NCBI GenBank assembly: GCA_038247245.1
Contig: JBBRVE010000002.1
Coordinates: 10,173-74,172 of the forward strand
Direction of reading: 5' to 3'
From: Bdellovibrionales bacterium
Lineage (GTDB): Bacteria > Pseudomonadota > Alphaproteobacteria > Micavibrionales > UBA2020
Length of the DNA stretch: 64,000 nt
Both the position numbers and the translations under genes were made by a program. Numbering within the stretch: position 1 is the stretch's first letter; every line of letters starts with the position of its first letter. The notes under the pieces were generated by a model that did not search any database, was not told where the DNA came from, and worked only from the letters and a program-made list of their open reading frames with translations. This document shows positions 1-64,000 of the stretch, one piece after another.

Positions 1-104
1 CCAAGCAAAGCGGCAACACGCATCTTGACCTGCGCGCCCTGTCGATGCGCAAGGGCGTCGAAATCCCGCCCGAAAAACGCAAAGCGAACGGGCTGACCCC
101 GTGA
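1..104 (+). CDS. 3' end of a hypothetical protein truncated by the window edge; apparent third member of the tandem paralog family that follows
   Basis: The open frame ending at TGA 102-104 translates ...HLDLRALSMRKGVEIPPEKRKANGLTP. It carries the same LDL(R/S) module-end motif as the next two genes. Its stop overlaps the GTG at 101 (GTGA). Confidence 0.4.
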   Translation, partial: KQSGNTHLDLRALSMRKGVEIPPEKRKANGLTP

Positions 105-775
105 ACGGCCTCTCCAGCAAAATGCCCAAGGTGTTCAGCATGGGCAACACAGATGACCTTATCATTACCGCGAACGCCCCCATCGAGGGCGCGGGCGGCG
201 GCTGGCGCCAGATGGCATTCAAGGCAAGCAGCATCGATTTCCTGTTCGAAATCGACAAGGATATATCCGCCATGACGCTCAAAAACGGCGTCACTATTCC
301 CGTCGTCATGGGTTTCGAGCGCCTGAAAAAGATGGTTTATGAGCCCGATATGTCGACCGGCAACGGCATCGACCTGTCGCTTGTCACTGGCAAGGTGGTG
401 GGCGATGTGCAAACGGTGCGGCTGGCTAAAAAATTCAATCCCGTCGCGGCAGACGCCGAAAAATCGGCCAAGGAAGAAAGCAAGCTGGAACTGGTGATGT
501 TCGCGCATGGCAAACCCGTCGACCGCGAATTCCGCCGTATCCGCGTGAAGCAAAAAGACATCAATTATTTCGAGGCGCATGCCGACCGCCGCGAAACAGA
601 AACCTTCGTCCAGCTGAACTCGGGCACCGAAGTCAGCGGCATGAACGCATTTTATGTCGCCATGCCGCTCGATCATTTCGCGCATTACCTGAATGCGGCG
701 CTGCGTGGCGGTGATGCAGTGCTGGATTTGAGCGAGCGCACGAAACCCGCCAACCCGAAAGGGATGACGTTGTAA
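101..775 (+). CDS. hypothetical protein, two-module, paralog of 775..1470
   Basis: 224-aa ORF with a GTG start. The N-terminus (xGLSSKMPKVF..DDLIITA) aligns with the N-terminus of the next gene (xEGLKKFSKKML..DDLVIRA). Both halves end in LDLS/LSLVTG-type motifs. No recognised family. Confidence 0.7.
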   Translation: MNGLSSKMPKVFSMGNTDDLIITANAPIEGAGGGWRQMAFKASSIDFLFEIDKDISAMTLKNGVTIPVVMGFERLKKMVYEPDMSTGNGIDLSLVTGKVVGDVQTVRLAKKFNPVAADAEKSAKEESKLELVMFAHGKPVDREFRRIRVKQKDINYFEAHADRRETETFVQLNSGTEVSGMNAFYVAMPLDHFAHYLNAALRGGDAVLDLSERTKPANPKGMTL

Positions 776-1470
776 TGACCGAAGGCCTTAAAAAATTCTC
801 CAAGAAAATGCTGCCCGAGGCGGATGATCTTGTGATCCGCGCCATGGTGAAGGTGGCGGGCGGCGATACCTATGCGCCGCTGACGTTCATGCGCGAACGC
901 GTCGATTACGTAACCGAGGTGTCGCCGGACGTTGCCGGCATCGCGCTGAAAAACGGCGTCAAGATCGCGGTTGCGATGCCGTATGAAGACCTCGAGAAAA
1001 GCATTTATTTCGCCGATATCGGCAGCGATCCCGTCCTCGACCTGCGTGCCGTGACGGGGGCTGCGGTCCCGCAAACGCTGCCCGCGCTGACCCCGTTTTT
1101 TGCCGAGGCCGCCGCAGCCGAGAAGATGGACGGCGACAAGCTGCCGTTTGAAAACAAGCCGCTGAAAATCGCGGTGTTCGTACGCCAGCACGAAGAACAG
1201 AACTTCCAGATGTATTTCATCATGGATAACCGCATCGACTGGTCAAAGGTCGAAGGGCTGGAGCAGGGCAAGAACGGCAAGGCGACTATCCTTGCGCTGC
1301 TTTACGATAAAGGACCGTTCGGCGAGAACAAGATCATGATCGACATGCCGCGTCCCGCCTTCATGGAGGCCTATAACAAGGCCAAGATGGAAGGGTTGAG
1401 CGAGCTGGACCTGCGCGACTGGACACGCCGCCGCGACCCTGACAAAACGCCCAAGCCGCCGTCACCCTGA
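775..1470 (+). CDS. hypothetical protein, paralog of 101..775
   Basis: 231-aa ORF. Its ATG overlaps the upstream TAA (TAATG). Shared motifs include LKNGV.I.V.M.YE.L.K..Y and VLDLRAVTG / ELDLRDWT. Confidence 0.7.
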   Translation: MTEGLKKFSKKMLPEADDLVIRAMVKVAGGDTYAPLTFMRERVDYVTEVSPDVAGIALKNGVKIAVAMPYEDLEKSIYFADIGSDPVLDLRAVTGAAVPQTLPALTPFFAEAAAAEKMDGDKLPFENKPLKIAVFVRQHEEQNFQMYFIMDNRIDWSKVEGLEQGKNGKATILALLYDKGPFGENKIMIDMPRPAFMEAYNKAKMEGLSELDLRDWTRRRDPDKTPKPPSP

Positions 1471-1481
1471 CCCGGCAGCTG

Positions 1482-1844
1482 TTATGACTTTGCGTATAAC
1501 ACCGGCTGTATCGCGGGCGCACGGGTCTTGATCACCTGCGTCGCTGTGGGCGTGTGCTGCGTTTCGGACGGGGCGGGCGCGCCGTTGTGCGCGGCCATCG
1601 CGAAAGAAAGCGTCAGGCCTGCGGCGATGCCAGCCAACGTGCTGACAGTGAAGGCGACCGGCTTGAATTTTTTGCCCTCTGACAGCGCCCTGACCGCCGC
1701 TATTCCCGCAAACGCGCCAGCCATGGGCAGATTGCCGCCCGCAAGCCAGATCGCCGAGGTCGAGAGTAAAAGTCCGGATGTGACGCTGCCAAGATTGCCG
1801 TCACCCTGATTGTTGTTGGCTGTAAGGTTGTTGTTTGCAGACAT
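1482..1844 (-). CDS. small hypothetical membrane protein
   Basis: Internal ATG at 1844 is preceded by GGGAGA about 8 nt upstream. The 121-aa product has Ala/Gly-rich hydrophobic segments. The longer 182-aa ORF has an implausible N-terminus. Confidence 0.5.
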   Translation of the reverse strand: MSANNNLTANNNQGDGNLGSVTSGLLLSTSAIWLAGGNLPMAGAFAGIAAVRALSEGKKFKPVAFTVSTLAGIAAGLTLSFAMAAHNGAPAPSETQHTPTATQVIKTRAPAIQPVLYAKS

Positions 1845-2203
1845 GCGCTTTCTCCCTGTTTCATCCGGGAGCGATTTGAGTGGCCGTGACAGGGACAAAC
1901 AAAACCAGCCCGAATAGCGTTTCATGGCTGTTTTGTGGATGCGTGAGAAAAGCAGGCGGGAAACAAACCCGTTTGGGTAAAACCGCGAGCCGCAAGAGAC
2001 ATCCGACTTGGCATCTATGATAATCCGCATCTGCAGTTATGTCAATACCAGAGGCCGTTCCAGAAAAGGCCTACAGCATTATTGCCTTGATATCCCTTTG
2101 TTTATTCACAATGTTCAATAACCGTTTATCCTTTTAACAGTAACATAGTATTGCGAAATACGCAATTATTTATTGATAAAGCACTGGTGCCGCGCATAAA
2201 AAA

Positions 2204-2234
2204 ACGCCCGCCGCGGCAATCCGCTGGCGGGCGT
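2204..2234 (-). terminator. rho-independent terminator of the 2255..3079 gene
   Basis: 9-bp GC stem ACGCCCGCC / GGCGGGCGT, followed on the minus strand by a T7 run (A-run 2198-2204 on plus). Confidence 0.85.
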
Positions 2235-2254
2235 ATTCTTTTGAGCAGAAGCGA

Positions 2255-3079
2255 TTAGGGCTTCGGCGCGACGGTGATGCCGGCTTTAGCAGCGGGCAGG
2301 GCGACAGGAGCCGCATCGTCTTGCTCGGCTGCCTTGCTAGCAGCTTTGGCAAAGCGTTGTGCGAGGCCTTCGTAGATGTCTTTCTGGTGTTCGTCAGACA
2401 GGCTGCCCAGGTTGTATTTCACTTCCTGATAGGTCTTGCGCTCTTCGATAGCGCGCAGCGAGTTGTAGTCGATTTCCAGTTTCTCTTTCGCGCCATCGTA
2501 ATCAACGCCGCGGAAACCCTTTACGTAGTCGATCGAACGGCGGGTGCCGGTGATCAGGTTCAGCGCAGCGGGAGCAAGCGAGATGGCAGCGATGACAGCG
2601 CCAACAGCGAGCGAGAAGCCGGCAACGCCGATCATTGCAGCGGGAACCATCACGGGAACGGTCACAGCAGCAGCGATCGCGGTCACGGCGATTTTGCCGC
2701 CGACGGCAGCAACAACGGTGTTACCCAGTGTCGCAGCAAGCGCGGTACCTGCAACGTACCAGGAAGCAAGCGCCGCAGCGCCGCCGCCCAGCCATTGTGC
2801 GGTGTGCAGGTATTTGCCAGCCGACAGGTGGTGCGTGGCGCGTGCAGCGTTACGGCCGATGATGCCAGCGGGCATGCCGAGGAATGCGAGGGGACCGGAG
2901 CGCAGTTTTTTCGAAACGGCCATGTTGTCCAGTTTCTTTGCAGCCCACTGCAGGCCTTCGAGCGGCTTTTCGAAAACGTATTTCGTGTAGGCGTTCCAGA
3001 GCTCTTTCGGCTTGATCGGAATAACGATCTCTTTACGGGCTTCGAGTTCTTTTTCTGTCAACTGACGGGGTTCGGTCAT
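2255..3079 (-). CDS. hypothetical membrane protein (central Ala/Gly/Val-rich transmembrane block, charged termini)
   Basis: ORF 2255..3166. The start is placed at the internal ATG (MTEPRQL) at 3079. Composition is protein-like; the overlapping plus-strand ORFs look like antisense artefacts. Confidence 0.65.
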   Translation of the reverse strand: MTEPRQLTEKELEARKEIVIPIKPKELWNAYTKYVFEKPLEGLQWAAKKLDNMAVSKKLRSGPLAFLGMPAGIIGRNAARATHHLSAGKYLHTAQWLGGGAAALASWYVAGTALAATLGNTVVAAVGGKIAVTAIAAAVTVPVMVPAAMIGVAGFSLAVGAVIAAISLAPAALNLITGTRRSIDYVKGFRGVDYDGAKEKLEIDYNSLRAIEERKTYQEVKYNLGSLSDEHQKDIYEGLAQRFAKAASKAAEQDDAAPVALPAAKAGITVAPKP

Positions 3080-3594
3080 TTCTTGGTACTGCCTTTCAAA
3101 ATGAAGTCTTCTGCGTAATGTTCGAAAATCTATTCCTCTATCCCGCAGGGCCTTTTTACTGCGCAATTTGCGCGTACCGGCTCACGGCGAATCATTTTTC
3201 GAAACCGCCGCGATCCTATTTATGAAATCATGTTATGTCCATCCCCTATCTTTAATACGGGTGTATTAGAAAATATGACAGGATTATGGATTTATCACGT
3301 TGTCATAAATCAGAGGAAGAGAATGGAGGAAGGGGTTGGGAGGACAGGGAATTATAAAAGTGTAACCCCGGTCTTCGCCATGGTGGCGCGGTAGGGGGAT
3401 TTAGATCAAACGTCCCGGAGTAACCTGAAAATCCGAAAGCGAGATGCTTCACCGCTACAGGAAGCAACCCGCAATATCTGTGTCGTAGACAACCGGGCAC
3501 AGTTGCCCGATCTCGCCGAGATCGATGTCGGGTTTCGCCGACGGCCCGGGCGGAAGGTGTTTCTCGGCCTCTGTTTTTTCCTCCGCCGCCTTGA

Positions 3595-4395
3595 TCATCT
3601 GGTCCAGATCGTCCGCGTACCGCGACACCTCGTCATGTGCATCCAGTCCCAGCGGCGGTATGCCGGGGGAAGTGGAATTGAATGCGGTGGCGGGGTCAAA
3701 GGGGGCGCCGTTTTAATAAAGGTCTGGCACCATTTCCGCGCCTCTTTGAGTATCGATATGAGTTTTTGCGCCTGCCCGGCTGTAATCCCGTTCGGGTATT
3801 CACTGCAGAGGGCGTACTGCGCCGCAGCGTCGCCGCCGTTTGCGGCTGACAATATTTCCGGCGTCGCGGCAGTATACCACGTCACTTGCTCCTCCTGCGG
3901 CAAGAGTATCTCGGCGGCGCGATAGCCCTGCGCGGCTGCTTTCGCCGCCCATTCCTGCGACAGCGCTTCGTTCCGCAGGAGGCTTCTATAATAAAAAACC
4001 GCAAGCATGTATTGCGCCTCGCCGTCGCCTTTCTCCGCCCGAGCCTTCAGATTGGCTTCCGCCCTTTCGAACCACAGGCGCGCTTGCTTCATGTCCTTCT
4101 CGATGCCGGAGTACAATGCGCGCCCCTGATGGTAGGCCTCGGCGACAAATACCTGCGCCTGCAGATCGCCCTCTTCAGCCGCCTTCCGGCAGACCTGTAC
4201 AGCAACACCCGCATCGCGGCTTTTAGACGCCGCCGCCCGCGCGGCCTTGCACTCTGCGGCGCTGCCGGAACTACCCTCATAGCAGACCGCCAGCACCAAG
4301 AGCCCCGCCACCAGAATAACCGCGAGTATCGCGGCTTTGCGTTTCTGGAACGTGTCGTTGATCATCTGGATTTTCCGAGACGTGGTCATGGGCAT
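3595..4395 (-). CDS. Sel1-like (SLR/TPR) repeat protein with N-terminal membrane anchor; 3' end possibly frameshifted
   Basis: Contains repeated A.EGD..AQ..L...Y..G and GD.EAQY.LA..Y motifs typical of Sel1 repeats, plus an N-terminal hydrophobic helix. The last ~40 aa (W/R/C/M-rich) look out of frame; see the finding. Confidence 0.75.
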   Translation of the reverse strand: MPMTTSRKIQMINDTFQKRKAAILAVILVAGLLVLAVCYEGSSGSAAECKAARAAASKSRDAGVAVQVCRKAAEEGDLQAQVFVAEAYHQGRALYSGIEKDMKQARLWFERAEANLKARAEKGDGEAQYMLAVFYYRSLLRNEALSQEWAAKAAAQGYRAAEILLPQEEQVTWYTAATPEILSAANGGDAAAQYALCSEYPNGITAGQAQKLISILKEARKWCQTFIKTAPPLTPPPHSIPLPPAYRRWDWMHMTRCRGTRTIWTR

Positions 4396-4402
4396 TCCTT
4401 CT

Positions 4403-4591
4403 TTATTGCGGGTTCAGGGCGCGAGGGCCGCTGGTTTTTTTCTGGCGCTGCAACCATGAAACCGCATACGGGCATAGAGCAACGACGGCCAGATCTGCCA
4501 GTTTTGCAGCTTGGACGACGCACTGCATCAGCATGTCTGCCGCGCAGTTCGACAGGCGCTTTTCTTCGTTGTTGACGAAGCGTGAACTCAT
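4403..4591 (-). CDS. small hypothetical protein (doubtful)
   Basis: 62-aa ORF ending 8 nt before the Sel1 gene start. No recognisable motif. Confidence 0.25.
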   Translation of the reverse strand: MSSRFVNNEEKRLSNCAADMLMQCVVQAAKLADLAVVALCPYAVSWLQRQKKTSGPRALNPQ

Positions 4592-4723
4592 GGTGCGCTG
4601 TTTTTCCGGTCTATACTTATATAAAGCATCAAAATCCCCTCGTTGAAAAGGGACTATTCACCGTTATATACAGTAGCTCAGTTATTTAACTGCAGCCCCC
4701 CCATCCCGCCGGGGTTACAGGGA

Positions 4724-7609
4724 TTAGGCAACTTTGGACGATTTACTGCCCAGCAACGGCTTCAGGAATTGCCCCGTATAGCTGCGTTTTTCGCGGGCGA
4801 CTTTTTCGGGGGTGTCCTGAATCAGGATCTCGCCGCCCTTGTCGCCGCCTTCGGGGCCCACATCGATGATCCAGTCGGCGGTCTTGATGACTTCAAGGTT
4901 ATGCTCGATCACGACGACCGTGTTGCCCTGATCGACAAGGCGGTGCAGGACTTCCAGCAGTTTGCGCACATCCTCGAAATGCAAACCTGTGGTCGGCTCA
5001 TCCAATATATATAATGTGCGGCCGGTGGCGCGCTTCGACAGTTCCTTGGACAGCTTCACGCGCTGCGCCTCGCCTCCCGACAGGGTGGTGGCGCGCTGGC
5101 CGACATGGACATAGCCCAATCCGACCTCCTTCAGCGTTTCCATCTTTTCGCGGATGGAGGGCACGACCTTGAAGAATTCGGCTGCTTCCTCCACCGTCAT
5201 GTCGAGCACGTCGGCGATGGATTTTTCCTTGTACTTCACTTCCAGCGTTTCGCGGTTATAGCGCGTGCCTTTACAGGCGTCGCAGGTCACATGGACATCG
5301 GGAAGGAAGTGCATTTCGATCTTGATAACGCCGTCACCTTCGCAGGCTTCGCAGCGTCCGCCCTTGACGTTAAACGAAAAACGGCCGGGGCCATAGCCGC
5401 GCGCCTTTGCTTCAGGCAGGCCCGCATACCAGTCGCGGATGGGCGTGAATGCGCCGGTGTAGGTCGCGGGGTTTGACCGCGGCGTGCGGCCGATGGGCGA
5501 CTGGTCGATGTCGATCACCTTGTCGATATATTCAAGGCCCCTGATTTCGTCATGCGCGCCCGGATGCACGCGCGCCTTCATCAGGCGCCGCGCGGTTGCG
5601 GCATACAGCGTGTCGATGGTGAGCGACGACTTGCCCGAACCGGAAACGCCGGTCACGCAGGTAAAAGTGCCGACCGGAACCTTCGCATCCACGTTCTTCA
5701 GGTTGTTTTCGCGTGCGCCGATCACTTCGATATATTGCGTCTCGATGCCTTTTTTTGTCTGGACGGTTTTACCCTTGCGGCGCGTTGCCGGCACCTTGAT
5801 CTCTTTCGCGCCGGTCAGATATTGCGCGGTCAGGCTGTTCTTGTTCTTCATCAGCTGGTCGCGCGTGCCCTGCGCGATCACTTCGCCGCCATGGATGCCG
5901 GCGCCGGGGCCCATGTCGATGACCCAATCCGCCATGCGGATCGCGTCTTCGTCATGTTCGACCACGAGGACAGTATTGCCAAGGTCGCGCAGGCGTTTCA
6001 GGGTATCAAGGAGTCGGTTGTTGTCGCGTTGGTGAAGGCCAATAGACGGCTCATCCAGCACATACAATACACCCGTCAGGCCGGAGCCGATCTGGGATGC
6101 AAGGCGAATGCGCTGGCTTTCCCCGCCCGACAGCGTGCCGGAACGGCGCGCGAGTGTCAGGTATTCAAGGCCCACATCCAGCAGGAAGGTCAACCGGTCG
6201 TTGATTTCTTTCAAAATCCGCACGGCGATTTCGCGGTGCTTCTTGTTCAGCTTGGGCATCAGGCTGCTGAACCAGTCATGCGAGGCCTGAATGGACAGCA
6301 GCGAAATTTCGCCCACATGCCTGCCGTCGATCTTGATCGCCAGCGCTTCGGGCTTCAGGCGATACCCTTTGCAGGCATCGCAAACATGCTCCACCTTATA
6401 CTGGTCGAGGTCTTCGCGGATGTGGAAGCTGTCGGTTTCCATGTAGCGGCGGCGCAGGTTGGGCAGCACGCCTTCGAATTTGTTCGATGTCTGGTAATCG
6501 CGCGTGCCATCCCAGTATTTGAACGTGATCTTGTCTTCGCCCGTGCCGTACAGGATCGCGTCCTGCAATTTCTTCGGCAGTTTTTCCCACGGCGTGGTCA
6601 TGCTGCCCTTGAACGCCTTGGCAAGGCTTTCAAGCGTCTGTTCGTACCAGCCGGATGACGAATTCGCCCAAGGCGCAACCGCGCCTTCCTTCAGCGACAG
6701 CGACGGATCTGGCACGACCATTTCGGGGTCGAAGATCATCTTGTTGCCAAGCCCGTCGCAGACGGGGCACGCGCCGAACGGGTTGTTGAACGAAAACAGG
6801 CGGGGTTCAATCTCCGCAATTGTAAATCCCGAAACGGGGCAGGCGAATTTGGAAGAGAAAATCTGTTCTTCCTTGGTGTCGGCATTCTCGACAATCACAA
6901 GGCCTTCATCGGACAGCTTCAGCGCGGTTTCCACGGAATCCGCAAGGCGGTTGCCGAGGTCTTTTTTCACCACCAGACGGTCAATGACGACGTAAATATC
7001 ATGCTTGATCTGCTTGTCGAGCGTGGGCACGGCATCCAGCTCATGGAATTTGCCGTCGATCTTGACGCGCTGGAAACCTTTCTTGCGCAGCTCCTGGAAT
7101 TCCTTGCGGTACTCGCCCTTGCGGCCGCGCGCGATGGGGGCCATCAGGTACAGTTTCGTGCCTTCGCCCATCTGCAAAATCTGGTCAACCATTTCGGAGG
7201 GCGTCTGGCTGGAAATCGGCTTGCCGGTCGCGGGCGAATAGGGGATGCCGACGCGCGCCCACAGCAAACGCATGTAATCATGAATTTCCGTGACCGTGCC
7301 GACGGTGGAGCGCGGGTTTTTCGAGGTCGTTTTTTGCTCGATCGAAATCGCTGGCGACAGACCTTCAATTGAATCCACATCGGGTTTTTGCATCAGCTCC
7401 AGAAACTGGCGGGCATAGGCGGACAGGGATTCAACATATCTGCGCTGCCCCTCGGCATAGATCGTGTCGAAGGCGAGCGACGATTTGCCCGAGCCGGACA
7501 ACCCCGTGATCACAACCAGCTGGTCGCGGGGAATTTCGACGTCGATATTTTTCAGGTTATGTTCGCGCGCGCCTTTGATGCGGATCGATTTATTATATGC
7601 CTCAGCCAT
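4724..7609 (-). CDS. uvrA: excinuclease ABC subunit A
   Basis: 961 aa with two ABC ATPase modules ([29 protein letters not shown] signatures), zinc-finger cysteines ([16 protein letters not shown]) and the canonical N-terminus [14 protein letters not shown]. Confidence 0.98.
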
Positions 7610-7677
7610 GAACCTGTATTCTCACCCTTCGATTATCCATATGATTTAGAGCGCCAACATAGCTCTGCAAGGTCTGG

Positions 7678-7692
7678 GAACATATATAGAAC
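7678..7692. promoter_or_regulatory. alphaproteobacterial-type LexA (SOS) box GAAC-N7-GAAC upstream of uvrA
   Basis: Exact GAACatatataGAAC lies 69 bp upstream of the uvrA start. uvrA is a canonical SOS regulon member, and this direct-repeat motif is the LexA site described for Rhodobacter and Rhizobium. Confidence 0.7.
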
Positions 7693-7731
7693 AATTCCCG
7701 CGCCTTGTCAGCAAATAGATATAAAACGAAC

Positions 7732-7753
7732 GGCCCGGTTGTCACGCCGGGCC
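7732..7753 (-). terminator. hairpin with T-rich tail (minus strand) just upstream of the uvrA promoter region
   Basis: GGCCCGG / CCGGGCC 7-bp stem with an 8-nt loop, followed on the minus strand by GTTCGTTTTAT. Confidence 0.5.
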
Positions 7754-8080
7754 GCACCGATTGAGGGTAATATTTTCTGGTAGAAGGTCCCGCCCGCCGC
7801 GTCCCGGGGGAGGAAACGCGTAAAGGCGGAGGCCGCACGCAAGTGGATCGAGATCACCAGAGCCACCCGAATTCCGCCGGTTGAGAGATCGGTGTAAAGA
7901 GGCCGGTTGGCGCCAGCCGCTTCGGGTGCTTGGGTGTGTGGCGGAACTGCAGGCAGGCCCTGAAGTGATTCCGTCACCACATACGCACAATTTAATCATC
8001 TCAGATTCGCGTAAGCATCCCGTAAATTATGCGGTCCTTTTTTCTAAAATTTTACGCGCATTATTTGTGGTGAAAACAAG

Positions 8081-8120
8081 AAAGCCCCCTTTCCTCGGGC
8101 AACGGGAAAGGGGGCTTTCG
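8081..8120 (-). terminator. rho-independent terminator of the DUF4142-like gene
   Basis: Perfect 15-bp stem GAAAGCCCCCTTTCC / GGAAAGGGGGCTTTC with a 10-nt loop, followed on the minus strand by TTGTTTT. Confidence 0.9.
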
Positions 8121-8138
8121 CTGAAGAAAAACCTCGAA

Positions 8139-8642
8139 TTAATCGACTTTTGCTTCAAGCTTGTAGGCGTGGTCCTTGTGCGCTTCCAGCGTCGGGACAC
8201 TCGATGCGGCAAAGGTTTTCAGTGCGGCATTTTCGCCGTCATCCGCGTAATCCTTGAACAGCTTAACTGCTTTGCGATGCGCCGCTTTCTGCATGTCCAT
8301 GTAATCTTCATCGAAATCTTTCGCGTCCGCCTCGCGCAGGTCTTCCAGCTTCTCGGTGTATTTTTCCTCGAGCGCTGCGGGGGCCAGCGACATGTCGACA
8401 CCGTCGGCAGCCATTGCCTCTTTCAGCTTGGCGGAAGCCATCGTGTGGTCGTCGATCATCTGCTGCGCGAAGGTTTTGATTTCGGGGTTGGTTGCGCGTT
8501 CCAGCGCGATCTTGCTCGATTCAATTTCGAACATGCCGGCCTGCGATGCCTTGCCCACGAAATCTTTCGTGGAGGTCGCAAATGCGGGGGAGGCGGCGAA
8601 CAGCGCGGTCATCGCGACAGCGGCGAGGGTCAGTTTTTTCAT
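8139..8642 (-). CDS. secreted DUF4142-like four-helix protein
   Basis: Start placed at MKKLTLAAVAMTALFAASPAFA (signal peptide) with GGAG upstream. The duplicated pattern (..E...S..A..RA.NPE.K.FA..MI.DH... / ..AALKTFA...PTLE.H) matches my recollection of DUF4142 proteins. Confidence 0.8.
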   Translation of the reverse strand: MKKLTLAAVAMTALFAASPAFATSTKDFVGKASQAGMFEIESSKIALERATNPEIKTFAQQMIDDHTMASAKLKEAMAADGVDMSLAPAALEEKYTEKLEDLREADAKDFDEDYMDMQKAAHRKAVKLFKDYADDGENAALKTFAASSVPTLEAHKDHAYKLEAKVD

Positions 8643-8838
8643 GGGGCAGGCTCCGGTTAGGTTAAATGCGGGTCGTTCTATGCAGGTAAACAACATGCGC
8701 CCGATTCAGGTTCCAAAGTGCCCCACATAATTTTTCAATTAAATATGGCAAACTAATTTGCTTGCAATATCAACGATGTTTTGGCAATATCCAGAAAGAA
8801 TTTGTTATACAGCAATTGAGCATATATACTGGCCTTAC

Positions 8839-9792
8839 ATGAACAAAAAAGTTTTACCGCGCACAAACGACCTCCCCAACGAGCACAAGCTGCAGGCTCA
8901 GTTCGCATTGGCTGCGTTCAGCACCCTCAAGGCACAAAACGTCGCCTATATCAGCGTGCCGATCACCAGCGGCCAGCGCCTTTACGATTACATGCTCGAA
9001 AAGGGCTTCAAGACCGCAGACGAGGCGAAGGCCGACCATGACGCGTTCTTTAAACACGTCGTCGAACCGAACCTCGCGCAGGGCGTGAAGGGCAGCGACG
9101 AATGGGTGCATAAACTGGATGGCGCGGTGATCGCGCCCGCCGAATTCGAAAAACGCCTCCGCATCCAAAAAGCCATCAATTGGGGGCAGGACGCCTTCAT
9201 GGGCATGTGGGTGCCCCTGATCGATGAAAAAGTCACGCATATGGTCATGCTGGACGGCTGGCAGTACTCCAACGGCTCCGGCGAAGAATATCTGCAGGCC
9301 GTATTGATGCAGATGGGGCGCCGCCCGCGCAGCAATATCGAGATTGTCGATGCGCGGGGCCGCGAAATCCCCTTGAGCGAAGGCATCCGCCTTGTCGCCG
9401 AAGCATTTATTGACCTGAGCAGCCGCGGGTTGAAACCCCGCAACATGGCGGAAACAATTGGTATCCTGCTCGAAGCCGAACACCGCTTCGCAATCGAGCA
9501 GAAAACAGGTTCCGTGATCGAGCCAGCCGCAACTTCCCCCGGCTCGATTGCGAAACACACCGAATTCAACGTGCCGGCGTATGATCGCGCCGACATGGAA
9601 AAATGCGCGAAAGAAGTGCGCGATATCCTGGTGCGTGATTATCCCGATATCCTGCCGACGCTGCACAAAACCAGCAGCTACGATTTCTCCCCCATCAACG
9701 CCCTGTTCCGCGAAGTCGCCAAACCGGCGGTCGGCAACATGCACCTGCCACGCCCCCCGCTGAAACGCCCGCCCTTGGCGCTGGTGAAGTAA
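8839..9792 (+). CDS. hypothetical protein
   Basis: ORF 8758..9792 with the start moved to MNKKVLP at 8839. Balanced, protein-like composition, unlike the 321-aa antisense ORF 8854..9819 (R/G/A/H/F-rich). Confidence 0.7.
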   Translation: MNKKVLPRTNDLPNEHKLQAQFALAAFSTLKAQNVAYISVPITSGQRLYDYMLEKGFKTADEAKADHDAFFKHVVEPNLAQGVKGSDEWVHKLDGAVIAPAEFEKRLRIQKAINWGQDAFMGMWVPLIDEKVTHMVMLDGWQYSNGSGEEYLQAVLMQMGRRPRSNIEIVDARGREIPLSEGIRLVAEAFIDLSSRGLKPRNMAETIGILLEAEHRFAIEQKTGSVIEPAATSPGSIAKHTEFNVPAYDRADMEKCAKEVRDILVRDYPDILPTLHKTSSYDFSPINALFREVAKPAVGNMHLPRPPLKRPPLALVK

Positions 9793-9856
9793 GCCTGCTA
9801 CGTTGCGGCTTGCGTTCATAAATCATGAGCGAGAAATCACGATCACGAGGCATGCT

Positions 9857-9982
9857 ATGAAGCCCATCAATAAGCGTTACCTTTGGGTAGCCGTCGCCTT
9901 CGCACTCATCATTGTTGCCTATGTGATTTTCAGTGACGAAGATGAGCAATCTAACTGCTGTAAACCTATATATTCTCCGTGA
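9857..9982 (+). CDS. possible 41-aa single-pass membrane peptide
   Basis: Translated by hand: MKPINKRYLWVAVAFALIIVAYVIFSDEDEQSNCCKPIYSP. It is below the ORF-track cutoff and sits at the start of the low-GC islet. Confidence 0.3.
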   Translation: MKPINKRYLWVAVAFALIIVAYVIFSDEDEQSNCCKPIYSP

Positions 9983-10003
9983 AAATGAAAGGCAACCTTT
10001 CTG

Positions 10004-10687
10004 ATGAAAAAATGGATGGTTTTCGCAATAGTGTCTTGCTTATGTGTTTCGGTTACCTGCTGTGCGAGAGCGGTCAGTTTTTCGGATGAGACAATACGTT
10101 ACAAAATGATTGTTGAGGTGGATACACCCGAGGGGATAAAGACCGCCAGCGCTGTCCGAGAAGCTACGCGACATAGAGAGCCAAGCATTCTGCCGGAACA
10201 GGGCGGGACGACTTACAACATCACCAAAGGCGAGGCCGTCGTTGTTGATCTCAAAAGAAGTGGAATATTTTTTGTTTTACTTGGCGGCGAACGCGAAGCA
10301 AAAGCAGTATTCCAGTCTTTAAGTCGAGACAAAAAACAACCTCATCAATCTATAAAATTATCGCTGCCCGATTATCCAAGATTTATCCGGTTTCAAGACC
10401 TAAATAATCCCTCGACAATTGAATCCATATCGCACCATAACAACAAAAATATGCCGAATGGTTACGGTGGCAATGCTTTGGCTCTACAAAGCGTATTTGG
10501 TTCTGATTTCAGCTTATTGAGCATTTCTATTCATGAAACCGACGAATCTGACAAAAGTGTAGTAGCTACCTATCTCCCTTGGTTTACTGAAAGGGCGCTC
10601 TTGCCGGGTGCGATAGGCGGCACTCCAGAGACCCCATTTAAAGACCCGACAAATACGTGGGTAACAGCAGCCGAAATTAAGAAATAG
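10004..10687 (+). CDS. secreted hypothetical protein
   Basis: 227 aa with an N-terminal signal-like segment MKKWMVFAIVSCLCVSVTCCARA. Lies in visibly AT-richer DNA. Confidence 0.6.
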   Translation: MKKWMVFAIVSCLCVSVTCCARAVSFSDETIRYKMIVEVDTPEGIKTASAVREATRHREPSILPEQGGTTYNITKGEAVVVDLKRSGIFFVLLGGEREAKAVFQSLSRDKKQPHQSIKLSLPDYPRFIRFQDLNNPSTIESISHHNNKNMPNGYGGNALALQSVFGSDFSLLSISIHETDESDKSVVATYLPWFTERALLPGAIGGTPETPFKDPTNTWVTAAEIKK

Positions 10688-10699
10688 GAGTATGTGAAA

Positions 10700-11175
10700 A
10701 TGGCAATAGATCCCAACTCTCCCCTTTTTCAAGCCATTCTTGCAATGGATTCATACAATCGAGGGTATTTTCTGGAGTTAATTTAAATCAATACGATGCA
10801 CAAGGACATCTCACCGGCAAGGGCTATCGAGAAGCAAAGAAGATGCCACGACAGAGGAGCACTCCTGTGCAGAACGTGCACATTTCAGGAGGAACCTTTC
10901 ATCAATCTCCCATCGGGATTGGGACACATGTTAGCCAATCCCTTTCTGGAGCACTCGGAGACTCTTCGGTGTTCAATGAACTACGCCAAACTCTCAAAAA
11001 TGTGCCGGACGAGAATCAGCGCGCGAAGGTTCTTTCCTGCGTCGATGAGATGGAAAAAGCTCAGAGCGCGCCCACTTTCGCGCAGCGATATAAAGAGTTT
11101 ATTAGCCTTACCGCAGATCATCTGACATTGATTACGCCTTTTATCCCAGCGCTAACTCATTTTCTCGGCGCTTAG
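10700..11175 (+). pseudogene. probable frameshifted gene (28-aa ORF with strong RBS plus the out-of-frame 10843..11175 ORF)
   Basis: AGGAG lies 9 nt before the ATG at 10700 (MAIDPNSPLFQAILAMDSYNRGYFLELI*). The frame of ORF 10843..11175 is open back to about 10757 (..VFSGVNLNQYDAQGHLTGKGYREAKK..), so one indel in the TTTT run near 10766 would join them. Confidence 0.35.
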
Positions 11176-11301
11176 CGGGCAGCAAGAAACGGCAAGCAGA
11201 ATTTTATACACAACCTATATACAACTAATTTTGAGAGTATATTATTAAATAGAATCAATGGCTATTTTATAGCCCTCAATCTCGCCGGGGTTACTCCGAT
11301 T

Positions 11302-11592
11302 TTATAATCGAGGCTGTGCTAACGCTTGAGCCCAGATTTTTTCAAATTCTTCCTTGGTGATTTCTTGCGGCTCAAATTGGGGATCTTTCGCGATGTATTC
11401 CAAAGAAGGGTTTGCTTCTAGCCCCAATCCCGCACATAGCAATGAGACTTCAGTTTTACTGCCGTAAGCCATATGCCCGTTGCGAAATACTTCCACTTTG
11501 CGCTGTTCCCAGCGCTGTTCGTTCATTTCACAATACAAGAGCACGGGCTCGTCTAGATGATTATGATGCCAAATGCAGCGCATATAAATCAT
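11302..11592 (-). CDS. small hypothetical protein resembling DUF6881-type immunity-like proteins
   Basis: 96 aa. The pattern C.WHH...DEPV.LY.E.....WE.RKVE.F.NG......EI.KEEFE.IW matches my recollection of a family often encoded next to polymorphic toxins. This is unverified. Confidence 0.55.
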   Translation of the reverse strand: MIYMRCIWHHNHLDEPVLLYCEMNEQRWEQRKVEVFRNGHMAYGSKTEVSLLCAGLGLEANPSLEYIAKDPQFEPQEITKEEFEKIWAQALAQPRL

Positions 11593-11606
11593 GGCTTAAT
11601 CACCAG

Positions 11607-12233
11607 CTAAGCCACCGCCTGCTGCTTCACGCCGACCAGTTCCGAAAAGCGTTCGATATAGAGGCGTTTGGATTCGTTGGCCGATAGGGGTTTTACGCTC
11701 CAGCCTTTTACGGCGGCGGGGGGCGGGCCGAAGAATTCGTTGGCTTCGGCTTCGCTGAAACCGGCCAGCTGTGTTGCCTCCAGCCAGGCGCAGATTTTAT
11801 CGGCGCGCTTGATGAATTTTTTCAGCTGCGGGGTGATGATCGCGGGCATGCCGAAGCGCACATGGATTGCTTCCATCAGCTTGTCTTCAAAGGCGCGGTA
11901 ATTGACGCCCAGCGCGTTCTTGAACGGCGAAATCATGTCGCCGACCACATATTCCGACGCATCATGTAAAAGTGCGGCCAGCAGCCATTGGGGGTCGGAC
12001 GCCGGTTCCAGCGTATTGCAGATCTGCTCCACGATGACGGAATGCTGCGCGACGTTGAACGAATGCTCGCCGGTGGTCTGGCCGTTCCATCTCGCGACTC
12101 TGGAAAGTCCGTGCGCGATGTCCTCGATTTCAATATCCATCGGGGAGGGGTTGATGAGGTCGAGGCGGCGTCCGCTCAACATCCGTTGCCATGCGCGCAT
12201 GTAATTTTTGCCCTTTTTTTTGGTTGCGACCAA
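11607..12233 (-). CDS. HD-domain phosphohydrolase (YfbR-like)
   Basis: Motifs RW.G......FNVAQHS...... and [12 protein letters not shown]. The start may instead be the ATG at 12200. Confidence 0.8.
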
Positions 12234-12404
12234 CCTTGTCAGCCTATAGCCGCCATGATAAACATAAGGCGTTTCAAGGCTTCAAAAACTGCCGCAGATT
12301 CTCTGCTGTCTGGTTATGGGATTAATCCTAATCGACCGCGGCGGATTCGGCTAGAGCCTTTCGGGACATTCAGTTGTTTAGTGCACAGAAAAGGCGAAAA
12401 AATC

Positions 12405-12884
12405 ATGGCAGGCAGCGTTAATAAAGTCATCCTCGTGGGCAACCTCGGCAAAGATCCCGAAATCCGCAGCTTCGCCAATGGCGGCCGCGTCGCCAGCTTC
12501 TCGATTGCCACCTCCGAATCCTGGAAAGACAAGGCCTCGGGCGAGAAGAAAGAGCGCACCGAATGGCACCGCATTTCCGTGCTGAACGACAACCTGGTCG
12601 GCATCGTCGAAAAATACATCAAAAAAGGCGCGAAAGTTTATATCGAAGGCCAGCTGGAAACCCGCAAATGGACCGATAAAGACGGCGCTGAAAAATACAC
12701 GACCGAAGTCGTGCTGCGCCCCTTCCGCGGCGAAATCACCATGCTCGACAGCAAAGGCGGCGGCTCGTCGTTTGAATCGTCGGGCGGCGATTACGGTATG
12801 GAATCGGCAGGTTCCGGCGCGTCGGGCGGCAACTACGCCTCTTCCGGCAAAGCCGACAAGATGGACGACGAGATCCCGTTCTGA
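12405..12884 (+). CDS. ssb: single-stranded DNA-binding protein
   Basis: [21 protein letters not shown]...TEWHRI..., a Gly/Ser-rich linker and the acidic tail DDEIPF. This is the real part of fused ORF 11988..12884. Confidence 0.97.
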
Positions 12885-12901
12885 TTTAAGGGGTCACCGT
12901 T

Positions 12902-13507
12902 TTGGCATTCGCAAGCCTCATCCGCAAATCACTCACGCCGCTGATTTACGCGAATCTCGCGGCGATGGTGATTGCGGGCGGGTGGCTGGCGGCGCAGGGC
13001 TATATCTCGTCCATCTGGCCGGCGATCATCGCGCTGATTTTCTCTCCTCTGATCCTGCCGCTCTATCTTTTTCCTGCCGCGTTTTTTGCAGGCATGATGC
13101 AGGTCGTATCATTGGCCTATCCGCGCGTGTCGAAATTCATGGCACTGGTCAGCACGCTTTACATGATCACCGCTTTTGCGATGTATGCGATGGGCACGAT
13201 TTACCTGATGTACGGCGTGATGGAACGCGAACCGCTGGCGGCATTCTTCTTCGGTGTTGCGGCGGGGGTTGCGCCCTTCGCGATACTGGCGGCAAAAGAC
13301 CGCGACAACCTGTTTTTCACCGGCCTTGTCTGGATGGAAAAGCTTTGTGCGGTGGTGGTCATGCTGCTCGCGCTTTTGAAGGGCATCGCGCCGTGGCACG
13401 GCTTCTGGATTTTCTGGTGCCTGATGGCCGCGATGGTGGGCGCGCAGGCGCTCTACGAAAAAATCTTCATGAAAAAGACCGAAACGGCTGTCACACCGAC
13501 CGTGTGA
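12902..13507 (+). CDS. hypothetical polytopic membrane protein
   Basis: 201 aa and hydrophobic throughout (about 6 predicted helices). The start codon is non-ATG in the ORF track. Confidence 0.6.
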   Translation: MAFASLIRKSLTPLIYANLAAMVIAGGWLAAQGYISSIWPAIIALIFSPLILPLYLFPAAFFAGMMQVVSLAYPRVSKFMALVSTLYMITAFAMYAMGTIYLMYGVMEREPLAAFFFGVAAGVAPFAILAAKDRDNLFFTGLVWMEKLCAVVVMLLALLKGIAPWHGFWIFWCLMAAMVGAQALYEKIFMKKTETAVTPTV

Positions 13508-14905
13508 TTACTTCTTCACCGGCGTCTCGCCATCCTTGAAACGGATGGTGAGGTTCTGTTGTTTGGCGGCATCCGTTGTCGTGCTGACGATATTGCGGTT
13601 TTCGTCGTAAACGACGGCATAGCCGCGTTCCAGCACCCGCTCGAAAGACAGGTTTTCCAGCATTCCCGACAGGTTCTTCAGGTGTCTGGCGCGCTCAGTT
13701 AAAATCTTGTTTTCGGTGTTCGTGAGACGTTCCGCAAAGTTTTTGATATGCCGCTGTGCATCACCGATTTTTTGCACGAGGGCGCGGGGCGAAATCTTGG
13801 CGGCGAGTTCTTTCACGCGCGCGCTGCGTCGTTCCAGCCATGACGCCAAACCACTGTCCAGCCGCTGCCCCAGATGGTCGAGTTTTTGCGACGCATGTTC
13901 CAGCAACCGCTTCGGGTCGCCAAGGCCGCGCCCCAAACCCTGCAACTGCAACGCATGACGCTGCGCGAGGCGTTGCAGAGATACAAACATGCGCTGCTGC
14001 CGTTCCATGACGAAGGATTGCAGCTCCACCCGCACCGGCACGGCCTTTTCGGCGGCGGCGGTCGGGGTGGGGGCGCGCAAATCCGATGCGTAATCGATCA
14101 GCGTTGTATCTGTTTCATGGCCGACGGCGGAAATCAGCGGGATCTTGCTGGCCGCCGCCGCGCGCACGACGATTTCATCGTTGAACGGCATCAGGTCTTC
14201 CAGCGAACCGCCGCCACGCGCCACGATAATCACATCGGGGCGGTCGGGCGATCCTTCGGGAATTGAATTGAAGCCTGCAATCGCCTGCGCCACGGCCTGC
14301 GCCGCGCCTGCACCCTGCACGATGACAGGCCACAACAACACGCGGCGGGGAAAACGCTCGTTCAACCTGTGCATGATATCGCGGATGACGGCGCCGGTGG
14401 GCGATGTCACCACGCCGATCACGTTCGGCAGGAAGGGAATTTTCTTTTTGCGCTCCGCATCGAACAGGCCTTCGGCGGCCAGCTTCTTTTTGCGGTCTTC
14501 CAGCATCTTCAGCAGTGCGCCTTGTCCCGCCAGCTCCATCGTCTCGATGATCAGCTGGTAATTGGAGCGTCCGGGATAGGTCGTCAGGCGGCCGGTGCAG
14601 ACGACATCCATGCCTTCTTCCGGCTTGATGCCCAGTTTCGACAGCGTGCCTTTCCAGCAGATCGCGTCGATCACCGCGCCGTCATCTTTCAAAGCGGAAT
14701 ACAGGTGACCGGATTTCGCGACGGTGACCTTTGAAATTTCGCCGCGCACGCGCACGAAGGAAAACTCCCCCTCGATCACGCGCTTCAGTTTATTGCTAAG
14801 CTCGCTGACTGTAAATTCGGGCGGCGCATTGCTGGCGGGTGCGCCCGGTGCGGGCGGTACCGGCGGCAGGCCGAACGGATCATCGTTGTCGAACAACCCG
14901 GCCAC
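13508..14905 (-). CDS. xseA: exodeoxyribonuclease VII large subunit
   Basis: 465 aa. N-terminal OB-fold (FTVSELS..LK..IE..F..V.V.GEIS), the catalytic region (GVVTSPTGA..RD, ARGGGS.EDL..FN) and a long C-terminal coiled coil. Confidence 0.95.
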   Translation of the reverse strand: MAGLFDNDDPFGLPPVPPAPGAPASNAPPEFTVSELSNKLKRVIEGEFSFVRVRGEISKVTVAKSGHLYSALKDDGAVIDAICWKGTLSKLGIKPEEGMDVVCTGRLTTYPGRSNYQLIIETMELAGQGALLKMLEDRKKKLAAEGLFDAERKKKIPFLPNVIGVVTSPTGAVIRDIMHRLNERFPRRVLLWPVIVQGAGAAQAVAQAIAGFNSIPEGSPDRPDVIIVARGGGSLEDLMPFNDEIVVRAAAASKIPLISAVGHETDTTLIDYASDLRAPTPTAAAEKAVPVRVELQSFVMERQQRMFVSLQRLAQRHALQLQGLGRGLGDPKRLLEHASQKLDHLGQRLDSGLASWLERRSARVKELAAKISPRALVQKIGDAQRHIKNFAERLTNTENKILTERARHLKNLSGMLENLSFERVLERGYAVVYDENRNIVSTTTDAAKQQNLTIRFKDGETPVKK

Positions 14906-14907
14906 GG

Positions 14908-15213
14908 TTACGGGCGCGGGCCTTGCGGGGGGCGGGCCGGGCGGCCGGGCGGGCCCAGCACCACGATATCGGCGGCGCTGTCCACGAACAGGTGGTTCAC
15001 GCCGGAACCCGCGATGCCTTCCACCGTCACGCGCATGCCGACAAACTGGTCAAGCTCGGGGTCGGTGAAGGGGTTGTTGCCGCGGATGCGCAGCTTCATC
15101 GGGTTGCCGTCGCCGGTATCCAGCACCACGGCCTGATGTTCGCTTTTCGAGCCCTTGGCGTAGGTTTCCTTGCGCACCATGCCGGTATAGGTTTTCTTCT
15201 GGCCGAGGCTCAT
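14908..15213 (-). CDS. hypothetical protein upstream of xseA
   Basis: Start at MSLGQKK with AGGAG upstream. The stop lies 2 nt before the xseA start, so probably the same operon. Confidence 0.55.
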   Translation of the reverse strand: MSLGQKKTYTGMVRKETYAKGSKSEHQAVVLDTGDGNPMKLRIRGNNPFTDPELDQFVGMRVTVEGIAGSGVNHLFVDSAADIVVLGPPGRPARPPQGPRP

Positions 15214-15293
15214 GGCGACGCTCCTGGTAAATGTGAATGCCGCGATTATGCGTAACAGGGGAGTATGAGTCAACCGACGCTTTTGCGTCGCCG

Positions 15294-15387
15294 CCGCCTT
15301 GCGCGGGGGTCCAGAAGGCAGTCCTGCCGTCTTGTGACTTAACTCATGTGACGCGCAGACGCGCTTCTGGATGCCCGCGCAAGGCGG
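15294..15387. repeat. imperfect 24-bp inverted repeat (22/24) with structured 46-nt spacer
   Basis: CCGCCTTGCGCGGGGGTCCAGAAG (15294-15317) pairs with the reverse complement of CTTCTGGATGCCCGCGCAAGGCGG (15364-15387). Located between the tadA stop and the next minus-strand gene. Confidence 0.7.
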
Positions 15388-15404
15388 GCATGGCGGAATA
15401 GCGA

Positions 15405-15860
15405 TTAACGCCGGTCTTTAAAAAAGTCTTTTAAAAGCACCGCGCATTCCTGCTCGTGGATGCCGCCATAGACTTCCGGCGCATGGTGGCAGGTGGGCTG
15501 GCCATAGAATTTGCCGCCATGGTCGACCCCGCCGCCCTTCGGGTCATAGGCGCCGAAATAAAGCCTGCGGATGCGGGCGAACGATATCGCGGCGGCGCAC
15601 ATGGCGCAGGGTTCCAGGCTCACATACAGGTCGCATTCGGGCAGGCGCGGGGTATCGTAAATCTTGCCGCCTTCCTGCAGCACGACGATTTCCGCATGTG
15701 CCGTCGGGTCGCGCCATGTTTCGGTCTGGTTGCCCGACCGCGCCACAATCTCGCCGGTCACGCCGTTGACCAGCACCGCCCCCACGGGTATTTCGCCGCG
15801 TGCGGCTGCCGCTTTTGCTTCGGAAATTGCTTCAATCATGTATTTGTTTTGTGCGTCCAT
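15405..15860 (-). CDS. tadA: tRNA adenosine(34) deaminase
   Basis: CDA-fold zinc motifs HAE (TAHAEIVVL) and PCAMCAAAI. Start placed at MDAQNKYMIEAI. Confidence 0.9.
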   Translation of the reverse strand: MDAQNKYMIEAISEAKAAAARGEIPVGAVLVNGVTGEIVARSGNQTETWRDPTAHAEIVVLQEGGKIYDTPRLPECDLYVSLEPCAMCAAAISFARIRRLYFGAYDPKGGGVDHGGKFYGQPTCHHAPEVYGGIHEQECAVLLKDFFKDRR

Positions 15861-15878
15861 ATCGCTAAAGTACCAGAA

Positions 15879-16616
15879 ATGAGCACCGAAGAGCAAAAGC
15901 CTGAACGTATCGCCAAGCGCCTCGCCCGCGCCGGGGTCTGCTCGCGCAGGGACGCGGAGCGGCTCATCCTAGAAGGTCGCGTCAAGCTGAACGGCGAGAT
16001 TCTGGCAAGCCCCGCCCAGAACGTGACAGAAGCCGACCAGATCGAGGTCGATGGCAACCCCGTCGGTGCAAAAGAACCGACGCGGCTGTGGCGTTACCAT
16101 AAACCGCGCGGCCTTGTGACGACGCATAAGGACGAACACGGGCGGCAGACTATTTTCGAAAGCCTGCCCGAAGACATGCCCCGCGTGATTTCCGTGGGGC
16201 GGCTCGACTTGAATTCCGAGGGGCTGATCCTGCTGACCAATAACGGCGCGCTGACGCGCCACCTTGAACTGCCCGCAACCGGCTGGACACGCAAATACCG
16301 TGTGCGCGCCTTCGGCGAAATGACCGATGCAAAAGTCGCGCGGCTGCATAACGGCGTCACCGTCGATGGCGTGCATTACGGCAAGATCGTGGCCACTGTC
16401 GAGCGTGAAACCGGCGACAACGTCTGGATCGAAATGATTTTGACCGAAGGCAAGAACCGCGAAATCCGCCGCGTGCTGGAATTTTTGGGTCTGACCGTCA
16501 ACCGCCTCATCCGCACCTCCTATGGCCCCTTCACGCTTGGCAACATGGACGAGGGCGCGGTCGAGGAAGTGTCGAAAAAAACGATACAGGAAACGCTGGG
16601 CGGAAAATTTTTATAA
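15879..16616 (+). CDS. pseudouridine synthase, RsuA/RluB family (S4 domain plus catalytic domain)
   Basis: S4 motif RIAKRLARAGVCSRRDAERLI and catalytic motif GRLDLNSEGLILLTNNG. This is the real part of fused ORF 15456..16616. Confidence 0.9.
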   Translation: MSTEEQKPERIAKRLARAGVCSRRDAERLILEGRVKLNGEILASPAQNVTEADQIEVDGNPVGAKEPTRLWRYHKPRGLVTTHKDEHGRQTIFESLPEDMPRVISVGRLDLNSEGLILLTNNGALTRHLELPATGWTRKYRVRAFGEMTDAKVARLHNGVTVDGVHYGKIVATVERETGDNVWIEMILTEGKNREIRRVLEFLGLTVNRLIRTSYGPFTLGNMDEGAVEEVSKKTIQETLGGKFL

Positions 16617-16628
16617 ACGAAAGGCGAT

Positions 16629-17402
16629 ATGACGATGCGCAAATTATTCATGGTGCTGGTGGCGGTTCTGGCATTGACCGCGACAGCGGTCTTGGCATTG
16701 AACGTGACAGCCGTGCAGGCGGCAGACGACGTACCGGCGGCAAAACCCGTCGCAGAAGGCCAGTTCAAGACCCTGCCCGATGTTGCCCTGACGAACGATC
16801 CCGCGCAGCGGGCGCAATTCACGGTGAATATGTTCTTTGCCAGCTGCTTCATGAATTTTTTCAAGCCCGAGCAGATCGCGCCCTGGGCGGATAAATACAT
16901 GAACCGCCTTGTCCCCGAAGACGCAGCCTCTTTCCTCACCTCCGTCAGTTCAAAATCGGGGGATGTCTGGTTCGCGCAATTGCCGGGCGGCAAACGCCCT
17001 GAAAGCAACGATACCGTGCCGGGCGGTGAATTTGTGCTGGTGAGCGAACCGGGCCGCTGCCACGTCATCGGCCTCGGCGCGGACGAAGCCGCGTTTCACA
17101 TGGCGATGAAGAAATTCTCGGATGATGCAAAGAAAAACATGCCCGGCCGCGAAATCACCTATGCCTATCGCGCTAAAAACAAGGCGAAGAACGGCGAGCC
17201 CGCGCTGAACAACAACACCAGCACCATCAAAATCCGCCAGCCGAAAAACGGCCTTGTCATCACCATCTTCGGATCAAGCGCGCAGGGAAAACTGCACGAG
17301 GTCACATCGATCATCACGATGTTCTCGAACGCGAAACTGGCCGATACCGGCGTAAAACTGCCCGGCCCGGGTGAACGGCTGAAGGAACCGGCGGGCCAGT
17401 AA
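16629..17402 (+). CDS. secreted hypothetical protein
   Basis: 257 aa with signal peptide MTMRKLFMVLVAVLALTATAVLALNVTAVQA. No family recognised. Confidence 0.65.
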   Translation: MTMRKLFMVLVAVLALTATAVLALNVTAVQAADDVPAAKPVAEGQFKTLPDVALTNDPAQRAQFTVNMFFASCFMNFFKPEQIAPWADKYMNRLVPEDAASFLTSVSSKSGDVWFAQLPGGKRPESNDTVPGGEFVLVSEPGRCHVIGLGADEAAFHMAMKKFSDDAKKNMPGREITYAYRAKNKAKNGEPALNNNTSTIKIRQPKNGLVITIFGSSAQGKLHEVTSIITMFSNAKLADTGVKLPGPGERLKEPAGQ

Positions 17403-17519
17403 TTTTCCGCGACTGCTCATAAATTGCGGCGAATACCGTGAACATTGCGGGGTTGCCGTTGCCGCATGAATGGTTTATTTTCTGGCTAAATCAAAAACGC
17501 CAGCACAAGGAAAAACAAC

Positions 17520-17987
17520 ATGTCTCCCGCCACCACCGTCAATCAGGACGAAGTCCTGAAGGTCCTCAACAAAATTCTCGAGGCCGAACTTGCGGGCGTC
17601 GTGCGCTATATCCACTACTCGCTGATGATTTTCGGCTATAACCGTATTCCGATCGTGTCGTGGCTGCGCAGCCAGGCGACGGAATCGATGGATCATGCGC
17701 AGCAGGCGGGTGAACTCATCACCCATTTCGGTGGCCACCCCTCGCTCGGCATCGGTTCCCTGCTGGAATCACACAAGCATGACATCAGCGACATCCTGAA
17801 GGAATCGCTGGAACATGAAAAGGCGACCCTCGGCCATTATCACGAACTGCTGAAACTGGTCGAAGGCAAATCCGTGCTGCTCGAAGAATACGCACGCGAC
17901 CTGATCCGCCAGGAAGAACTGCACACCGGCGACGTCGACAAAATGCTCCGCCGCCCCGGCGAACTGCGCGAAGTCGCGAAATCCTAA
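17520..17987 (+). CDS. bacterioferritin-family (ferritin-like) protein
   Basis: 155 aa. Di-iron ligand pattern E...Y (ELAGVVRY), ESMDHA, E.E (SLEHEKA) and EE.H (QEELHTGD), as in Bfr. Confidence 0.8.
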   Translation: MSPATTVNQDEVLKVLNKILEAELAGVVRYIHYSLMIFGYNRIPIVSWLRSQATESMDHAQQAGELITHFGGHPSLGIGSLLESHKHDISDILKESLEHEKATLGHYHELLKLVEGKSVLLEEYARDLIRQEELHTGDVDKMLRRPGELREVAKS

Positions 17988-18002
17988 GATTTAAACCTTG
18001 CT

Positions 18003-18071
18003 GTCATCCTGAACGAAGTGAAGGATATCTCTTGTTTGCCAAGGGATATCCTTCACTTCGTTCAGGATGAC
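18003..18071. repeat. perfect 27-bp palindromic element acting as a bidirectional terminator between convergent genes
   Basis: GTCATCCTGAACGAAGTGAAGGATATC (18003-18029) and its exact reverse complement (18045-18071), followed by GTTTTGATT. It resembles REP-like GTCATCCTGA(G/A)CGAAG..AAGGAT palindromes seen in many bacterial genomes. Confidence 0.85.
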
Positions 18072-18093
18072 GTTTTGATTGTTGGCCTGATGT

Positions 18094-19326
18094 TTATTCG
18101 TCCTGCGCGGGCGTCAGGATGTTCACGCCCAGCTTGCGGATGGCGACGTCGTGCAGCCGTCTTGCGATGGCCAGCCACATGGGGCTGATCAGCAGCGACA
18201 GGGCGATCACGGAAATCATCAGGCGGTATCCCTCCGCCGAAATCACGTTCGCGGCCACGCCGCCCGCCACAAGGATAAATGAAAATTCGCCCAGCTGCCC
18301 CATCACCACGCCCGCATGGAACGCGCGCCGCCACGGCTCGCCCAGCAAATGCAGGATGCCGACGTTTACAAATGTTTTAAGGAAGGTGACGATGGCCAGT
18401 ACCAGCAGCACGTTTTTCCAGTTGGAAACGATATAATCAAGGTCGATCAGCAAGCCAATGGACAGGAAAAACACCATCAGCAGGATCGTCTGGATGGGTT
18501 CTGCCGCCTTGTGCATTGTCGCCCGTACATTTGAATTGCCGATGATCAGCCCCGCAAGGAACGCGCCATAGGCGGTGGAAAGGCCGACGAGCCCCGACAG
18601 CGTCGCCCATGTAAAGCAGAACGCCAATGCGGCCAGTGGAATGACTTCATGCCGCGACACAATCCAGCCCGACATGGGCAGGTCGATGCGGTCGCGCTTT
18701 GACAGGAACCAGCTGACGGCGACCAGCAGCCCGATTGCAATGGCCAGTTTCACGATAATGGCGGCGGTCACACCATTCGCGCCGATTGAACCTGCGTCAT
18801 GCCCGCTGCCGAACGCGCCGATGATCAGCAGCATGGGGATAACGGCAAGGTCTTGCGCGATCAGGACGGAAACGGTGGTGCGGCCGACAGGCGTGCGCAG
18901 CTCGTCCGTTTCCTCCAGAATTTTGATGGCGACAGCCGTGGATGACAGGGCCGTTGCAAAGGCGAAGACGACAATGCGCTCCAGAGTCCAGTCGAGGAAA
19001 TGGCCGATGCCGTAAAACACCGCCAGCGCCGCCACAATCTGCAGTGCAGCGACCGACAGCGCCTTCCGGTAAACCGTTTTGAAACTGCGCAAGCTGAGTT
19101 CCATGCCGATCAGGAACAGCAGCATGATCACGCCCAGTTCCGCCAGCACCTGCACAGTTTCTGTATTGGATACGAGCTTTAATCCCGTAGGGCCCAGCGC
19201 CACGCCCGCAAGGATATAGCCGACGATGGCGGGCTGGCGCAGGCGGATCAACGCAAGGCCGCAGAGCAATGCTGCGGTGGTGACAAGCGCGATGGAGGTA
19301 AGTGTGTCGATATGATCAGCGGCCAT
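18094..19326 (-). CDS. cation:proton antiporter (CPA2/Kef-type membrane domain only)
   Basis: 410 aa, polytopic. Motifs GYILAGV.LGP and LGVIMLLFLIGMELS are typical of Na+/H+ exchanger family proteins. Confidence 0.9.
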   Translation of the reverse strand: MAADHIDTLTSIALVTTAALLCGLALIRLRQPAIVGYILAGVALGPTGLKLVSNTETVQVLAELGVIMLLFLIGMELSLRSFKTVYRKALSVAALQIVAALAVFYGIGHFLDWTLERIVVFAFATALSSTAVAIKILEETDELRTPVGRTTVSVLIAQDLAVIPMLLIIGAFGSGHDAGSIGANGVTAAIIVKLAIAIGLLVAVSWFLSKRDRIDLPMSGWIVSRHEVIPLAALAFCFTWATLSGLVGLSTAYGAFLAGLIIGNSNVRATMHKAAEPIQTILLMVFFLSIGLLIDLDYIVSNWKNVLLVLAIVTFLKTFVNVGILHLLGEPWRRAFHAGVVMGQLGEFSFILVAGGVAANVISAEGYRLMISVIALSLLISPMWLAIARRLHDVAIRKLGVNILTPAQDE

Positions 19327-19360
19327 GCCTGATATCCTAACCCCTAAACCTTAACAAAAA

Positions 19361-19398
19361 AAAGCCGCGCCTGACATTAGTTTGTCGGGCGCGGCTTT
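19361..19398 (-). terminator. rho-independent terminator of the lipoprotein gene
   Basis: AAAGCCGCGCC / GGCGCGGCTTT stem, followed on the minus strand by a T8-9 run. Confidence 0.8.
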
Positions 19399-19411
19399 TG
19401 TATGTCGGTAA

Positions 19412-20599
19412 TTATTGCAGGTAGATGTGGATCTCGCTGTTGCGCACATCGGTGCTGTTCGCAGCGTTCAGGCGCACGCGTTCAACCGGCAGGCCCATTT
19501 GCGCGAGCGAGCGCAGGACGGCTTCGCCGTTCTTGCGGGCTTCGGACGATGCCAGCGCGACTTCGGCGGGGTTGCCGCGCGAGGGGGACACAGCCACGAG
19601 GTCGAAACGGGCAGCGGGGTATTTTTCCAGCGCCTGGCTGACCGCGTTATACAAAGGCTCCTGATAACTCACGTTCGGGCGGTCGAAACGGATGATGACC
19701 AGCGGGCGGCCGCGGGCGGGTGCCTGCGGCGCGTTGCGGTACATCTCGTTGTTCGATTCCGTCGCCTTTTTGTAAAGCGTGTTGGAAATGTTCTGGCCGT
19801 ACAGGTCGCCGTTGGTGATGGCGAGCGACAGCGTCTGCAGGTTCGCGCGTTCGGAGCGCAGGTACGATCCGCGGCGGTTGATCTCGTCGCCGACCGAGGT
19901 CAGCAGGCGGTTCAGGTTAACGATTTCCTGATTCACGTTGTCTTCCAGCGTGCGCAGGCGGTCATGGTCGGCCTTCACAGCGCCCGACAGGCCATAGGCC
20001 GCGCGGGTGTTTTCCTGCAGGTAAGCTGCCTTGGATGCTTCGTTTGCAAGGTCGGTCGCCAGCTCGTTCAGCAGGCCGGCGCTTTGCGACAGGCTGTCGA
20101 GGCTGTTTTCAGCGGCGTTCCAGCGTTCCACCAGCACGGGGTTGCCGGGGGTGGTGCCGGACTGCAGTTCGGTATTGATGGCGGCGACCTGTTCATAATA
20201 ACGCGCGGCATCGCTATCGCTTTTCGATTGCAGCGAACGCAGACGGCCCTGGAATTTCGAGGTCGTACCCTGCAGCGATGACAGGTCGCGGTTCAGGTCG
20301 TTCACCTTGCGCGACACCAGCGTCTCGACGCCGGAATGGTAATAGGGGACGGGCGAGAATTTCGTGGCGTTGTCTTCGGTCAGCACCGTGTCGCGCGATC
20401 CGCGGCGGTAAATCACATCGGGTGCGGGCGCATCGGTCTTCTGCAGCGCGGGGCGTGTATCCGTGGTGCGCGAGAAGCTGGGTGCCGCCACCTGATTGTC
20501 GCCATTGTAGGTGGCCATTTTGCCATCTGCCGTGCAGGCGCTTAAGGTTGCGCTCAGCGTGAGCGCGGCGACGAATGTGCGGAGAACGGTTTTCAGCAA
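19412..20599 (-). CDS. lipoprotein with coiled-coil middle region and degenerate OmpA-like C-terminal domain
   Basis: Lipobox LSATLSAC. The C-terminus FD......Y...L..V...L...P..R..L.....S.........S..R...V...L...G....R (..IHIYL) loosely follows the OmpA_C pattern. Confidence 0.6.
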   Translation of the reverse strand: MLKTVLRTFVAALTLSATLSACTADGKMATYNGDNQVAAPSFSRTTDTRPALQKTDAPAPDVIYRRGSRDTVLTEDNATKFSPVPYYHSGVETLVSRKVNDLNRDLSSLQGTTSKFQGRLRSLQSKSDSDAARYYEQVAAINTELQSGTTPGNPVLVERWNAAENSLDSLSQSAGLLNELATDLANEASKAAYLQENTRAAYGLSGAVKADHDRLRTLEDNVNQEIVNLNRLLTSVGDEINRRGSYLRSERANLQTLSLAITNGDLYGQNISNTLYKKATESNNEMYRNAPQAPARGRPLVIIRFDRPNVSYQEPLYNAVSQALEKYPAARFDLVAVSPSRGNPAEVALASSEARKNGEAVLRSLAQMGLPVERVRLNAANSTDVRNSEIHIYLQ

Positions 20600-20879
20600 G
20601 GCGCTACCTCGTATTCAAAAAAAAGCATGAACCTCTGGTGGGGTCATTGTTCTTTTTAAACTATAAATCCAAGGACTTGCAATATTGAATCGACTCTGGC
20701 ACCGGATCATTTGCGAGATTTCTTAAGGGGATGGCACTATTATCATTTTCATAACGATTTCAAAGACAAGCGAAATTCGCTATGCTGCCGCAAGGGTGTG
20801 AATACCCCCGAATAACCGCAGAAGTTGAACGCAATTCGCTTGCCCTTTCATTCCGAATCTTATAGAAACCATAAGTCTT

Positions 20880-20956
20880 GCGCCCATAGCTCAACTGGAT
20901 AGAGCATCTGACTACGAATCAGAAGGTTAGGAGTTCGAATCTCTTTGGGCGCACCA
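20880..20956 (+). tRNA. tRNA-Arg (anticodon ACG)
   Basis: Hand-folded cloverleaf: acceptor GCGCCCA/TGGGCGC, D-arm GCTC..GAGC, anticodon stem TCTGA/TCAGA with loop CTACGAA, T-arm AGGAG-TTCGAAT-CTCTT, and an encoded CCA. Confidence 0.95.
20912..20956 (+). repeat. attL core (3' 45 nt of the intact tRNA-Arg)
   Basis: CTACGAATCAGAAGGTTAGGAGTTCGAATCTCTTTGGGCGCACCA, identical to 41603-41647. Confidence 0.9.
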
Positions 20957-21000
20957 TTATTTCAAGCACTTAGGTGCTTTCTCGGTTATCTAATAAGTTA

Positions 21001-21024
21001 CCAAGTGACCTATAAGTGACCCAA
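21001..21024 (+). repeat. 24-bp repeat CCAAGTGACCTATAAGTGACCCAA (two AAGTGACC 8-mers 11 bp apart), attL-proximal copy
   Basis: Exact second copy at 41462-41485. Candidate integrase/excisionase arm-type binding sites. Confidence 0.6.
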
Positions 21025-21837
21025 AAACCTCCACAAAAGACCGAATCTCCCCCGTATCTCGCGCACGAACTCGCCAGAAAAGACTTATTCGAATATTCGG
21101 ATTTGTATTCCGATGCGGATATTCAGGCGATTTGTGCGCGGCATGAAATTTCGTTTGAAGATCGCGGCAGGGTGTTTGGCGCGGTGCTGGATTTTGCAGC
21201 GAAGAGGTATGCAGCGCTGAAATATCGGGAGTCGATTGATCTAAGTCCCTCCGAAACCGGCAGGCATCTGACCAGCCTGCGCAGGGCAGCGAAAGAACTG
21301 GCTGCGGAGTTAGGGCGGCTGCCGCCCGCATCGCGCGAAGTTTTCGACAAGGCCGAGGGCGAACTGCAACGGGAACTCGAAAACCGGCTGGAAGAAGTTT
21401 CGATGCAGCGCGAGACATCACCGCCAGCGCGCATGGAGCAGGCCGCGACGGGCTCGTTTCATGTTATACGCGACAAAGAACCAACCGATGGCTGGCAGGG
21501 CTGGGAAACGCGCATGGAATATGTGGCGTTCAGGGATATCGAAAATGCGCTGAAGCAACTGCAAATGATTTGCGAAACGGGCATCGGATATTTGCAGCCG
21601 CAAAAGGGCGGCAGGCCGGAAAACAAGGCCATGCAAGTCTGGACGGGAATGCTCAGCGATTTCTGGGCGAAAGACCTAAAGCGCGTCTATAGGGTCGATG
21701 GCTATAAGGGCGAGGTCGTGAGCGATGCGGGTGATTTCCTGACTGATTGCCTTAAGCTCCTCGACCCCGCCGCTATAGACCAGCTCTATAGCCAAATGCG
21801 CCGCTATCGTGAAACCATGCCGCGCAAAAAGGCTTAA
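21016..21837 (+). CDS. hypothetical island protein
   Basis: 273-aa ORF with a GTG start lying inside the 24-bp repeat. Protein-like composition, no recognised domain. Confidence 0.6.
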   Translation: MTQKPPQKTESPPYLAHELARKDLFEYSDLYSDADIQAICARHEISFEDRGRVFGAVLDFAAKRYAALKYRESIDLSPSETGRHLTSLRRAAKELAAELGRLPPASREVFDKAEGELQRELENRLEEVSMQRETSPPARMEQAATGSFHVIRDKEPTDGWQGWETRMEYVAFRDIENALKQLQMICETGIGYLQPQKGGRPENKAMQVWTGMLSDFWAKDLKRVYRVDGYKGEVVSDAGDFLTDCLKLLDPAAIDQLYSQMRRYRETMPRKKA

Positions 21838-22046
21838 GGCATCGCTATAGTCCAGCATTTAAGCCTTTCACCTTAAGCCTAGCCTTAAGCCGCTATAGCA
21901 ATCCCTATAATTCCCTAATCCCAACATTAACTGCCCGACAGAAAGAGGCAGTTAATGTTTCTGGGTTATCACCAGTGCTTTGAAATGACGAAGCTGCTGC
22001 CTTGCGCAATGCTGTCCTCAGGTAAAACCAGAGTCGAGGATGACAA

Positions 22047-22274
22047 ATGAGCGCAACAGAGAAAACATCAGGGCAGGACGACATGAACCGCCTGATCAAC
22101 GAAACGGAAGCGGCGGGGTTTTTGGGATATTCCATCCGCGCCCTGCAAAACTGGCGATACAGGGGAGGTGGGCCGGATTTTGTGAAGGTGTCGCGGCGGT
22201 CGGTGCGTTATCGCCGCAAAGACCTGATCGCCTGGGCGGATCGCAACACAGTTTCCAGCACATCGGAATACTGA
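22047..22274 (+). CDS. AlpA/excisionase-family helix-turn-helix protein
   Basis: 75 aa. The pattern LINETEAAGFLGYSIRALQNWRYRGGGPDFVKVSRRSVRYRRKDLIAWA matches the HTH_17/AlpA pattern (L...E.A..LG.S...L......G..P.....G.R.V.Y...DL..W). Confidence 0.8.
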   Translation: MSATEKTSGQDDMNRLINETEAAGFLGYSIRALQNWRYRGGGPDFVKVSRRSVRYRRKDLIAWADRNTVSSTSEY

Positions 22275-22975
22275 TGCGCCCGCCCCTACATCCTCCTGTG
22301 CAACCCGTCACGCAACCTTATGGCTTCGTGGCCAACCTGCGGGTCCAGCGTGCAGCAGGTTTTGATGCGGATTTACAAAACATGACCTTCCGTGTTTTCG
22401 CACTGATAGTGACCTATGCCGACAAAAACGGCGAATGTTACCCGTCGATTGCCAAAATGGCGAAAAAGCTGGGCGTATCGCGGCAGGCCATACAAAACCA
22501 GATACGCAAGCTGGTGGATAAGGGCTATTTAAAATCCTGTCCCCAGACCAGCCGGACAAACATTTATAAAATCCTGCAACCAGCCGCAGGTTGCCCTGCG
22601 CCGCAACCGCATGCAGTTGACACCGCCGCAACCCCATTCGGTTGCCCAAAGATACCCCTTAAAAAAACAGATAAAGACCACCGATTGCATTCAAGGGTAG
22701 AGACAAAATGGGGCGGTCAGCGCGCGTATTATCAGGAAAAGCGAAGGGAACATGAAACGGGCATATCCAAAACCGATGAAGTGGAGTTGCAAATGTTGCG
22801 GGAACAGGCGCATCACGGTTTAAATGTCGGTCAGCGCATCGAAATGGATATGGATTTACAGGCCAGTGCCACGCGGTTGCATCCAAATCACAAACAGCGC
22901 CACGAATATTTGAAATCCCGTTATGCCGCTTTGCGTGACGCGACAGCCCGCGAAGCGGTCATCCAAGCGGAATGA
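22274..22975 (+). CDS. winged-helix DNA-binding protein (HTH_36-like, replication-initiator-like)
   Basis: Start at MRPPLHPP, overlapping the upstream stop (TGATG). Motif FRVFALIVTYADKNGECYPSIAKMAKKLGVSRQAIQNQIRKLVDKGYL. Confidence 0.75.
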   Translation: MRPPLHPPVQPVTQPYGFVANLRVQRAAGFDADLQNMTFRVFALIVTYADKNGECYPSIAKMAKKLGVSRQAIQNQIRKLVDKGYLKSCPQTSRTNIYKILQPAAGCPAPQPHAVDTAATPFGCPKIPLKKTDKDHRLHSRVETKWGGQRAYYQEKRREHETGISKTDEVELQMLREQAHHGLNVGQRIEMDMDLQASATRLHPNHKQRHEYLKSRYAALRDATAREAVIQAE

Positions 22976-23438
22976 AGCAGTATCAGCCCGCTTCACAAGC
23001 GGTTAATCAAGCACAATTCAAGTGTGATTAACGGCGCTTCAAACTACAGGTGAAGCGCGAATTGGCACGATTTCAAGCCCTCGCCAAGCAGAAGTTTGAT
23101 AAAACTATCGCTTCGTAGCGTGTTTAAGTGGTTGCGAAGCCCATGCAAGCGGGGTTTTCTAAGTAGTCGTCCCCTTTTCAGGGCTTAAACACCAAGTATA
23201 GCAAGCCGATTAGCTTTCTCATGACCTGAAGAGGTGATCACGCGCTGCACTCGCCATCAATGGAAGGCTAGATCTTACATTTTGGTATATCAATGCGGAG
23301 CGCGTTCTCGACTGCGGTTCTATCGTGACGGAGTGCAACGGAAAGATTATCGCGAAAACAAGCATCCTGCCGAAGCCGTAAGCGGCCTTTCGGAACAAGA
23401 AACACTTCAGCATTCACCTGTTCAAGCGGAGACGTTCC

Positions 23439-23750
23439 ATGAAGGAAGGCCTGTCGATAAAGTTCAACGACAAATCGAGGTTCCTGAAGCCTGCACCCAA
23501 GCCCACGATCAAGAATGAGAACGACATCAAGGTCGGCCACCGCATCGAAGCGGAGGGCTCGAAGATCGCCGTCCGGGGCGGCAAGATCGTGAGCCGATGG
23601 GAGTCCCTGCTAAAGAAAGACCCCAGGAGCCGACACGAGACACCCAAGCAGAAACTCAACGATTACCGCCAGGCCGCTGCCGAAGCGGCTGCGCGCAAGC
23701 ACAAGGCGGCTCGCGCCCACCGCAAGCCCAACGGCGCGCCGACACCCTGA
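23439..23750 (+). CDS. small basic hypothetical protein
   Basis: 103 aa, Lys/Arg-rich, with GGAGA 8-9 nt upstream of the ATG and a terminator directly downstream. Confidence 0.5.
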   Translation: MKEGLSIKFNDKSRFLKPAPKPTIKNENDIKVGHRIEAEGSKIAVRGGKIVSRWESLLKKDPRSRHETPKQKLNDYRQAAAEAAARKHKAARAHRKPNGAPTP

Positions 23751-23765
23751 CGAAGGGTGAAGCCT

Positions 23766-23803
23766 AAACACAACGGCCTGCCTTGCTGGAGGCCGTTGTG
23801 TTT
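23766..23803 (+). terminator. rho-independent terminator
   Basis: AAACACAACGGCCT / AGGCCGTTGTGTTT 14-bp stem ending in a T run. Confidence 0.75.
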
Positions 23804-23836
23804 TCCAGTCTTGCAGTGTAGGGGTCACTAACTACA

Positions 23837-24022
23837 TCACTTGCACGGCTTGCTAGTTGCCGATTGAGCATCCTCAGACTTTTGCGCCCTTGTAGCATCG
23901 TCCTCTTCGATTATGTGCCCGCATCGAACGGTAATCGCAGGTGTAAGAACGACATATGCTCCATACGAAAGCATTGCTGCTGCAATTAATCCGACAAGAG
24001 CGATTTTATACCGTGATTTCAT
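23837..24022 (-). CDS. putative immunity protein of orphan toxin 4 (single-pass membrane peptide)
   Basis: 61 aa with one TM helix (IALVGLIAAAMLSYGAYVVL). Starts 11 nt after the toxin stop. Assigned by position only. Confidence 0.5.
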   Translation of the reverse strand: MKSRYKIALVGLIAAAMLSYGAYVVLTPAITVRCGHIIEEDDATRAQKSEDAQSATSKPCK

Positions 24023-24032
24023 TGACTATCCC

Positions 24033-24773
24033 TTAATTGAGGGGTGGGGGCGTAATTGTTACAGGCACGGGTAGTGATATGGACTTCGACGATGCTGTGA
24101 TGGATTGCCATCCCAGTGGTGCCTCAAGAGTGGCTCCGGAAAAACGGCCTACCTTAGTCCTGATGGTTACATCACCGGGCGAGCCGATCATTGTTATGCT
24201 CTTTCCAGGAAACTTTTTGGCCAGCCAATACGCAAGCCTGCCATTAAAGCTGTTAATGCCTCCCTGCGAGCCGCCACACACAAGAGAATGAATTGGCTTA
24301 TCTGGCGTGTAACCAGCGTCAAGCATATCCTGTCCAACTTCTTCAAACGAAAGCAGTGATCCTCCTTCTTCAGCAGTCGATACCGCGTATGGATCATAAA
24401 GGCCGGAACTTTCGTTCTTTTTACCGTGTGCGCCCAAAGTAAAATAATTGGAATTATTGTATGAATGGTTAGCACGCCAACTCGTATAATTATCATAACT
24501 CCATGCCATTGACATTTTGTTAACATCTACAAGCCCGAGATAATCGCTGTATCTGATCGGGTTCTGACCCACGTAATTGAATAAGTTAGAGCCTCCGTTG
24601 AAACCAATCGGATCACTTTGCACATACCTTCCTACCTTTATGGCAACCTGATTATCCCGTCCGCGCGCCTGAATCTCATGTTCCTGCAAAATGTTGCCGA
24701 TGCCGTCGTAGGCACAGGCTGTCAAGTAAGCGGTGGCGAGTTCTTCGGAAATGGCGCAAATGTCGCGGGGCAA
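24033..24773 (-). CDS. orphan Rhs C-terminal toxin cassette 4
   Basis: Carries the Rhs core-end motif VGRYVQSDPIGFNGGSNLFNYVGQNPIRYSDYLGL, then a unique ~170-aa C-terminal domain. TTG start with GAGGA 6 nt upstream. Confidence 0.8.
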   Translation of the reverse strand: MPRDICAISEELATAYLTACAYDGIGNILQEHEIQARGRDNQVAIKVGRYVQSDPIGFNGGSNLFNYVGQNPIRYSDYLGLVDVNKMSMAWSYDNYTSWRANHSYNNSNYFTLGAHGKKNESSGLYDPYAVSTAEEGGSLLSFEEVGQDMLDAGYTPDKPIHSLVCGGSQGGINSFNGRLAYWLAKKFPGKSITMIGSPGDVTIRTKVGRFSGATLEAPLGWQSITASSKSISLPVPVTITPPPLN

Positions 24774-24803
24774 GCGGATTCCTCAAAGCGGGAGTTCAGG
24801 TTG

Positions 24804-25286
24804 TCAACTTACGCCGCCCCTCGTCGAAGAGGCGAGCCTTAATAGTATTTTGTCAGCTGACTGTTTAAATGAATGATACACCTCCAAACCTTCTCTTCTT
24901 ATAGCAACGTCAAGTTTGGCACTAAGTTGCTGGAGTATATTGCTTGCATCTTCAACTTTTCCTTGACGCTCACAATACAAAGCAAAATATATTTCAAGAG
25001 AGCCTTCTCGCTCAAGATTGGTGTATCCAAGCGCTATAACGTTATCATGTAATTCCTTCACCATCGAGAACTGCGCGTTATGATCGCAAAAGAGCATCAT
25101 TTTCCACTCTGCCACTCTGCGTCTGACCTCCAATTTTGATTCTTCCGACGACGCTAACGCTAGACAAGTTTCTTCCGCCTCATTTAGAGTGGGTCCAATT
25201 TCGGCTATAGGCTTTTCGAACGCACGAGCTGCAGTTGTATCCAATATTCTCGCGATTCTTCTGGATTCATTCTCACTATTTGTCAT
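24804..25286 (-). CDS. putative immunity protein of orphan toxin 3
   Basis: 160-aa, helical-looking cytoplasmic protein starting 9 nt after the toxin stop. Low GC. Assigned by position only. Confidence 0.6.
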   Translation of the reverse strand: MTNSENESRRIARILDTTAARAFEKPIAEIGPTLNEAEETCLALASSEESKLEVRRRVAEWKMMLFCDHNAQFSMVKELHDNVIALGYTNLEREGSLEIYFALYCERQGKVEDASNILQQLSAKLDVAIRREGLEVYHSFKQSADKILLRLASSTRGGVS

Positions 25287-25294
25287 TACGCAAC

Positions 25295-25978
25295 CTATTT
25301 TGGTGAGGAAAAATTCCAGTAGTCACATCTGGCTAAACCGCTGCCACTAAGCGTACTAGAGGGCCATTCTCCCTCTCTGACGCATGCCTGCCTGCAAAGG
25401 TCGCAACGTCCGGAATTAGGAGCGCTACCGGGCAGATCATCTAACGATGTGTCCAGACAGCTGACGTAATGCGCCTGACAGCTTTTACCTTCATCCGATT
25501 TTTTAGGGATGGCTGGGGGCGGCGCAGGGGGCGCATCCCCTCCTGTTCGGGGCGATGACTTGTTGCAAGCAGAATTTGGATCTTTATGACATTGTTCAAT
25601 CTGCTTTTGGATGATGTCGGCAACTATGATACCAGTGATTACGAGCACGCACCCTTCCATAACAAGAGCCACTGCATTCCCTGTCGGGTCAATGTTCATC
25701 ACAGGGTTGACGTTGGCGTAGTTGAAGGTGTTGAGGCCGCCATAGATGCCGATAGGGTCGGATGAGATATAGCGGCCAACAGTTGCCTCTGACGCAGCTT
25801 CGCCGTACCGAGGGGCATTTTCTCTAGACGCTGTAAGAGCTTGCGGATAAAAATTTCTGCCGCGCCTGCCACTTCCGTAAAAAATTTTCTCTGACGCGCT
25901 TTTTTCCGCGCGCAGCGACATTCCGGCGAACATGCCGGGCGGCGGTGCGGATGGCTGCGGGTGCTGGCTAAGAAGCAA
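25295..25978 (-). CDS. orphan Rhs C-terminal toxin cassette 3
   Basis: [35 protein letters not shown], followed by a hydrophobic helix (AVALVMEGCVLVITGIIVADII) and a Cys-rich tail. TTG start with AGGAG 8 nt upstream. Confidence 0.75.
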   Translation of the reverse strand: MLLSQHPQPSAPPPGMFAGMSLRAEKSASEKIFYGSGRRGRNFYPQALTASRENAPRYGEAASEATVGRYISSDPIGIYGGLNTFNYANVNPVMNIDPTGNAVALVMEGCVLVITGIIVADIIQKQIEQCHKDPNSACNKSSPRTGGDAPPAPPPAIPKKSDEGKSCQAHYVSCLDTSLDDLPGSAPNSGRCDLCRQACVREGEWPSSTLSGSGLARCDYWNFSSPK

Positions 25979-26055
25979 GATTATTTCTCCTGCCTCAAGT
26001 TTCCCTCACCGGGGCGCGCGGCGCAAGGGGCGTTTTTTGGCATTGGAGGGCCTTT

Positions 26056-27174
26056 TCAGGCGGTTTGGTCGGGTTCTGCCTCGTCGGCATCCAGCACCCG
26101 CGCAAGGGCTTCCTGCGCCTCCGGGGCGGGCGCGCTGCCGGGCTCATGCTGCGCCCGGTGCAGGCGCGCGGGGTGCGTGGCGGTATGGATGGCTTGCAGC
26201 TTGTCGATGGCGACATGTGTGTAAATCGCCGTGGTTTCCAGTTTTTCATGGCCGAGCATGGCTTGAAGGAAGCGTATATCCGCGCCGCCTTCAAGCATGT
26301 GCGTGGCGCAGGCGTGGCGCAGCAGATGGGTCGCCCCCGGCTTGTTTATCCCGGCGCATTCCATGTACTTCCTCATGCGCGCGGCGATGAAGGCGGGCAG
26401 GCACGGCTCCCCGTAATCGGTCACGAACAGCGCTTCATGCTCGTGCGTGAGCAGCTGCGGCCTGCCTTCGAGCAGGTACTTGTCGAGCCATGCCAGCGCC
26501 CTCTCGCCTATCGGCACCACCCGGTCGCGCTTGTTCTTCCCTTCGCGCACGGCGATAAGGCGGCGGTGGAAGTCGGCGTCATAAATGGCAAGGTTCGCGG
26601 CCTCCGTCCGGCGCAGGCCCGTGCTGTACAGCAGTTCCAGCAGCGCCCGGTCGCGCAGGCCCATCGGGTCGCTAGGGTCGGCCTCGGCCAGTATCGCCTC
26701 CACCTCCGGGATGGACAGCACCACGCGCGGAAGCCGCTTGCCGTCGCGCGGAATGTCCAGCTCGGAAGCCGGATTGTAAAGGATATGGTTTTCTCTCGCC
26801 AGCCAACGGAACCAGAGTTTCAGCGGCACAAGGCAGCCCATTTGTGTGCCGGAGGTGAGCGGCTTTCCGTCCGGCTTGCGGTAGTAAAACAGATGCCGCT
26901 GGTAACGCTCCACCACCTGCTTGCTCACATCGGCGGGTTTCATCAACCCGCGCTCGTCGCACCACACGATAAAGCGCCGGATGGCGACGCGGCGCGACTG
27001 CACGGTGTCGGCGCTGTAGCCGTGCACGGCCAGCCATTCCAGATGTTCGTGCATGTAGGGCAGCATCGGGTGGTCTGCAAGCGGGTCGCGGGCCGCTGCT
27101 TGCGGCGGGCGCGGCGGCTTGCGCGCGTTGCGTTTGCGCGTCTTGATGCGCCAGCGCAGGCCCTTGGTTGTCAT
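26056..27174 (-). CDS. tyrosine-type site-specific recombinase (XerC/D-like)
   Basis: 372 aa. Motifs GLRRTEA, HLLRHACATHMLEGGADIRFLQAMLGHEKLETTAIYTHV (R...H..R...Y catalytic set). The start overlaps the upstream stop (ATGA). Confidence 0.92.
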   Translation of the reverse strand: MTTKGLRWRIKTRKRNARKPPRPPQAAARDPLADHPMLPYMHEHLEWLAVHGYSADTVQSRRVAIRRFIVWCDERGLMKPADVSKQVVERYQRHLFYYRKPDGKPLTSGTQMGCLVPLKLWFRWLARENHILYNPASELDIPRDGKRLPRVVLSIPEVEAILAEADPSDPMGLRDRALLELLYSTGLRRTEAANLAIYDADFHRRLIAVREGKNKRDRVVPIGERALAWLDKYLLEGRPQLLTHEHEALFVTDYGEPCLPAFIAARMRKYMECAGINKPGATHLLRHACATHMLEGGADIRFLQAMLGHEKLETTAIYTHVAIDKLQAIHTATHPARLHRAQHEPGSAPAPEAQEALARVLDADEAEPDQTA

Positions 27175-30158
27175 GGATACGACACGGCGGCGGGGCCGTG
27201 GCCGTTCAGGGCGCGCGATTCAGGGGCGGATTCCGCGTTTTGCGCGGGAATGGCTGTGGCTATTGGGTTTTCTGCGTTTTCGACGCCCCGACCGCCCGCC
27301 GACAAGGGGCCGACTGGCCCCCGACCGGGGGCCGACCGCGCGGCATTTAACCCCGACCGGGTTTTGTCGTAGTCGAGTTTTGCCGGGTCGATAAGCCCGG
27401 ACAGATGCGGCGCGGCGTTGTCGTCGCCGTCATGCAGCAGCTCGTAATGGAACAGTCCCGCAGGCCCCCGGTGCAGCAGCAACAGCTCAAGGTCGGCAAG
27501 CCGCGCAAGATGCACTTTTAGCTGCGTGTCGGAGACGCCCGTATGGTCGCGCAGCTCCTTGCGGCTAAAGCGAATGTCCCGAGGCGGTAGCTTCCTTGCG
27601 GCAGCGCGGGCCTGCACCATCTGCCGGATGAGGCGCAGCAGCCGCCTTGTCTGCGGCGGCAGCTCGTCAAGGGAGCGGCCAAGGACTTCATGCGCCAGCG
27701 TGGTTGCGCGCGCAATATCCTCGCGCGTGGCCTCGATGTAGGAGATTGTTTTCTCGCCTTGGGTAAACGTGCGGATGGGCCGCTGGTGCTGGTGCAGCAG
27801 CGCAATCACGTCGATAAGAGTCAGATACTTTTCATGGTCGCGGCGGGTGCGCGTCCGGTCGTCAAGGAAGGTCAGGCGGTCGGCGTATGGGTTCACCACG
27901 AACAGCGGCTGCAGGAGCCGCTGCGCGTTCTGTTGCAGGGCCAAGATCCCGGTTTTCGCGGCCTTGGCCTGCAAGCCGTCGAGCGTTCTTTTAGCCCGCT
28001 GCTTCTCATGGATGGCGCGGGTCTGCTCCCGCCCTTCATCCACCGCCAGCACAAGGCAGCGGTTCATCAGCTCTTCGTCAATGTCGATGGCCGTGGTCGT
28101 CGTTATCAGCGCGGCGGGGCCTTCGACTCTGTATTCCTGCGTCACCAGATTGCCGTTGGCGTCGGCTCCGGTGCTGGCAATCACCAGCTCTCCCTCGGAT
28201 TGCAGCAGCTTCAACGCATAGGCGGCGCGCTGCGCGCCCTGTTCCTCCGCTATCGCCAGCACTTTGTTTTTAAGCGCGTCCTTGCCCATGTAGTACAGGC
28301 TCTGCCCGGTCACGGCGCTGTATTTCACCTTGTGGTCGTCGGGCATGAAGGCCAGCACCGCGTCCATGACGGAAGTTTTCCCGCCCGCGCTGCTCGACTG
28401 GATAACGACGCCAAGCGGGTTTTCCAGCTTGCGCGAAGTCGCGGCAAGATAGGCCGTCAAGACGTTGGTTTCCTCGCCCACCATCCCGCAGCGCACGAAG
28501 TCGGCCAGAATGCGCTCTATCAGGTCAGGCGCGCGCAGCAGCGCAAGCGCGGCCTCGCGCTCGTCCTCCGTCATGTCGGGGGTCGCGGGGTCTTTGGGCG
28601 CAAGCGCCTTGTTAATCTCGTCGTCCTGCACTTCTTCGAGCTTCAGCAGGACGCGGCCCAGCTCCGCTTTCAGCTCATCCTCCTTCGAGCGTAATTCGTG
28701 CGCGGCTGCTTGCGTGAACACCGCGCGGGCGCGGGCGGCGTAGAGGTCAAGCGTATCAACATGGAACAGGTCGCCTTGGCTCACCATCACAATGACTTTC
28801 AGGACGCCCACAGAGAGATTTTTGGGCAGGCCCCGGATGCGCCAGCGGCGCGCGCCGAAGGTCAACAGCACTTCCCGTTCGTTCACCGCGGCGTCGAGGT
28901 CGCAACGCGGCGCAGGCGGCATGGGTGATGCCGGCATGACAGCCGGCGCCGGATTCATAGCAGCTAAAGAAGATGGCACAGCTTCTTTAGTCGCCTCTTG
29001 TGGCGCAGGCTCGACCACGGTCAGTTCAGGCTCCTGCACATCCCGCGCGGGCGCTGTTCCGCTGCCGAGCCATTCGGCCTTGCGGATAAGAGCGCCAAGG
29101 CTTTTATTCGCAGGCTGCACTTTCAGCGCGTACTCGTTGGCGTCAACGCCTTGCGGGAACATGATGCGCCAGCATTCGATTCCAGCCTCCATCAGCTGCG
29201 CCGCAACCTTGGCAGCGCCCCGGTCGCCTGCCTCGTCGCGGTCGAAGGCGATTAACACGCGCTTGATGCCGTGGGTTTTAAAGGCGGTCAGCATTTCAGC
29301 GGTGAAGCCCTCGACGCCATAGGCGGCAGTCACATTGCGGAAGCCCGCGCACCAGAAGGTCGCGGCGTCCAGCAGGGCTTCGCACAGGATAATTTCTTTG
29401 CTGGCCGTCAATGCCTGCACGTTCCATAGGCCCTTGTGCGGCCCCGGCAGATACAGGTGCAGCGGTGTCCCCTTACGCAAGTTGTTCAGCAGCTTCCGGC
29501 CATAGATTTCCTGCACGTCGCCCTGCGGGCCGAGAATAGGAACAACCAACGAGCCGTTAAAGTGTTCATGGCCGCTTTCGCGGTAGATGCCGAGTTTTTC
29601 CAGCCGCGCGCGGATGGCTGCGCCTTCTTTCCGGGTTTTGTCCGGCAGGCGCAGGCCCAAGCTGCGGTCGGCAAGGCCGAGTTTGAAGGTGTCGATCAGC
29701 TCCGCGTTGTCCAAGCCGCGCTCTTTCAGGTAGGCGAGAGCTTCCGGCGATTGTTTCAGGCGGCTGTGATAATAGGCAACAACATCAGCCAGCAGCTTGT
29801 TGTCCTCCGCGTCCACCGTCACAGGCGCGGGCAAGGCCCGCACCGTGCTGCGTTTTACCGGGGCCTCTGTCACTTCGGACAGGCCCTCACGCAGCAGCTC
29901 GACCGCATGACGGAAGCTGACGCCGTTTTTCTTCATCACCCAGTCGACAACGCCGCCGCCAGCGCCGCAGCCGAAGCAGTTAAACAGGTTCTTGTCGCCG
30001 GATACGCGGAAGGATGGTGTCTCTTCCTCGTGGAACGGGCAGAGGCCCACATGGTCTTTGCCCTGCTTGGTCAGTTCCACGCCCGACGATTCGACCAGAC
30101 GCAGCAGCGAAGTTTCATTTTTTAGCCGCTCTATCTCTGCATCCGGGATTCTCGCCAT
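27171..30158 (-). CDS. DNA primase (zf-CHC2 plus Toprim) fused to a P-loop NTPase/helicase-like domain and a C-terminal DNA-binding region
   Basis: 995 aa. Zinc finger CPFHEEETPSFRVSGDKNLFNCFGCGAGG, Toprim ILCEALLDA...AFDRDEAGDRGA, and Walker A-like QSSSAGGKTSV. Confidence 0.85.
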   Translation of the reverse strand: MARIPDAEIERLKNETSLLRLVESSGVELTKQGKDHVGLCPFHEEETPSFRVSGDKNLFNCFGCGAGGGVVDWVMKKNGVSFRHAVELLREGLSEVTEAPVKRSTVRALPAPVTVDAEDNKLLADVVAYYHSRLKQSPEALAYLKERGLDNAELIDTFKLGLADRSLGLRLPDKTRKEGAAIRARLEKLGIYRESGHEHFNGSLVVPILGPQGDVQEIYGRKLLNNLRKGTPLHLYLPGPHKGLWNVQALTASKEIILCEALLDAATFWCAGFRNVTAAYGVEGFTAEMLTAFKTHGIKRVLIAFDRDEAGDRGAAKVAAQLMEAGIECWRIMFPQGVDANEYALKVQPANKSLGALIRKAEWLGSGTAPARDVQEPELTVVEPAPQEATKEAVPSSLAAMNPAPAVMPASPMPPAPRCDLDAAVNEREVLLTFGARRWRIRGLPKNLSVGVLKVIVMVSQGDLFHVDTLDLYAARARAVFTQAAAHELRSKEDELKAELGRVLLKLEEVQDDEINKALAPKDPATPDMTEDEREAALALLRAPDLIERILADFVRCGMVGEETNVLTAYLAATSRKLENPLGVVIQSSSAGGKTSVMDAVLAFMPDDHKVKYSAVTGQSLYYMGKDALKNKVLAIAEEQGAQRAAYALKLLQSEGELVIASTGADANGNLVTQEYRVEGPAALITTTTAIDIDEELMNRCLVLAVDEGREQTRAIHEKQRAKRTLDGLQAKAAKTGILALQQNAQRLLQPLFVVNPYADRLTFLDDRTRTRRDHEKYLTLIDVIALLHQHQRPIRTFTQGEKTISYIEATREDIARATTLAHEVLGRSLDELPPQTRRLLRLIRQMVQARAAARKLPPRDIRFSRKELRDHTGVSDTQLKVHLARLADLELLLLHRGPAGLFHYELLHDGDDNAAPHLSGLIDPAKLDYDKTRSGLNAARSAPGRGPVGPLSAGGRGVENAENPIATAIPAQNAESAPESRALNGHGPAAVSYP

Positions 30159-30307
30159 TTTCGGGGGTTCCTTCTAAAACCTGTCAAGAGGTGGGCCGGG
30201 TCAAGCGGCTAAAAATTAACCTGATTGAGTTTTACGTCATATGCTTGTAAAGTCAACAAGGATGAACATAGTTTCAGGGCGCTTATCCAGAATCGGAGGT
30301 TAGTATC

Positions 30308-30706
30308 ATGGTCGCATTAGAGAACCAGCAATCGGGTGTCGCTATGGGCCAGTCTCTTTCTCAGGACGAGAAGATTTATTTTAAAACGCTCGGCGCGCGC
30401 ATCGCGCAGCGCCGCGAAGAACTCGACCTGACACAGCAACAGGTCGCGGACGCCCTGCACCTGACACAGCAAACCTATGCGGCTTATGAGGTTGGCCGTC
30501 ACAGGCTGCCCGTTTCCCTGCTTCCCGTCCTCTCCGAAGTCTTGTCGATAGAGGTGGAAGTATTGCTTGGGATGGCCGCGAAGAACGCAAAGCGCGGCCC
30601 CGCGCCGAAGTACCAGCAGCAGATTGAGCAGATAAGCCGCCTGCCTAAACCGCAGCAGCGTATGCTGACGGACGTAATCGACGGCCTCCTGCTAAAGTTC
30701 GGCTGA
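30308..30706 (+). CDS. XRE-family transcriptional regulator
   Basis: HTH LGARIAQRREELDLTQQQVADALHLTQQTYAAYEVGRHRLPVSLL. Divergent from the primase operon. The start may be MGQSL at 30344. Confidence 0.85.
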   Translation: MVALENQQSGVAMGQSLSQDEKIYFKTLGARIAQRREELDLTQQQVADALHLTQQTYAAYEVGRHRLPVSLLPVLSEVLSIEVEVLLGMAAKNAKRGPAPKYQQQIEQISRLPKPQQRMLTDVIDGLLLKFG

Positions 30707-30783
30707 CGGAGGCAACATTTTTATTTCGCCCGCCTGCTCTCTACCGGGAGCGGGATGGGGAATCATTAGCAGCTAAGAAAAGA

Positions 30784-32358
30784 CTATCCTGCTTTACGCA
30801 CCGCGCCGGGTGACGCCCGCGCGGCTGCGCCTCTGCCTTCCGCGCCTTCGGGCGGGACAAGCCGCGATAGCAGCTCTTTCGTTTGCAACACGTTACGCCG
30901 CAGCGCCACGGTCGCAAGCGCCGGGTTCAAGGCGATTGCGGCTTGCTGCCGCACGATAACGGCAGGCGGCGGCCCGCGCGCGGCTCGGCCCTCGGGCAGA
31001 TTAAGCGCGCGCAACAGTTCCGCGTTGCTCTGGCGTTGCAGGCGCGTCGTAAAGGCAACCTCGTTGAACGACGCCGACAGCGGAACTTTCATGATGATGG
31101 TGTAAGGCGGCATCCCGTTCAGCAGCAGGCCCATGCGGTAGATATTCCGTTCCAGCTCCCGGTTCACGGCCTGAATGCGCTCTGTCTCCCGCCGCTGGCG
31201 CTCCAGCGTTGACATTTCTTCGGCCACCCTGCGGAAGGCATCCATTTTTTGCTCAAGCTCTTTTTGCCGTTCCTCGGCGGCCTGCTGGCGGCGGGTGCGC
31301 TCCTGCAACCATTCGCTTTCCTGCCGCTGCATGATGCGCGCCCATGCCCGCTCCAGCAACAGGCGGATGCGGGTGATGAACCCTTCCGGCAGCGCCGCGC
31401 TGCCGATAGACGCCTCCAGCAGCGCAATGTCGTTTGACATCGAGGACAGCCGCGCCTCCATCTGCGCCACTTGCTCCAGCAGCGCACGGATGGCCGGGGT
31501 CGGCTTTACCCTGTTGGCCTGTTTCGCTTGCTGCTCGGCCACCACGTCGCGGTATTGCTGAATCTGCACAATCTCCGCGTTGTATTCCGCGCGGGTGCGG
31601 CCTTGGTCGATGGCGGGATAATCCACCTCCCGCCCGTTCTTCTCGCGCTTTGTGACGCTGCCCTGTTTCGGCTTCGTGCCCTTGCGGTGCATCGCCATCG
31701 AGGTCACGCCCACATGGGTCTGCGGCGGCGTCATGATGCCGCGCGCCTTGTGGCTGCGGTGGTCGATGCGGGCGCTGTGTCCGGCTTTCTCAAGCGCCGT
31801 ATTCGCCAGCGCCTCCCATGTCTTGCGAAGCTCGATGATTTCGGCGGGGCCGCTGCGCTTGCCGTCCAGCACCCGCGTTTTCTTGCCAAGCCCGCCGCCG
31901 TCCACCTCGCGCACGGTCATTTGCAAGTGGGCGTGGTAATTCCACGGGTTGCCCTCGGCATGGGGGCGGTGCATAGCAACATCGACCGCCACGCCGTACC
32001 GCTTGAGCAGGTGGAAGGCGAAGGCCTGCACAAGCGCCCGCATCTGCGCCTCGTTCAGCTCGTGCGGCAGGGCAAGCACGACCTCGCGCGCCACCCGCGC
32101 GTCTTTGCGCTTCTCGGCGGCCTCGGCCATGTTCCACAGCAGGGCATGGTCGGCCAGCCAGGGCGGCGCGCCTTCAGGCAGCAGGATGAAGGTTTCCATG
32201 ACGCCGTGCCGGGGCCGGAAGTCATAGGCCCGGCCCGACCGCTCGTCAATCAGCAGCGTACCCGTCCGATAGGCGGCGAAGGCAACCGCGCTCCGGGTCA
32301 CGCCCGGAACCTTCGAGGCGCGGCTGATGGCCTTCACGCTGCAATGAAAGATCGCCAT
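30784..32358 (-). CDS. MobA/MobL-family (MobQ-type) conjugative relaxase
   Basis: N-terminus MAIFHCSVKAISR, motif EVVLALPHEL, HxH motif NYHAHLQM and ALEKAGHSARIDHRS all parallel RSF1010 MobA (MAIYHLTAK, EVEFALPVEL, NPHCHLMI, ALERAGHDARIDHRT). Confidence 0.88.
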   Translation of the reverse strand: MAIFHCSVKAISRASKVPGVTRSAVAFAAYRTGTLLIDERSGRAYDFRPRHGVMETFILLPEGAPPWLADHALLWNMAEAAEKRKDARVAREVVLALPHELNEAQMRALVQAFAFHLLKRYGVAVDVAMHRPHAEGNPWNYHAHLQMTVREVDGGGLGKKTRVLDGKRSGPAEIIELRKTWEALANTALEKAGHSARIDHRSHKARGIMTPPQTHVGVTSMAMHRKGTKPKQGSVTKREKNGREVDYPAIDQGRTRAEYNAEIVQIQQYRDVVAEQQAKQANRVKPTPAIRALLEQVAQMEARLSSMSNDIALLEASIGSAALPEGFITRIRLLLERAWARIMQRQESEWLQERTRRQQAAEERQKELEQKMDAFRRVAEEMSTLERQRRETERIQAVNRELERNIYRMGLLLNGMPPYTIIMKVPLSASFNEVAFTTRLQRQSNAELLRALNLPEGRAARGPPPAVIVRQQAAIALNPALATVALRRNVLQTKELLSRLVPPEGAEGRGAAARASPGAVRKAG

Positions 32359-32703
32359 GAGCGGCTTTCATCCTCCCTTAAAAACGCGCTGTATCGTGCC
32401 GCAGAAAGGCGCGTACTGCGCGGGGGCCGCTAAAAAAAGCGGCCCGCATTCGAAGCGCGCCGACATGATGCGAAGAGCATCAGGTGGGCGGGCTTCGCTC
32501 CCGGCTAGAAGTGCCGGGATGCGCGCTCTCGCGCGCCGCATGGTCAAGCGTCCCAACATCGGCGGGAGCTTGACCGGGTTTCCAAAGGGGCGTACAAGCC
32601 CCTTGTGTTCAGGTGTCGGGGCGAACAGCCCTGACATGCAGCCGCCACAAGGAACGGTGAAGGCTGCCGAGTGCAGAGGCGTTTCGCCTTTGCCGCGCGT
32701 GCG

Positions 32704-32738
32704 TTGCCCCGCTTGAGGGGGCAATGCGTAAGTGCGCC
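32704..32738 (+). promoter_or_regulatory. candidate oriT: inverted repeat plus MobQ nick motif
   Basis: TTGCCCC-gcttgag-GGGGCAA, followed 4 nt later by TAAGTGCGCC, which matches the RSF1010/R1162 nick region TAAGTGCG/CCCT. Lies about 350 bp upstream of the relaxase gene. Confidence 0.65.
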
Positions 32739-33179
32739 TTTAATCAATTCTATGCTTCGTCGCAGGTGGTCATCGGTTAGTCGTCCGGTGGTGAAGTGAG
32801 TTTTTTCGCGCAATACAGCGTCTCCGGCTGTCTGGTGATTTTTACAGCCGTTGCACTTAACCCGGCATTACGGGTTGCGCTGAATCTTGCTCTTACCTCG
32901 AGTCTAAGGCGCGGCAGCTTGACCAATGGTTAAAGTTTTTGGAATCAACACGCTCGGACAGGGGAAGGAATATCGGGGTGTTCCTCGATACGGCGCGACT
33001 CGGGTGGGTCGCGCTTGTGTATTACAAAGCTCATGCGGCGGCGCAATATCCCGCGCCGACTGCATTCAGTTTTTGCGGGTTTTCTTTTTCAGGGGTCGGC
33101 CCCGCGCGGCAGCGCGGGCCGGGGTTGAGGGGCGCTCGCCCGGCCGGGCGGCAGGCCCGGACGCAAGAGCGGGGCTCGC

Positions 33180-33560
33180 TCAGGGGACGTCTTTCCAGTA
33201 AAAAAACGGCCCACCAATGTAGAGCAGAAGAATCACAAAATAGAACAAGAGCACCGTATTAATAACCGTATTCGTTCCGCCCTTGAAAAACTTCAATGAC
33301 ACCGAGTAGTAAAAAGCACATCCTAGAAAGTAAACTAGGGGGTATTTCTCAATCGCCCTGCATTGTGCGCTGAAAAAATGAAACACTGGAGGCCAAATCG
33401 ATCCGAGTTCCATAGCTGTCTCGTAGAGCAGCCGAAAGGCGGATCGACTGAATACGAAGAAGATAATTGCAATGGCAATGAAACCTAAATTGAATCTTTC
33501 AATAAAGTGACCGAATTCAAACCCCTTTAGAAAATTTATTATTCTGCGCTGCATCCGCAT
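33180..33560 (-). CDS. putative immunity protein of orphan toxin 2 (multi-pass membrane protein)
   Basis: 126 aa with about 4 hydrophobic helices. Its start overlaps the toxin 3' end by 22 nt. Low GC. Confidence 0.6.
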   Translation of the reverse strand: MRMQRRIINFLKGFEFGHFIERFNLGFIAIAIIFFVFSRSAFRLLYETAMELGSIWPPVFHFFSAQCRAIEKYPLVYFLGCAFYYSVSLKFFKGGTNTVINTVLLFYFVILLLYIGGPFFYWKDVP

Positions 33561-34132
33561 GAACCCTCCTTGTCTAAAAGCGGGTCCAATTTGCTGTAAA
33601 TATCTGTCATGATGCCGTACTTAGCGCGCAACGCTTGAGTAGCTTCGTGGATAAATAACCTTGCTGCTTCCTCTCTACTCCAGCCAAGAGACCTGACGCT
33701 CATGCCCATAGTTTGGTCCGGTTGGCCCGGAAACCCATACTGCGGAAGAAACCTAGGTTCCCAATTAGTGTGACCAGCCCCCCCATTTGCAGTGAAGAAG
33801 GTATTATCCTCCCAAAATGAATGGGGATAATAGCCAAAGTTAAAGCTCACTACATTCGTAAAAAACATATCCTCTAAGGTTTGATTGTCCTTACGAAGTT
33901 GTTTCCTAAACCAGTCGCCGAGGGCGCTACATTTCAGCCTATTGTAGGCTTCTTCGATAATTTCATCTTTGGTAGCAGGGTCGCCCACGCCGGAGTTCAC
34001 GTCTATGAATTTTAAACCTAGTGGGTCAATCGCATTGACCGGATTCTGCCCAACATAGCCGAAGGTGTTGAGGCCGCCAGCTATTCCGATTGGGTCGCTG
34101 CTGATATAGCGGCCTACATTCAGAAGTTCCAA
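33539..34132 (-). CDS. orphan Rhs C-terminal toxin cassette 2
   Basis: Begins [40 protein letters not shown], then a unique ~150-aa domain. TTG start directly after the upstream stop, with GGAG 4 nt upstream. Confidence 0.8.
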   Translation of the reverse strand: MELLNVGRYISSDPIGIAGGLNTFGYVGQNPVNAIDPLGLKFIDVNSGVGDPATKDEIIEEAYNRLKCSALGDWFRKQLRKDNQTLEDMFFTNVVSFNFGYYPHSFWEDNTFFTANGGAGHTNWEPRFLPQYGFPGQPDQTMGMSVRSLGWSREEAARLFIHEATQALRAKYGIMTDIYSKLDPLLDKEGSCGCSAE

Positions 34133-34133
34133 T

Positions 34134-34574
34134 TTACTCCAACCCCTTAGAGTGCTGGCGGTTCTTTTCTATTGCTTTAAAATGTTTCTCGGAACGCTTT
34201 AGGTCATTAATAAACGCTACAGCTACCGTAGAGATATGAGCTTTGGCATTCTTGGCGCAGCCTTTATCAATCATCTGAAGTAGCACCTCGCTGTCTTGAG
34301 TGAGGAATGGGCGTTTAACTTGCCTGTCAAACACATTGTAGCCGGAAAAATAACCTAAAACCCAAGCGGCATTCTCCTTTTCAACGGCAGAGCCAGTGCG
34401 CCGATGGGTCAACCATTCCGAGCAGAGCCGGTTACTTGCATTTGGATCAATTATCTCGGGGTGTGAATTAAAATATCCATCCTGCTTCGGTGAAGCACTC
34501 ACGCCTTCCCCTTGAAAAAAAGCAACCATCGCCAAGACTGATAAAAGCCCGAGTATGTTCGTCTTAATTTCCAT
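34134..34574 (-). CDS. putative immunity protein of orphan toxin 1 (signal peptide, periplasmic)
   Basis: Start placed at MEIKTNILGLLSVLAMVAFFQGEGVSA. 146 aa. Lies immediately downstream of the toxin ORF (the extended ORF overlaps it). Confidence 0.6.
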   Translation of the reverse strand: MEIKTNILGLLSVLAMVAFFQGEGVSASPKQDGYFNSHPEIIDPNASNRLCSEWLTHRRTGSAVEKENAAWVLGYFSGYNVFDRQVKRPFLTQDSEVLLQMIDKGCAKNAKAHISTVAVAFINDLKRSEKHFKAIEKNRQHSKGLE

Positions 34575-34588
34575 CAAGCGTTTCCTCT

Positions 34589-35275
34589 TTACTGCTTTGG
34601 CGGCGTACAAATCCCGCCAGCCTCCGGGACACATTGATAATCATTTTTAAGAGCTTTAAGAAAATATGGCGTGACGAATGGTGATACCGCTGGATCAACA
34701 ACAAAAGGTAGTGGGCAAACGGGCATTGGGCCGTTAGCAGTGCCTTTCATTTCCAAGCCCAGCATATCGAGCGGTCCGCCCGGGGCAACGAAACTGCAAG
34801 CTGTTCCTTGATCGTACACGCAGTCGTATTGCCCCCACTTCACCACAGGAGATTTGGGATCATCTGGATCAGCAGGAGCGTAAGTTATCCCGCCGAAATT
34901 ATAATCAGGTTGGTAAATTCCTAACTGTGTAAGAGCGGGGTCTTTCTCAGTAACTTCGGGAGCATGTGCAGTGCAAACTAAATACTTATCAGATGGGCAA
35001 AGTCCCATAAAGTCAAAAAACCCAACAGGATTAGCTTTTACGTAGAGGAAAGTGTTGAGGCCGCCAGTGAGTCCGATAGGGTCGGACGATATATAGCGGC
35101 CTATATTTATGGCAACCTTGTTATCGCGCTCGGGTTGCTGATACGTATGGTCGGGACAAAGGTTGCCGCTGTCGTCGTACTCGCCTTGCAGCAACTGGGC
35201 AACCGCGTCGTAGTTATATGCCGTCGCGCTGCCGGGGGCGTGTCGGTCAGAAAAATCGTGAAGATCGCGCGGCAA
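34589..35275 (-). CDS. orphan Rhs C-terminal toxin cassette 1
   Basis: [35 protein letters not shown], followed by a Cys-rich ~160-aa domain. TTG start with AAGGA 6 nt upstream. The 5' leader is homologous to that of cassette 4. Confidence 0.8.
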
Positions 35276-35338
35276 TGTAATTCCTTAAAGCCAGAGGTTT
35301 AAGTTAGTGCAGAAATCAAGTTAATCCGCCCCCTTTGA

Positions 35339-35578
35339 TTATTCTTTGCGTCGCAACTCCCACAAACGCCCTTTCAGAGCGGCAACAGCTTTTTCAAAAT
35401 CTGTAAGTGCAAACTTCCAAGTACCGCCATCCTTGGGACTAAATATTTCAATCTGCATTTCGTCAAAGCCTTCTTCTTGAGTCATGACGCATACTATCTG
35501 ATCGTCAAAATATAGGTCGCCAACAAGGTCCTCGTGGTCGGGATCACTACCTACAGTAATGCGGAAACGCGGGTTCAT
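35339..35578 (-). CDS. putative cognate immunity protein of the full-length Rhs toxin
   Basis: 79-aa acidic protein. Its ATG overlaps the rhs stop (ATGA). Confidence 0.65.
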   Translation of the reverse strand: MNPRFRITVGSDPDHEDLVGDLYFDDQIVCVMTQEEGFDEMQIEIFSPKDGGTWKFALTDFEKAVAALKGRLWELRRKE

Positions 35579-38500
35579 GGTTCTAAGAATCCCATGAAAT
35601 TACCTCCGGCATCATATCGCGCGCCGCCGCCAAGCGAACCGCCATAATAATCTGTTCCGCCAAACCTGTTACTACTTGTCCTCTTCACATTTCCCAATAT
35701 ATCGTTAAGAAGCTCTTGGCCTTTAGAATTCTTGGCGGCGACGTTTCCTGTCGCCTCTGGGAATACTGTTCCTTCACGACGCCCATGCTTTTCTAATGCA
35801 CGACCTGCTTTCGTTAACTGTCCACCTTTATCTATAGCTTGCCCTGCTTTGCGAAGCGCCTCTATATCACCGTGGCAATTCTGTGCGCTCTTGCGGAACG
35901 CGCCCTTAAGAATTCCACCTGCTCCGCTAACAACTCCTGCTCCAGCTGCCGCTTCTATGCCTGTGGTGAGTGGGCCCCATGGATTTATCTGATATTCAAT
36001 ATCCCCGGTCACATCTGGCGCGTTGGCGTAGTCCGCATAGAAAATAATACCAGCGGCGAAGGCAAGGGGGATGAAGAAAAATTCCCCGGTCGGGTCAACC
36101 CAGTTCACCGGGTTCTGCCCGACATAGCCGTAGGTGTTGAGGCCCCCGGCAAGACCGATGGGGTCAGAGGATATATAGCGGCCAAGCGTCGGATCATAGT
36201 CGCGCATGTAGTTGTAGTGGAGGCCGGTTTCGGCATCCGCGAACTGGCCAGGGAAGCGCAAGTTGCTCGCTGCCGCTCCCGACGTTGCATAGGTTTCGCC
36301 GAACGGCTCCTGCTGGCGGTCCCAGACGACGGCTTGCGTCGCGTCGGTCATTTTCTGGGGCGTGTTGAGGTGGTCGGGGTGGACGTAATAGATCGTGCCC
36401 GCCGCCTCGATCTGCGCCAGCGGTATGTTGCCGAGCCAGATGTATTCGCGCAGGTTGGTGCCGCTGCCATCTGATTCAGCTATCAGGCGACCGACTTCGT
36501 CGTAGTGAAAGTGGACGGTCGTCGTGCCGTCGGATTTGCTGACGCGCTGGCCAAGCGCATTGACCTTGTAGGTCGTGGTGGTGCTGCCCACCAATACGGA
36601 TTCAAGTCGGTTGCGCCCACCATAGGTGAAACTCACGTCGGGGTCGGTGGCGCGGTTGTCTGTCGCGGTATTGCCCGATGCCGTATAGGTGAAGCTGCGC
36701 GTGTTCGTGCCGTCGTTGATGCTGGAAAGCTTGTTGCTGCCGCCCGGCAGGGTCGAGGTCTGCGTGACGCCGCTTTTCACGCGCGTCAGGCGGTTGGCGT
36801 TGAAGTCATAGGTGTAATCGACCGTTCCGTAAGCGCCGACTGCCTGGCTGAGCCGGTTCAGCGTATCGAGCGTAAAAGTCTGGTTACGGCCAGATGCAAG
36901 GTTGTCGGTGATCGCCGTAATGTTGCCTGCGTTGTCATAGGCGATATCGAGGTCCTGCACATGCGTCGCTCCGTCCTCCGTCACGATATCCGTCAGCCAG
37001 TAGTTCTGGTCGAATGTCCGCGCCAGTGTGAGGCTGTTGCCGTAGGTTAGTCCTTTCAGCGGCCCGAAAGGCTCATACGTGATGCTTGATGCCAGCGTCG
37101 CGGGCGTGCCCGTGCTGGTCGCCACCGTGATGATCTTGCCGTGACTGTCATAGGTATAAGTCACAGTGCGCCCAGACGGATAGGTGACTTGGGTCACGCG
37201 GTTGGCGACATCATAGGCATAGGCCGTCGTGTAGGTCTGCGCGCCGATAGTGCGGACGCTTTGCGTCACGTTGCCCACATCGTCATAGGTGAGCGCCGTC
37301 GTGCCGCTTTCATCGGTGATGCCCGTCAGCCGCCCGACGCCCTTGTTGCCGCCCGATGTACTGTCATAGGTGAAGGCCATGTTTTCGCCGGAATAAGCCG
37401 GGAAGGTGACGGTCAGGGGACGGTTGAGCGCGTCGAAGGTACGGTTGGTAACGACGCCACGCGCATCGGTCTGGCTGGTGACGTTTTCCGCGAGGTCGTA
37501 GTTATAGACGGTCGTGCCGGTGTCGGGGCTGGTGGCCTGAATCACGCGGCTGAAGCCGTCATAAATGTAAGTGGTGGATAGTGTGCGGAAGTCGCTCTGG
37601 CTCGTCGCGTTGTCGCGGGAGTCGTAGCCGGTCGATGCCACTTTCGTCAGCGGATCGGTAACGGTTATCAGGCGGTCGAGCGCGTCGAACGCCATGTTTG
37701 TGGCATTGCTGCGCGCGTCCGTTGCCCGCGTACGGTTGCTGTTGGCGTCGTAGAGATAAGCGGTCGCCTGCGGCGAAGACGCGCCTATGTTTTTCTTGAG
37801 CCGCGAAATCTCGTCGAATTCGCGTGCCTGTTTCGCCCGCAGGGCTGGGGTCGCGTTTTTAACGTCTTCCTGAATAATGTTTCCGTCGGCATCCAGCGTG
37901 TATTCGATGCGCTCGCCCGCTTCGTTCTCGACCGCCGTCAGGCGTTGCGCATTGTCGTAGGTGTAGGTGAGTGTGGTCGCATCGGGCAGCGTGATCAGCG
38001 TCACCAGACCCGCCAGGTCGTAATCAATCGTCGTGACCTGATTACCCGCCGTCGCATTCACCGTGTAGGTCTTCAGCCGCCCCAGATCGTCATAGGTGAG
38101 ATCGGTCACAAGGCTGTTTGGATCGGTGAAGGACAGCGGCCTGCCCATGTTGTCGTAGGAAGTGATCGACGTGACCTGGCTGAGCGCGTTCGTGACGGTC
38201 GCAAGGTTTTTTTCCGTGCTGGTGTAGGTATAGGTCGTCGTGTCCGTCAGATCGGTGCGCGGGCCATCCGCCGTCAGCACGTTTCCGAGCGCGTCATAGG
38301 TATTGGTCCAGGTGCGGTTATTTCCCGTGGTGGTGTAGGGAACGGTCTGGGTTTGGCTGTCGGTCTGCTTGTAAGTGAGCCTGTTGCCAGCGGCGTCATA
38401 GGTCATGTCCACGGTCAGCCCGGTACGCGTGACCTGCGTCGGCAGACGCAGAGTCGTGTCCCAAGTCGTGCCGATGGTACGCGCCTGCGCGCCGCCGAAG

Positions 38501-39972
38501 GCTTCGGTGCGGCTCGTTTCCAGCCCCGCCGAGGAAATGGTGTGTTTGGTGACGTTGCCCTTCCAGTCAGTGTAATTCGCGGCGAAACCGTTGGCGTTGT
38601 AGGTGAACTGGGAATTTGCGGCGGGGACCGATCCCACGGCAAGGCGGTCGATGCGCGTGACTTTCGGCATGCTCTGGAGCGTTGAAAACGTGTATTTGTC
38701 CTGGCCGCCGAGCGGGCCGGTGACGGTTCTGGTGCCATCGACGTTGTAGGTGATGGTGGTCAGGCCTGCGCCGCCTGCGTGCTGGCTGGAAGTTGCCCGC
38801 CCGGTCGTGCTGTCATATGCCCATGTGGCGTAGCGGTTGCCCAGCTCGTCCGTGATGCCTGTCAGGTAGGTGGGGAAATTCGTGTCTTCGTAAAGATACG
38901 TGATGACCGGATTATCCGTTAGGCTGGGCGTGCTGTCGGGATACGTGACGGTCGATAAAATTTTCGTCAGCGCAGTGGTGCTCGGATAAGCATTGACGTA
39001 GCCGTACGTGTAAACCTCGCCGTTCGGGTCGGTCACCGTGTCCACCAAGCCGTCGCCATTGTAGGTGAGCGTCAGCGAGCGGCCCAGATTATCGGCAACC
39101 GTCGTGAGCTTGCCGGAGCTATAGGTGAGGGTCTGCGTGTATCCGTCAAGAAAGGCAATCGACTGCAATACGCCGGTGCTGTTGTAGGTCTCAACCGTTT
39201 TGTCGCCATCCGTCAGCAGCCAGTTGCTACCGGACTGGACGAGTTTGAGGACCACGTCGGTGTCGGAACTCCACACGCCACCCGACTTGTTAAAAATAGC
39301 CCGCTGTCCGTCGCCGCGCCACGCGCCCCATTTGGTAGAGCCGCTGTTTTCGAGAAAGCGCTCGTAAATGTTCCGCCAGCCTGGCCCCATCACGCCGTTC
39401 GTCAGGCGGATCTGGCTGTTATAGGTCCGCGCGAAAATGAGCGGGTGCGCGCCGGAGCCTTGGATATCGATCTTGGTCTCGAATTTATTGCCTGTGCTGA
39501 CGGTAATCGGATTGCCGCATTGGGGTTTCGAGACCCAGGGCGCATCTCCGCTCACGCCCTCTCCCAATGCAGGATCTGGGCACGCCGCGCCAAATGTCTT
39601 ACGCCCCGCTGAAACCGAGCAGCCGGATGTTGACCACGCATTTTCATCAAGGCCTGACGGGCAGCCCGACCGGATACTGAGGCTGCGGGGCAAAGTCAGG
39701 TAAAAATATTTGCAGATCCACATCGGGTGGCTGTCGCCGAACACGTCCACGCGAGATCCCATCACGAGGTCTCCGTAGGGTGATGCGTAATACGCTTTGA
39801 TGCCATCGCAGACCAATTGCGCCGTCTGGCACGAATAGCCGGGTCCCGCCCCTTGGCATCCGGAAATCAGTTGAGGGCTCGTTTCCCAGTAATACGTCTG
39901 GGCTTGCGAGGGGGACGATATGAATAGAAAGGCGAGCACAACGCCAAGCGTCATTCGGTTGAAATGTTTCAT
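35575..39972 (-). CDS. Rhs/YD-repeat polymorphic toxin with Sec signal peptide and variable C-terminal toxin domain
   Basis: 1465 aa. Signal peptide MKHFNRMTLGVVLAFLFISSPSQA, a Cys-rich ~140-aa region, the shell start GNPITVSTGNKFE, dozens of YD/RHS repeats (Y.YD..G....) and the core end [38 protein letters not shown], followed by a ~190-aa tail. Confidence 0.95.
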   Translation of the reverse strand: MKHFNRMTLGVVLAFLFISSPSQAQTYYWETSPQLISGCQGAGPGYSCQTAQLVCDGIKAYYASPYGDLVMGSRVDVFGDSHPMWICKYFYLTLPRSLSIRSGCPSGLDENAWSTSGCSVSAGRKTFGAACPDPALGEGVSGDAPWVSKPQCGNPITVSTGNKFETKIDIQGSGAHPLIFARTYNSQIRLTNGVMGPGWRNIYERFLENSGSTKWGAWRGDGQRAIFNKSGGVWSSDTDVVLKLVQSGSNWLLTDGDKTVETYNSTGVLQSIAFLDGYTQTLTYSSGKLTTVADNLGRSLTLTYNGDGLVDTVTDPNGEVYTYGYVNAYPSTTALTKILSTVTYPDSTPSLTDNPVITYLYEDTNFPTYLTGITDELGNRYATWAYDSTTGRATSSQHAGGAGLTTITYNVDGTRTVTGPLGGQDKYTFSTLQSMPKVTRIDRLAVGSVPAANSQFTYNANGFAANYTDWKGNVTKHTISSAGLETSRTEAFGGAQARTIGTTWDTTLRLPTQVTRTGLTVDMTYDAAGNRLTYKQTDSQTQTVPYTTTGNNRTWTNTYDALGNVLTADGPRTDLTDTTTYTYTSTEKNLATVTNALSQVTSITSYDNMGRPLSFTDPNSLVTDLTYDDLGRLKTYTVNATAGNQVTTIDYDLAGLVTLITLPDATTLTYTYDNAQRLTAVENEAGERIEYTLDADGNIIQEDVKNATPALRAKQAREFDEISRLKKNIGASSPQATAYLYDANSNRTRATDARSNATNMAFDALDRLITVTDPLTKVASTGYDSRDNATSQSDFRTLSTTYIYDGFSRVIQATSPDTGTTVYNYDLAENVTSQTDARGVVTNRTFDALNRPLTVTFPAYSGENMAFTYDSTSGGNKGVGRLTGITDESGTTALTYDDVGNVTQSVRTIGAQTYTTAYAYDVANRVTQVTYPSGRTVTYTYDSHGKIITVATSTGTPATLASSITYEPFGPLKGLTYGNSLTLARTFDQNYWLTDIVTEDGATHVQDLDIAYDNAGNITAITDNLASGRNQTFTLDTLNRLSQAVGAYGTVDYTYDFNANRLTRVKSGVTQTSTLPGGSNKLSSINDGTNTRSFTYTASGNTATDNRATDPDVSFTYGGRNRLESVLVGSTTTTYKVNALGQRVSKSDGTTTVHFHYDEVGRLIAESDGSGTNLREYIWLGNIPLAQIEAAGTIYYVHPDHLNTPQKMTDATQAVVWDRQQEPFGETYATSGAAASNLRFPGQFADAETGLHYNYMRDYDPTLGRYISSDPIGLAGGLNTYGYVGQNPVNWVDPTGEFFFIPLAFAAGIIFYADYANAPDVTGDIEYQINPWGPLTTGIEAAAGAGVVSGAGGILKGAFRKSAQNCHGDIEALRKAGQAIDKGGQLTKAGRALEKHGRREGTVFPEATGNVAAKNSKGQELLNDILGNVKRTSSNRFGGTDYYGGSLGGGARYDAGGNFMGFLEP

Positions 39973-40148
39973 GGACGCCTACTTTGTGTGGAGATGGGGT
40001 AATAGATAATTTTAAGCGCGAGCTCGTTAAGAAAGTATCAATAATCTCGAGTTGTAATTAAAATTAAACACTTGTTCTTAATTTTAGTGCATATCGGCGA
40101 ATGCAGCGCCTTCCGAGAACCTGAGGTATCTGATGACGGGTTTAACAG

Positions 40149-41459
40149 CTAAACGTAATATTTTATAGCCGTGTCGTCCTTTGTCATTGATTTCTTATCA
40201 AGAGAAATCACATTTGAATTATCTGAAGAAATATATTGCATGATACGTTCTGACCATTTCAAAAGCGCTTGTTCCTTTTCTTCACCATATTCGTATCTGT
40301 TATAAACAGCTGCAACACCGCTGATAATTCCATTCGAGTGATTGAGGATTTTCTCGATCACATGCGGCGCGACGCGCAGGCTTGCCATGTGGCTGGCGGC
40401 GCTGCGGCGGAGGTCGTGAACGCGCCATTCTGGCAACGCATCAAGGTCTTGGCGGGTTTTGAGGCTTTCGCCTTGTTTGATTGCGCTTTCGTGCCTTTCA
40501 TTCCTTATTCTTTGAACACGCTTATCAAGCGCATTCTTTCCTTGGGTAAATCCCGAATAAGGGGTTGTGCCTGTCGTCGTAAAAACGAGGTCGCCCATTT
40601 CAGGCGCTTTTTCTAGCAGGCTTAAAGCGAGCGCGGAAAGCGGCACATCATGCGCACGGTCGGTTTTGGTATTTTCACGCGGCAAGTGCCAAATCTTATT
40701 TTTGAAATCGATGTCTTTCCATTTAAGCGTGGCGACTTCATTGCGCCTTTGCGCAGTAACAAGCGCAAACTGGATGAAGATGCCATAGGGATAGCCTATT
40801 TCTTCGCAGGCCTCCCAGACGTCTTTAATTTCCAAGGCCGTCAAAACGCGGTCGCGTGAATTATCAGGCGTCTGCTTTGTAACGCCGTCGGCAGGCGAAA
40901 AATGGAGTATGTCGCGCTGCACGCACCACCTAAAAAATTTCTTGATATGGGCGAGGGCGCGATTGGCGGCGATGGGTGCGCCGCGATCCGTAATACGGTC
41001 GAGAATTTTAACGATATTAGCTTTCGTTACCTCATGAACCGGCAACGTACCGATTAGAGGTAGAACGTCATTATCAAAGATGCGCCTTTTTTCTTTCCAA
41101 TGCTTGTTGTGCTGCTTTGCGTATTTCTCGATGAACTGGTCAAAGGCCGAAGAAACGATATAGGCGCTTCTGGCTTTACGCTTTTGCTCGGTGGGGTCGA
41201 TATTGTCGGCAATTTTGGCTAGATGCTTGATGGCGAGGTCACGGGCTGTGTCCAGCGCGATCTTGCCGTATTGCCCGACCGTATGGATGCGCTTGCGACC
41301 GCGATGGCGATACCAGACGATAAAGGCTTTCTTGCCGGACGGATAAATGCGGCAGCCAAAACTTGGTATCTGCGTATCCCAACGGATATCCCATGCGCCG
41401 CTTTCACCGCCTGCATAGGTGAAACTGTCGATATCTCGTTTTGTTAGCTTCTGCGCCAT
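40149..41459 (-). CDS. int: P4-type tyrosine integrase with N-terminal arm-binding (DUF4102-like) domain
   Basis: Motifs GCRIYPSGKKAFIVWYRHRGRKR..TVG, TAQRRNEV, HDLRRSAASHMA and the tail LNHS...ISGVAAVYNRYEY. ATG at 41459; the ORF-track TTG is at 41465. Confidence 0.93.
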   Translation of the reverse strand: MAQKLTKRDIDSFTYAGGESGAWDIRWDTQIPSFGCRIYPSGKKAFIVWYRHRGRKRIHTVGQYGKIALDTARDLAIKHLAKIADNIDPTEQKRKARSAYIVSSAFDQFIEKYAKQHNKHWKEKRRIFDNDVLPLIGTLPVHEVTKANIVKILDRITDRGAPIAANRALAHIKKFFRWCVQRDILHFSPADGVTKQTPDNSRDRVLTALEIKDVWEACEEIGYPYGIFIQFALVTAQRRNEVATLKWKDIDFKNKIWHLPRENTKTDRAHDVPLSALALSLLEKAPEMGDLVFTTTGTTPYSGFTQGKNALDKRVQRIRNERHESAIKQGESLKTRQDLDALPEWRVHDLRRSAASHMASLRVAPHVIEKILNHSNGIISGVAAVYNRYEYGEEKEQALLKWSERIMQYISSDNSNVISLDKKSMTKDDTAIKYYV

Positions 41460-41461
41460 TT

Positions 41462-41485
41462 CCAAGTGACCTATAAGTGACCCAA
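41462..41485 (+). repeat. 24-bp repeat CCAAGTGACCTATAAGTGACCCAA, attR-proximal copy
   Basis: Exact copy of 21001-21024. Abuts the integrase start and lies 118 bp from the attR core. Confidence 0.6.
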
Positions 41486-41602
41486 TTGTAGCGAAACTAG
41501 GCGTTTTGTGGAAAACTCTAGCGTAGAATACAACAGAAAAAAGCTATTGGATACAGCACTTTAGCGCAAAACGGCGAAAGCTGGCGTAACAACCCGATAC
41601 GG

Positions 41603-41647
41603 CTACGAATCAGAAGGTTAGGAGTTCGAATCTCTTTGGGCGCACCA
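41603..41647 (+). repeat. attR core: displaced 3' 45 nt of tRNA-Arg (non-functional fragment)
   Basis: Identical to 20912-20956. There is no 5' tRNA half upstream. Confidence 0.9.
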
Positions 41648-41756
41648 CTTTTCCTCCTCCCATGAAATGAAACTGAAATGAAACGGCACCTGCGGGCTTC
41701 TCTTGCGCGGCACTTTTCGTTATGGCAATCATAGGGTTCACAACAGGGGAAACATC

Positions 41757-42647
41757 ATGACGGACGGCATCCAGCCTTGGGGCGCAGCCGAAAAAGAAGC
41801 GTGGTTTCAAAGCCAGTCTATCCAGCGTTCATACCAGACAGATGTCGTGGATCGCCTGAATGCGTTGCCGCCGGAAAATTTCAGCATGGAACAATACGGC
41901 GCGCTATCGCATGACCCCGCGCGCTATCCGCTCTATGTCGTGAAAACAAAACCGTGGAACGATGAAAACCCGACGGTGCTCATCACCGGCGGCGTGCACG
42001 GGTACGAGGATAGCGGCATCACCGGCGCGCTGCGGTTTTTGGAAGAAGTCGCGGCCGAATATGGCGACCGCGTGAATTTCGTCGTCTATCCCTGCATCAG
42101 CCCGCTGGGCTATGAAATCAACCACCGCTGGAACCGCAAAGCCGAAGACCCGAACCGCCATTTCTTCGCGGGTGGCACGGCGGAGGAATCTTTGCAGCTG
42201 ATGGCATCGGTTGAATCGCTGAAGGTGCGTTTTCGCGCCGCAGTGGATTTGCATGAAACGAATTATCGCGATGTCGACATCACGGCGGAACGCCGTGCGC
42301 GCGACGGCCAGAAATTCGAGGCGGGTGATGATTTCATCCCCGAGGGCTTTTATCTGGTCGTGCCGTCGACATCCGACGTTACGCTGGGCCATGATGTGAT
42401 CGATGCGGTGCGCAAGGTCACGCCCATCGCCATTGATGCCGAAATTCTGGGCTATCCCAGCGATAAGGGCATTATCGTGATTGATGATGTGAACACGCTG
42501 CTGCAGGATTTCGCGCGCAAGCATGCCGATGTCGCCATGACGACTGAAATCTATCCCGACAAAGCACCCAAAAAAGAAGCCGAAGACGCGCAGATCGCAA
42601 CGATCAAGACTGTCATCGCCTATGCCTTGAAAAATCCGTCGCCTTAA
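41757..42647 (+). CDS. M14-family zinc carboxypeptidase-like protein
   Basis: Motifs ITGGVHGYE (HxxE zinc site), NPNRHF and VDLHET. Start at MTDGIQPW. Confidence 0.8.
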   Translation: MTDGIQPWGAAEKEAWFQSQSIQRSYQTDVVDRLNALPPENFSMEQYGALSHDPARYPLYVVKTKPWNDENPTVLITGGVHGYEDSGITGALRFLEEVAAEYGDRVNFVVYPCISPLGYEINHRWNRKAEDPNRHFFAGGTAEESLQLMASVESLKVRFRAAVDLHETNYRDVDITAERRARDGQKFEAGDDFIPEGFYLVVPSTSDVTLGHDVIDAVRKVTPIAIDAEILGYPSDKGIIVIDDVNTLLQDFARKHADVAMTTEIYPDKAPKKEAEDAQIATIKTVIAYALKNPSP

Positions 42648-43657
42648 GGGTTCAGTCGGGGGGTTTTCTTTTTCGCAGGCGCGGGGGCTGTGGCCAGCGC
42701 CTTAAACGATTCCTCGCGCTCTGCCGCCGAGTTGAAATAGACGCGCACCGGTTCCGGATACGGGTTATCGGATGTTTTCTGGCGTTCCAGCGACATGCTG
42801 AATTTGAATGCCGCTGATGCATCGGGGCGGTCGTCGTTAAAGAACGACACGGATGTAAAATCTTCCGGCTTCACATACACGGCGCGGCCATTCGTCTGCA
42901 CCTGCGTCAGCGCACCGCTGGCGGCGGCCAGCTTGGTGGCGAAATTCACGCGGTCTGCGGTTTCTTCTTCCTTTGCGCGGCGCTGCGCCTCCCTGCTCAA
43001 TGCCTGCAGGTCGCTGACGGAGGCGTCCTTGTCTTCCAGAAGGTTGTTCAGGATCTCGCTCACGCGGTCGCGCTTGAAGGTATGGTCGTTCGTCTGCACA
43101 TCCAGCGAACCGGACGCGTTGAAATACACGTTCACCTGCGATCCGTCATCGCGGATTTCACGCACCTCTGCGGGGTCGATATACAATGCTAGGGGATTGT
43201 ACCAGCGTGCATGCGCTTCCTGCGGCTTGAATTCCAGCAGCGTTTTGCCGGTGGCGTGCACGGCATCCAGCAGCGATGAAAGCTCCGCCGGCTTGACGTG
43301 ATAGTTTTCTTCCCATCCCGCGCCCTTCACGCCGATGATCGCACCCTGCGTGCCATCCTTGGTCACTTCGGTCACGGTTGCGAAGGTCACGGCCCTGGGC
43401 GATATGAAATGCGGATATTCCTTGTCCTCGTGGCGCATGGGCAGCGAGACCAGCGGGTTGCCCGCGTCAGCGAGTTTTTGGAGCAGTGCGCCCGTGTCGA
43501 TATTGGAGCTTTTCGCGTTGAGGTAAAGCAGCACGCCCTTTTCATTAAAAATCGTCAGTTCGTCCTTTTCCGGTAAAACATGGATGGCGGTGACGGTGGA
43601 AAGGTCGACGAAGCGCGGTTTTTCTTCCGATGCGCTGATATTGACGAGGTTTTTCAT
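42644..43657 (-). CDS. hypothetical protein with internally repeated beta-rich modules
   Basis: 337 aa starting at MKNLVNIS with GGAG upstream. Recurrent (F/Y)(V/I).(P/L)..V..(I/V) segments. No family recognised. Confidence 0.65.
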   Translation of the reverse strand: MKNLVNISASEEKPRFVDLSTVTAIHVLPEKDELTIFNEKGVLLYLNAKSSNIDTGALLQKLADAGNPLVSLPMRHEDKEYPHFISPRAVTFATVTEVTKDGTQGAIIGVKGAGWEENYHVKPAELSSLLDAVHATGKTLLEFKPQEAHARWYNPLALYIDPAEVREIRDDGSQVNVYFNASGSLDVQTNDHTFKRDRVSEILNNLLEDKDASVSDLQALSREAQRRAKEEETADRVNFATKLAAASGALTQVQTNGRAVYVKPEDFTSVSFFNDDRPDASAAFKFSMSLERQKTSDNPYPEPVRVYFNSAAEREESFKALATAPAPAKKKTPRLNP

Positions 43658-43834
43658 GGGGAAGACTCCGGCTGTTGAAATGCATTCAGGCATTCTAATG
43701 CTGCTTTATGCTATGTCAAATGATTATCTTAATAATATAATGTTATCAGTAGTTAGATTTTAAATATTGAATTACGGGCAGACTTATATTATACATAACA
43801 TTATAAAAACCGGAGCCTAAACAAAGGTTAAGGC

Positions 43835-45040
43835 ATGAGCAATGCGCCGCCCATCATCCTCGACGACGCCATCAAGCAGCTGGCTGAAAAGGGCAGCTAT
43901 GCGGATTTCCGTGCGGGCGTTGCGCATCTGATGGACGATATGCGCACGCGCAAGGCGGTGCTGTCGCTGGTGCGTGCGCTGCCCAGAAATTTCAGGAACT
44001 GGCAAAAAACGGAATCCGTGCGCCTTCACGTCGAATTAAACGGCGCGGAAGTGACCGTGCCGAACGTGCTGGCGGCGGAGGTCAAGCGTCTCGACAGCCG
44101 CATCGACACCCATGAATTCAAGGCCGTCAACGGCTTGAAAATCGAATACGAAGACGGCGTGCTGGAAAAAATGCTGGCGGGCATGAAGCCCGACGGGCGC
44201 GGCTACACCGATGTGCATGAAATTTTCATGGAGAAAATCGGCCAGCCCGCGCGCAACCATGTGCTGCGTGAACAATCGCGCATTACTGGCTTGCGCAAGA
44301 AATACGATGACGTGCGCGTGACCGTGCGCGAGGGCACGGACGGCCAGCCCGAATTCCGCGCGTTTTCTGTCACGCAAGACGGCATCGATGCGCAAGCGAG
44401 GCAGGCACAGGATGCGCGCGCGCGAGCCATCGCCGAAATTACCGATATCGCGCGCTATATTTCCGCCGTCACCGCGCCGGATGTGGATGGAAAATTGCGC
44501 TCTGCCATTAAAGTGCAGCTAAGGTATGTGCAGGATCCGCCCGTGCTGGCATGGCAGAAACGCGAAGTATTCGCGATGCTGGGCAAACGCGAAACGCCCG
44601 ATCCCGCATCGCTGAACGTGCCTGCCCGCATCCATGCCGCGCTGGCGCAGGGCAACGCCAACATGCAGACGCAGTTCAATGACGCGGTGAAGCAGGTCCC
44701 CATCACGCCGTCGCCGCAGGTCATGAAGGAATTGACGGATGCCGTGCTGAACACGGAAACGGGCGAAGGCATGCCCGTGCGCAAACTGGTCAGCGAATAT
44801 TTCGTGACGCCCATGGTGCAGTGGATGAAACAGAATTTGGCCGACGTGATCGCGCAGACGAAAGAATTCAGCGATACGGTCGTGGTTGTCGATGCGCTGG
44901 GGGCACCCCGGCGCATCGCGACCGCTCATACCCATTCGGCCTTCGGCGTCTGGGCCAAAACCGGCCTGAAAACGCAAGCGCCCGTGAAGGCGCCGCGCAC
45001 CGCGTCATTCAAAAAATCTGTGGCGCAGAAGTTTATTTAA
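43835..45040 (+). CDS. hypothetical protein
   Basis: 401-aa ORF with protein-like composition, divergent from 42644..43657 across an AT-rich gap. Confidence 0.65.
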   Translation: MSNAPPIILDDAIKQLAEKGSYADFRAGVAHLMDDMRTRKAVLSLVRALPRNFRNWQKTESVRLHVELNGAEVTVPNVLAAEVKRLDSRIDTHEFKAVNGLKIEYEDGVLEKMLAGMKPDGRGYTDVHEIFMEKIGQPARNHVLREQSRITGLRKKYDDVRVTVREGTDGQPEFRAFSVTQDGIDAQARQAQDARARAIAEITDIARYISAVTAPDVDGKLRSAIKVQLRYVQDPPVLAWQKREVFAMLGKRETPDPASLNVPARIHAALAQGNANMQTQFNDAVKQVPITPSPQVMKELTDAVLNTETGEGMPVRKLVSEYFVTPMVQWMKQNLADVIAQTKEFSDTVVVVDALGAPRRIATAHTHSAFGVWAKTGLKTQAPVKAPRTASFKKSVAQKFI

Positions 45041-45809
45041 ATTTCGGTTTGCGTTTTTCGCGGAAGGCGTTCAGCGCCTCTTTCGCGTCTTCCGACCCCA
45101 ATGCCTGTTTGAACACTTTCGCCTCCGCAGCGATGCGGTCGGATACAGATTCAAAATCGCGGCGCAGCAGCGATTTGGTTTGGCGCAGGGCCTCGCGCGG
45201 CTTGGCGGCCAGTTTTTTGGCGGTTTTCAGCGCGGTTTTTTCAAGGTCGTCGGCGGCGACCACAGCGGTCGCAATGCCCATTTCCTTCGCCGCCGCAGGC
45301 GTGAACGGCTCGCCCAGCAGCAGTAATTCGGACGCGCGCTGGAGCCCCGCGACCTTGGGCAGCAGCAGGCTGGCAGCGGCTTCGGGCACCAGACCCAGAT
45401 CGACGAAGGGCATCGCCATCACGGCGCTGTCCACCACATACACGAAATCGCAATGCAGCAGCATGGTGACGCCGATGCCGATTGCCGTGCCGTTGACGGC
45501 GGCGACGACGGGCAGCTTCGCCTCCGATATCGCTTTCAAAAAATTCAGCACGGGGCTGTTTTTTCCATCGGGCGGGTTGGTCAGGAAATCTTCAAGATCA
45601 TTGCCGGCGGTGAATGAATTTTTCACGCCCGTGATGATGATGGCGCGCACCGCGGGATTTTTCTCCGCATCGTTCAGCGCATCGGCCATGGCCTGATACA
45701 TCTCGCCGGTCAGCGCGTTTTTCTTGTCGGGGCGGTTCATGCGGATGGTCAAAATACCATCATCGACCGTCGTCGTGACGTGATCGGACATGCGGAATCT
45801 CCCCTGCAA
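45033..45809 (-). CDS. enoyl-CoA hydratase/isomerase family protein
   Basis: 258 aa. ILTIRMNRPDKKNALT, ITG....F.AGNDL and AAVNG.A.G.G..MLL.CD are classic crotonase-fold motifs. Confidence 0.92.
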   Translation of the reverse strand: MQGRFRMSDHVTTTVDDGILTIRMNRPDKKNALTGEMYQAMADALNDAEKNPAVRAIIITGVKNSFTAGNDLEDFLTNPPDGKNSPVLNFLKAISEAKLPVVAAVNGTAIGIGVTMLLHCDFVYVVDSAVMAMPFVDLGLVPEAAASLLLPKVAGLQRASELLLLGEPFTPAAAKEMGIATAVVAADDLEKTALKTAKKLAAKPREALRQTKSLLRRDFESVSDRIAAEAKVFKQALGSEDAKEALNAFREKRKPKFK

Positions 45810-45863
45810 AACAAATAATTGTATAGAAAAGTTGTAGCAGGTCGGGGAAAGCGCGGCAATACC

Positions 45864-46868
45864 TCAGGCCCTGGCGAAAAGGTCGAGGTTTGCCGCGATT
45901 TTAAAGGATTTCAGGCGCGTGGCGTGGTCATGGATATGCCCCGTCAGCATCAATTCGTCAGGTTTCAGGTCGGTGATCACCTCGCGCAAGCCATTTTCCA
46001 CCTGCGCGCCCGTGCCGACAAATGAATAGGCGAGGGCATGGTTGACCATCGCCTTTTCGGCGGGCGACCAAAAGGATTCGATGTTGTCTATCGGCGGCGG
46101 CAATTGCCCGGGACGTCCGCGCCGCAGATTGACGAAGGCCTGCTGGTGCGATGTGAAATGGTATTTCGCGGCTTCTTCCGTCTCCGCCGCAAGCACGTTG
46201 ACGGTCAGCATGAAATACGGTTTTTCCAATTGCGCCGACGGGCGGAACTGCGTGCGATAGATATGCAGCGCGGCATGTAATGCATCCGGCGCGAAATGGG
46301 ATGCAAATGCGTAGGGTAAACCAAGGGCCGCTGCCAGCTGCGCGCCAAAGGTGCTGGAGCCCAGCATCCAGATCGGCACATGCAAGCCTGCACCCGGCAC
46401 AGCGCGGAGTTTCTGCCCCGGCGCGATATCGTCGAACAAAATCTGCAATTCCTGCACATCCTGCGGGAAACGCTCGGCTGCCGCCATCACATCGCGGCGC
46501 AGGGCCTGTGACGTCATCTGGTCGGTGCCGGGCGCGCGGCCCAGGCCAAGGTCGATACGCCCGGGGTAGAGTGATTCCAGCGTGCCGAACTGTTCGGCGA
46601 TCACCAGCGGCGAATGGTTTGGCAGCATGATGCCGCCCGATCCCACGCGGATTTTTTTCGTGCCGCCCGCGATATGTGCGATCACAACGGCGGTTGCGGC
46701 TGATGCGATGCCCGGCATGTTGTGATGCTCGGCCAGCCAGAAACGGGTGTAACCGGTTTCCTCCGCCAGTTGCGCCAGTTCAAGGCTGTTGCGGAACGAA
46801 TCCGCCGGCGTTGCGCCATCGGGAACGGGGCAGAGGTCGAGGATGGAAACGGGGATTTTCGCGGTCAT
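45864..46868 (-). CDS. LLM-class flavin-dependent oxidoreductase (luciferase-like)
   Basis: Start at [12 protein letters not shown]. Motifs [42 protein letters not shown]. Confidence 0.9.
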
Positions 46869-46988
46869 GGGCGGGGCACCGGTTTTTTCGTGGTTCCGGG
46901 CCTGATATAGCGTCCGGCATTCGTTTTTCAAGATGACCGCCAGCGGCCTTCATGTATATAATCCCCCCGTCATAAAGGGTATGCAACC

Positions 46989-47567
46989 ATGAAAATAGCG
47001 ATTGTGGGCCGCGGCGTCTTCGGCACATTTCTGGCGGATGAACTGGCTGCACATGCGGAAATTTCCGATGATGCGGATATTGTGCTGATCGCGGTGCCGG
47101 TCTCGGCTGTCGGCGATGTCGCGCAAAAACATGCGGGCAAGCATCTGGTCAATTTATGCTCCGTACAGGCGAAGCCGAATGATGCCTGTCTGGCGCACAG
47201 CGCACGCGTTTCCGGCATTCACCCGATGTTCGGCCCGCAAAGCCCCGTCACCAACCGTTCCTGCGTCGTGACGCTGGAATGTGCGGAAACGGCGGCTGTC
47301 GTAGACCTGTTCAAAAAAATCGGCTGCGAGATTGTGACGCATGACACTAATGGCAAGCAGATCACCGGCAAGATGCATGACGAAATGATGCGCAAGACGC
47401 ATCTGCCCGTGCTGATGTTCGGTGAACTGGCGGCGTTGATTGCGGAACAGGCGAAGGATGTGCCCGATAACTGCCTGCCCACCTCGTTCAAACGCCTGAA
47501 GGCGCTCGCCGAGCAGATGAAGGATATGTCGCCCGGCACTGTCGAAAGTATCCGCAGTAACCTTTGA
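46989..47567 (+). CDS. prephenate/arogenate dehydrogenase-like NAD(P)-binding protein (short)
   Basis: Rossmann N-terminus MKIAIVGRGVFG and the HPMFGP motif characteristic of TyrA-family enzymes. Only 192 aa. Confidence 0.6.
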   Translation: MKIAIVGRGVFGTFLADELAAHAEISDDADIVLIAVPVSAVGDVAQKHAGKHLVNLCSVQAKPNDACLAHSARVSGIHPMFGPQSPVTNRSCVVTLECAETAAVVDLFKKIGCEIVTHDTNGKQITGKMHDEMMRKTHLPVLMFGELAALIAEQAKDVPDNCLPTSFKRLKALAEQMKDMSPGTVESIRSNL

Positions 47568-47579
47568 TTTTCAAAAACC

Positions 47580-47942
47580 TTAAGGGGCGGGGCGGCGCGT
47601 GAAGCGTGCGGTTGCCGGCGCTGTCACCTTTTTGCGGAGCTGCATGGCGGCTAAAAAAACTTCCTGCAGCGTGACGGGCTCCGCATTCTCCGGGCGGATG
47701 ACGAGCGGGCTATAGGGCAGGGTGATGAAGGTCTCGTTTTTGCGCTCTACGCTTCCCAACACCACATAAAGACGCGCCGCGCTGTCGTCGCCGCGCTGAT
47801 CCATCTTTGAACTCACGATCTCCCATACGCCGCATTTATTGCGGTTCCAGCTGTTGTCTTCCGTGCCGGGTTCGGCAAGCACATCGACGATCACGCGCTG
47901 ACCACTGCGGATAAAGTCTGGAATGTCGTCCGGTGCTGCCAC
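47580..47942 (-). CDS. hypothetical protein
   Basis: 120-aa ORF with no recognised motif and an AT-rich promoter-like region upstream. Confidence 0.5.
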   Translation of the reverse strand: MAAPDDIPDFIRSGQRVIVDVLAEPGTEDNSWNRNKCGVWEIVSSKMDQRGDDSAARLYVVLGSVERKNETFITLPYSPLVIRPENAEPVTLQEVFLAAMQLRKKVTAPATARFTRRPAP

Positions 47943-48024
47943 GCATCAACCTTTGTTTGAGGTATTATAATAAGAATTATATGATATATATAGTTTATTT
48001 TACGATATATGTCAATAAAATTCG

Positions 48025-49233
48025 TTACCCGGGCAGCAGTTTGAAGGCGCGGGGCGCCAGCCAGACGACAAAGGGCGTCACGAACATCGATAGGGCCGTG
48101 ACCAGCATGAAAAACTGCGCATCGCCCTTCGGGATGATCCCGTAACCCAGCGCCAGCGTTAAAATGACAAAGGCGAATTCGCCGCATTGGCCCAGCATCA
48201 CGGCGGTTTCACCCGCAACGCGTTTATGCACGCCAAAGCCGCGCGTGACCGCAAACAATATCCCCGCCTTCGCAAAACCGATGCCGATGACGGAGGCGAG
48301 CAGCCAGCCGATATGCTTCGCCACTTCGTTCAAATCGACGCCCAGGCCGACCGACAGGAAAAATACACCCATCAGCAAGCCTTTCACGGGTGCGATAATT
48401 TCCTCCACATCCTTGCGGTATTCCGTTTCAGCCAGCAATAGCCCCGCCAGAAACGCACCCAGCGCGCCCGACAAACCCGCATATTCGGTCAGCATCGCGG
48501 CACCGATCACGATGAACAGCACGAAAGACATCAGCCATTCGCGCCGCCGGTGGGGCTTGATGATCCGCAGCACGGGCGGCAGGAGGCGCATGCCGATCAC
48601 GTAAATCAATGCAATCGCGCATATGCCGATACCCAGCGCCTTTAAAACCGGCAGCAGCAGCGTGCCTTCCTCATTTTTGGCAAAGGCCGATACCATCGCC
48701 AGCACAGGCACGACCATCAAATCCTGCATCAACAGGATTGAAAAGCATAATTTGCCGGCGGCGGTGCCTTCGCTCTTTTTTTCCTCCAGCAATTGCATCA
48801 CGACGGCGGTAGATGAAAAAGACAGGCAGGCGGCCATCAGGATGGAAACCTCCAGCCCGTTGCCGAAACTGTAGGCAAAGGCAAAGATCACGCCCGCCGT
48901 CGCCAGAACCTGCGCGCCGCCAATGCCGGCCACGTCGCGCCGGCGGTTCCACAATTCGTTGAGAGAAAGTTTCAGGCCAATCATGAACATCAGGAACACG
49001 ATGCCCAGCTCGCCGAATCTCTGCAGCGCGTCTTCGGTCATCGTTATTTTTCCGGCGGCATCCGCAGCCCCGCCTGCAACCTCACGGTCGATCCATGCAA
49101 AGGGGCCATGGGGCGCGATCAGCACGCCGCAGAGCAAATATCCCAATACGGGCGATATCTTCAGCCTGTGCAAAACCGGTACGGTCAGCCCCGCGATGCC
49201 GAGGACGATCAGAAGCTGTGAAAAATTATGCAT
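48025..49233 (-). CDS. cation:proton antiporter (CPA2 membrane domain), distant paralog of 18094..19326
   Basis: 402 aa, polytopic. Motifs GYLLCGVLI.P and LGIVFLMFMIGLKLS. Confidence 0.9.
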   Translation of the reverse strand: MHNFSQLLIVLGIAGLTVPVLHRLKISPVLGYLLCGVLIAPHGPFAWIDREVAGGAADAAGKITMTEDALQRFGELGIVFLMFMIGLKLSLNELWNRRRDVAGIGGAQVLATAGVIFAFAYSFGNGLEVSILMAACLSFSSTAVVMQLLEEKKSEGTAAGKLCFSILLMQDLMVVPVLAMVSAFAKNEEGTLLLPVLKALGIGICAIALIYVIGMRLLPPVLRIIKPHRRREWLMSFVLFIVIGAAMLTEYAGLSGALGAFLAGLLLAETEYRKDVEEIIAPVKGLLMGVFFLSVGLGVDLNEVAKHIGWLLASVIGIGFAKAGILFAVTRGFGVHKRVAGETAVMLGQCGEFAFVILTLALGYGIIPKGDAQFFMLVTALSMFVTPFVVWLAPRAFKLLPG

Positions 49234-49297
49234 GTGGCGCCCTGTCTTTTAACGCAAGCAAACCCTAGCACAGCTGTTATGGTTCCGCAAAAACACG

Positions 49298-51010
49298 TTA
49301 GAGCCGCAACCCCAGATGGTCGCGGATAAAGGCGGTGGCGGCCTGCGCCTCCGCCTCGCCCGCGAAGCTTTCGCCGAGGGTGATATCGCCGCCGTTTTTC
49401 AGCTTGCCGAAAACGCGGAAAAACTGCACTTGCCTCCCGCCATTGTGCCTGCTGCTGGTGCTGGCATGTGCCAGTGACTGGATATCGTCAAGCGCCGCAT
49501 AGGTTTTTTTGACAGGTATGCCGAAAATGCAGCGGAGGGTTTCAATGCCGCCGCCCATGCTGTCGCGCCGCACGGTCAATGAATTGGCGGCGGCATACAG
49601 GCAGCCGGTGAAAACCAGCAAGCCAATCCCGCCGAAAATCGCGCCACCCAGCCATCCGTCGTGTTTGGTATAAATGAAAACACCGGCGATAAAAAACACG
49701 GCACCGAACAGCATGCCCAGCGTACAGCCGAACAGGCCGCGCCCCATCGGGTAAAACAGCGCATCGCCGCGCATGATGATGCGCGCGCGCATGTTGCGAT
49801 CGGCCATCTGTCTGGTGATGTCCGCCGATGCCTGCGCCGCGCGGTCCCCGATGCGCGATTTCGTGGTGGCAGGATAGGCGGGAATTTCGTAATCGCGGTT
49901 GATATCGACGCCCGGCAGGTCGGCCTGAAGGCTCAACCGCCACAAGTCATATGAATCGCCGCTTTGCGCGGCATCCGATGGCGGCAGGTTCGCCGGCACC
50001 TCGAAACGGAATTGCAGCCGCGTGCCGTGGATGCCCTGTTCGGCATAGGCGACCACGCTTTGCTGCCATGCGAACCGCTCCGAGCGTGAACAGTTTTTGC
50101 CGCTGCCGCTCTCATAGCTATGGACGGATGACAGGGTGATGTTAAAGACGTTGTTTGAATCAAACGGCACCGGTAATTCAATCGTGCCGCCCGCCTGCCC
50201 GCCGATGGCGGCGGGGAAGGGATCGAGCGCCACGGGTGATACCCCGAATTTTTTCCATTCCAGCGTTTGTTTGATCGCCCAGTACAGCGTGGCGATGCCG
50301 ATGACGGGGAATATCACCGCCAGCAACGCACCGTAATTGTGCTTCACCAGAACCTCGTCACGCAGCATAAACACGACGGGAGCGGAGACGAGATTCCAGC
50401 CGATGCTGAAGAACCACGCGAAATATAAAACGGTTTTGGAGCCCGATGTAATTTCATTGGTCTGCCAGCGAGGGTTTTCCAGCCACGGCGCATCTCCATA
50501 TGCCGCGCGGACGGCGGGGTCAACCGGGCGTTTTCTGTAGACCGCGGCGCATATCAGGGCGATGCCCGCGCCGCCGAACAGCACGGCGAACAGCGCCTTG
50601 AACCCTACCATGCCCCAGCGCAGGTCGCGGTAAATCACGGCGCTGTAGGGGGCTTCGGGATCGACATATACTTCGATGCTGCGGCCTTCATTGGCGGCGG
50701 CGGACAGCGCCGCGCCTTGGTCTTCATGCGCGTGGCCGATGTTGTCGGACATGGTGTCGATGGCGACGCGGCTGGCGGTGTATTCCTGACCCTGATAGCT
50801 GTACTTGTATTCGGCGCGGGCGCGGTAGGTGGTGGTGCCTTCGTCGTCGGTGTTTTCATCGACGCCGCCCGATAATACCTGCGCCTGCACGGGTGCCCAG
50901 TTCTGCATCGCCTGCGATTCCATGAATGTTTTTGTAATGGAATATGTCGCCCAGATGCCGACGCCCAGAAAAGGCAGGGCGAACAGAAACATGAAAATAC
51001 GGCTGCCCAC
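49298..51010 (-). CDS. DUF3592-like membrane protein
   Basis: 570 aa. An N-terminal TM helix followed by W..V.A.V......D.......TYRA.AEYKYSYQGQEY, as recalled for DUF3592, plus several further TM segments. Confidence 0.7.
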   Translation of the reverse strand: MGSRIFMFLFALPFLGVGIWATYSITKTFMESQAMQNWAPVQAQVLSGGVDENTDDEGTTTYRARAEYKYSYQGQEYTASRVAIDTMSDNIGHAHEDQGAALSAAANEGRSIEVYVDPEAPYSAVIYRDLRWGMVGFKALFAVLFGGAGIALICAAVYRKRPVDPAVRAAYGDAPWLENPRWQTNEITSGSKTVLYFAWFFSIGWNLVSAPVVFMLRDEVLVKHNYGALLAVIFPVIGIATLYWAIKQTLEWKKFGVSPVALDPFPAAIGGQAGGTIELPVPFDSNNVFNITLSSVHSYESGSGKNCSRSERFAWQQSVVAYAEQGIHGTRLQFRFEVPANLPPSDAAQSGDSYDLWRLSLQADLPGVDINRDYEIPAYPATTKSRIGDRAAQASADITRQMADRNMRARIIMRGDALFYPMGRGLFGCTLGMLFGAVFFIAGVFIYTKHDGWLGGAIFGGIGLLVFTGCLYAAANSLTVRRDSMGGGIETLRCIFGIPVKKTYAALDDIQSLAHASTSSRHNGGRQVQFFRVFGKLKNGGDITLGESFAGEAEAQAATAFIRDHLGLRL

Positions 51011-51031
51011 GGGAAACCTCGCGTTTCGGGA

Positions 51032-51865
51032 TTATGCGCAGGGGGGATGGGATAGGTTGGTTGACGGCGCCTTGTTCATAGGCTGCCAGTTAACGGTTGT
51101 TTGCGCAAGGCGGTCGAGGATGATGGCGGCCGCATTATCGCTGAACGGCATCGCCACATGGCCGCTTCGGATGCGGATATTTTCCGATTGCATGCCGCCG
51201 GTGTTCAGCGCCTCTTTCCAGCCCGCAATCCAGTCGTCGGTGGAAAACAGCGATGTGGTGGGCACGGGCGGCGCGATGCGCGGGTCGGTGTTTTGTGTGC
51301 CGTAAAATCCCTGCACATGCGCCACACGTTCATCGACCGCGCCGCCGGATTCGCGCTGGCCGAAGGGTGCGCCCAGCGTGATGACATGCGCGACCAGTTC
51401 GGGATGGCGGCGCGCCAGTTCGCGGGCGTAAACACCGCCCAGGCTATAACCGACGATGGATACCTTTTGGTTGCCGTTGGCGGCATAGATGTTTTTCAGG
51501 TGTTCTTCGAGCTGTTTCGCCTTTGTCTCGCTGGGGCCCATATTCATGCCTGATTCCCAGCCATACACGGCATAGCCATGATCGCGGATGGTATGTTGCA
51601 GTTCCGACATATGCAGGTCATTGCCGAAAAACCCGGGGATGACGAGCACGGGGTGGCCGTCACCGCGCGGCACGCCCGCGATATCGCGGGTGACGGGCGC
51701 TTGTGCCTCGGCGGCTTGTACGGTTGCGGTGACAGCCGCCGGTTCGCGTTGCAGCGCGTTGACGCCGCTTTGCAGCGCAAAGCCTCCGCCCAGCAGCGCC
51801 GCGCTGGTCAGCGCGTAGGCGGCGAAAGTCTTGGCAAGTTTTTTACGTGCGGTGTTGTTGCTCAT
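51032..51865 (-). CDS. secreted alpha/beta-hydrolase (lipase/esterase-like)
   Basis: Nucleophile elbow GYSLGG, a signal-like N-terminus and the motif PVLVIPGFFGND. The start is uncertain (51865 or 51913). Confidence 0.8.
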   Translation of the reverse strand: MSNNTARKKLAKTFAAYALTSAALLGGGFALQSGVNALQREPAAVTATVQAAEAQAPVTRDIAGVPRGDGHPVLVIPGFFGNDLHMSELQHTIRDHGYAVYGWESGMNMGPSETKAKQLEEHLKNIYAANGNQKVSIVGYSLGGVYARELARRHPELVAHVITLGAPFGQRESGGAVDERVAHVQGFYGTQNTDPRIAPPVPTTSLFSTDDWIAGWKEALNTGGMQSENIRIRSGHVAMPFSDNAAAIILDRLAQTTVNWQPMNKAPSTNLSHPPCA

Positions 51866-51940
51866 CTTGAGGCTCTGCCCTGAAATACAGCCAAAAACTA
51901 CGCCTGTGGACAAAAACCGTCAACCGAATTGCGGAAATTA

Positions 51941-52894
51941 CTATAGTACCGCAATCTTTCTAAGTTGATGATTTTTCGGCATTTTATCAATTTTCGCAGC
52001 GAGTTTCATTCGCAAGTGGGCATGCTGCGCGCCGCTCAGGTCGACTTTTTTACCATCAAGGCGAATGCCCCCCTTGCGGAAGGCGCCCGCCAGCACGCGC
52101 GCGCCCAGATAAAACGTATCCGAGTCGGTCTTCGCCTTCAGCGTGATCGCCACCAGTCTCTCCATCGCCTGCTGCGGCTTGAGTTTTTTAAGCGGCGCGA
52201 AATCGTGCGAAATTTTTGCAAGGCGTTTCGCCGATGGCGTGCATTTCTCCGCATATTCCGCCGCGATCTTTTTCGTCTGCGCGGGCGTGAGGCTGGAGAA
52301 ATCCGCCGTTTCCGCGTCGCAAATAATTTTATCCAGCGTGAAGGTGGTCAGGTGCGAATTCTTGCCCAGCAGCATGGCAACCGCCGCGCGTTTCCATCCG
52401 GCATATTCAAGGTTCGCGCGCGCATCGGCATCGAAACGCTGGTAATGGCGCAGCGCCGCGAAACCGTCGGCGGCGTTTTCGCTTTCCGTGCCGTTAAGCT
52501 TGGGCAGCAGCGAATGGCCGGTTTCGTGGTCGAAGGTCGCAACGTCGTCCGCCGCGCCGGGTTTTTCGCCGAACACCGCATGGCGATCGGGGTGGAACAC
52601 CAGCACGCCGAGGTTCTTCTTGTGTTCGCGGTTGACGGCAAGGTGAAAGGATGTTTTCAGCCGCTTGGCATCGCGGACCATTTTCTCGACTTCGGTGATG
52701 TCATCGTCATCGACGCCCTGTTGCACCAGATCGTCGGAATAGGCATCGGGCGCAACCTCGCCCGCATGGATGAACAGCATATTGCCGCGCAGTTCCGGGT
52801 GGTCTTTTTGCGCGCGTTTGGCGACCGCGTTGAAATCGAAACGCACAGAGGTGTCCCCCGTAGCTGGGGACTGTTTTTTCGGCTTTGCTGTCAT
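51941..52894 (-). CDS. hypothetical protein with an HExxH motif
   Basis: 317 aa containing FDHETGHSL. No other recognisable domain. Confidence 0.55.
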   Translation of the reverse strand: MTAKPKKQSPATGDTSVRFDFNAVAKRAQKDHPELRGNMLFIHAGEVAPDAYSDDLVQQGVDDDDITEVEKMVRDAKRLKTSFHLAVNREHKKNLGVLVFHPDRHAVFGEKPGAADDVATFDHETGHSLLPKLNGTESENAADGFAALRHYQRFDADARANLEYAGWKRAAVAMLLGKNSHLTTFTLDKIICDAETADFSSLTPAQTKKIAAEYAEKCTPSAKRLAKISHDFAPLKKLKPQQAMERLVAITLKAKTDSDTFYLGARVLAGAFRKGGIRLDGKKVDLSGAQHAHLRMKLAAKIDKMPKNHQLRKIAVL

Positions 52895-52929
52895 ATAGGA
52901 TTATCTTAAGGTAAGGGGGTGGCAGGTCA

Positions 52930-53547
52930 ATGGCCATAATTTTCCTCTTCTGGCGGTGCAGCATGACGACAAATGAAGATTTCAAGACCACAGCCCTGCA
53001 GATCAAGCGGGCGGAAAAGCTGCGCGGTTACCTGAACAGCCGCAACGCCCCGCCCTCGGGCGAGGCCGATTTCCTGACCGGCATGTCCAGCGACGCGACG
53101 CTGGTGGTCATCATCATGTGCGACGACATGTTCCGAAAATCCGGGCTGACGGGCACGCTGCCGTGGGAACAGTATGCCGTGTTGTGCGGCGTGGGCGCGT
53201 GCCTGACCGACGCGATCACGCAGTTCACCAACCTGCCGCGCGAAGCCTATTCCTTTATGCTGTCCGACAGCATCAATTTCCTGCTGGCCGGTGCCGACCG
53301 CGAACAATGGAGCAAGCGCGAGGAAATTTACGGATTTGCCGTCACGCAGTATAAACACATGATGGCAAAACCCGCGCTGGCCACGCTGGCCGACGCGCTG
53401 GGCGGCGCGTTTTATGTGTTCATCGATACGGGCGATGAATCGCAGTTGGGCATCATGCAGGAAAATTTCGACAAGCTGATGACCGCACCCGACGTGCCGG
53501 ACGAGCTGCGCAAACTGCAGGAAGAGCAAAAGGGCAAAAAGCCGTAA
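52930..53547 (+). CDS. hypothetical protein
   Basis: 205-aa ORF. The start may be the ATG at 52963 (MTTNEDFK). Confidence 0.55.
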   Translation: MAIIFLFWRCSMTTNEDFKTTALQIKRAEKLRGYLNSRNAPPSGEADFLTGMSSDATLVVIIMCDDMFRKSGLTGTLPWEQYAVLCGVGACLTDAITQFTNLPREAYSFMLSDSINFLLAGADREQWSKREEIYGFAVTQYKHMMAKPALATLADALGGAFYVFIDTGDESQLGIMQENFDKLMTAPDVPDELRKLQEEQKGKKP

Positions 53548-53550
53548 GGC

Positions 53551-54147
53551 TTATAAATCGAAGCTTCTACCGCGGTTTTTGCGCGGTGCTGGCGTCTCGG
53601 CGGCCAGCTTTGCTTCCAGTTTTGAAAACAATTCATCCTTGGCCGTAAAGAAACGCGCCACCAGCGGCGATCCGTCGATATTGGCAAATGATACTTCGTC
53701 CTGTCCGAACGACGCCTTCACATGCGCCAGCACATCGGCGGTTTTGCCGCCCAGGTCTTCACCCTTGGCAACCGATACCAGCATGTTTTCGATCAGCACG
53801 ATGCCGGAGGCCGCGCGGGCATAGGCGATCACGGGCGGCAGCGCTTCGTTGGGGCGCGCGCCGATCAGCGGCTCGATGGCGTTCTCGACCTCGACGCCGT
53901 AATTCATGATCAGGTTCGGCATGTCCATGTAGAGCAGTTGCGGCTCGATCACCAGCGCGGCGCAGATCATCGCGGCTTCTTTCTGCGCGTTTGTGCCTTC
54001 GCCATGTTGTTCGATCAGGCGGTACGCCTGTTGCTGGAACGCGGTGATATGCGCGGGTTGCGGGCCCAGCATGTCTTGCACCATGCCATCTTCGCGCGAA
54101 CTGTCGAATTGCAGCAGGCGGGGGTATTTGCGGTAGAGGTCGTTCAT
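53551..54147 (-). CDS. hypothetical protein
   Basis: 198-aa ORF with protein-like composition. Confidence 0.6.
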   Translation of the reverse strand: MNDLYRKYPRLLQFDSSREDGMVQDMLGPQPAHITAFQQQAYRLIEQHGEGTNAQKEAAMICAALVIEPQLLYMDMPNLIMNYGVEVENAIEPLIGARPNEALPPVIAYARAASGIVLIENMLVSVAKGEDLGGKTADVLAHVKASFGQDEVSFANIDGSPLVARFFTAKDELFSKLEAKLAAETPAPRKNRGRSFDL

Positions 54148-54339
54148 GGCGTCACCTTTTCCGCCGCGGCGGCGGAGTTGTAAAAACGTATATTATGGGC
54201 TGCCGTAACCTTCGCAAATTAGTGCTAGAGCCACAAGCCGGAATTTCGTTAAATTATTATGTGAATGTGGCGGTTAAGCCCTATATTGGCGCGGCGGTGC
54301 TGCTATTGTAAGGACAGTCGAACCGCCGGAGCGTATTCC

Positions 54340-55596
54340 ATGAAAAAGCCCCTCCACCATCATCTCTATTTCTGGGTGCTGTGCGCGATATTTATCGGCG
54401 GCGCGGGCGGCTATTTCCGGCCGGATGTGGCGGTGGAATCGAAACCGCTGGCGGACGGATTTATTTCTCTCATCAAAATGCTGATCGGGCCGATTGTATT
54501 CTGTACCATCGTGCTGGGCATCACGGCGGCGGGCGACATGAAAAAAGTCGGGCGCGTGGGCGTGAAGACGCTGTTCTATTTCGAAGTGATCTCGACAATC
54601 GCGCTGCTGATCGGCCTTGTGGTTGCCAATACGCTGAAACCGGGCGCAGGATTTAACGCGGATCCCGCGCAGCTGGATGCCTCGGCGGTCGCCAGCTACG
54701 CACAGGCCGCGCATGACCAGACCACGACGGGATTCTTGCTGCATATCATCCCGAAAACCTTCACCGACGCCTTTACCGGCACGGGCGATCTGCTGCAGGT
54801 GCTGCTGGTGGCTATCCTGTTCGGCTATGCGCTCAACCGCATGGGCACAAAGGGCACGGCGGTCCATGAATTCATCGAACAGGCATCCCACATCTTTTTC
54901 GCCATGATGAACGTCATTATGCGCCTTGCCCCCATCGGCGCGGGTGCGGCGATGGCCTTCACGATTGGCAAATACGGCGTTGAATCGCTGAAACCGCTGC
55001 TGGCGCTGATGGGGGCGTTTTACCTGACCTGTATTATTTTTATCGGCGCGGTGCTGGGTATTGTGGCGCGCATCGCGGGGTTCTCCCTCTGGCGTTTCCT
55101 GCGTTACATCAAGGAAGAAATTCTGATCGTGCTGGGCACATCGTCATCCGAAAGCGTGCTGGCGCCGCTGATGGCAAAACTGGAAAAACTCGGTTGCGGG
55201 CGCGGCACGGTGGGCTTGGTCATTCCGGCGGGATATTCCTTTAACCTCGATGGCACGAATATTTACCTGACCCTGGCCGCGCTGTTCGTGGCGCAGGCGC
55301 TGAACATCGACCTTACATGGGGGCAACAGGCCGCAATTCTGGGCGTGGCGCTGCTGACATCAAAGGGCGCATCGGGTGTGACGGGGGCGGGATTCATTAC
55401 GCTGGCCGCGACGCTGGCGGTGGTGCCGCACGTGCCGGTTGCGGGGCTCGCCCTCATCCTCGGCATCGACCGTTTTATGTCGGAAGCGCGCGCCATCACC
55501 AACCTGATCGGCAACGGCGTTGCCGCCATTGTCATTTCGAAATGGGAGAAAGACCTTGATGTGAAGGCCTTTAACCGCGAACTGGCGAAATCATGA
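54340..55596 (+). CDS. dctA: C4-dicarboxylate/cation symporter (DAACS family)
   Basis: Start at [14 protein letters not shown]. Motifs [21 protein letters not shown] and FITLAATLA are typical of DctA. Confidence 0.92.
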
Positions 55597-55712
55597 AAAT
55601 AAACGAACAATTTGATGCAATTACCGTCTAAATAAACCTTTTTTCCGCGCAGGGGAGGCGCGGGATATGCCGTATCAGTCTATATCCCCGCGCCTTGAAA
55701 GGGTCTTTTGCC

Positions 55713-56660
55713 ATGTCATTCCGTTTTATTGCCTTTGTTTTTGCAGCACTTGTTCTTTTCTTTCCCGCAACATCCCATGCCGACCCCATCGGCACGGTCG
55801 TTGAAATCGAAGGCACGGCGACGATTTCAAGACTGGGCGGCACGCCCTTCGGCCTGAAGCTGGAAGATAAAATTGAACTGGGCGATGTGGTGGCAACCGG
55901 CGAAAAATCGCGCCTGTTCATTTTGCTGGCTGACAACACCGAATGGACCCTGTCGGAAAATTCGCGCTTCAAGGTCGATGAATATGTTTTTGATTCACAA
56001 GACAGCACCTATAACCGGGCCCGTTATTCCGTGCTGCAGGGCGGCTTCCGTTATGTCAGCGGGCTGGTTGCGAAAAAAGAATATCCCGATGTCGGCATCG
56101 AAAGCCCCGCCGGCACCATCGGCATCCGTGGCACCGATATTACAGTCGCCCCCGATACAGATGGCAGCTATGACGTTTATGTCGATGACGGCCAGATCGA
56201 TGTGGCAAGCGGCGGCGGAACCGCGGTGTTGAAAAAAGGACAGGGCACCATGATCGCGCGGCGGGGCGCGAAGCCCGTGGGTGCCGGCGAATGGAAACAG
56301 GGCCGTCTTGCGCGGTTGCGCGACGCGCTGAAGCTCCGCCATGAAGGCGATGTACGCGCCCGCATCCAGAAAATGCAGCCGCGCCAGATGGAAATGCGCA
56401 AAAATCTGCGCGAAAAACTGATGCAGAAACGCAGCCCCGGCAACAAGGAAAAACTGCAGGAGGAACGCCAGCAGAAACAGGAACTGCGCCGCGAAAAAGC
56501 CGATAAGCGCAAGGCCACGATGGAACAGCGTCGCGAAAAAGCCGATGAACGCCGCGACACATGGAACGGGAAAGTAAATGGCGACGCGGATGATGCGACA
56601 CCCGCGGAAAAAGCACGCCTCCGCCTGCAACTGCTGCAACAGCGCCGCCAGCAACGTTAA
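55713..56660 (+). CDS. FecR-domain protein with signal peptide and highly charged K/R/E/Q-rich C-terminus
   Basis: Signal peptide MSFRFIAFVFAALVLFFPATSHA. The motif G.V.....G.A.I.R.......L...D.I..GD.V.TG..SR....L.D resembles a FecR domain. Confidence 0.7.
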   Translation: MSFRFIAFVFAALVLFFPATSHADPIGTVVEIEGTATISRLGGTPFGLKLEDKIELGDVVATGEKSRLFILLADNTEWTLSENSRFKVDEYVFDSQDSTYNRARYSVLQGGFRYVSGLVAKKEYPDVGIESPAGTIGIRGTDITVAPDTDGSYDVYVDDGQIDVASGGGTAVLKKGQGTMIARRGAKPVGAGEWKQGRLARLRDALKLRHEGDVRARIQKMQPRQMEMRKNLREKLMQKRSPGNKEKLQEERQQKQELRREKADKRKATMEQRREKADERRDTWNGKVNGDADDATPAEKARLRLQLLQQRRQQR

Positions 56661-56673
56661 AAAAGACGAAGCG

Positions 56674-57564
56674 TCAGGAAATCGCGGCGATCAGTTTCAG
56701 GATGCTGGAGAAATCCAGCTTGCCGCTGCCCTGCGCGCTGTGGCGACGGTACATGTCGCGTGCAACCGCGCCCAGCTGGGTATTCGCGCCGGATGCGGCT
56801 GCGGCCTCCGCTGCCAATCCTAAATCCTTCAGCATCAGATCGGTGCCGAACCCGCCCGCGTAATCGCGCGCGGCGGGCACATTTTCCATCACGCCCGGCC
56901 ACGGGTTATACACTTCGGTCGACCAGTTGCGGCCCGAACTTTTCGCGATGATGCCGGACAGGATTTTGGGATCAAGGCCGTTGGCAACGCCCAGCGCCAG
57001 CGCTTCGGCCGTCCCGATCATGTGGATCGCCAGCAGCATGTTGTTGCATATCTTCGCCATCTGGCCTGCGCCATTATCGCCCGCATGAAAAATATTCTTG
57101 CCCATTTTTTCGAACAACGGGTGCGCGCGATCCAGCGCGGCCCGGTCGCCGCCGACGATAAAGGTGAGCGTGGCCGCAGCCGCACCTGCCGTGCCGCCCG
57201 ATACGGGGGCGTCCAGCATCGCGAAACCGTGCGACGCAGCGGCCTCGGCTATTTCCTTCGCGGCATCGGCGTTGATCGTGCTGCAATCGATCAGCAGCGC
57301 GCCCTTTTTCGCATGTGCGATGATGCCATCCGGGGCAAGGTACGCCTTGCGGCTGTGGTCGGTGGCGGGCAGCATGGTGATGACGATATCGGCATGGCTG
57401 ACGCAAGTCGCGATGGCGGCGCAGGCGGATGCGCCCGCCTTCACAAGGTCATCCACAACGGCGGGCACAAGGTCGAACACGGTCAGCGCGTAACCCGCCT
57501 TCAACAGGTTCTGCGCCATCGGCGCGCCCATATTGCCCAGTCCGATAAAAGCGATGTTTTGCAT
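56674..57564 (-). CDS. mmsB: 3-hydroxyisobutyrate dehydrogenase
   Basis: 296 aa. IAFIGLGNMGAPMAQNLLKAGY, DAPVSGG and KICNN are typical of the HIBADH family. Confidence 0.9.
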   Translation of the reverse strand: MQNIAFIGLGNMGAPMAQNLLKAGYALTVFDLVPAVVDDLVKAGASACAAIATCVSHADIVITMLPATDHSRKAYLAPDGIIAHAKKGALLIDCSTINADAAKEIAEAAASHGFAMLDAPVSGGTAGAAAATLTFIVGGDRAALDRAHPLFEKMGKNIFHAGDNGAGQMAKICNNMLLAIHMIGTAEALALGVANGLDPKILSGIIAKSSGRNWSTEVYNPWPGVMENVPAARDYAGGFGTDLMLKDLGLAAEAAAASGANTQLGAVARDMYRRHSAQGSGKLDFSSILKLIAAIS

Positions 57565-57675
57565 ATGCTAATCCCTGATTTGATAAGGGAGGATAGGCCG
57601 TGGCAGGGGTTGACGCAAGCCACCCGCGGACTATGTTATATAGGCCTCTTTTCAACCAGACCGGAGCCGCCAGAC

Positions 57676-58293
57676 ATGATCAAGACTCTCGCTTTCGCAA
57701 CCGTTGCCGTCCTTGGCCTGGCGCTTGCTGATCCCGCTTATGCGGCGACCGCTACCGTCGGCAAAAAAGCGCCCGATTTCACGCTGCCCGCCGCCGATGG
57801 CGCAGATGTGGCGCTGTCGTCCTTTGCCGGAAAAATCACCGTGCTGGAATGGCACAACAAGGGCTGTCCCTTCGTGAAAAAACATTACGGTTCGGGCAAT
57901 ATGCAGGCGCTGCAAAAAGAATTCACCGCCAAAGATGTCGTATGGCTGACGATCAATTCGTCGGCACCCGGCAAGCAGGGCCATGAAACCGCCGCCGAAG
58001 CGCTGGAAACCGCGAAATCCGACGGAGCAGCGCCCACCCATATCCTGCTCGATGAAAAGGGCGAAGTGGGCAAGCTGTACGGTGCGACCACCACGCCCAC
58101 CATGGCCGTGATCGACAAGGAAGGCAAACTTGTGTACCAAGGCGCGATTGACGACAAATCATCGCCCGACCCCGAAGACATCAAGGACGCGAAAAATTAT
58201 GTGCGCGCCGCGATCGAGGCCGTGATGGCGGGCAAGCCTGTTGAAGTCTCCACCACCAAATCCTATGGCTGCGGCGTGAAATACGCGGACTGA
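57676..58293 (+). CDS. secreted thioredoxin-fold redoxin (AhpC/TSA-like)
   Basis: Signal peptide, GKKAPDFTLP, a single-Cys motif WHNKGCPFV, and TPTMAVIDKEGKLVYQGAIDD. This is the real part of fused ORF 57022..58293. Confidence 0.85.
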   Translation: MIKTLAFATVAVLGLALADPAYAATATVGKKAPDFTLPAADGADVALSSFAGKITVLEWHNKGCPFVKKHYGSGNMQALQKEFTAKDVVWLTINSSAPGKQGHETAAEALETAKSDGAAPTHILLDEKGEVGKLYGATTTPTMAVIDKEGKLVYQGAIDDKSSPDPEDIKDAKNYVRAAIEAVMAGKPVEVSTTKSYGCGVKYAD

Positions 58294-58308
58294 TATTTCC
58301 CGGCTTTG

Positions 58309-58812
58309 TTATTGGGAATCCGCCGGTCCGTTGGGCCGGCGGAATTTCATGAGCAGGCGCGCGACGAACAATCCGGTCGCCGCCGCCATGGAGGTCAGCA
58401 GCGTCGACAGCGTTTCCGGCGTCATGCCGCGCCGGTTGCTCATGGCGGCATCCATCACGAAATAATCGACCAGGAACACGAATGCGCCCACGATCAGCCC
58501 CATCACGGCCAGATCCTTGCGCAAACCCATCAGCGTGTCACGGCGGCGCTCGGGGGCCAGCCAGTAATCCTTGTTCGGGATGTTCAGGTATTTGACCGGC
58601 AGGCGCGATACCAGATAACCGCCGCCCGCGAAAATGCAGCTCATGAACACGACGAAGCCGATATGGAACATCGCGAAATCCTGCCGCGACATGCTGCGCG
58701 TCGGCGTGCCGTTGATGTCGAACTGCGTGGATATGATCTCTGGCAGCATCGTATAGTTATGCGCCAGCTGCAGCAGTACCAACACATAAAAAATCAGGTA
58801 AGCGGGCAGCAT
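58309..58812 (-). CDS. hypothetical membrane protein (DUF1648-like)
   Basis: 167 aa with 4 hydrophobic helices. The N-terminal helix followed by LPE.I.T.F...G.P is recalled from DUF1648/SdpI-type proteins. Confidence 0.55.
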   Translation of the reverse strand: MLPAYLIFYVLVLLQLAHNYTMLPEIISTQFDINGTPTRSMSRQDFAMFHIGFVVFMSCIFAGGGYLVSRLPVKYLNIPNKDYWLAPERRRDTLMGLRKDLAVMGLIVGAFVFLVDYFVMDAAMSNRRGMTPETLSTLLTSMAAATGLFVARLLMKFRRPNGPADSQ

Positions 58813-58854
58813 GTTCGCGTATCCTTGTTGCAGACGTGTTTATTCCGGTTAATT

Positions 58855-59643
58855 TTATTCCAGATTAACGATGGCCTGTCCCGCGCCGCGCGGGATTTCC
58901 TTGACGAAGCCGGATGAGTCGGCGCTCATGTTATACCGCTTCAGCAAGACTTCGCCGATGCCGACCATGCGGTTGGAATGCTTCAAATCCATTTCCACCC
59001 ATGCGACAAGGTTATCGACGGGCAGCCATTCTATGGCCTTCGGGTGTTCGGATCTGGGGTTGTAGATGGAAATGATCGTGTGGAACACATATTCCTCATG
59101 CGCGACCAGCACGAATTCCACCTGACCCGGCTTGAATTTATGCAGGCGGCGGTAATCGGCCAGAATTTTATGCGTCTCCGGCTTGTTCGGCATGAAGACC
59201 TTATAGCGGCAGCCCCGCGCCAGCGATGCCTCGACCGCCTGAAAAATTTCGGTGCCCGGCTGGATGGAATAGGTCAACTCCGGCGCGAACGCCCAGACCT
59301 CGTCCGATCCCGTCTCCAGCATCGACACGTATTTCTGGTTCACCAGCCAGTTGAGGTTGTTGGAGAGGATCATGTTGTTCAGCACTTCCAGACGCTGGTC
59401 GAAATAATCCTGGTTGTGCAGTTTGTTGATCGATGCGGTCACGATCATGTTGAGCGTGATGACGGTGATGAAAACGCCCGCCGCCACCGCCAGCGCCACG
59501 CCCGACATCTGGTCTTTGATCGCATCGAGGCTCATCGCCATGATGATGATCGCAACACCCGTCGCCGCCACGAAGATGGGGCTGTGGAATACGCGGTAGG
59601 TGATGTTCTCGTGAGATTTTTTCTTGTTCGCTGAATCCGCCAT
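58855..59643 (-). CDS. hypothetical membrane-anchored protein (2 TM helices plus a ~190-aa soluble domain)
   Basis: Start placed at MADSANKKK (ATG 59643). The longer ORF N-terminus is implausible. Confidence 0.6.
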   Translation of the reverse strand: MADSANKKKSHENITYRVFHSPIFVAATGVAIIIMAMSLDAIKDQMSGVALAVAAGVFITVITLNMIVTASINKLHNQDYFDQRLEVLNNMILSNNLNWLVNQKYVSMLETGSDEVWAFAPELTYSIQPGTEIFQAVEASLARGCRYKVFMPNKPETHKILADYRRLHKFKPGQVEFVLVAHEEYVFHTIISIYNPRSEHPKAIEWLPVDNLVAWVEMDLKHSNRMVGIGEVLLKRYNMSADSSGFVKEIPRGAGQAIVNLE

Positions 59644-59955
59644 GCAAAAATTCCCCCATATTCTGTTTAACAGGGAAAGGTTAAGGAAGGCTGATATACC
59701 GTTGACATAAAAGTTGATTCGGTTTGAAACGCCGGATTTGGGGCGTTCAAACGTAACGCTGGTGTTATGCGGGGGAAGCTTTTGAAAAAAGTTTTTTCCG
59801 CGCAAGCGGTTCAACAGGCGCGGCAAAGCGTTGTCACAAACGCGTTGTTACGAAAAATTACATTGAATCCTGAGGTCAAAGTTGAGAGAATCCAGTTAGG
59901 CTCTATAGCCGCGCGCCGCGGTATAGAACCTCCCGGAAAATCAGAACTTAGCCGC

Positions 59956-61662
59956 TTAGAACTTGCCAGTGATCGTCGCGAACAGGCGGGGGTTGTCGTC
60001 GCCTTCCGTCTGCACATCGGCGGTCATCGGCACGGCAACTTCGAGCGTACCCGCAAAGCGGTCGTCGAGGTTAACGCGCGCGCCACCGCCAGCCGACACG
60101 ATGGAACGGCGGCGGTCGCGGGGAACAGCGTTGTCGGGGTCATGCACTTCGCCGCCATCGACGAAGGTGTAAAGCTGCAGCAGGTTGACGGGCAGCGCGA
60201 CCGGATTGTTGGCGCGCAGCTCGAGCCGCGCGGCATAGCCGTCTTCGCCCGTGATTTCCGAGTTGTCGTAGGCGCTGCCGTAATTGACGCCGCCCACGCC
60301 GAATTCCTCCGATGCCAGAAGCGTCTGCGAAGAAAGCTGGCCGGTTGCGGACAGGAAGGCCTCGAAAATATTCGTGATGCGCTGTACGCGGCTGACTTCC
60401 GCGTTCATCTTGAAGAACTGCGGATCGCCAAGCGCGCGGGTCAGGCGTGCATCGCCCTTGTCGCTCGCGTTCAGGAAGCTGATGCCCTTGCTGGCTTCGC
60501 CAGACAGGGTGTTGACGCCAAGCCAGCTGTCGGTGAACTGGAACGTCCCGCCGGCGCGCAGGACGCGCAGACGGTCTTCGGCGCCGCCGCCCGGGATGTT
60601 GTCGGTACGCTCGGAATTCAGATAGTTGAATTTCAGCGTGCCATACAGGTTCATGTTGCGCGAACGGATGAAGGGGTGCGTGAGGTCGAGATTGACGGCC
60701 TTCGCCTTGCCGTTCACATCGAACGGCGTCAGCGTGAAGCCGGGATCGGTGTCGGTGATGCTGATGCTGGTCGACAGTTTCGTGCCTTCATGGTTCAGCG
60801 GCTGCTGCCAGGTAAACGCGCCAAAGGCCAGTTCACGCTCCGACCACATGCCGTCGGGAGTCAGCACGCCCTGAAAATTCAGGCCTTCATAGAGGCCAAG
60901 GGCGTTGTTGAAACGCACGCCCGCGTTCAGCTGCAACGGGCCGAGGAAGCGCGTACCGCGGTTATCGACCTGAAAGAACGCATCGAAGGGTTTCTGGTCA
61001 ACAACCAGCGTAATGTCGGTCGCGCCGGGTGTTTTCGACGGCGACAACACCGCGCGCGCATTCATGCCGGCAAGGTCGTTGATAAGAAGAACGTAACGCT
61101 CGAGTGCTTTGGAATTCAGAGGTTTCTGCGCGCGCAATTTCGCGGCATAACCCTCCAGCCAGCCGGGATTGGCGCGGGATGATCCCTGAATGGTGACGTT
61201 TTCGACAAAGCCTTCGACCACGCGCAGCTTCACATGGCCGCCATCGATGGTTTGCGGGGGCACGACAACCTGCGTCAGGATGTAGCCGTCGTTGCGGTAT
61301 TTGGCGGTCAGGCGGTCGGCGATGCCAAACACATCGGCGAGCGTGATGGTCGTGCCGATCATGCTGTCATAGACGCTGTGGATCTGCACATCGTCGTAAA
61401 CGGTCTGGCCTTCGATAGCGACGGATTTCAGGACCAGTTTTACTTTTTCCGCGCCTGCGGGGGCGGTGATGGCGCCACCGGTCTGGATCTTGGTGCCGAC
61501 TTCGGGCAGCGTTTGTGTTTGCATCGGGGCGATCTGGCCGCCGGCGCGCGAACCTTCCGCCGATGACGGCACGGCCTGTGCGTAGGCTTGCGATGCGAAC
61601 AGCGTCGCGGCTGTCATCATGGAAAAAAGAAGCTTCGGAAACTTGATCATGTCTGTGCCCAA
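59956..61662 (-). CDS. ShlB/FhaC/HecB-family outer-membrane transporter (TpsB, POTRA plus beta-barrel)
   Basis: 568 aa. Signal peptide, POTRA region (V.IEG.TVY....I...Y...IG..IT.AD.....RLT..YRNDGYIL..V..P.Q.I..G.V.L.V.EG) and a C-terminal barrel ending ATITGKF. Confidence 0.92.
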   Translation of the reverse strand: MGTDMIKFPKLLFSMMTAATLFASQAYAQAVPSSAEGSRAGGQIAPMQTQTLPEVGTKIQTGGAITAPAGAEKVKLVLKSVAIEGQTVYDDVQIHSVYDSMIGTTITLADVFGIADRLTAKYRNDGYILTQVVVPPQTIDGGHVKLRVVEGFVENVTIQGSSRANPGWLEGYAAKLRAQKPLNSKALERYVLLINDLAGMNARAVLSPSKTPGATDITLVVDQKPFDAFFQVDNRGTRFLGPLQLNAGVRFNNALGLYEGLNFQGVLTPDGMWSERELAFGAFTWQQPLNHEGTKLSTSISITDTDPGFTLTPFDVNGKAKAVNLDLTHPFIRSRNMNLYGTLKFNYLNSERTDNIPGGGAEDRLRVLRAGGTFQFTDSWLGVNTLSGEASKGISFLNASDKGDARLTRALGDPQFFKMNAEVSRVQRITNIFEAFLSATGQLSSQTLLASEEFGVGGVNYGSAYDNSEITGEDGYAARLELRANNPVALPVNLLQLYTFVDGGEVHDPDNAVPRDRRRSIVSAGGGARVNLDDRFAGTLEVAVPMTADVQTEGDDNPRLFATITGKF

Positions 61663-61784
61663 TTTTTTAGATGGCGGCGATAAATATGCCGCGGCAGGCT
61701 GAATGCCCGTTCTGGTGTCATTATAAAGAAAAGAACATTTAATTCAAAAAGTTAATCGGGTTTCCGGAAGCAACCATAAGAAAA

Positions 61785-61817
61785 CCCCCCGTTGCGTGAT
61801 TATTCTGCAACGGGGGG
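61785..61817 (-). terminator. rho-independent terminator after the beta-helix gene
   Basis: CCCCCCGTTGC / GCAACGGGGGG 11-bp stem, followed on the minus strand by TTTTCTT. Confidence 0.8.
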
Positions 61818-61849
61818 TTATGGATAGGATTGGTTAACGTCGATGCCGC

Positions 61850-64000
61850 TTACTGCTGGCAGCTGGCGTTATCGGCCAGAATGCTGGTCGCATCGTCGTT
61901 CAGGTTGATGTTGACGTTCGTGCCCGCGCCAACCGCGCCCCAGCATGCGGAGCTGTTACCGCCCGCTGCAGGTTCGATGCTGGCCAGTGCCGCCGCGTCG
62001 GGTGCGCCCTGATCGTCGCCACCGGCTGCCGGCGCGATATCCGCCAGGTCCTGGATGGAGAAGAAGTGGCTGGTCGGGCCCGTCGGGATCGTCGGCAATG
62101 CCAGAACCGTGATGCCTGCCTTGCCGGGGCGATAGCCGTTGCCCTTCACTTTTTGCAGGATCTGGTTGTCGTCGAAGTCAAAGAAACCCGCGAAGATCTG
62201 GCCGAGGCTGTTGTTGTCGTCGTAATCATTCAACATCGCCTCGATCGCCAGATACTGCGCGCGCGTCATGTGGCCGCCCGATACGCCGTCATAGGTTGCC
62301 TGTGTGCCGTCGATGATCGTGGGCGAACCCGGATCAAAGAACGCGCCGTTTTGCAGGTCGACGTAGTAGTTGGTCTGCTGCTCGAACACTTGCGCGCCCA
62401 AGCTGTCATCCACCAGTTGCAGGAAGGCATTGGTGTAACCGGGGCCTTCCTGTTGCGGGCCTTCGGCGATCGATGCGACCGGGTAATCGTAGTAGGGATA
62501 GTACGCGGTCGACGGCTCGAAGCGCAGCGCAACGGAACCACCCGTGAAGGTGTTGCCCTTGCCTGTCAGGTCGATCAGGCCGGAACCGATCCACGCGCCG
62601 ATATCATTCTGCGTGAAGCGGTTGTCCGAAATCTGGATCGTGCCGTTGTTGAACGCGCGGGCATCGAGGCCGACATTGTTGTTCACGATGTCGTTGTCGT
62701 TGACCAGCACGTTGCCGACGCCGCTGAAATCGCCATACAGGCCGTTGGTGACCTGCGGTTTGACCTCGCCTTCGCCGTAGAAGCGTTCGTTGTCGCCAAG
62801 GCGGATGCCGGTCGTCGGGCCGTAATTGCCTTCGTAGTAGCGGTTCTGGTTTTCGTTGTCGCCTTCTTCGCCGGCGGTTGCTGCGTAATTGCCGGTGACG
62901 GTGTTGCCCTGGATGATGATGCGGCCGTCGCGGGCTTCATCATTCGCGGCCAGGCGGAGGTAATTAGTGCCGGGCTCCTCGTTGCCGGATTCTTCGTCGG
63001 TCGGCAGTTCGGGTTCGGGGACAACGCCGTTGCTATACGCAACCTGGATGCCATCGTCGCCATAGTTGGAAACCATGTTGCCCAGGATGTGGATGCTGTC
63101 GGCGAAGTAAGCCTGGATGCCGTCGTTTGCCACGAACTTGACGCAGTTGTCGATGACGTCGACAGCATCCGAATACAGGACGCGGACGCCGTTGAAGAAG
63201 TTTTCGACATGGTTGCCGGCAATCAATGCGCCGTCGCTCGAGATCACTTCGATGCCGTTGTTGTTGCCGCCATTCACCTTGTTGCCGGTGATGGAAAGGT
63301 CGCTGACGGTGTCGGCGGTGATGCCGTTGCTGTTGACGTCGCTGACGTCGTTGTTGTTGATCGCAATATTGTCGCCGCCGTAAACCACGATGCCGTCGTT
63401 ATAGGTGACGCCGTTCACGGTGTTGTAGGCGATGGTCACGTCGCGGCTGCCGTTCACGGCGACGCCGTTCAGGAAGCTGTCGGTGACCGCGTTGCCGATG
63501 ATCGCGGTTGCGTCGGCGTTTTCGGCGTAGATGCCGTTTTCGCCGCTGCCGTTGACCGCGTTCAGGGCGATCAGCGTTGCAAAGCTGTCGGTCACTTCGA
63601 TGCCGTTGCCGTTCGACGCGTTGACCACGTTTGCCGCGATGACCGTGCCGAATGCGTTATTAACGTCGATGCCGTCATCGTTCGAGGTCGAAACCGTGTT
63701 CAGCGCGATGATCGTGCCAGCCGCGTTTTTCACATGGATGCCGTCGTTGCCGGAGGCGCTGATGTTATTCAGCGCGACCAGGGTGCCAGCCGCATTGCCA
63801 AGTTCAATGCCGTTGTCGCCGGCGCGTTCAACCTTGTTCAGCGCGATGTTGGTCAGGAAGGCGTTGTCGACGTCGATGCCGTCGTCTTGTGCGTCCGACA
63901 CATGGTTCAGGGAAATGTCGGTTGCGCCTGCGTTCTTCACGCGGATGCCGTCATTGCCCGCGCCGTCAACACGGTTCAGGTGAATGCCGGTCGCAACGGC
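61850..64000 (-). CDS. large parallel beta-helix (PbH1) repeat protein, N-terminus outside the window
   Basis: The frame stays open to position 64000 (..AVATGIHLNRVDGAGNDGIRV precedes the ORF-track start). It holds 22-23-aa repeats N.(V/I)..(S/A).(D/N)(D/N)GI.V..A..T.I..N, and the C-terminal region contains two (I/L)(A/E)PAAGG motifs. Confidence 0.85.
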   Translation of the reverse strand, partial: AVATGIHLNRVDGAGNDGIRVKNAGATDISLNHVSDAQDDGIDVDNAFLTNIALNKVERAGDNGIELGNAAGTLVALNNISASGNDGIHVKNAAGTIIALNTVSTSNDDGIDVNNAFGTVIAANVVNASNGNGIEVTDSFATLIALNAVNGSGENGIYAENADATAIIGNAVTDSFLNGVAVNGSRDVTIAYNTVNGVTYNDGIVVYGGDNIAINNNDVSDVNSNGITADTVSDLSITGNKVNGGNNNGIEVISSDGALIAGNHVENFFNGVRVLYSDAVDVIDNCVKFVANDGIQAYFADSIHILGNMVSNYGDDGIQVAYSNGVVPEPELPTDEESGNEEPGTNYLRLAANDEARDGRIIIQGNTVTGNYAATAGEEGDNENQNRYYEGNYGPTTGIRLGDNERFYGEGEVKPQVTNGLYGDFSGVGNVLVNDNDIVNNNVGLDARAFNNGTIQISDNRFTQNDIGAWIGSGLIDLTGKGNTFTGGSVALRFEPSTAYYPYYDYPVASIAEGPQQEGPGYTNAFLQLVDDSLGAQVFEQQTNYYVDLQNGAFFDPGSPTIIDGTQATYDGVSGGHMTRAQYLAIEAMLNDYDDNNSLGQIFAGFFDFDDNQILQKVKGNGYRPGKAGITVLALPTIPTGPTSHFFSIQDLADIAPAAGGDDQGAPDAAALASIEPAAGGNSSACWGAVGAGTNVNINLNDDATSILADNASCQQ

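Follow-up and report, generated by a model that had tools for sequence, protein, structure and literature searches.

A genomic island in an alphaproteobacterial tRNA-Arg gene carries paired end repeats to which its own integrase most likely docks

Background

Among the described systems closest to the island reported here is ICEMlSymR7A of Mesorhizobium japonicum R7A, which is likewise alphaproteobacterial, integrates into a tRNA gene (phe-tRNA) and carries a P4-type integrase and a wHTH directionality factor (PMC11963761). Its integrase IntS has five arm sites (TGKTGGTATC), all of which are required, and IntS bound to attP shuts off intS (PMC11963761). In both elements short arm repeats flank the core (within an attP of ~283 bp in ICEMlSymR7A) and the 5' end of int abuts attP (PMC11963761). 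However, intS adjoins the intact phe-tRNA at attL, whereas the integrase gene of the island adjoins the displaced tRNA fragment. The five TGKTGGTATC sites contrast with two phased pairs of AAGTGACC in the island, rdfS lies far from attP in a conjugation operon whereas the island's alpA is near the tRNA-side arm, and a 502-kb ICE is compared with a 20-kb island.

The KplE1 (CPS-53) prophage IntS/TorI system at argW of E. coli also has a P4-like integrase with an arm-binding domain, sharing 24% identity with that of the island (E=8e-27). Its intS is repressed via arm sites that overlap its own promoter, with Int and the directionality factor repressing int (PMC2951348). The geometry is different: intact argW is co-oriented directly upstream of intS, and the regulatory overlap is in attL (the STI shape), whereas in the island it would be in attR, by the displaced fragment and divergent. 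Despite this, by analogy the mechanism may be the same.

Satellite phage P4 and the P4-like cryptic prophages at leuX represent the founding integrase family of tRNA-targeting islands, and in them, too, int adjoins the att site. Unlike in the island, co-oriented intB follows leuX, and P4 is a phage satellite with primase and capsid-size genes. The twin motif of the island is absent from IMG/VR. Phage lambda has what is proposed here for the island: a heterobivalent integrase, arm sites on both sides of the core (P1, P2 and P'1-3), a small excisionase (Xis), and an IHF site between the core and the P' sites, for which the island offers a consensus-like candidate. The lambda arm consensus is (C/A)AGTCACTAT, resembling AAGTGACCTAT. 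Lambda Int belongs to another integrase subfamily and has an N-domain of a different family; its target is not a tRNA gene, and its own gene is transcribed toward attP and not under an arm-overlapping promoter.

Insertion site and boundaries of the island

The window, a stretch of 64,000 nucleotides, harbours a mobile island of 20.7 kb that has inserted into a tRNA-Arg gene. It is a clear case of an element type already known, and an ordinary one. The only tRNA in the window is tRNA-Arg(ACG) at 20880-20956 on the + strand (ARAGORN; Rfam RF00005, 70.5 bits). As the original prediction had it, its 3' 45 nt recur exactly: positions 20912-20956 (the attL core, repeat family D4), running from the anticodon loop (CTACGAA) to the CCA, are identical to 41603-41647 on the same strand, and the identity cannot be extended by a single base on either side. 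The second copy is the attR core, the displaced original 3' end of the gene, while the intact tRNA combines a chromosomal 5' part of 32 nt with the 45 nt supplied by the island at integration. Because the 45-bp core is duplicated, the island can be counted equally well as 20957-41647 or 20912-41602. Islander (PMC4383910) recognizes islands by an intact tDNA with a co-oriented 3' fragment downstream, a tyrosine integrase inside and a length of 2-200 kb; here the tRNA and its same-strand 45-nt fragment enclose an integrase gene at 40149-41459 in an interval of 20.7 kb.

An unoccupied tRNA-Arg, the comparison that had been proposed, is found in the related genome L116, which lacks the island. In its empty attB, tRNA-Arg(ACG) is followed directly by the sequence that lies beyond 41647 in the attR flank of the window, and the island-deleted window is collinear with L116 at 82% identity over 492 nt. 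Since L116 joins the same tRNA-Arg directly to the right flank of the window, the insertion of 20.7 kb is, on this alignment, precise. The island entered the segment from the anticodon loop to the gene's 3' end site-specifically. attL, attR and attB are thus precisely mapped, and attP reconstructed, for an uncultured alphaproteobacterial island family.

Integrase and its orientation

The integrase gene (40149-41459, - strand) encodes a P4-type tyrosine integrase of 436 aa with an N-terminal arm-binding domain (Arm-DNA-bind_3, PF13356), a central SAM-like domain (Phage_int_M, PF22022) and a C-terminal catalytic domain (Phage_integrase, PF00589), all of which exceed their Pfam cut-offs. The catalytic residues R238, K265, H348, R351, H374 and Y386 are invariant in an alignment of 22 sequences (A3). 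The gene adjoins the displaced fragment and is transcribed inward from the attR end, as predicted; it runs away from att, and its promoter is thus placed in the arm. From the ATG (41459-41457) to the core there are 143 nt, and the upstream DNA consists of arm and core only.

This arrangement had been described as not the usual layout, which is correct in comparison with leuX-intB and argW-intS of E. coli but not within its own integrase subfamily, where the displaced tRNA fragment lies upstream of int at 48 of 79 loci and an intact co-oriented tRNA at none of the 79. An integrase beside the fragment is the rule in this subfamily, not an anomaly of this island. The E. coli picture of an integrase beside an intact tRNA fails for the whole subfamily, which matters for heuristics that find islands by the adjacency of int and tRNA.

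Paired repeats at the island ends

The window has exactly two copies of the 24-mer CCAAGTGACCTATAAGTGACCCAA, one at 21001-21024 and one at 41462-41485, each on the + strand. The count stays at two when three mismatches are allowed, and 0.00 matches are expected from shuffled sequences. Each copy is a twin of AAGTGACC units whose starts are 11 bp apart, at 21003-21010 and 21014-21021 in the left copy, the proposed P' arm-type sites of the integrase, and at 41464-41471 and 41475-41482 in the right copy, the proposed P arm-type sites and int operator. The predicted pair of 8-mers near each island end is therefore present in exactly two copies. Their predicted positions, 45 bp inside attL and 118 bp inside attR, agree with gaps of 44 nt between the tRNA end and the left 24-mer and 117 nt between the right 24-mer and the core. 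The right copy, said to abut the integrase start, begins 3 nt from the ATG. Solitary, unpaired AAGTGACC copies are found at 33505, 43361, 44049 and 63590, at least three of these four in a coding-like context.

The right twin occupies the space between the int ATG and a -10-like hexamer, TACAAT (41485-41490, - strand), which abuts the twin, belongs to the conserved block CGCT[A/G]CAAT and is kept across relatives (alignment A1). In a promoter scan it is a 9/12 match, not above shuffles by itself, and no conserved -35 for int is present in alignment A1. On the other side, directly after the tRNA end, a candidate IHF site, TTTCAAGCACTTA (20960-20972, + strand), has one mismatch to the IHF consensus WATCAANNNNTTR. 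It overlaps a hairpin, AAGCAC-TTAG-GTGCTT (20964-20979), which may be the terminator of the tRNA transcript. The TTTCAA/ATCAA-N4-TTA pattern beside the tRNA end is kept in relatives with a variable N4, a match at the level of the consensus.

Backbone and cargo

The conserved backbone consists of int, an AlpA-like excisionase gene, a gene for a Rep-like HTH protein and a rare gene for a 273-aa protein (p273); the segments 20929-22820 and 40249-41643 are common to islands with different cargo. The p273 gene (21016-21837, + strand) matches nothing in Pfam, PHROGs or NCBIfam, has only six homologues among 5.8 billion proteins and is conserved in L002, L003 and L115. The left 24-mer had been said to overlap its GTG start. 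The ORF does open inside the second 8-mer, and the GTG at 21016 is a conserved ORF start called in three lineages; the first ~25 residues vary, however, leaving the true start unproven, and there is an alternative TTG at 21103. The AlpA-like protein (22047-22274, + strand, 75 aa; Pfam HTH_17, E=9e-8), a putative excisionase or recombination directionality factor, belongs to phrog_66, annotated as 'excisionase and transcriptional regulator', and is conserved in L002, L003, L011, L093 and L105. Its stop codon overlaps the start (TGATG) of the gene for a 233-aa winged-helix protein (22274-22975, + strand; Pfam HTH_36, E=1.4e-14) like replication initiators, with matches in PHROG replication-initiation families.

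The remainder (22976-40148) is variable cargo not common to related islands. It includes the main Rhs toxin gene (35575-39972, - strand) with its putative immunity gene (35339-35578, - strand). Two further stretches (24033-25978 and 33180-35275) contain orphan Rhs tips, again with putative immunity genes, and a high-GC module encodes a XerC-like recombinase (26056-27174, - strand), a DnaG-like primase (27171-30158, - strand), an XRE regulator (30308-30706, + strand) and a MobQ relaxase (30784-32358, - strand; NF041496, 214.7 bits against a cut-off of 200). The island ORFs that were scanned showed no T4SS domains; having a relaxase but no mating-pair-formation system is the trait of an integrative mobilizable element. 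The relaxase/primase module suggests that this copy is mobilisable by a helper conjugation system, and the relaxase module is missing from the related islands. Those carry Abi_2 and a type ISP R-M system (L002), Rhs (L003) or type I R-M (L007-L011). Across the family the cargo serves defence and competition, with Rhs toxins, restriction-modification systems and Abi.

Conservation of the repeats and the protein likely to bind them

The twin 8-mer is invariant directly upstream of int and ~45-65 bp inside the intact tRNA in L002, L003 and L007-L011, yet the L007-L011 islands occupy tRNA-Lys(TTT). The int-side twin stays invariant at 66-93% Int identity while its flanks diverge, and twins are kept at both island ends in relatives with integrases 31-93% identical, other cargo and other tRNAs (Lys, Asn, Leu, Thr). 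In the JGI metagenome collection just 22 stretches contain the exact 19-mer, and IMG/VR has no contig with it. At least 10 of the 22 have it 46-67 bp after a tRNA 3' end, six of these 10 beside an ARAGORN-called tRNA (Arg, Asn twice, Lys, Leu, Thr), and three stretches have it just upstream of an integrase, the remainder being unclassified. More distant relatives have the same design with other 8-mers (GGTGACTT, TGTTACCC, GTGGCTAC): two arms with an 11-bp period and a different 8-mer are found at 32 of 77 loci, compared with 28 of 712 controls.

Since the island is a mosaic with a high-GC module and a second recombinase, one might suppose that the layout and the duplicated 24-mer are a functionless product of local rearrangement, or of a tandem or composite island, in one genome. 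But layout and twins recur across independent genomes, in different tRNAs and with different cargo sets; the relatives in which the att architecture is kept lack the second recombinase; and the window contains no third copy of the 45-nt tRNA fragment. The comparative data effectively refute this explanation, the least probable of those considered. Scarcely more credible is the idea that the HTH_36 Rep-like protein uses the repeats as iterons, which would mark an origin of the excised circle. They are tandem direct repeats in 11-bp phase near a replication-initiator-like gene, but L007-L011 keep both twins while their gene tables list no HTH_36 or p273 gene, there are just two units per site, and one copy, which abuts int, lies 20 kb away from the rep-like gene.

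The comparison strongly favours the proposal that the 24-mers are P and P' arm sites, given twins at both ends despite different cargo and tRNAs and a design that distant relatives keep. Several traits of a heterobivalent (lambda-type) attP are found here: a non-core motif on both arms, its conservation and covariation with the integrase, and a putative excisionase gene. Integrases that share the motif are more alike in the N-domain than in the catalytic domain (L105, 49% vs 35%; L096, 41% vs 29%) and one with a different motif shows the reverse (L060, 28% vs 50%), a correlation drawn from a handful of sequences.

The twin 8-mers could instead bind the AlpA-like excisionase or another small regulator, serving as operators and architectural sites for directionality control. 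wHTH/MerR-like excisionases bind direct repeats arranged head to tail at a spacing of about one helical turn, as discussed for RdfS and BldC (PMC11963761), and the first gene to follow the tRNA-side twin in minimal islands is alpA. An AlpA-like gene is found in every island examined that has the design, so its presence or absence does not tell whether Int or the excisionase is the binder. However, AlpA identity does not follow the motif, as the Int N-domain does: 44% identity to the AlpA of the window is found both in L105, which has the same motif, and in L035, which has another. Paired sites on both arms that covary with an arm-binding-domain integrase are also the classical arm-site pattern, and motifs of a similar kind in ICEMlSymR7A (TGKTGGTATC; compare the TGGTACCC class of the distant relatives) have been assigned to IntS (PMC11963761). 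We consider binding by the excisionase or another small regulator rather improbable.

Proposed recombination and regulation

The best explanation is that of an island with a heterobivalent P4-type integrase that uses the 8-mers as arm sites and probably represses its own gene; we give it, taken as a whole, a probability of roughly 0.78. From sequence comparison we infer that the core derived from the tRNA is the substrate of the catalytic and core-binding domains, and that the AAGTGACC 8-mers are most likely bound by the N-terminal Arm-DNA-bind_3 domain. In the excised circle the 11-bp-phased pairs would flank the core on both sides, in the predicted attP order of int (leftward), P twin, 117 bp, 45-bp core, IHF-like site and hairpin, P' twin, p273, alpA and the rep-like gene (rightward). 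For excision, Int would be needed together with the AlpA-like directionality factor, and IHF probably as well. Each twin stands at the very start of one of two divergent transcription units, and arm-bound Int probably represses int and perhaps the excisionase operon also. Self-repression of int is plausible, with KplE1 IntS and ICEMlSymR7A IntS as precedents. The current understanding of tyrosine integrase function is unchanged by these findings.

A broader proposal, which we regard as improbable, is that a conserved recombination chassis, made up of the Int N-domain, the twin AAGTGACC arms and AlpA, has been retargeted to at least six tRNA genes with the arm code held constant, and that Int at the twins controls the divergent units only when they are joined in the excised circle. 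The polarity would be reversed: the unit directly following the tRNA promoter, after a terminator that the island supplies, would be the excisionase operon and not int, and int would sit behind a tRNA fragment that has no promoter. In that case the integrated and excised states would be regulated differently, and leakage through the tRNA terminator could feed expression of the excisionase.

The proposed arm-site code itself, AAGTGACC at 11-bp phase, is retained down to ~31% integrase identity and across several tRNA targets, and could aid prospecting of integrase/attP pairs for genome engineering. The contigs L002 and L003 terminate inside the repeat, which fits a circle and a collapsed repeat alike.

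Island boundaries and attachment sites

The window contains a well-formed island in tRNA-Arg; it belongs to a P4-type integrase subfamily, and its arm-site architecture is clear. Elements of this kind are already known, and the original prediction had read it essentially correctly. Of modest interest are the reversed polarity found across the subfamily and an arm code retained through changes of tRNA target. The tRNA-Arg(ACG) gene at 20880-20956 on the forward strand is the sole tRNA that ARAGORN predicts in the window. Its last 45 nt (20912-20956), a block beginning in the anticodon loop, are identical to 41603-41647; the identity ends sharply on both sides and the window holds no third copy. 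A 24-mer, CCAAGTGACCTATAAGTGACCCAA, is present exactly twice (21001-21024 and 41462-41485, both on the forward strand), against 0.00 matches expected by chance from shuffles. Each copy contains two AAGTGACC units 11 bp apart, referred to here as a twin; 44 nt separate the tRNA end from the left 24-mer and 117 nt separate the end of the right one from the displaced tRNA fragment. The tRNA repeat, the paired 24-mers and the placing of the integrase had all been described beforehand, and all are present in the sequence. An attP junction would have CCCGATACGG and TTATTTCAAGCAC on either side of the 45-bp core; at attB the core would be preceded by GAGCATCTGA (from the tRNA 5' half) and followed by CTTTTCCTCCTCC.

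The gene to the right of attR encodes an M14-like peptidase (41757-42647), which was used as a query for orthologues. An 87%-identical orthologue was found in the alphaproteobacterial MAG GCA_016794125.1, where the neighbouring genes are syntenic with the window and tRNA-Arg(ACG) is directly joined to the sequence found beyond 41647 in the window. With 20957-41647 removed, the window is collinear with this locus (82% over 492 nt), which has zero copies of AAGTGACC. By this comparison the locus is an unoccupied attB, so the possibility that relatives carry the 45-bp repeat here with no difference in the intervening DNA does not hold, and the island reading stands. In a second relative without the island (GCA_029945425.1, 4468-6000 of the locus), tRNA-Arg(ACG) and the M14 peptidase gene are separated by a 460-aa guanylate-cyclase-domain gene; the intergenic spot is therefore variable for other reasons too. 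The same island was detected elsewhere only as short SRR19962013 unitigs, which break inside the 45-bp repeat and are uninformative on excision.

Gene content of the island

The integrase gene int (40149-41459, reverse strand, ATG at 41459) encodes Arm-DNA-bind_3, Phage_int_M and Phage_integrase domains; its catalytic R-K-H-R-H-Y residues are invariant in an alignment of 22 relatives, and the right 24-mer starts 3 nt from its ATG. Three forward-strand genes make up the left end: p273 (21016-21837), coding for a 273-aa protein; a 75-aa HTH_17/AlpA-like putative excisionase (22047-22274); and a replication-initiator-like HTH_36 protein (22274-22975). Searches of Pfam, PHROGs and NCBIfam gave no family match for the p273 protein, and among 5.8 billion proteins just 6 are homologous at E<=1e-5, all apparently from the same island family. 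They share the conserved C-terminal motif GGRPENKA...DLKR.YRVDGYKGEV..DAG.FLTDCL. In three lineages, one of them represented by a homologue of 33% identity, p273 is called from the GTG inside the second left 8-mer. Conservation is absent over the first ~25 residues, and translation could instead begin at a TTG at 21103.

Related islands share only the two ends with the window island and differ in the cargo between them. Here the Rhs part of the cargo occupies 24033-25978 and 33180-39972. Its main toxin gene (35575-39972, reverse strand) is followed by three or more orphan C-terminal toxin tips, and downstream of each tip lies a small ORF, possibly an immunity gene. The Rhs core-end motif occurs four times, at 25686, 34023, 35010 and 36092, and a high-GC module (~26000-33180, 62-65% GC inside an island of ~50% GC) apparently interrupts the orphan array. 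The high-GC block encodes an XerC-like recombinase (26056-27174; NF002331, 447 bits), a 995-aa DnaG-like primase, an XRE regulator and a MobQ relaxase. At the DNA level, segments of Ralstonia megaplasmids share ~69% identity with the recombinase-primase pair, and the block could be a mobilisable module, either nested or recombined; a search for att repeats around 26-33.2 kb returned nothing convincing. The XerC-like gene was rejected as the tRNA-Arg integrase, since relatives that share the att architecture lack it. Outside the island, GC content dips to 45% at 10001-11000, compared with ~57% in the surrounding chromosome.

Position of the integrase

In the textbook form, represented by leuX-intB and argW-intS of E. 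coli K-12, an intact co-oriented tRNA gene lies directly upstream of the integrase gene. We scanned genomes with an integrase alignment and obtained 79 loci of 35-66% identity, mostly from Alphaproteobacteria. A detector of the T-arm, acceptor and CCA end, which picks up both E. coli pairs as plus-strand matches and scores in 3 of 322 control windows, found an opposite-strand tRNA 3' fragment upstream of int at 48 of the 79 loci (median distance from fragment to integrase-match start 254 bp, range 14-513 bp) and a plus-strand tRNA match at none of the 79. The intact tRNA lies at the far end wherever the island is small enough. Because of these counts and the far-end tRNA, an integrase beside the displaced fragment is, as far as these loci go, the rule for the subfamily and not an oddity of the window island. 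The layout had been called unusual, which is right relative to the E. coli examples but not within the subfamily. Panis et al. reported that only 15% of integrase homologues lie beside an intact tRNA gene and did not examine fragment-side integrases (PMC2951348). We found no published frequency of integrases at the fragment end, a matter unaddressed by Islander, Integrase-On-Demand and the S. meliloti paper.

Proposed arm-type sites

The closest integrases (93, 86, 69 and 66% identical) all lie on islands with other cargo, such as Abi_2 and a type ISP restriction enzyme, an Rhs toxin, or, in loci L007-L011, a type I restriction system. In every one of these relatives GGTCACTTATAGGTCACTT lies immediately upstream of the int start, and wherever both ends are visible the repeat recurs, in the same orientation, ~45-65 bp inward of the intact tRNA. 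The target in L007-L011 is tRNA-Lys(TTT), not tRNA-Arg, so the core has changed and the twin has been retained. On the integrase side the twin and the adjacent CGCT[A/G]CAAT are invariant in alignment while the flanks diverge; on the tRNA side a TTTCAA-N4-TTA block, which we take to be a match to the IHF consensus, is kept with a variable N4. A conserved third arm-type copy was sought across the clade and none was found: neither AAGTTACC, 8 bp before the left twin in the window, nor AAATGACCTATAA, beside the core in L011, is conserved. Iterons for the Rep-like protein were rejected as a reading of the twins, since the gene tables of L007-L011 contain no HTH_36 gene and the twins are still there.

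Searched as an exact 19-mer, the repeat gives matches in just 22 stretches across the full JGI metagenome collection; no IMG/VR contig contains it. Among the 22 copies, the classes assigned cover at least 10 located 46-67 bp downstream of a tRNA 3' end and 3 just upstream of integrases only 31-33% identical to that of the window. Six copies adjoin an ARAGORN-called tRNA (Arg-ACG, Asn-GTT twice, Lys-CTT, Leu-TAG and Thr-TGT). The 19-mer being rare and all its matches within integrase-anchored loci lying at island ends, we rejected a dispersed genome-wide repeat; the proposed tie between the 24-mer and the island ends is upheld. The window also has four lone copies of AAGTGACC, none of them paired, and literature searches with the 8-mer or 19-mer gave only unrelated primer matches. 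Two metagenome contigs (L104, 2958-3067; L106, 3224-3594) have several tandem AAGTGACC / TAGTGACC units with an inverted copy about 90-350 bp away, an arrangement that differs from the two-arm direct layout and may represent another element type with the same motif.

Across the integrase family, 32 of 77 loci have an exact 8-mer tandem with a 10-12 bp period upstream of int, as against 28 of 712 control segments. All five loci with both ends in reach have their own 8-mer, repeated in tandem at 11-bp phase on each arm: GGTCACTT in L011 (the window motif), GGTGACTT in L013 and L014 (tRNA-Asp), GTGGCTAC in L035 (tRNA-Lys-CTT) and TGTTACCC in L060 (tRNA-Arg-ACG). Recurrence of the design in independent genomes excludes a local rearrangement. 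In distant integrases with the AAGTGACC motif, identity is higher in the N-terminal domain than in the catalytic domain (49% vs 35% in L105, 41% vs 29% in L096), and the trend is reversed in L060, which has a different motif (28% vs 50%). The excisionase AlpA could instead be the binder of the twins, its gene being always present; its identity, however, does not follow the 8-mer motif. One of the motif classes, TGGTACCC, is similar to TGKTGGTATC, the arm consensus for IntS of ICEMlSymR7A; all five IntS arm sites of that element are needed for integration (PMC11963761). Taken together, the both-arm design, the co-variation of the motif, the retention of the N-terminal domain and the likeness to IntS make integrase arm-type sites the best reading of the twins. 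Arm sites on either side of the core had also been the original interpretation; binding by the integrase is inferred. The L060 locus (OZ251979.1, an alphaproteobacterial chromosome; 9724-12454) is a ~2.7-kb island in tRNA-Arg(ACG) with int, an AlpA-like gene, two small ORFs and TGTTACCC twins on both arms, and is a near-minimal version of the design.

Proposed recombination and regulation

In the excised circle, attP would be a ~420-bp divergent intergenic region with the order int (leftward), integrase-side (P) twin, 117 bp, 45-bp core, IHF-like site/hairpin, tRNA-side (P') twin and then p273, alpA and the rep-like gene (rightward). In the proposed mechanism, Int connects the arms with the core, IHF introduces a bend in the P' arm, and AlpA tips the balance in favour of excision. 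The integrase-side twin fills the gap between a conserved -10-like TACAAT (41485-41490) and the int ATG, so that arm-bound Int should block int transcription. Such blocking has been shown for KplE1 IntS (PMC2951348), and shut-off of int by attP-bound IntS has been proposed for ICEMlSymR7A (PMC11963761). The promoter match is weak (9/12, with no conserved -35), and autoregulation of int by arm-bound Int is inferred from the placing of the site and by analogy with these systems.

A hairpin supplied by the island (20964-20979) directly follows the CCA end of the tRNA and has equivalents in L094, L099, L105 and L108; in several relatives it is a strong terminator-like stem. This suggests that the island may bring its own terminator for the regenerated tRNA gene, which would insulate the excisionase operon from tRNA read-through.

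Follow-up and report, generated by a model that had tools for sequence, protein, structure and literature searches.

A modular array of Rhs toxin tips split by a mobile element whose integrase may exchange tips at the core/tip junction

The Rhs array described here is modular in its sequence: its units, each consisting of a tip, an immunity gene and a leader, meet at a short core where the conserved junction between Rhs core and tip begins. We consider that it is probably best explained by this modularity together with a tip-bearing mobile element that uses the junction cores, and with SD-TTG starts that couple translation of the tips to that of their immunity genes. We do not regard the array as a simple relic of homologous C-terminal displacement. 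Positions given below are those of the window, the whole 64,000-nt stretch of DNA that was analysed, and features lie on its minus strand unless stated otherwise.

The Rhs gene, its orphan tips and their island

The array is housed on a 20.7-kb island at tRNA-Arg(ACG) (20880-20956, plus strand; ARAGORN), which is the integration site and forms the left end of the island. A repeat search found the 3′ 45-46 nt of the tRNA again at 41603-41648, and the direct repeat of the tRNA 3′ end (41603-41652, plus strand; 50 nt, 96% identity) marks the right end. A pair of arm-like 27-nt repeats (20998-21024 and 41459-41485) and a P4-type tyrosine integrase (40149-41465; Pfam Arm-DNA-bind_3, Phage_int_M and Phage_integrase) are also present in the island. 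The array is closed by a strong terminator-like hairpin with a 15-bp stem (23766-23803), and folding of a 106-nt stretch in this region gave −46.7 kcal/mol (z=−4.3). No T6SS genes were found among the island ORFs and the large flanking ORFs.

The full-length Rhs gene (35575-39972, 1465 aa) encodes DUF6531, YD repeats (PF05593, 12 stretches, E=4.5e-44; also TIGR01643) and an Rhs-associated core, with residues 1222-1296 matching TIGR03696 (E=1e-27). Its C-terminal domain is variable, as the tips of the close relatives P0002, P0016, P0017 and P0020 differ. By these features the product classes as an Rhs/YD-repeat polymorphic toxin with a core and a variable C-terminal domain. A T6SS-delivered Rhs effector was considered and rejected, the N-terminus reading as a Sec-type signal peptide (MKHFNRMTLGVVLAFLFISSPSQAQ) and DUF6531. 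Relatives are found in mobilisable elements, with a relaxase and a T4CP alongside.

The tip of the main Rhs, CT0 (35578-36084), is a predicted BECR-fold tRNase-like domain. When a profile built from seven CT0 homologues was compared with the PDB using hmmsearch it matched 6D7Y chain A, CdiA-CT PABL017 (E=1.2e-5), with profile positions 93-182 aligned to residues 5-95 of 96. The likeness covers the whole 96-residue chain, including a C-terminal G.G.R...G.F.GF motif and the invariant KHG.R motif, whose His is matched in the alignment to SKHAGRH of 6D7Y. The latter functions as a tRNase (PMC9086364) with a published catalytic residue, H3372, to which this His may correspond. We assign CT0 as a BECR tRNase related to CdiA-CT PABL017, with low identity between the two domains and an activity that is predicted; the latter domain rides on CdiA, whereas CT0 is delivered on an Rhs shell. 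An earlier note on this DNA had recognised none of the five C-terminal domains; CT0 is the one recognised here. The cytoplasmic immunity candidate imm0 (35339-35578, 79 aa) begins with an ATG that overlaps the rhs stop as ATGA and lacks an SD, and a sequence search found no relation between it and the PABL017 immunity protein. The locus contains one deployable Rhs, with the CT0 tip and its immunity gene.

Downstream of rhs and imm0 there are four orphan tips, giving five tips in total, all different; the Rhs gene, its ATGA-overlapping immunity gene and the four orphan cassettes exist as ORFs just as the earlier note described. Of the Rhs core each orphan retains no more than the final 36 positions, with TIGR03696 (Rhs_assc_core, NCBIfam) matching from model position 40/41 to 75/76 of 76 (E 1e-8 to 1e-10). 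The first in-frame start is TTG in all four, and a small ORF follows each. In its sequence the arrangement is that of an orphan Rhs tip array, namely truncated fragments with distinct tips downstream of a full-length gene.

Orphan 1 (34589-35275, 228 aa) opens within leader A (35102-35275; AAGGA-N6-TTG), has its core 11-mer at 35091-35101 and carries a Cys-rich tip, CT1. Its companion imm1 (34134-34574, likely start ATG 34574) has its own SD and a signal peptide, and a 146-aa version was found in the sequence collection. Orphan 2 (33539-34132, 197 aa, tip CT2; GGAG-N4-TTG) has a mini-leader of 6 codons that begins 1 nt past the imm1 stop, and is followed by imm2 (33180-33560, 126 aa), a candidate multi-pass membrane immunity protein whose gene is preceded by its own strong SD (AAGGAGG). 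Orphan 3 (25295-25978, 227 aa from TTG) opens within leader B and is started at ATG 25933 in NCBI's call; its tip CT3 consists of a transmembrane helix and then a Cys-rich tail, and imm3 (24804-25286, 160 aa) begins 8 nt past its stop without an SD. Orphan 4 (24033-24773, 246 aa) has a variant of leader A (GAGGA-N6-TTG), a degenerate core and a tip, CT4, with a GGSQG motif, and imm4 (23837-24022, 61 aa), which has an N-terminal membrane anchor, begins 10 nt past its stop with only a weak SD. For every tip the small ORF either overlaps as ATGA or lies within a gap of ≤14 nt. Family profile searches recognised no immunity family among these small ORFs. Signal peptides or transmembrane segments are present in the immunity proteins of three of the four orphans (imm1, imm2 and imm4).

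Junction cores and the element within the array

The five junction copies pointed out in the earlier note were located, with the G codon of GRY starting at 36183, 35101, 34114, 25777 and 24632. The string ATATAGCGGCC (on the coding strand, GGCCGCTATAT) is exact in four copies and is replaced by GGAAGGTATGT in orphan 4, while orphans 2 and 3 have GGTGTTGAGGCCGCC without a mismatch and orphan 1 and the main gene each depart from it by one base. In the main rhs the 11-mer GGCCGCTATAT (36173-36183, codons GRYI) represents a potential attB. The copies are 47-71% identical over 111 nt, and when each orphan is compared in register with the main gene the longest exact match extends over 9-14 nt, so that they would make a poor substrate for RecA-type recombination. 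We also considered orphan cores as close matches of the resident core, that is, as a homologous-recombination substrate, and discarded this on account of the low identity and the non-canonical leaders.

Comparison with relatives places the breakpoints precisely. Orphan 1 and L001 differ at 25 of 185 nt in leader A up to approximately 35104-35105, and then at none of 1102 nt. Leader B is identical to L001 for 245 nt up to 25767, after which a different tip follows; the same leader is joined to three different tips (in the window, P0024 and P0026). The CT4 tip is carried elsewhere by a full-length Rhs (P0020/L002), and orphan 4, which has 31% identity to it upstream, is 100% and 92% identical from GGAAGGTATGT on, with homology beginning exactly at the GRY codons. 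For the main Rhs, identity to L002 and L004 falls from 85-87% to 45-61% at the core 11-mer. In the window lineage every mappable module boundary lies at GGCCGCTATAT. The earlier proposal that the junction is a point of tip exchange is borne out by CT4 on full-length Rhs and by mapped breakpoints that all lie at ATATAGCGGCC. Its suggestion that the shared strings are ready recombination substrates holds in so far as the breakpoints fall on them and is weak in the homologous sense, exact runs being ≤14 nt. The evidence points to site-specific tip exchange by an element-encoded tyrosine integrase rather than to homologous recombination.

Between orphans 2 and 3 the array is split by an element of ~8.3 kb (25766-34114), which was missing from the earlier note. 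It is flanked by a direct repeat of 12 nt, GGCCGCTATATC, with copies at 34103-34114 and 25766-25777, and has a GC content of 62-65% vs 47-51% in the cassettes. The element encodes a MobA/MobL relaxase (30784-32358; PF03389, E=6e-57), a 995-aa primase with a CHC2 zinc finger and Toprim (27171-30158; relatives 54-71% identical) and a 372-aa tyrosine integrase with an N-terminal SAM-like domain (26056-27174; Pfam Phage_integrase, E=6e-41). An XRE-type HTH regulator (30308-30706, plus strand; Pfam HTH_3) is divergent from the primase-integrase operon and is kept in relatives. No T4SS genes were found within 25766-34114. We class the element by its gene content as an integrative mobilizable element, having an integrase and a relaxase without a full conjugation apparatus.

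The ends of the element appear to be defined by the direct repeats of the att core. Leader B of orphan 3 (AGGAG-N8-TTG, TTG at 25976-25978) is the right arm of the element (25778-26055), in which GCGTCAGAG and AGAGAAAAT occur as internal repeats. The right end is confirmed by a family-conserved 53-nt terminal block (25778-25830), which 15 relatives share at 74-80% identity and which lies directly against Rhs junctions there. Orphan 3 has a leader, SD and TTG that read as element right-arm sequence, not as an evolved toxin start. We place the left end by analogy at 34103-34114, and orphan 2 with imm2 is most likely element cargo. Both assignments draw on the 12-nt repeat, on tandem relatives, in which the tip left of XRE falls inside the repeated unit, and on fusions of a leader-B-like arm to a CT2-like tip, the predicted attP product, which exist in P0033/L097 and P0034/L095. 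The element occupies an orphan position and not the main rhs, so that its tip is not currently deployed.

The element family in other genomes

Relatives were collected with the integrase as the sole query and without an Rhs criterion. The search gave 79 metagenomic loci, in all of which the MobA relaxase is absent, and 12 Ralstonia replicons (60-80% identity); on the megaplasmid of Ralstonia GMI1000 a decayed copy of the element lies between Rhs genes. Of the 70 integrase copies with sufficient flanking sequence, 35 have the 53-nt right-end block, in every case 150-1400 nt beyond the stop codon of the integrase. In 30 of these 35 blocks the in-frame 3′ half of an Rhs junction (YAYVGxNP..DPxGL) comes next, leading into 25 different tips. 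The block is conserved across integrase lineages of unrelated metagenomes and the following tip varies. At the other end, an Rhs tip lies 0.4-2.6 kb upstream of the primase on the same strand in 22 of 30 cases, compared with 0 of 30 on the control strand.

In L071 the element tip is joined to a 1479-aa full-length Rhs at GGLNT|YAYV, and a second identical unit follows; attL, attM and attR have only TA(CG/TA)CATATGT in common. In L044 attL and attR share TAYGCCTATGT, and removal of the element in silico brings rhs back in frame. L094 contains tandem 6447-nt units, each made up of tip, immunity gene, XRE, primase and integrase. The tandem copies in L071 and L094 offer indirect evidence that such elements are active. 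Throughout the family, unit boundaries are 8-12-nt cores inside the Rhs junction with Rhs tips in frame on both sides, the core used being GRYI in the window lineage vs YAYV in most relatives. These comparisons establish the anatomy, the breakpoints, the att cores and an association with Rhs junctions across the family.

Translation of the orphans, competing readings and significance

The four SD-TTG strings quoted in the earlier note read exactly as given, and their SD strength is above chance. Anti-SD duplex energies are −6.1, −7.7, −8.4 and −6.2 kcal/mol, with 7% of random window positions reaching −6 kcal/mol, and the joint probability is ~4e-4 for three independent leaders. Among arbitrary first starts an SD-like motif occurs at ~6%, and TTG together with an SD at 2-3%. 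Alignment upholds the homology of the leaders of cassettes 1 and 4 (leader A) through the stop-SD-TTG arrangement, and in three copies of leader A the SD and TTG are kept while the 4-nt spacer varies. Codons 1-37 of leader A show 6 synonymous vs 3 nonsynonymous changes (dN/dS 0.12, from only 9 substitutions). The diverged relatives L095-L097 retain the purine run and TTG of leader B, with a peptide that is not conserved and indels that leave the frame open. More distant relatives of the element do not keep the SD and start codon in their right arms. These orphan starts look real rather than accidental. Their role fits expression of imm3 and imm4, which have no adequate SD of their own and begin 8-10 nt after the toxin stop; each of imm0, imm3 and imm4 has no SD or a weak one, and its start lies at 0-10 nt from the stop of the preceding toxin gene. 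Most plausibly, then, the SD-TTG starts keep tightly coupled downstream immunity genes translated.

We propose a model in which members of this widespread family integrate site-specifically into Tyr-codon-centred cores of the conserved core/tip junction, most commonly TAYGCNTATGT (codons YAYV). Where a full-length rhs is the target, the resident shell would gain the element tip in frame, and its former tip would be shifted downstream as an orphan. In the window, the left end of the element would have brought orphan 2 and imm2, and the displaced orphan 3 would have received its leader, SD and TTG from the right arm. Tips would be moved by the integrase of the element, which may also shuffle backbone-less cassettes. 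The SD-TTG starts would keep ribosomes running through displaced tips so that coupled immunity genes are expressed, and may also allow the cargo tip and immunity gene to be expressed when the element is excised or in tandem. Truncated tip fragments made inside the cell would be a neutralised by-product.

Other readings have to be weighed against this model. It is unlikely that classical displacement alone accounts for the array, with RecA-dependent homologous recombination in the Rhs core, an unrelated element and accidental SD-TTG signals. Such orphan arrays are well documented, Acidovorax L006 has ordinary orphans with 158-234 aa of canonical core, and 36-38% of arbitrary ORFs have TTG as their first start; however, common exact runs are only 9-19 nt with flanks unrelated or 13% diverged up to the core, unit boundaries fall at 8-11-nt cores, 30 of 35 independent relatives have the element right end joined in frame to an Rhs junction, and the SD strengths are jointly improbable. 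Leader A itself has the appearance of a colinear, diverged end of an Rhs core and no detectable link to any integrase, and thus classical displacement may have made the leader A cassettes.

The earlier note suggested that the orphans may be stand-alone short toxins expressed from their own SD-TTG, a claim that we find doubtful and quite improbable. Profile searches and the translations revealed no Sec signal, shell, PAAR or other delivery module in the orphans, and in leader B only the start and open frame, not the peptide, are conserved. The membrane or signal features of imm1, imm2 and imm4 and the Cys-rich CT1 and CT3 imply extracytoplasmic action, out of reach for a cytoplasmic fragment. 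These points outweigh, in our view, the conserved SD-TTG signals, the purifying selection on leader A and the orphan Rhs tips of Snodgrassella alvi, many of which are transcribed and toxic when expressed (Steele 2017, PMC5727410). It is very improbable that leader B and the tips are a host cassette array near which the element merely lands, for example in AT-rich intergenic DNA without a junction att. In L095 and L096 a leader-B-like sequence does lie directly after an immunity-like gene with no integrase between, but L095 could just as well be a deletion derivative that has lost the backbone. The 53-nt block moreover always follows the integrase stop at 150-1400 nt and is conserved across lineages with a variable tip after it, and tandem units repeat arm, tip and backbone together.

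The model we prefer, of a tip-bearing element acting at junction cores, differs from the 2009 model of Jackson, in which C-terminal displacement proceeds by homologous recombination, explicitly without an integrase, and a circular tip intermediate was proposed (PMC2935791). Orphan tip arrays and displacement are also the subject of Koskiniemi et al. 2014, as cited by Steele 2017 (PMC5727410). Like these displacement arrays, the window has a full-length rhs with its immunity gene followed by truncated tips with their own immunity genes, and tips evolutionarily decoupled from the core. In contrast to them it has a core remnant of ~36 codons, non-canonical leaders, 11-12-nt exchange cores and a co-resident tyrosine integrase element bearing a tip. 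With islands and satellites at gene 3′ ends (P4-type in tRNA genes, such as the island around this array) the element shares a tyrosine integrase next to attR, a short core in a conserved gene segment, a target frame that the incoming DNA restores and the build-up of tandem copies at a single site. Those islands supply a copy, whereas an element of the window type supplies a different toxin domain with an immunity gene, so that integration would alter the function of the target gene.

Integrons resemble the array in having an integrase with co-oriented promoterless cassettes, short cores and possible circular intermediates. The window differs in lacking attI/attC hairpins and an IntI-type integrase, in cassettes fused in frame to a structural gene and in an integrase that itself sits on a mobile cassette with primase and relaxase; no convincing pair of attC-like inverted repeats was found in 301 bp of leader B (25760-26060). 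We rejected an integron as such, the integrase lying inside a primase element and the cassette boundaries being 11-12-nt cores in coding sequence. We raise only tentatively that the integrase acts on all cores and that the cassettes are excisable, reinsertable non-autonomous mini-elements, giving integron-like tip switching on demand or stochastically. The orphan leaders would then be recombination arms doubling as translation starts, and the Rhs-fused tip would change while all immunity genes stay expressed. The rAID loci of Bacteroidales place a tyrosine recombinase beside short co-oriented arrays of orphan immunity genes with conserved intergenic motifs (PMC12247911). They share with the window locus a tyrosine recombinase adjoining co-oriented arrays; rAID arrays are defensive, are not joined to a deployable Rhs and belong to another phylum, whereas the window keeps tips and its element targets the rhs junction. 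Integrase-like genes also recur near Rhs arrays in the bee-gut genera Snodgrassella and Gilliamella (Steele et al. 2017, PMC5727410), reported there as proximity only, without att site, cargo or mechanism.

How Rhs and other polymorphic toxins gain warheads and move old ones into orphan arrays has been a mechanistic question since the 2009 model, which had no enzyme for making or inserting circular tip intermediates. If our reading is true, an element family that uses the rhs core/tip junction as its att site and brings a tip together with its antidote supplies the missing enzyme. It would also explain the sharp exchange points, the co-oriented orphans with working immunity genes and the tips that cross species boundaries, the window copy even having a relaxase. 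The relative on the Ralstonia GMI1000 megaplasmid makes the idea testable in culturable hosts, and the system is a possible natural tool for site-specific, in-frame exchange of protein C-termini. Orphans with a conserved SD-TTG would be neither silent spares nor necessarily weapons, and likely serve the coupled translation of immunity genes.

An Rhs array on a tRNA-borne island

The minus strand between 23837 and 39972 carries, as an earlier note on this DNA described, a full-length Rhs gene with an ATGA-overlapping ORF, followed by four TTG-start ORFs each with a small downstream ORF. The 1465-aa Rhs ORF (35575-39972, minus strand) contains RHS repeats, DUF6531 and the Rhs-associated core by Pfam and NCBIfam, and its stop codon overlaps, as ATGA, the start of a 79-aa minus-strand ORF, imm0, the immunity candidate for its C-terminal tip CT0. 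The orphans, which carry the tips CT1 to CT4 and are each followed by a small ORF (imm1 to imm4), lie on the same strand at 34589-35275 (orphan 1), 33539-34132 (orphan 2), 25295-25978 (orphan 3) and 24033-24773 (orphan 4), and TTG is the first in-frame start in all four. Each matches the 76-position core model (Pfam/NCBIfam) at positions 40/41-75/76 only, which bears out the claim that they keep just the end of the Rhs core. The junction segment does occur five times, with copies beginning at 36183, 35101, 34114, 25777 and 24632. The proposal that these copies are ready substrates for recombination is weak in the homologous sense: identity among them is no more than 47-71%, and perfect matches of the main gene to an orphan extend for at most 9-14 nt. 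An exact 11-mer, GGCCGCTATAT (codons G-R-Y-I), is found in the main gene and in orphans 1, 2 and 3, with neighbouring synonymous sites varying freely; the orphan 4 core is a degenerate version of it. Textbook knowledge already covers orphan Rhs arrays and C-terminal displacement, and the locus itself, a full-length Rhs plus an orphan tip array, is a new member of this known kind. The observation of the array is confirmed, and its interpretation is partly supported.

The array is part of a 20.7-kb island (20880-41652) in a tRNA-Arg(ACG) gene (20880-20956, plus strand), the 3' 45-46 nt of which are repeated at 41603-41648. A P4-type island integrase (40149-41465, minus strand) adjoins the distal repeat, and a 27-nt repeat, TTWCCAAGTGACCTATAAGTGACCCAA, present on both island arms looks like arm-type integrase binding sites. 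The tRNA-proximal part (21016-23750) encodes a 311-aa HTH_36/DnaD-like protein (22040-22975) and two ORFs without a family (21016-21837 and 23439-23750), and may be a replication or regulation module of the island. The flanks outside the island hold ordinary proteobacterial housekeeping genes (uvrA, xseA, rluB, dctA and CPA2 transporters); two CPA2-family cation/proton antiporter paralogues, with MagA-like and KefB/C-like as best NCBIfam names, lie either side of the island region at 18094-19326 and 48025-49233.

In place of PAAR, the main Rhs protein carries at its N-terminus a Sec-type signal peptide and DUF6531, and its surroundings showed no T6SS genes. Its closest relatives are about 90% identical over the shell, carry different tips and occur in elements with relaxase, T4CP, ParA and RepA; at two relative loci (L002 and L004) the Rhs gene lies directly downstream of the NikA/relaxase/T4CP genes of an integrative mobilisable or conjugative element. 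A contig scan with the Rhs protein found no close relative among GTDB species representatives, the best match being 38-39% over the shell. Directly after imm4 lies a hairpin with a 15-bp stem (23766-23803, minus strand), whose 106-nt context folds at -46.7 kcal/mol (z=-4.3); from this predicted fold it is likely to be the transcription terminator of the whole array. Consensus scans of the array were uninformative for sigma-70 promoters, with matches mostly on the wrong strand or within ORFs, and gave terminator-like matches at chance level.

No toxin or immunity family beyond the Rhs parts was recognised by Pfam or NCBIfam in the ten array proteins. The earlier note had recognised none of the five tips, which stands for CT1 to CT4 and fails for CT0. 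Against PDB sequences CT0 gave E=0.5 with phmmer, and a seven-sequence profile matched the whole 96-residue chain 6D7Y_A, CdiA-CT PABL017, with E=1.2e-5. By sequence, CT0 groups with this BECR tRNase, which cleaves tRNA-Gln and tRNA-Pro (PMC9086364). CT1 and CT3 are Cys-rich and have no recognised family (Pfam, NCBIfam). Only four relatives of CT2 could be detected among 1.8 billion representatives. This tip has an invariant H-E in what is predicted to be a long helix, reading HELSH in one homologue, and weak, non-significant metzincin matches in a fold search; together these offer a lead only. Likewise, GGSQG between a predicted strand and helix in CT4 is a lead only towards a 'nucleophile elbow'. 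No homologues came from a search with CT4, since its cluster is represented by a protein with another tip. For both tips phmmer gave chance-level PDB matches, and the AlphaFold models were too poor (CT2, 5 sequences, pLDDT 59.8; CT4, 2 sequences, pLDDT 50.9), with no Foldseek match in the PDB at E<0.1.

An integrative element and its relatives at Rhs junctions

Orphan 2/imm2 and orphan 3 are separated by a GC-rich segment (62-65%) with genes for a MobA/MobL relaxase, a divergent XRE regulator, a CHC2/Toprim primase of 995 aa and a tyrosine integrase. The segment is part of an integrative mobilizable element of about 8.3 kb, from 34114 to 25766, with a copy of the 12-nt direct repeat GGCCGCTATATC at either end. 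From the integrase stop to the GRY codons of orphan 3 run 278 nt, termed leader B, which include AGGAG-N8-TTG. Orphan 2 and imm2 are most likely cargo of the element, as judged by analogy: tandem relatives have such an arrangement, and diverged fusions of a leader-B-like arm to a CT2-like tip exist elsewhere (proteins P0033 and P0034, at L097 and L095), in the configuration expected of attP, the excised-form junction, or of a backbone-less derivative. Orphan 3 would be the tip pushed aside by the insertion. The predicted attP reads, from the right arm, ...GGCAACTGTT, then GGCCGCTATATC, then AGCAGCGACCC (CT2), and the predicted empty site ...GAATGTA, then GGCCGCTATATC, then TCATCCGACCC (CT3). 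Since the element landed in an orphan position, CT2 is not now fused to an Rhs shell.

We searched for the family by a metagenome scan with the integrase protein alone, which gave 79 loci at 55-72% identity. Almost all share the XRE (minus strand)/primase/integrase backbone, often in tandem. The relaxase (30784-32358) and about 0.8 kb of GC-rich non-coding DNA next to it (32359-33179), a possible oriT candidate, are both missing from all 79, and hence the copy in the window seems to have gained a mobilisation module. Integrase matches of 60-80% also occur in eleven other Ralstonia replicons besides the megaplasmid of the model strain R. pseudosolanacearum GMI1000, where Rhs genes flank a decayed copy (L098, NC_003296.1 86858-111835) made up of a truncated primase and an integrase (66% identity) that looks intact.

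Leader B ends in a 53-nt block (25778-25830) that is conserved as the terminus of the family; of the 70 integrase copies with >=450 nt of downstream flank, it was detected at 35. Thirty of these 35 blocks run directly and in frame into an Rhs junction, of which they meet the 3' half (YAYVGxNP....DPxGL), with 25 different tips beyond it. On the left side, an Rhs junction lies 0.4-2.6 kb upstream of the primase on the same strand in 22 of 30 elements, compared with 0/30 in the opposite-strand control, and in seven of the 22 it is part of a long Rhs ORF. At L071 a 1479-aa Rhs runs through ...GGLNT and YAYVSNNP... into a tip with a lipoprotein-type immunity gene, followed by XRE, primase, integrase and an arm of about 1 kb; the tip/immunity/backbone unit (7065 nt) is then repeated and a different tip follows. 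Its left junction (attL), middle site and right junction (attR) have only TA(CG/TA)CATATGT in common. At L044, TAYGCCTATGT is common to attL and attR, and an rhs in frame would be regained if the element were deleted. Two identical units of 6447 nt (tip, immunity gene, XRE, primase, integrase) lie at L094, with two older orphans after them. In other lineages the arm joins at W followed by AY..PFGE (L081) or at ATYLHTDHLGTPR (L095), two more Tyr-containing sites that are conserved at the end of the Rhs core. Elements very often occur in tandem, two or more in a row (L026, L028, L032, L038, L047, L050, L053, L060, L071, L080, L081, L090 and L094); the copies are sometimes identical and sometimes from distinct lineages, and one or two tip/immunity modules separate them.

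Cassette boundaries at the core

A 2.3-kb metagenome contig, L001, has a leader B identical to that of the window (245/245 nt), which at GGCCGCTATAT passes into another tip and immunity gene; after these come orphan 1, imm1 and the start of orphan 2. Protein P0026 shows a third tip after a leader B variant. Leader A, the 5' part of orphans 1 and 4 before the GRY codons, differs between orphan 1 and L001 at 25/185 nt until 4 nt before the 11-mer, and the next 1102 nt are identical. CT4 also occurs on a full-length Rhs (P0020, at L002), where the G of GRY precisely marks a rise in similarity from 31% to 100%; at this point, too, the main gene loses similarity to its relatives. These sharp breakpoints in orphans 1, 3 and 4 and the main gene map the module boundaries of the window lineage to the GRYI 11-mer. 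Such modular boundaries at the element's core fit the picture of in-frame tip insertion.

Leader A corresponds colinearly to the final ~45 residues of an Rhs core, in a very diverged form (BLASTP 38% over 89 residues including the junction). Its distance from the immunity stop before it is 3-6 nt in orphan 4 and L001 and about 35 nt in orphan 1, and the L001 comparison shows that it goes with the upstream cassette, not the downstream tip. A tblastn search of the 79 loci found nothing significant like leader A beside the integrases, and thus no integrase link. Some orphans begin inside or 1 nt past the preceding immunity gene, only 6-7 codons before the core (MELLNV before GRY at 34132-34140 of the window; VASVVEL before ATYLH at L095 599-1110 and 2160-2500), so a cassette can end almost at the immunity stop. 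Two candidate descriptions of the recombination site were discarded: a 6-bp inverted repeat at the orphan 1 core (ATATAG-GCCG-CTATAT) is not conserved in the other copies, and the generic att-core 8-mer GCNTATRT is not enriched in the window.

Orphan starts, a probable coupling to immunity genes, and known systems

The four SD-TTG strings quoted in the earlier note are exact, and the leaders of cassettes 1 and 4 are homologous as it stated, through a stop codon, GAGGAAT/AAGGAAT, a variable 4-nt spacer and TTGCC.CGCGA. A chance origin of these SD-like runs is unlikely. Their anti-SD duplex energies are -6.1, -7.7, -8.4 and -6.2 kcal/mol, equal to or better than those of bona fide genes of the locus; only 7% of random window positions reach -6 kcal/mol, and an SD-like motif precedes about 6% of arbitrary first starts. 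The three leader A copies keep SD and TTG while the spacer varies. Codons 1-37 of leader A show 6 synonymous and 3 nonsynonymous changes between two copies that already had the upstream stop in common (dN/dS 0.12, binomial p ~0.007, calculated by hand on 9 changes). Relatives of leader B keep the purine run and TTG in place, with an otherwise unconstrained peptide and indels that leave the frame open; the conserved start is absent from the arm in more distant relatives of the element. Public gene calls differ on where orphan 3 starts: the NCBI protein (P0025, 212 aa) is called from an ATG at 25933 without an SD, the alternative being the TTG at 25978, and the relatives P0024, P0033 and P0034 are called from the TTG-equivalent position. 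From sequence comparison, the orphan SD-TTG starts are most plausibly functional.

The earlier note took such starts to mean stand-alone short toxins, which is unlikely: the orphans have no export or delivery part, and imm1, imm2 and imm4 are exported or membrane proteins, implying that their toxins act outside the cytoplasm. Orphan translation is likely to serve coupled expression of the immunity genes instead. No SD of its own serves imm0, imm3 or imm4. These genes start within 0-10 nt of the toxin stop, so ribosomes that complete the toxin ORF should be needed to translate them; imm1 and imm2 each carry an SD. After a tip swap a cell would still face siblings armed with the old tip, so that expression of the displaced immunity gene would have to persist, and the integrase, co-oriented with every displaced tip, would offer read-through transcription.

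Integrase-like genes have been described near Rhs arrays in bee-gut bacteria, where orphans are expressed and toxic and the mechanism was left open (Steele et al., PMC5727410). In the rAID systems of Bacteroidales a tyrosine recombinase is paired with orphan immunity arrays whose origin is unknown (PMC12247911). We found no description in open-access full text of an element with the Rhs junction for an att site and a replacement tip as cargo, which is not proof of novelty. As far as the sequences indicate, Rhs tip displacement appears to have a new mechanistic variant in this element family, which would insert in frame at the core/tip junction with toxin/immunity cargo and merits experimental follow-up.

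What the first reader, a model, noticed from the sequence alone, without database searches (positions are those of the whole stretch)
25990..33180. Mobilizable element nested inside the toxin array, itself inside a tRNA island
A block that is visibly more GC-rich than the flanking low-GC cassettes sits exactly between immunity gene 2 (stop at 33180) and orphan toxin 3 (start at 25978). It encodes four proteins: a tyrosine recombinase; a 995-aa zf-CHC2/Toprim primase with a P-loop domain, whose stop overlaps the recombinase start (ATGA); a divergent XRE repressor; and a MobA/MobL relaxase. This gives three nested layers of mobility (chromosome, tRNA-Arg island, IME). The arrangement could physically mobilise adjacent orphan toxin modules by conduction or imprecise excision. 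I could not define the insertion's att repeats by eye.
Basis: partly seen in the sequence, partly recalled or inferred. Interest (0 to 1): 0.7.

Follow-up and report, generated by a model that had tools for sequence, protein, structure and literature searches.

The report
Mobile element that swaps Rhs toxins
The GC-rich block is the backbone of a small mobile element that inserts at the boundary between the shell and the toxin tip of Rhs toxin genes and brings its own toxin and immunity genes, which may be the long-sought vehicle by which bacteria acquire new Rhs toxins.

Summary
Four intact genes lie in a GC-rich block (0.62-0.66 against 0.47-0.51): a Xer-like recombinase, a 995-aa primase, an XRE regulator and a MobQ relaxase. 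The block sits inside an Rhs orphan-toxin array, itself in a tRNA-Arg island. The interpretation needs revising. The ends are not at 25990 and 33180. They lie in the GRYI-coding core (GGCCGCTATATC) of two toxin tips, at 34103-34114 and 25766-25777. The unit is therefore at least 8.3 kb and includes 'orphan toxin 2 + immunity 2' as cargo. Primase relatives occur at 205 places in species-representative genomes. Where flanks suffice, 20 of 27 loci have an Rhs tip upstream, often ending a full-length Rhs gene, and 15 of 21 have one downstream behind a conserved 125-nt module. Tandem copies (Sphingobium scionense, 100% identical, 11-nt shared core), circular assemblies and an 11.3-kb Lonsdalea plasmid show the unit. 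Contigs from one metagenome break exactly at the window's tip cores. A k=31 simulation reproduces these breaks only when precise excision products are added. Catalysis by the recombinase, replication and mobilisation are inferred. The relaxase and oriT are unique to this member. I found no published description.

The parts
20880..20956 (+). tRNA-Arg(ACG), the attachment site of the outer 20.7-kb island
   Evidence: ARAGORN; Rfam tRNA, 70.5 bits
41603..41652 (+). Distal direct repeat of the tRNA 3' part (partner at 20912-20961), the far end of the outer island
   Evidence: 50 nt, 96% identical (family D6)
40149..41465 (-). P4-type tyrosine integrase of the outer island
   Evidence: Arm-DNA-bind_3, Phage_int_M and Phage_integrase domains
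35575..39972 (-). Main Rhs gene (1465 aa). Its C-terminal toxin (tip 0) starts at 36183
   Evidence: RHS_repeat 4.5e-44, DUF6531 and RHS domains; tip map
36170..36183 (-). Tip 0 core, GGCCGCTATATATC (codons GRYI). A Logan contig starts here, and it is a possible outer left end of a three-cassette unit
   Evidence: L084 starts exactly at 36183; simulation; L085 links the stub to the cassette block
35088..35101 (-). Tip 1 core, GGCCGCTATATATC (orphan toxin 1)
   Evidence: L084 ends at 35088 and L083 starts at 35101
34103..34114 (-). Tip 2 core, GGCCGCTATATC. This is the left junction (attL) of the minimal 8.3-kb unit
   Evidence: The left and right copies are identical from 0 to +12. L083 ends at 34103 and L078 starts at 34114. 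Simulation
33539..34132 (-). Toxin 2 (Rhs tip plus C-terminal toxin), the cargo toxin
   Evidence: Rhs_assc_core 1e-10. The only other full-length homologue among 5.8 billion clusters follows a related stub
33180..33560 (-). Immunity 2 (126 aa, hydrophobic), the cargo immunity gene
   Evidence: A 55%-identical homologue follows the toxin-2-like gene in L087. Contigs L077 and L078 link it to the element's non-coding region
32701..32743 (+). oriT-like site: inverted repeat GCGTTGCCCC/GGGGCAATGC followed by GTAAGTGCGCCTT
   Evidence: Inverted repeat I4. TAAGTGCGCC is unique in the window. The published MOBQ consensus is NWACCNNTAAGTGCGCCCTYNN (PMC3832669)
30784..32358 (-). MobQ-family relaxase (524 aa)
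   Evidence: Pfam and NCBIfam matches above cut-off. No relative of it occurs in any of the 75 related loci
30308..30706 (+). XRE/HTH_3 regulator, divergent from the primase
   Evidence: The same position is conserved in relatives
27171..30158 (-). Primase (zinc ribbon, Toprim, and a C-terminal half with the Walker-A-like SSSAGGKTS)
   Evidence: 205 relatives in species-representative genomes
26056..27174 (-). Xer-like tyrosine recombinase (372 aa). Candidate catalytic residues are R188/R189, H283, R286, H309 and Y318
   Evidence: NF002331 at 447 bits against a cut-off of 371; motifs read from the sequence
25780..25904 (-). Conserved 125-nt 'stub' module with three direct repeats GCGTC(T)AGAG, starting at 25897, 25831 and 25795. 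Probably recombinase or accessory binding sites (the P arm)
   Evidence: Alignment of 18 copies. An nhmmer profile finds it in 38 of 76 sequences, always on the same strand after Int. Repeats
25766..25777 (-). Tip 3 core, GGCCGCTATATC. This is the right junction (attR)
   Evidence: L076 starts exactly at 25777. In L085 the stub is identical up to GGCCGCTATAT and then joins another toxin
25295..25765 (-). Toxin 3, the displaced resident toxin, now read from a start inside the stub (ORF 25295-25978; the NCBI call starts at 25933)
24804..25286 (-). Immunity 3 (putative), partner of the displaced toxin
   Evidence: Position; found on L076

Best explanation
The block is the backbone of an integrative, mobilizable and probably self-replicating element. 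Its attachment site lies inside Rhs toxin genes, where the shell-coding core meets the toxin tip.

**Circular form (inferred).** The element would carry one open reading frame made of a short element-specific stub, the tip motif, a toxin and an immunity gene.

**Integration (inferred).** The element's Xer-like recombinase would recombine a short core in this frame (GGCCGCTATAT(C/A), codons GRYI, in this lineage) with the same core in a resident rhs gene or orphan tip.

**Result (shown by anatomy).** The element's toxin and immunity genes are joined in frame to whatever lay upstream. The previous toxin is pushed behind the element and fused to the stub. This is C-terminal displacement.

**In this window.** The minimal unit runs from 34114 to 25778 (8337 bp). 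In order it holds toxin 2, immunity 2, oriT, MobQ relaxase, XRE, primase, recombinase and stub. The unit may extend to 36183 (10.4 kb, three cassettes).

**Other inferred steps.**
- The primase keeps the excised circle alive.
- XRE controls the primase-recombinase operon.
- The relaxase and oriT, which only this member has, let a co-resident conjugative system transfer the element.
For: **Family anatomy.**
- Primase followed by recombinase is conserved in 75 loci from many phyla.
- A same-strand Rhs tip lies 1.4-3 kb upstream of the primase in 20 of 27 loci that have enough flank. One lies downstream of the recombinase in 15 of 21.
- The upstream tip ends a long Rhs ORF in L001 (1415 aa), L007 (1730), L071 (1328) and Ralstonia solanacearum Po82 (at least 1260).
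- The downstream tip follows a conserved 125-nt module, found in 38 of 76 sequences.

**Definition of the unit.**
- L060 (Sphingobium scionense DSM 19371) holds two copies, 100% identical, with a period of 6360 nt. Its three junctions share an 11-nt core.
- L027 is a tandem with a period of 6907 nt. The cargo toxin is repeated and a different toxin follows the last stub.
- L066 is also a tandem.
- L012, L046 and L003 have exact terminal overlaps, as circular assemblies do.
- Lonsdalea populi carries an 11.3-kb circular plasmid with XerC, the primase, an HTH regulator and tip-led toxin and immunity cassettes.

**This window.**
- The left and right copies share only GGCCGCTATATC.
- Contigs from run SRR19962013 are 100% identical to the window. 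They start or end exactly at the tip cores: 36183-35088, 35101-34103, 34114-, 25777-.
- A k=31 graph simulation gives no break for the window alone. It reproduces all observed ends once stub|toxin 2 and prefix 2|toxin 3, plus a cassette-0 circle and deletion, are added.
- In L085 the stub is identical to the window's up to the core and then joins a different toxin.
- The only other toxin 2/immunity 2 homologues follow a related stub.
- All four backbone genes are full length.
Against: - No read or contig that spans stub|toxin 2 (attP) or prefix 2|toxin 3 (attB) was recovered. The graph breaks could reflect co-existing strain variants rather than ongoing excision.
- Recombinase catalysis is inferred from position only. 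The core differs between lineages: GGCCGCTATAT here, GCCGCAAAAGA in L060, around YNY in many Betaproteobacteria, and further downstream in Po82.
- In some members the Rhs-like homology beside the stub is long, up to about 140 nt in L032 and L041. That would also allow homologous recombination.
- In the window, toxin 2 has only 18 open codons upstream, so it is not fused to an Rhs shell.
- L085 puts the stub upstream of the toxin 1 and toxin 2 cassettes, so the extent of the unit (8.3 or 10.4 kb) is unresolved.
- L086 has a stub with no recombinase nearby.
- About a quarter of backbone relatives have no tip.
- The window comes from a 94-kb NCBI contig. Matching contigs occur in metagenomes, so it may be a metagenome bin that shows one of several co-existing paths.
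Confidence: 0.75

Rival explanations
1. A 7.2-kb mobilizable element inserted by chance between immunity gene 2 and orphan toxin 3. Its att sites are unrelated to the toxins, which are bystanders.
For: The sharp GC step at about 33190 coincides with the stop of immunity 2. The toxin cassettes are low in GC, like the rest of the array.
Against: - No direct repeat exists at 25990/33180.
- The association with tips is family-wide and keeps orientation and spacing.
- Tandem and circular units include the toxin cassette.
- The stub module continues to 25780 and abuts the tip core.
- Low GC is a property of toxin cassettes everywhere, so it does not mark the boundary.
Confidence: 0.05
2. The element enters and leaves rhs loci by RecA-dependent homologous recombination through the shared tip sequence, as in the 2009 circular-intermediate model. 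The recombinase would serve another purpose, such as dimer resolution of the plasmid form.
For: - Xer-like recombinases commonly resolve plasmid dimers.
- The Rhs-like homology next to the stub varies from 0 to about 140 nt between lineages.
- Orphan Rhs toxin expression arising by recombination with the main gene has been selected experimentally in Salmonella (Koskiniemi 2014, as cited).
Against: - Shared identity at the junctions is only 11-14 nt in the window, L001 and L060. From general knowledge, this is far below what RecA needs.
- Switch points fall exactly at the cores.
- A conserved three-repeat module sits directly next to the core in 38 sequences.
Confidence: 0.12
3. The primase-recombinase block is a resident, domesticated cassette-shuffling platform of Rhs loci, comparable to a chromosomal integron, rather than a transferable element.
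For: Contig breaks at tips 0 and 1 suggest recombination between cores that are not the element's own ends. Arrays hold several cassettes.
Against: - The distribution is patchy across phyla at 52-73% identity.
- There are circular assemblies and a free plasmid.
- Tandem copies are 100% identical.
- An identical stub occurs in a different context.
- This member carries a relaxase and oriT.
Confidence: 0.06
4. Assembly artefact. The GC-rich block was wrongly joined into the Rhs array in a metagenome-derived contig.
For: The right junction (stub|toxin 3) is seen only in the window's own record (P0001). Tip repeats break assemblies.
Against: - Independent contigs cross the left junction (L082, 35118-34002) and link immunity 2 to the element's non-coding region (L077, L078).
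- The same architecture occurs in complete genomes of cultured strains (Ralstonia Po82, Sphingobium scionense).
Confidence: 0.03

Closest known systems
Integrative mobilizable elements (recombinase plus relaxase/oriT, no transfer apparatus of their own)
   Same: The element has a tyrosine recombinase, a MobQ relaxase and an oriT-like site but no type IV secretion genes. It is flanked by a short direct repeat and nested in another island.
   Different: The attachment site lies inside a polymorphic-toxin gene, and integration fuses the cargo in frame to the host protein. The element has its own large primase. The relaxase module occurs in this member only, out of 76 examined.
Rhs C-terminal displacement and orphan toxin arrays (Jackson et al. 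2009, PMC2935791; Koskiniemi et al. 2014)
   Same: The outcome is the same. A new tip replaces the expressed one and the old tip is shunted downstream, building arrays. A circular intermediate carrying a tip was postulated.
   Different: [quoted passage not shown] Here a recombinase-bearing, primase-bearing carrier with 11-14-nt cores is identified.
Integrons (IntI, attI, attC cassettes)
   Same: In both, a tyrosine recombinase would insert promoterless cassettes at an expressed position. Silent cassettes accumulate downstream, and cassettes may exist as circles.
   Different: The recombinase scores 117.6 bits against the integron-integrase cut-off of 265. No attC-type hairpins were seen. Expression comes from translational fusion to the Rhs shell. 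The platform itself is mobile.
Recombinase-associated immunity arrays and 'Rhs-associated integrases' (Zhang et al. 2012, PMC3482391; Steele et al. 2017, PMC5727410)
   Same: Xer-like recombinases or integrases lie next to toxin and immunity arrays, and a role in cassette capture was suggested.
   Different: Those reports give no att site, no element boundaries, no primase and no mechanism.
P4-like satellites and phage-inducible islands (integrase, repressor, primase-helicase)
   Same: The backbone logic is shared: a recombinase, a divergent repressor and a large primase.
   Different: No capsid-redirecting or packaging genes were found. The target is not a tRNA. No full-length relative of the primase occurs in 50,697 phage records.

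Membership tests
Integrative mobilizable element | Site-specific recombinase encoded at one end | tested here: met
   Int at 26056-27174. Phage_integrase 6e-41; NF002331 at 447 bits against a cut-off of 371; the R..HxxR..H..Y motifs are present
Integrative mobilizable element | Direct repeats (att core) at both ends | tested here: met
   GGCCGCTATATC at 34103-34114 and 25766-25777. Relatives have three-junction tandems with a shared core
Integrative mobilizable element | Relaxase and/or oriT without a complete conjugation apparatus | tested here: met
   MobQ at 214.7 bits against a cut-off of 200. The oriT-like site keeps the invariant TAAGTGCGCC and follows an inverted repeat. No other transfer genes lie among the ORFs of the unit
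Integrative mobilizable element | Excision to a circle and an empty site | tested here: inconclusive
   Contig ends in SRR19962013 match a simulation that includes the excision products. Relatives give circular assemblies and one plasmid. No junction-spanning sequence was recovered for this member
Integrative mobilizable element | Transfer with the help of a conjugative element | not testable with these tools
   This needs a mating assay
MOBQ relaxase / oriT | Relaxase scores above the curated family threshold | tested here: met
   NF041496 at 214.7 bits against 200; PF03389 at 193 bits against 26.7
MOBQ relaxase / oriT | oriT consensus NWACCNNTAAGTGCGCCCTYNN next to the relaxase gene | tested here: met
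   Window 32722-32743 reads CAATGCGTAAGTGCGCCTTTAA. It matches 13 of 16 specified positions and lies 364 nt upstream of the relaxase gene
Integron | IntI-type integrase | tested here: not met
   TIGR02249 at 117.6 bits against a cut-off of 265; NF011946 at 81 bits against 435
Integron | attC hairpin recombination sites bounding each cassette | tested here: not met
   Cassettes are bounded by the coding tip core. No attC-like inverted repeats appear in the repeat scan
Rhs toxin locus with orphan tips | Full-length Rhs gene with YD repeats and a core-end motif, followed by tip fragments each with an adjacent small gene | tested here: met
   The main Rhs matches RHS_repeat at 4.5e-44. Five tips carry the GRYxxSDPIG motif, each followed by a small ORF
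tRNA-targeting genomic island (outer layer) | tRNA gene, a distal direct repeat of its 3' part, and an integrase | tested here: met
   (family D6)
P4-like satellite / phage-inducible island | Helper-phage exploitation genes (capsid size redirection, packaging) | not tested
   No such domains appeared in the Pfam scans of the element's ORFs. No dedicated search was made

The most novel reading that the evidence does not exclude
The family is a mobile 'Rhs-toxin integron'. Its Xer-like recombinase would recombine any two tip cores. Toxin and immunity cassettes would then be excised as circles, shuffled and captured. The platform, with one to several cassettes, would leave, replicate through its primase, move between cells, and plug a new toxin in frame into the recipient's Rhs shell. 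This would be the missing circular intermediate and enzyme of Rhs C-terminal displacement, and the way orphan arrays are built.
Probability: 0.4. Interest if true: 0.9.

Novelty: new variant of a known kind. Interest (0 to 1): 0.8.

Why it matters
**The open question.** How Rhs and other polymorphic toxin genes gain new C-terminal toxins, and how orphan arrays arise, has been open since at least 2009. The accepted model invokes an unidentified circular intermediate and homologous recombination. Its authors remarked that no integrase was known to accompany Rhs.

**What this family offers.**
- A concrete vehicle: a 6-10 kb circle with a primase.
- A candidate enzyme: a Xer-like recombinase.
- A site: an 11-14-nt core at the shell-tip boundary, next to a conserved 125-nt module.
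- Examples in cultured strains where it can be tested: Ralstonia solanacearum Po82, Sphingobium scionense DSM 19371 and a Lonsdalea populi plasmid.

**Wider implications (inference).**
- An element that arms its host with a new weapon and the matching immunity would be favoured through killing of cells that lack it.
- The system is a natural way to swap a protein's C-terminal domain in frame.

Tried and rejected
- **Exact-protein look-ups.** The primase, the recombinase, the long immunity 1 ORF, the 227-aa toxin 3 ORF and P0001 returned nothing. The contig holding the stub in SRR19962013 could therefore not be read.
- **Metagenome scan.** It found no attP or attB contig, only the variant L085.
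- **RNA families.** Rfam at E up to 0.1 over 20500-42000 found only the tRNA.
- **Non-coding stretches.** blastn of the 821-nt non-coding stretch and of the recombinase-stub spacer against the 75 loci found nothing.
- **Relaxase region.** It has only weak DNA similarity (64-70% over 300-500 nt) to plasmid relaxase genes, so no donor plasmid was identified.
- **ORFs after the recombinase in relatives.** ORFs in the roughly 1-kb stretch between the recombinase and the stub are not conserved, and their translations look like GC-rich non-coding sequence.
- **Stub as a protein.** I first read the stub as a conserved peptide (..ENAxxYD..). I now favour DNA-level conservation, because third codon positions are fixed and the motif is a threefold direct repeat.
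- **10.4-kb-only excision.** This model predicts contig starts at 36185 and 25779. The observed starts are 36183 and 25777.
- **Literature.** Ten searches found hints only.
Full report
**1. The observation**

- The GC step is real. One-kilobase windows give 0.62-0.66 between 26001 and 32500, against 0.47-0.51 on either side. The right edge is sharp at about 33190 and the left edge is gradual.
- The four genes are as described:
  - a tyrosine recombinase at 26056-27174;
  - a 995-aa primase at 27171-30158, whose stop overlaps the recombinase start as ATGA;
  - a divergent XRE regulator at 30308-30706;
  - a MobA/MobL relaxase at 30784-32358.
- NCBIfam places the recombinase in a XerC-like subfamily (447 bits, cut-off 371). 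It places the relaxase in MobQ (214.7 bits, cut-off 200).
- The outer island is also real. tRNA-Arg lies at 20880-20956. A 50-nt repeat of its 3' part lies at 41603-41652, next to a P4-type integrase.
- The array holds a 1465-aa Rhs gene and four orphan tips, each beginning with GRYxxSDPIG.

**2. The lead that changed the reading**

- The primase has 205 relatives among species-representative genomes. I kept 75 loci, at 52-69% identity, from Terriglobia and from Alpha-, Beta- and Gammaproteobacteria.
- Primase followed by recombinase is conserved, often with the divergent XRE. The relaxase has no relative in any of the 75 loci.
- Unexpectedly, 'orphan toxin 3' matched many loci through its Rhs tip motif, on both sides of the primase-recombinase pair and on the same strand.
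- With a profile of the tip:
  - 20 of 27 loci with at least 3 kb upstream of the primase have a tip there, typically 1.4-3 kb away;
  - 15 of 21 loci with at least 2.5 kb after the recombinase have one there.
- The upstream tip is the end of a long Rhs ORF in L001 (1415 aa), L007 (1730) and L071 (1328), among others.
- The downstream tip is preceded by a conserved module of about 125 nt. It contains three GCGTC(T)AGAG-type repeats. A profile finds it in 38 of 76 sequences, always after the recombinase and on the same strand.
- In the window this module is 25780-25904. The first 200 nt of the 'orphan toxin 3' ORF therefore belong to the element.

**3. What the unit is**

- *L027.* Three tips are spaced 6907 nt apart.
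  - The first two are followed by the same toxin, and the third by a different one.
  - The first pair diverge only upstream of -33, counted from the G of GRY. The second pair diverge downstream of +14.
  - So the toxin after the upstream tip travels with the element. The toxin after the stub is the displaced resident.
- *L060 (Sphingobium scionense DSM 19371, a cultured strain).* Two copies are 100% identical with a period of 6360 nt. Their three junctions share the 11-nt core GCCGCAAAAGA, with the stub directly upstream of it at the middle and right junctions.
- *L066.* This is a similar tandem.
- *Circular assemblies.* L012, L046 and L003 have exact terminal overlaps of 127, 141 and 99 nt. 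In L012, stub, tip and toxin are contiguous.
- *A free plasmid.* A complete 11.3-kb circular plasmid of Lonsdalea populi carries XerC, the primase (48.5% identical), an HTH regulator and two tip-led toxin and immunity cassettes.
- *Ralstonia solanacearum Po82.* Its megaplasmid shows the integrated form. In order it has a full Rhs gene, cargo, primase (65%), recombinase (67%), stub module and a displaced tip.

**4. The window itself**

- Tip 2 (pos 0 = 34114) and tip 3 (pos 0 = 25777) share GGCCGCTATATC and little else at their starts. The distance between them is 8337 nt.
- Contigs from public k=31 assemblies are 100% identical to the window. In run SRR19962013 they tile the array with ends exactly at the cores:
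  - 36183-35088;
  - 35101-34103;
  - 34114-33101;
  - 25777-23301.
- Consecutive contigs overlap by exactly the 14-nt and 12-nt shared cores. Tip 4 has a different core and is not a break point.
- In run SRR6448212 the contigs cross tips 1 and 2 without a break.
- I simulated the graph.
  - The window alone gives no break.
  - Adding stub|toxin 2 and prefix 2|toxin 3 gives the breaks at 34103, 34114 and 25777. These two junctions are the products of precise excision of the 8.3-kb unit.
  - Adding prefix 1|toxin 0 and Rhs core|toxin 1 reproduces the remaining ends exactly.
- This shows alternative junctions at the cores in that sample. It does not tell active excision from co-existing variants.
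- A JGI contig (L085) carries a stub identical to the window's up to GGCCGCTATAT, then a different toxin and immunity gene. After that comes the toxin 1-immunity 1-prefix 2|toxin 2 block.
  - That block is 100% identical to the window from tip 1 onward.
  - All 29 differences lie in the leader before tip 1.
- Switch points at cores again, and the stub linked to several cassettes, leave two readings open:
  - an 8.3-kb unit;
  - a 10.4-kb unit, 36183 to 25778, with three cassettes.
- The toxin 2 domain has only one other full-length homologue among 5.8 billion protein clusters. It follows a related stub and is followed by a 55%-identical immunity 2 homologue.

**5. Mechanism**

*Shown.*
- The anatomy of the element.
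- The family-wide association with tips.
- Units defined by tandem and circular forms.
- Short shared cores.
- In-frame placement behind full Rhs genes in relatives.

*Inferred.*
- The Xer-like recombinase catalyses the exchange. This rests on its position, on the adjacent repeat module, and on cores too short for RecA.
- The primase replicates the circle.
- XRE regulates the primase-recombinase operon.
- The relaxase acts at an oriT-like site. That site is an inverted repeat at 32701-32727 followed by GTAAGTGCGCCTT, which fits the published MOBQ consensus.
- Expression of the displaced toxin and immunity pair from the stub's start (TTG at 25978 with a GGAG, or ATG at 25933 as NCBI calls it) would keep the host immune to its former toxin. 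This last point is speculation.

**6. Known relatives and novelty**

- The element meets the definition of an integrative mobilizable element. It is not an integron, because the integrase score is below the cut-off and there is no attC.
- Jackson et al. 2009 proposed tip displacement through a hypothetical circular intermediate. They noted that no integrase was known with Rhs.
- Steele et al. 2017 noted 'Rhs-associated integrases' without a mechanism.
- Zhang et al. 2012 noted XerC/D genes next to polyimmunity loci.
- Ten full-text searches found no description of an element with its att site in the Rhs tip. The library is incomplete, so prior description elsewhere cannot be excluded.
- I rate it a new variant of a known kind.

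**7. Caveats**

- The window comes from a 94-kb NCBI contig and may be a metagenome bin.
- The right junction is seen only in that record.
- The core sequence and its exact place within the Rhs C-terminal region differ between lineages.
- About a quarter of backbone relatives carry other cargo and show no tip.

Noticed in passing
L001 9273-9457 (- strand) and 16269-16453 (+ strand): The closest relative (a Terriglobia MAG) has a second, inverted copy of stub plus tip between its cargo cassette and XRE. The inverted copy has the same tip sequence as the Rhs gene's own tip at 7229. This may be the product of an inversion between cores.
   Followed up: partly
L086 2326-3114: A stub-bearing orphan toxin sits in a toxin and immunity array with no recombinase or primase in the 2.3 kb upstream. 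It looks like a relic stub left after loss of the backbone.
   Followed up: partly
window 35101-35275 and 24632-24773; L085 1022-1200; L086 1204-1340: A second conserved cassette leader (LPRD..TAYxYD..G..RDN(K/Q)VAI(N/K)(I/V) before GRY) precedes orphan toxins 1 and 4 and orphans in two other samples. It may be a diverged Rhs core end or the leader of another cassette type.
   Followed up: no
L089 (NZ_CP072857.1, 1-11289): The Lonsdalea populi plasmid is composite. It has one full and one truncated primase, two tip-led toxin and immunity cassettes, two HTH-SymE pairs and a RelE/DinJ pair.
   Followed up: partly
L073 (whole contig, 8355 nt, 131-nt terminal overlap): A circular assembly with the same backbone carries a toxin with a reduced tip (YDPITLHKYLYANADPGNVIDPSG) in place of the full GRY..DPIG motif. 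L026, L063 and L067 have the backbone but no tip, and carry other cargo.
   Followed up: partly
window 20957-24000: The tRNA-proximal part of the outer island holds a 311-aa HTH_36/LexA-like DNA-binding protein (22040-22975) and unassigned ORFs. The island's integrase lies at the end far from the intact tRNA.
   Followed up: no
window 9500-11500: A second low-GC stretch (0.45-0.49) lies outside the island. It was not examined.
   Followed up: no
window 32357-32724: Two overlapping ORFs of 118-119 aa on opposite strands lie in the non-coding stretch upstream of the relaxase. Pfam, run only on the minus-strand ORF, found no match. They are probably spurious, because the oriT-like site lies at their edge.
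   Followed up: partly
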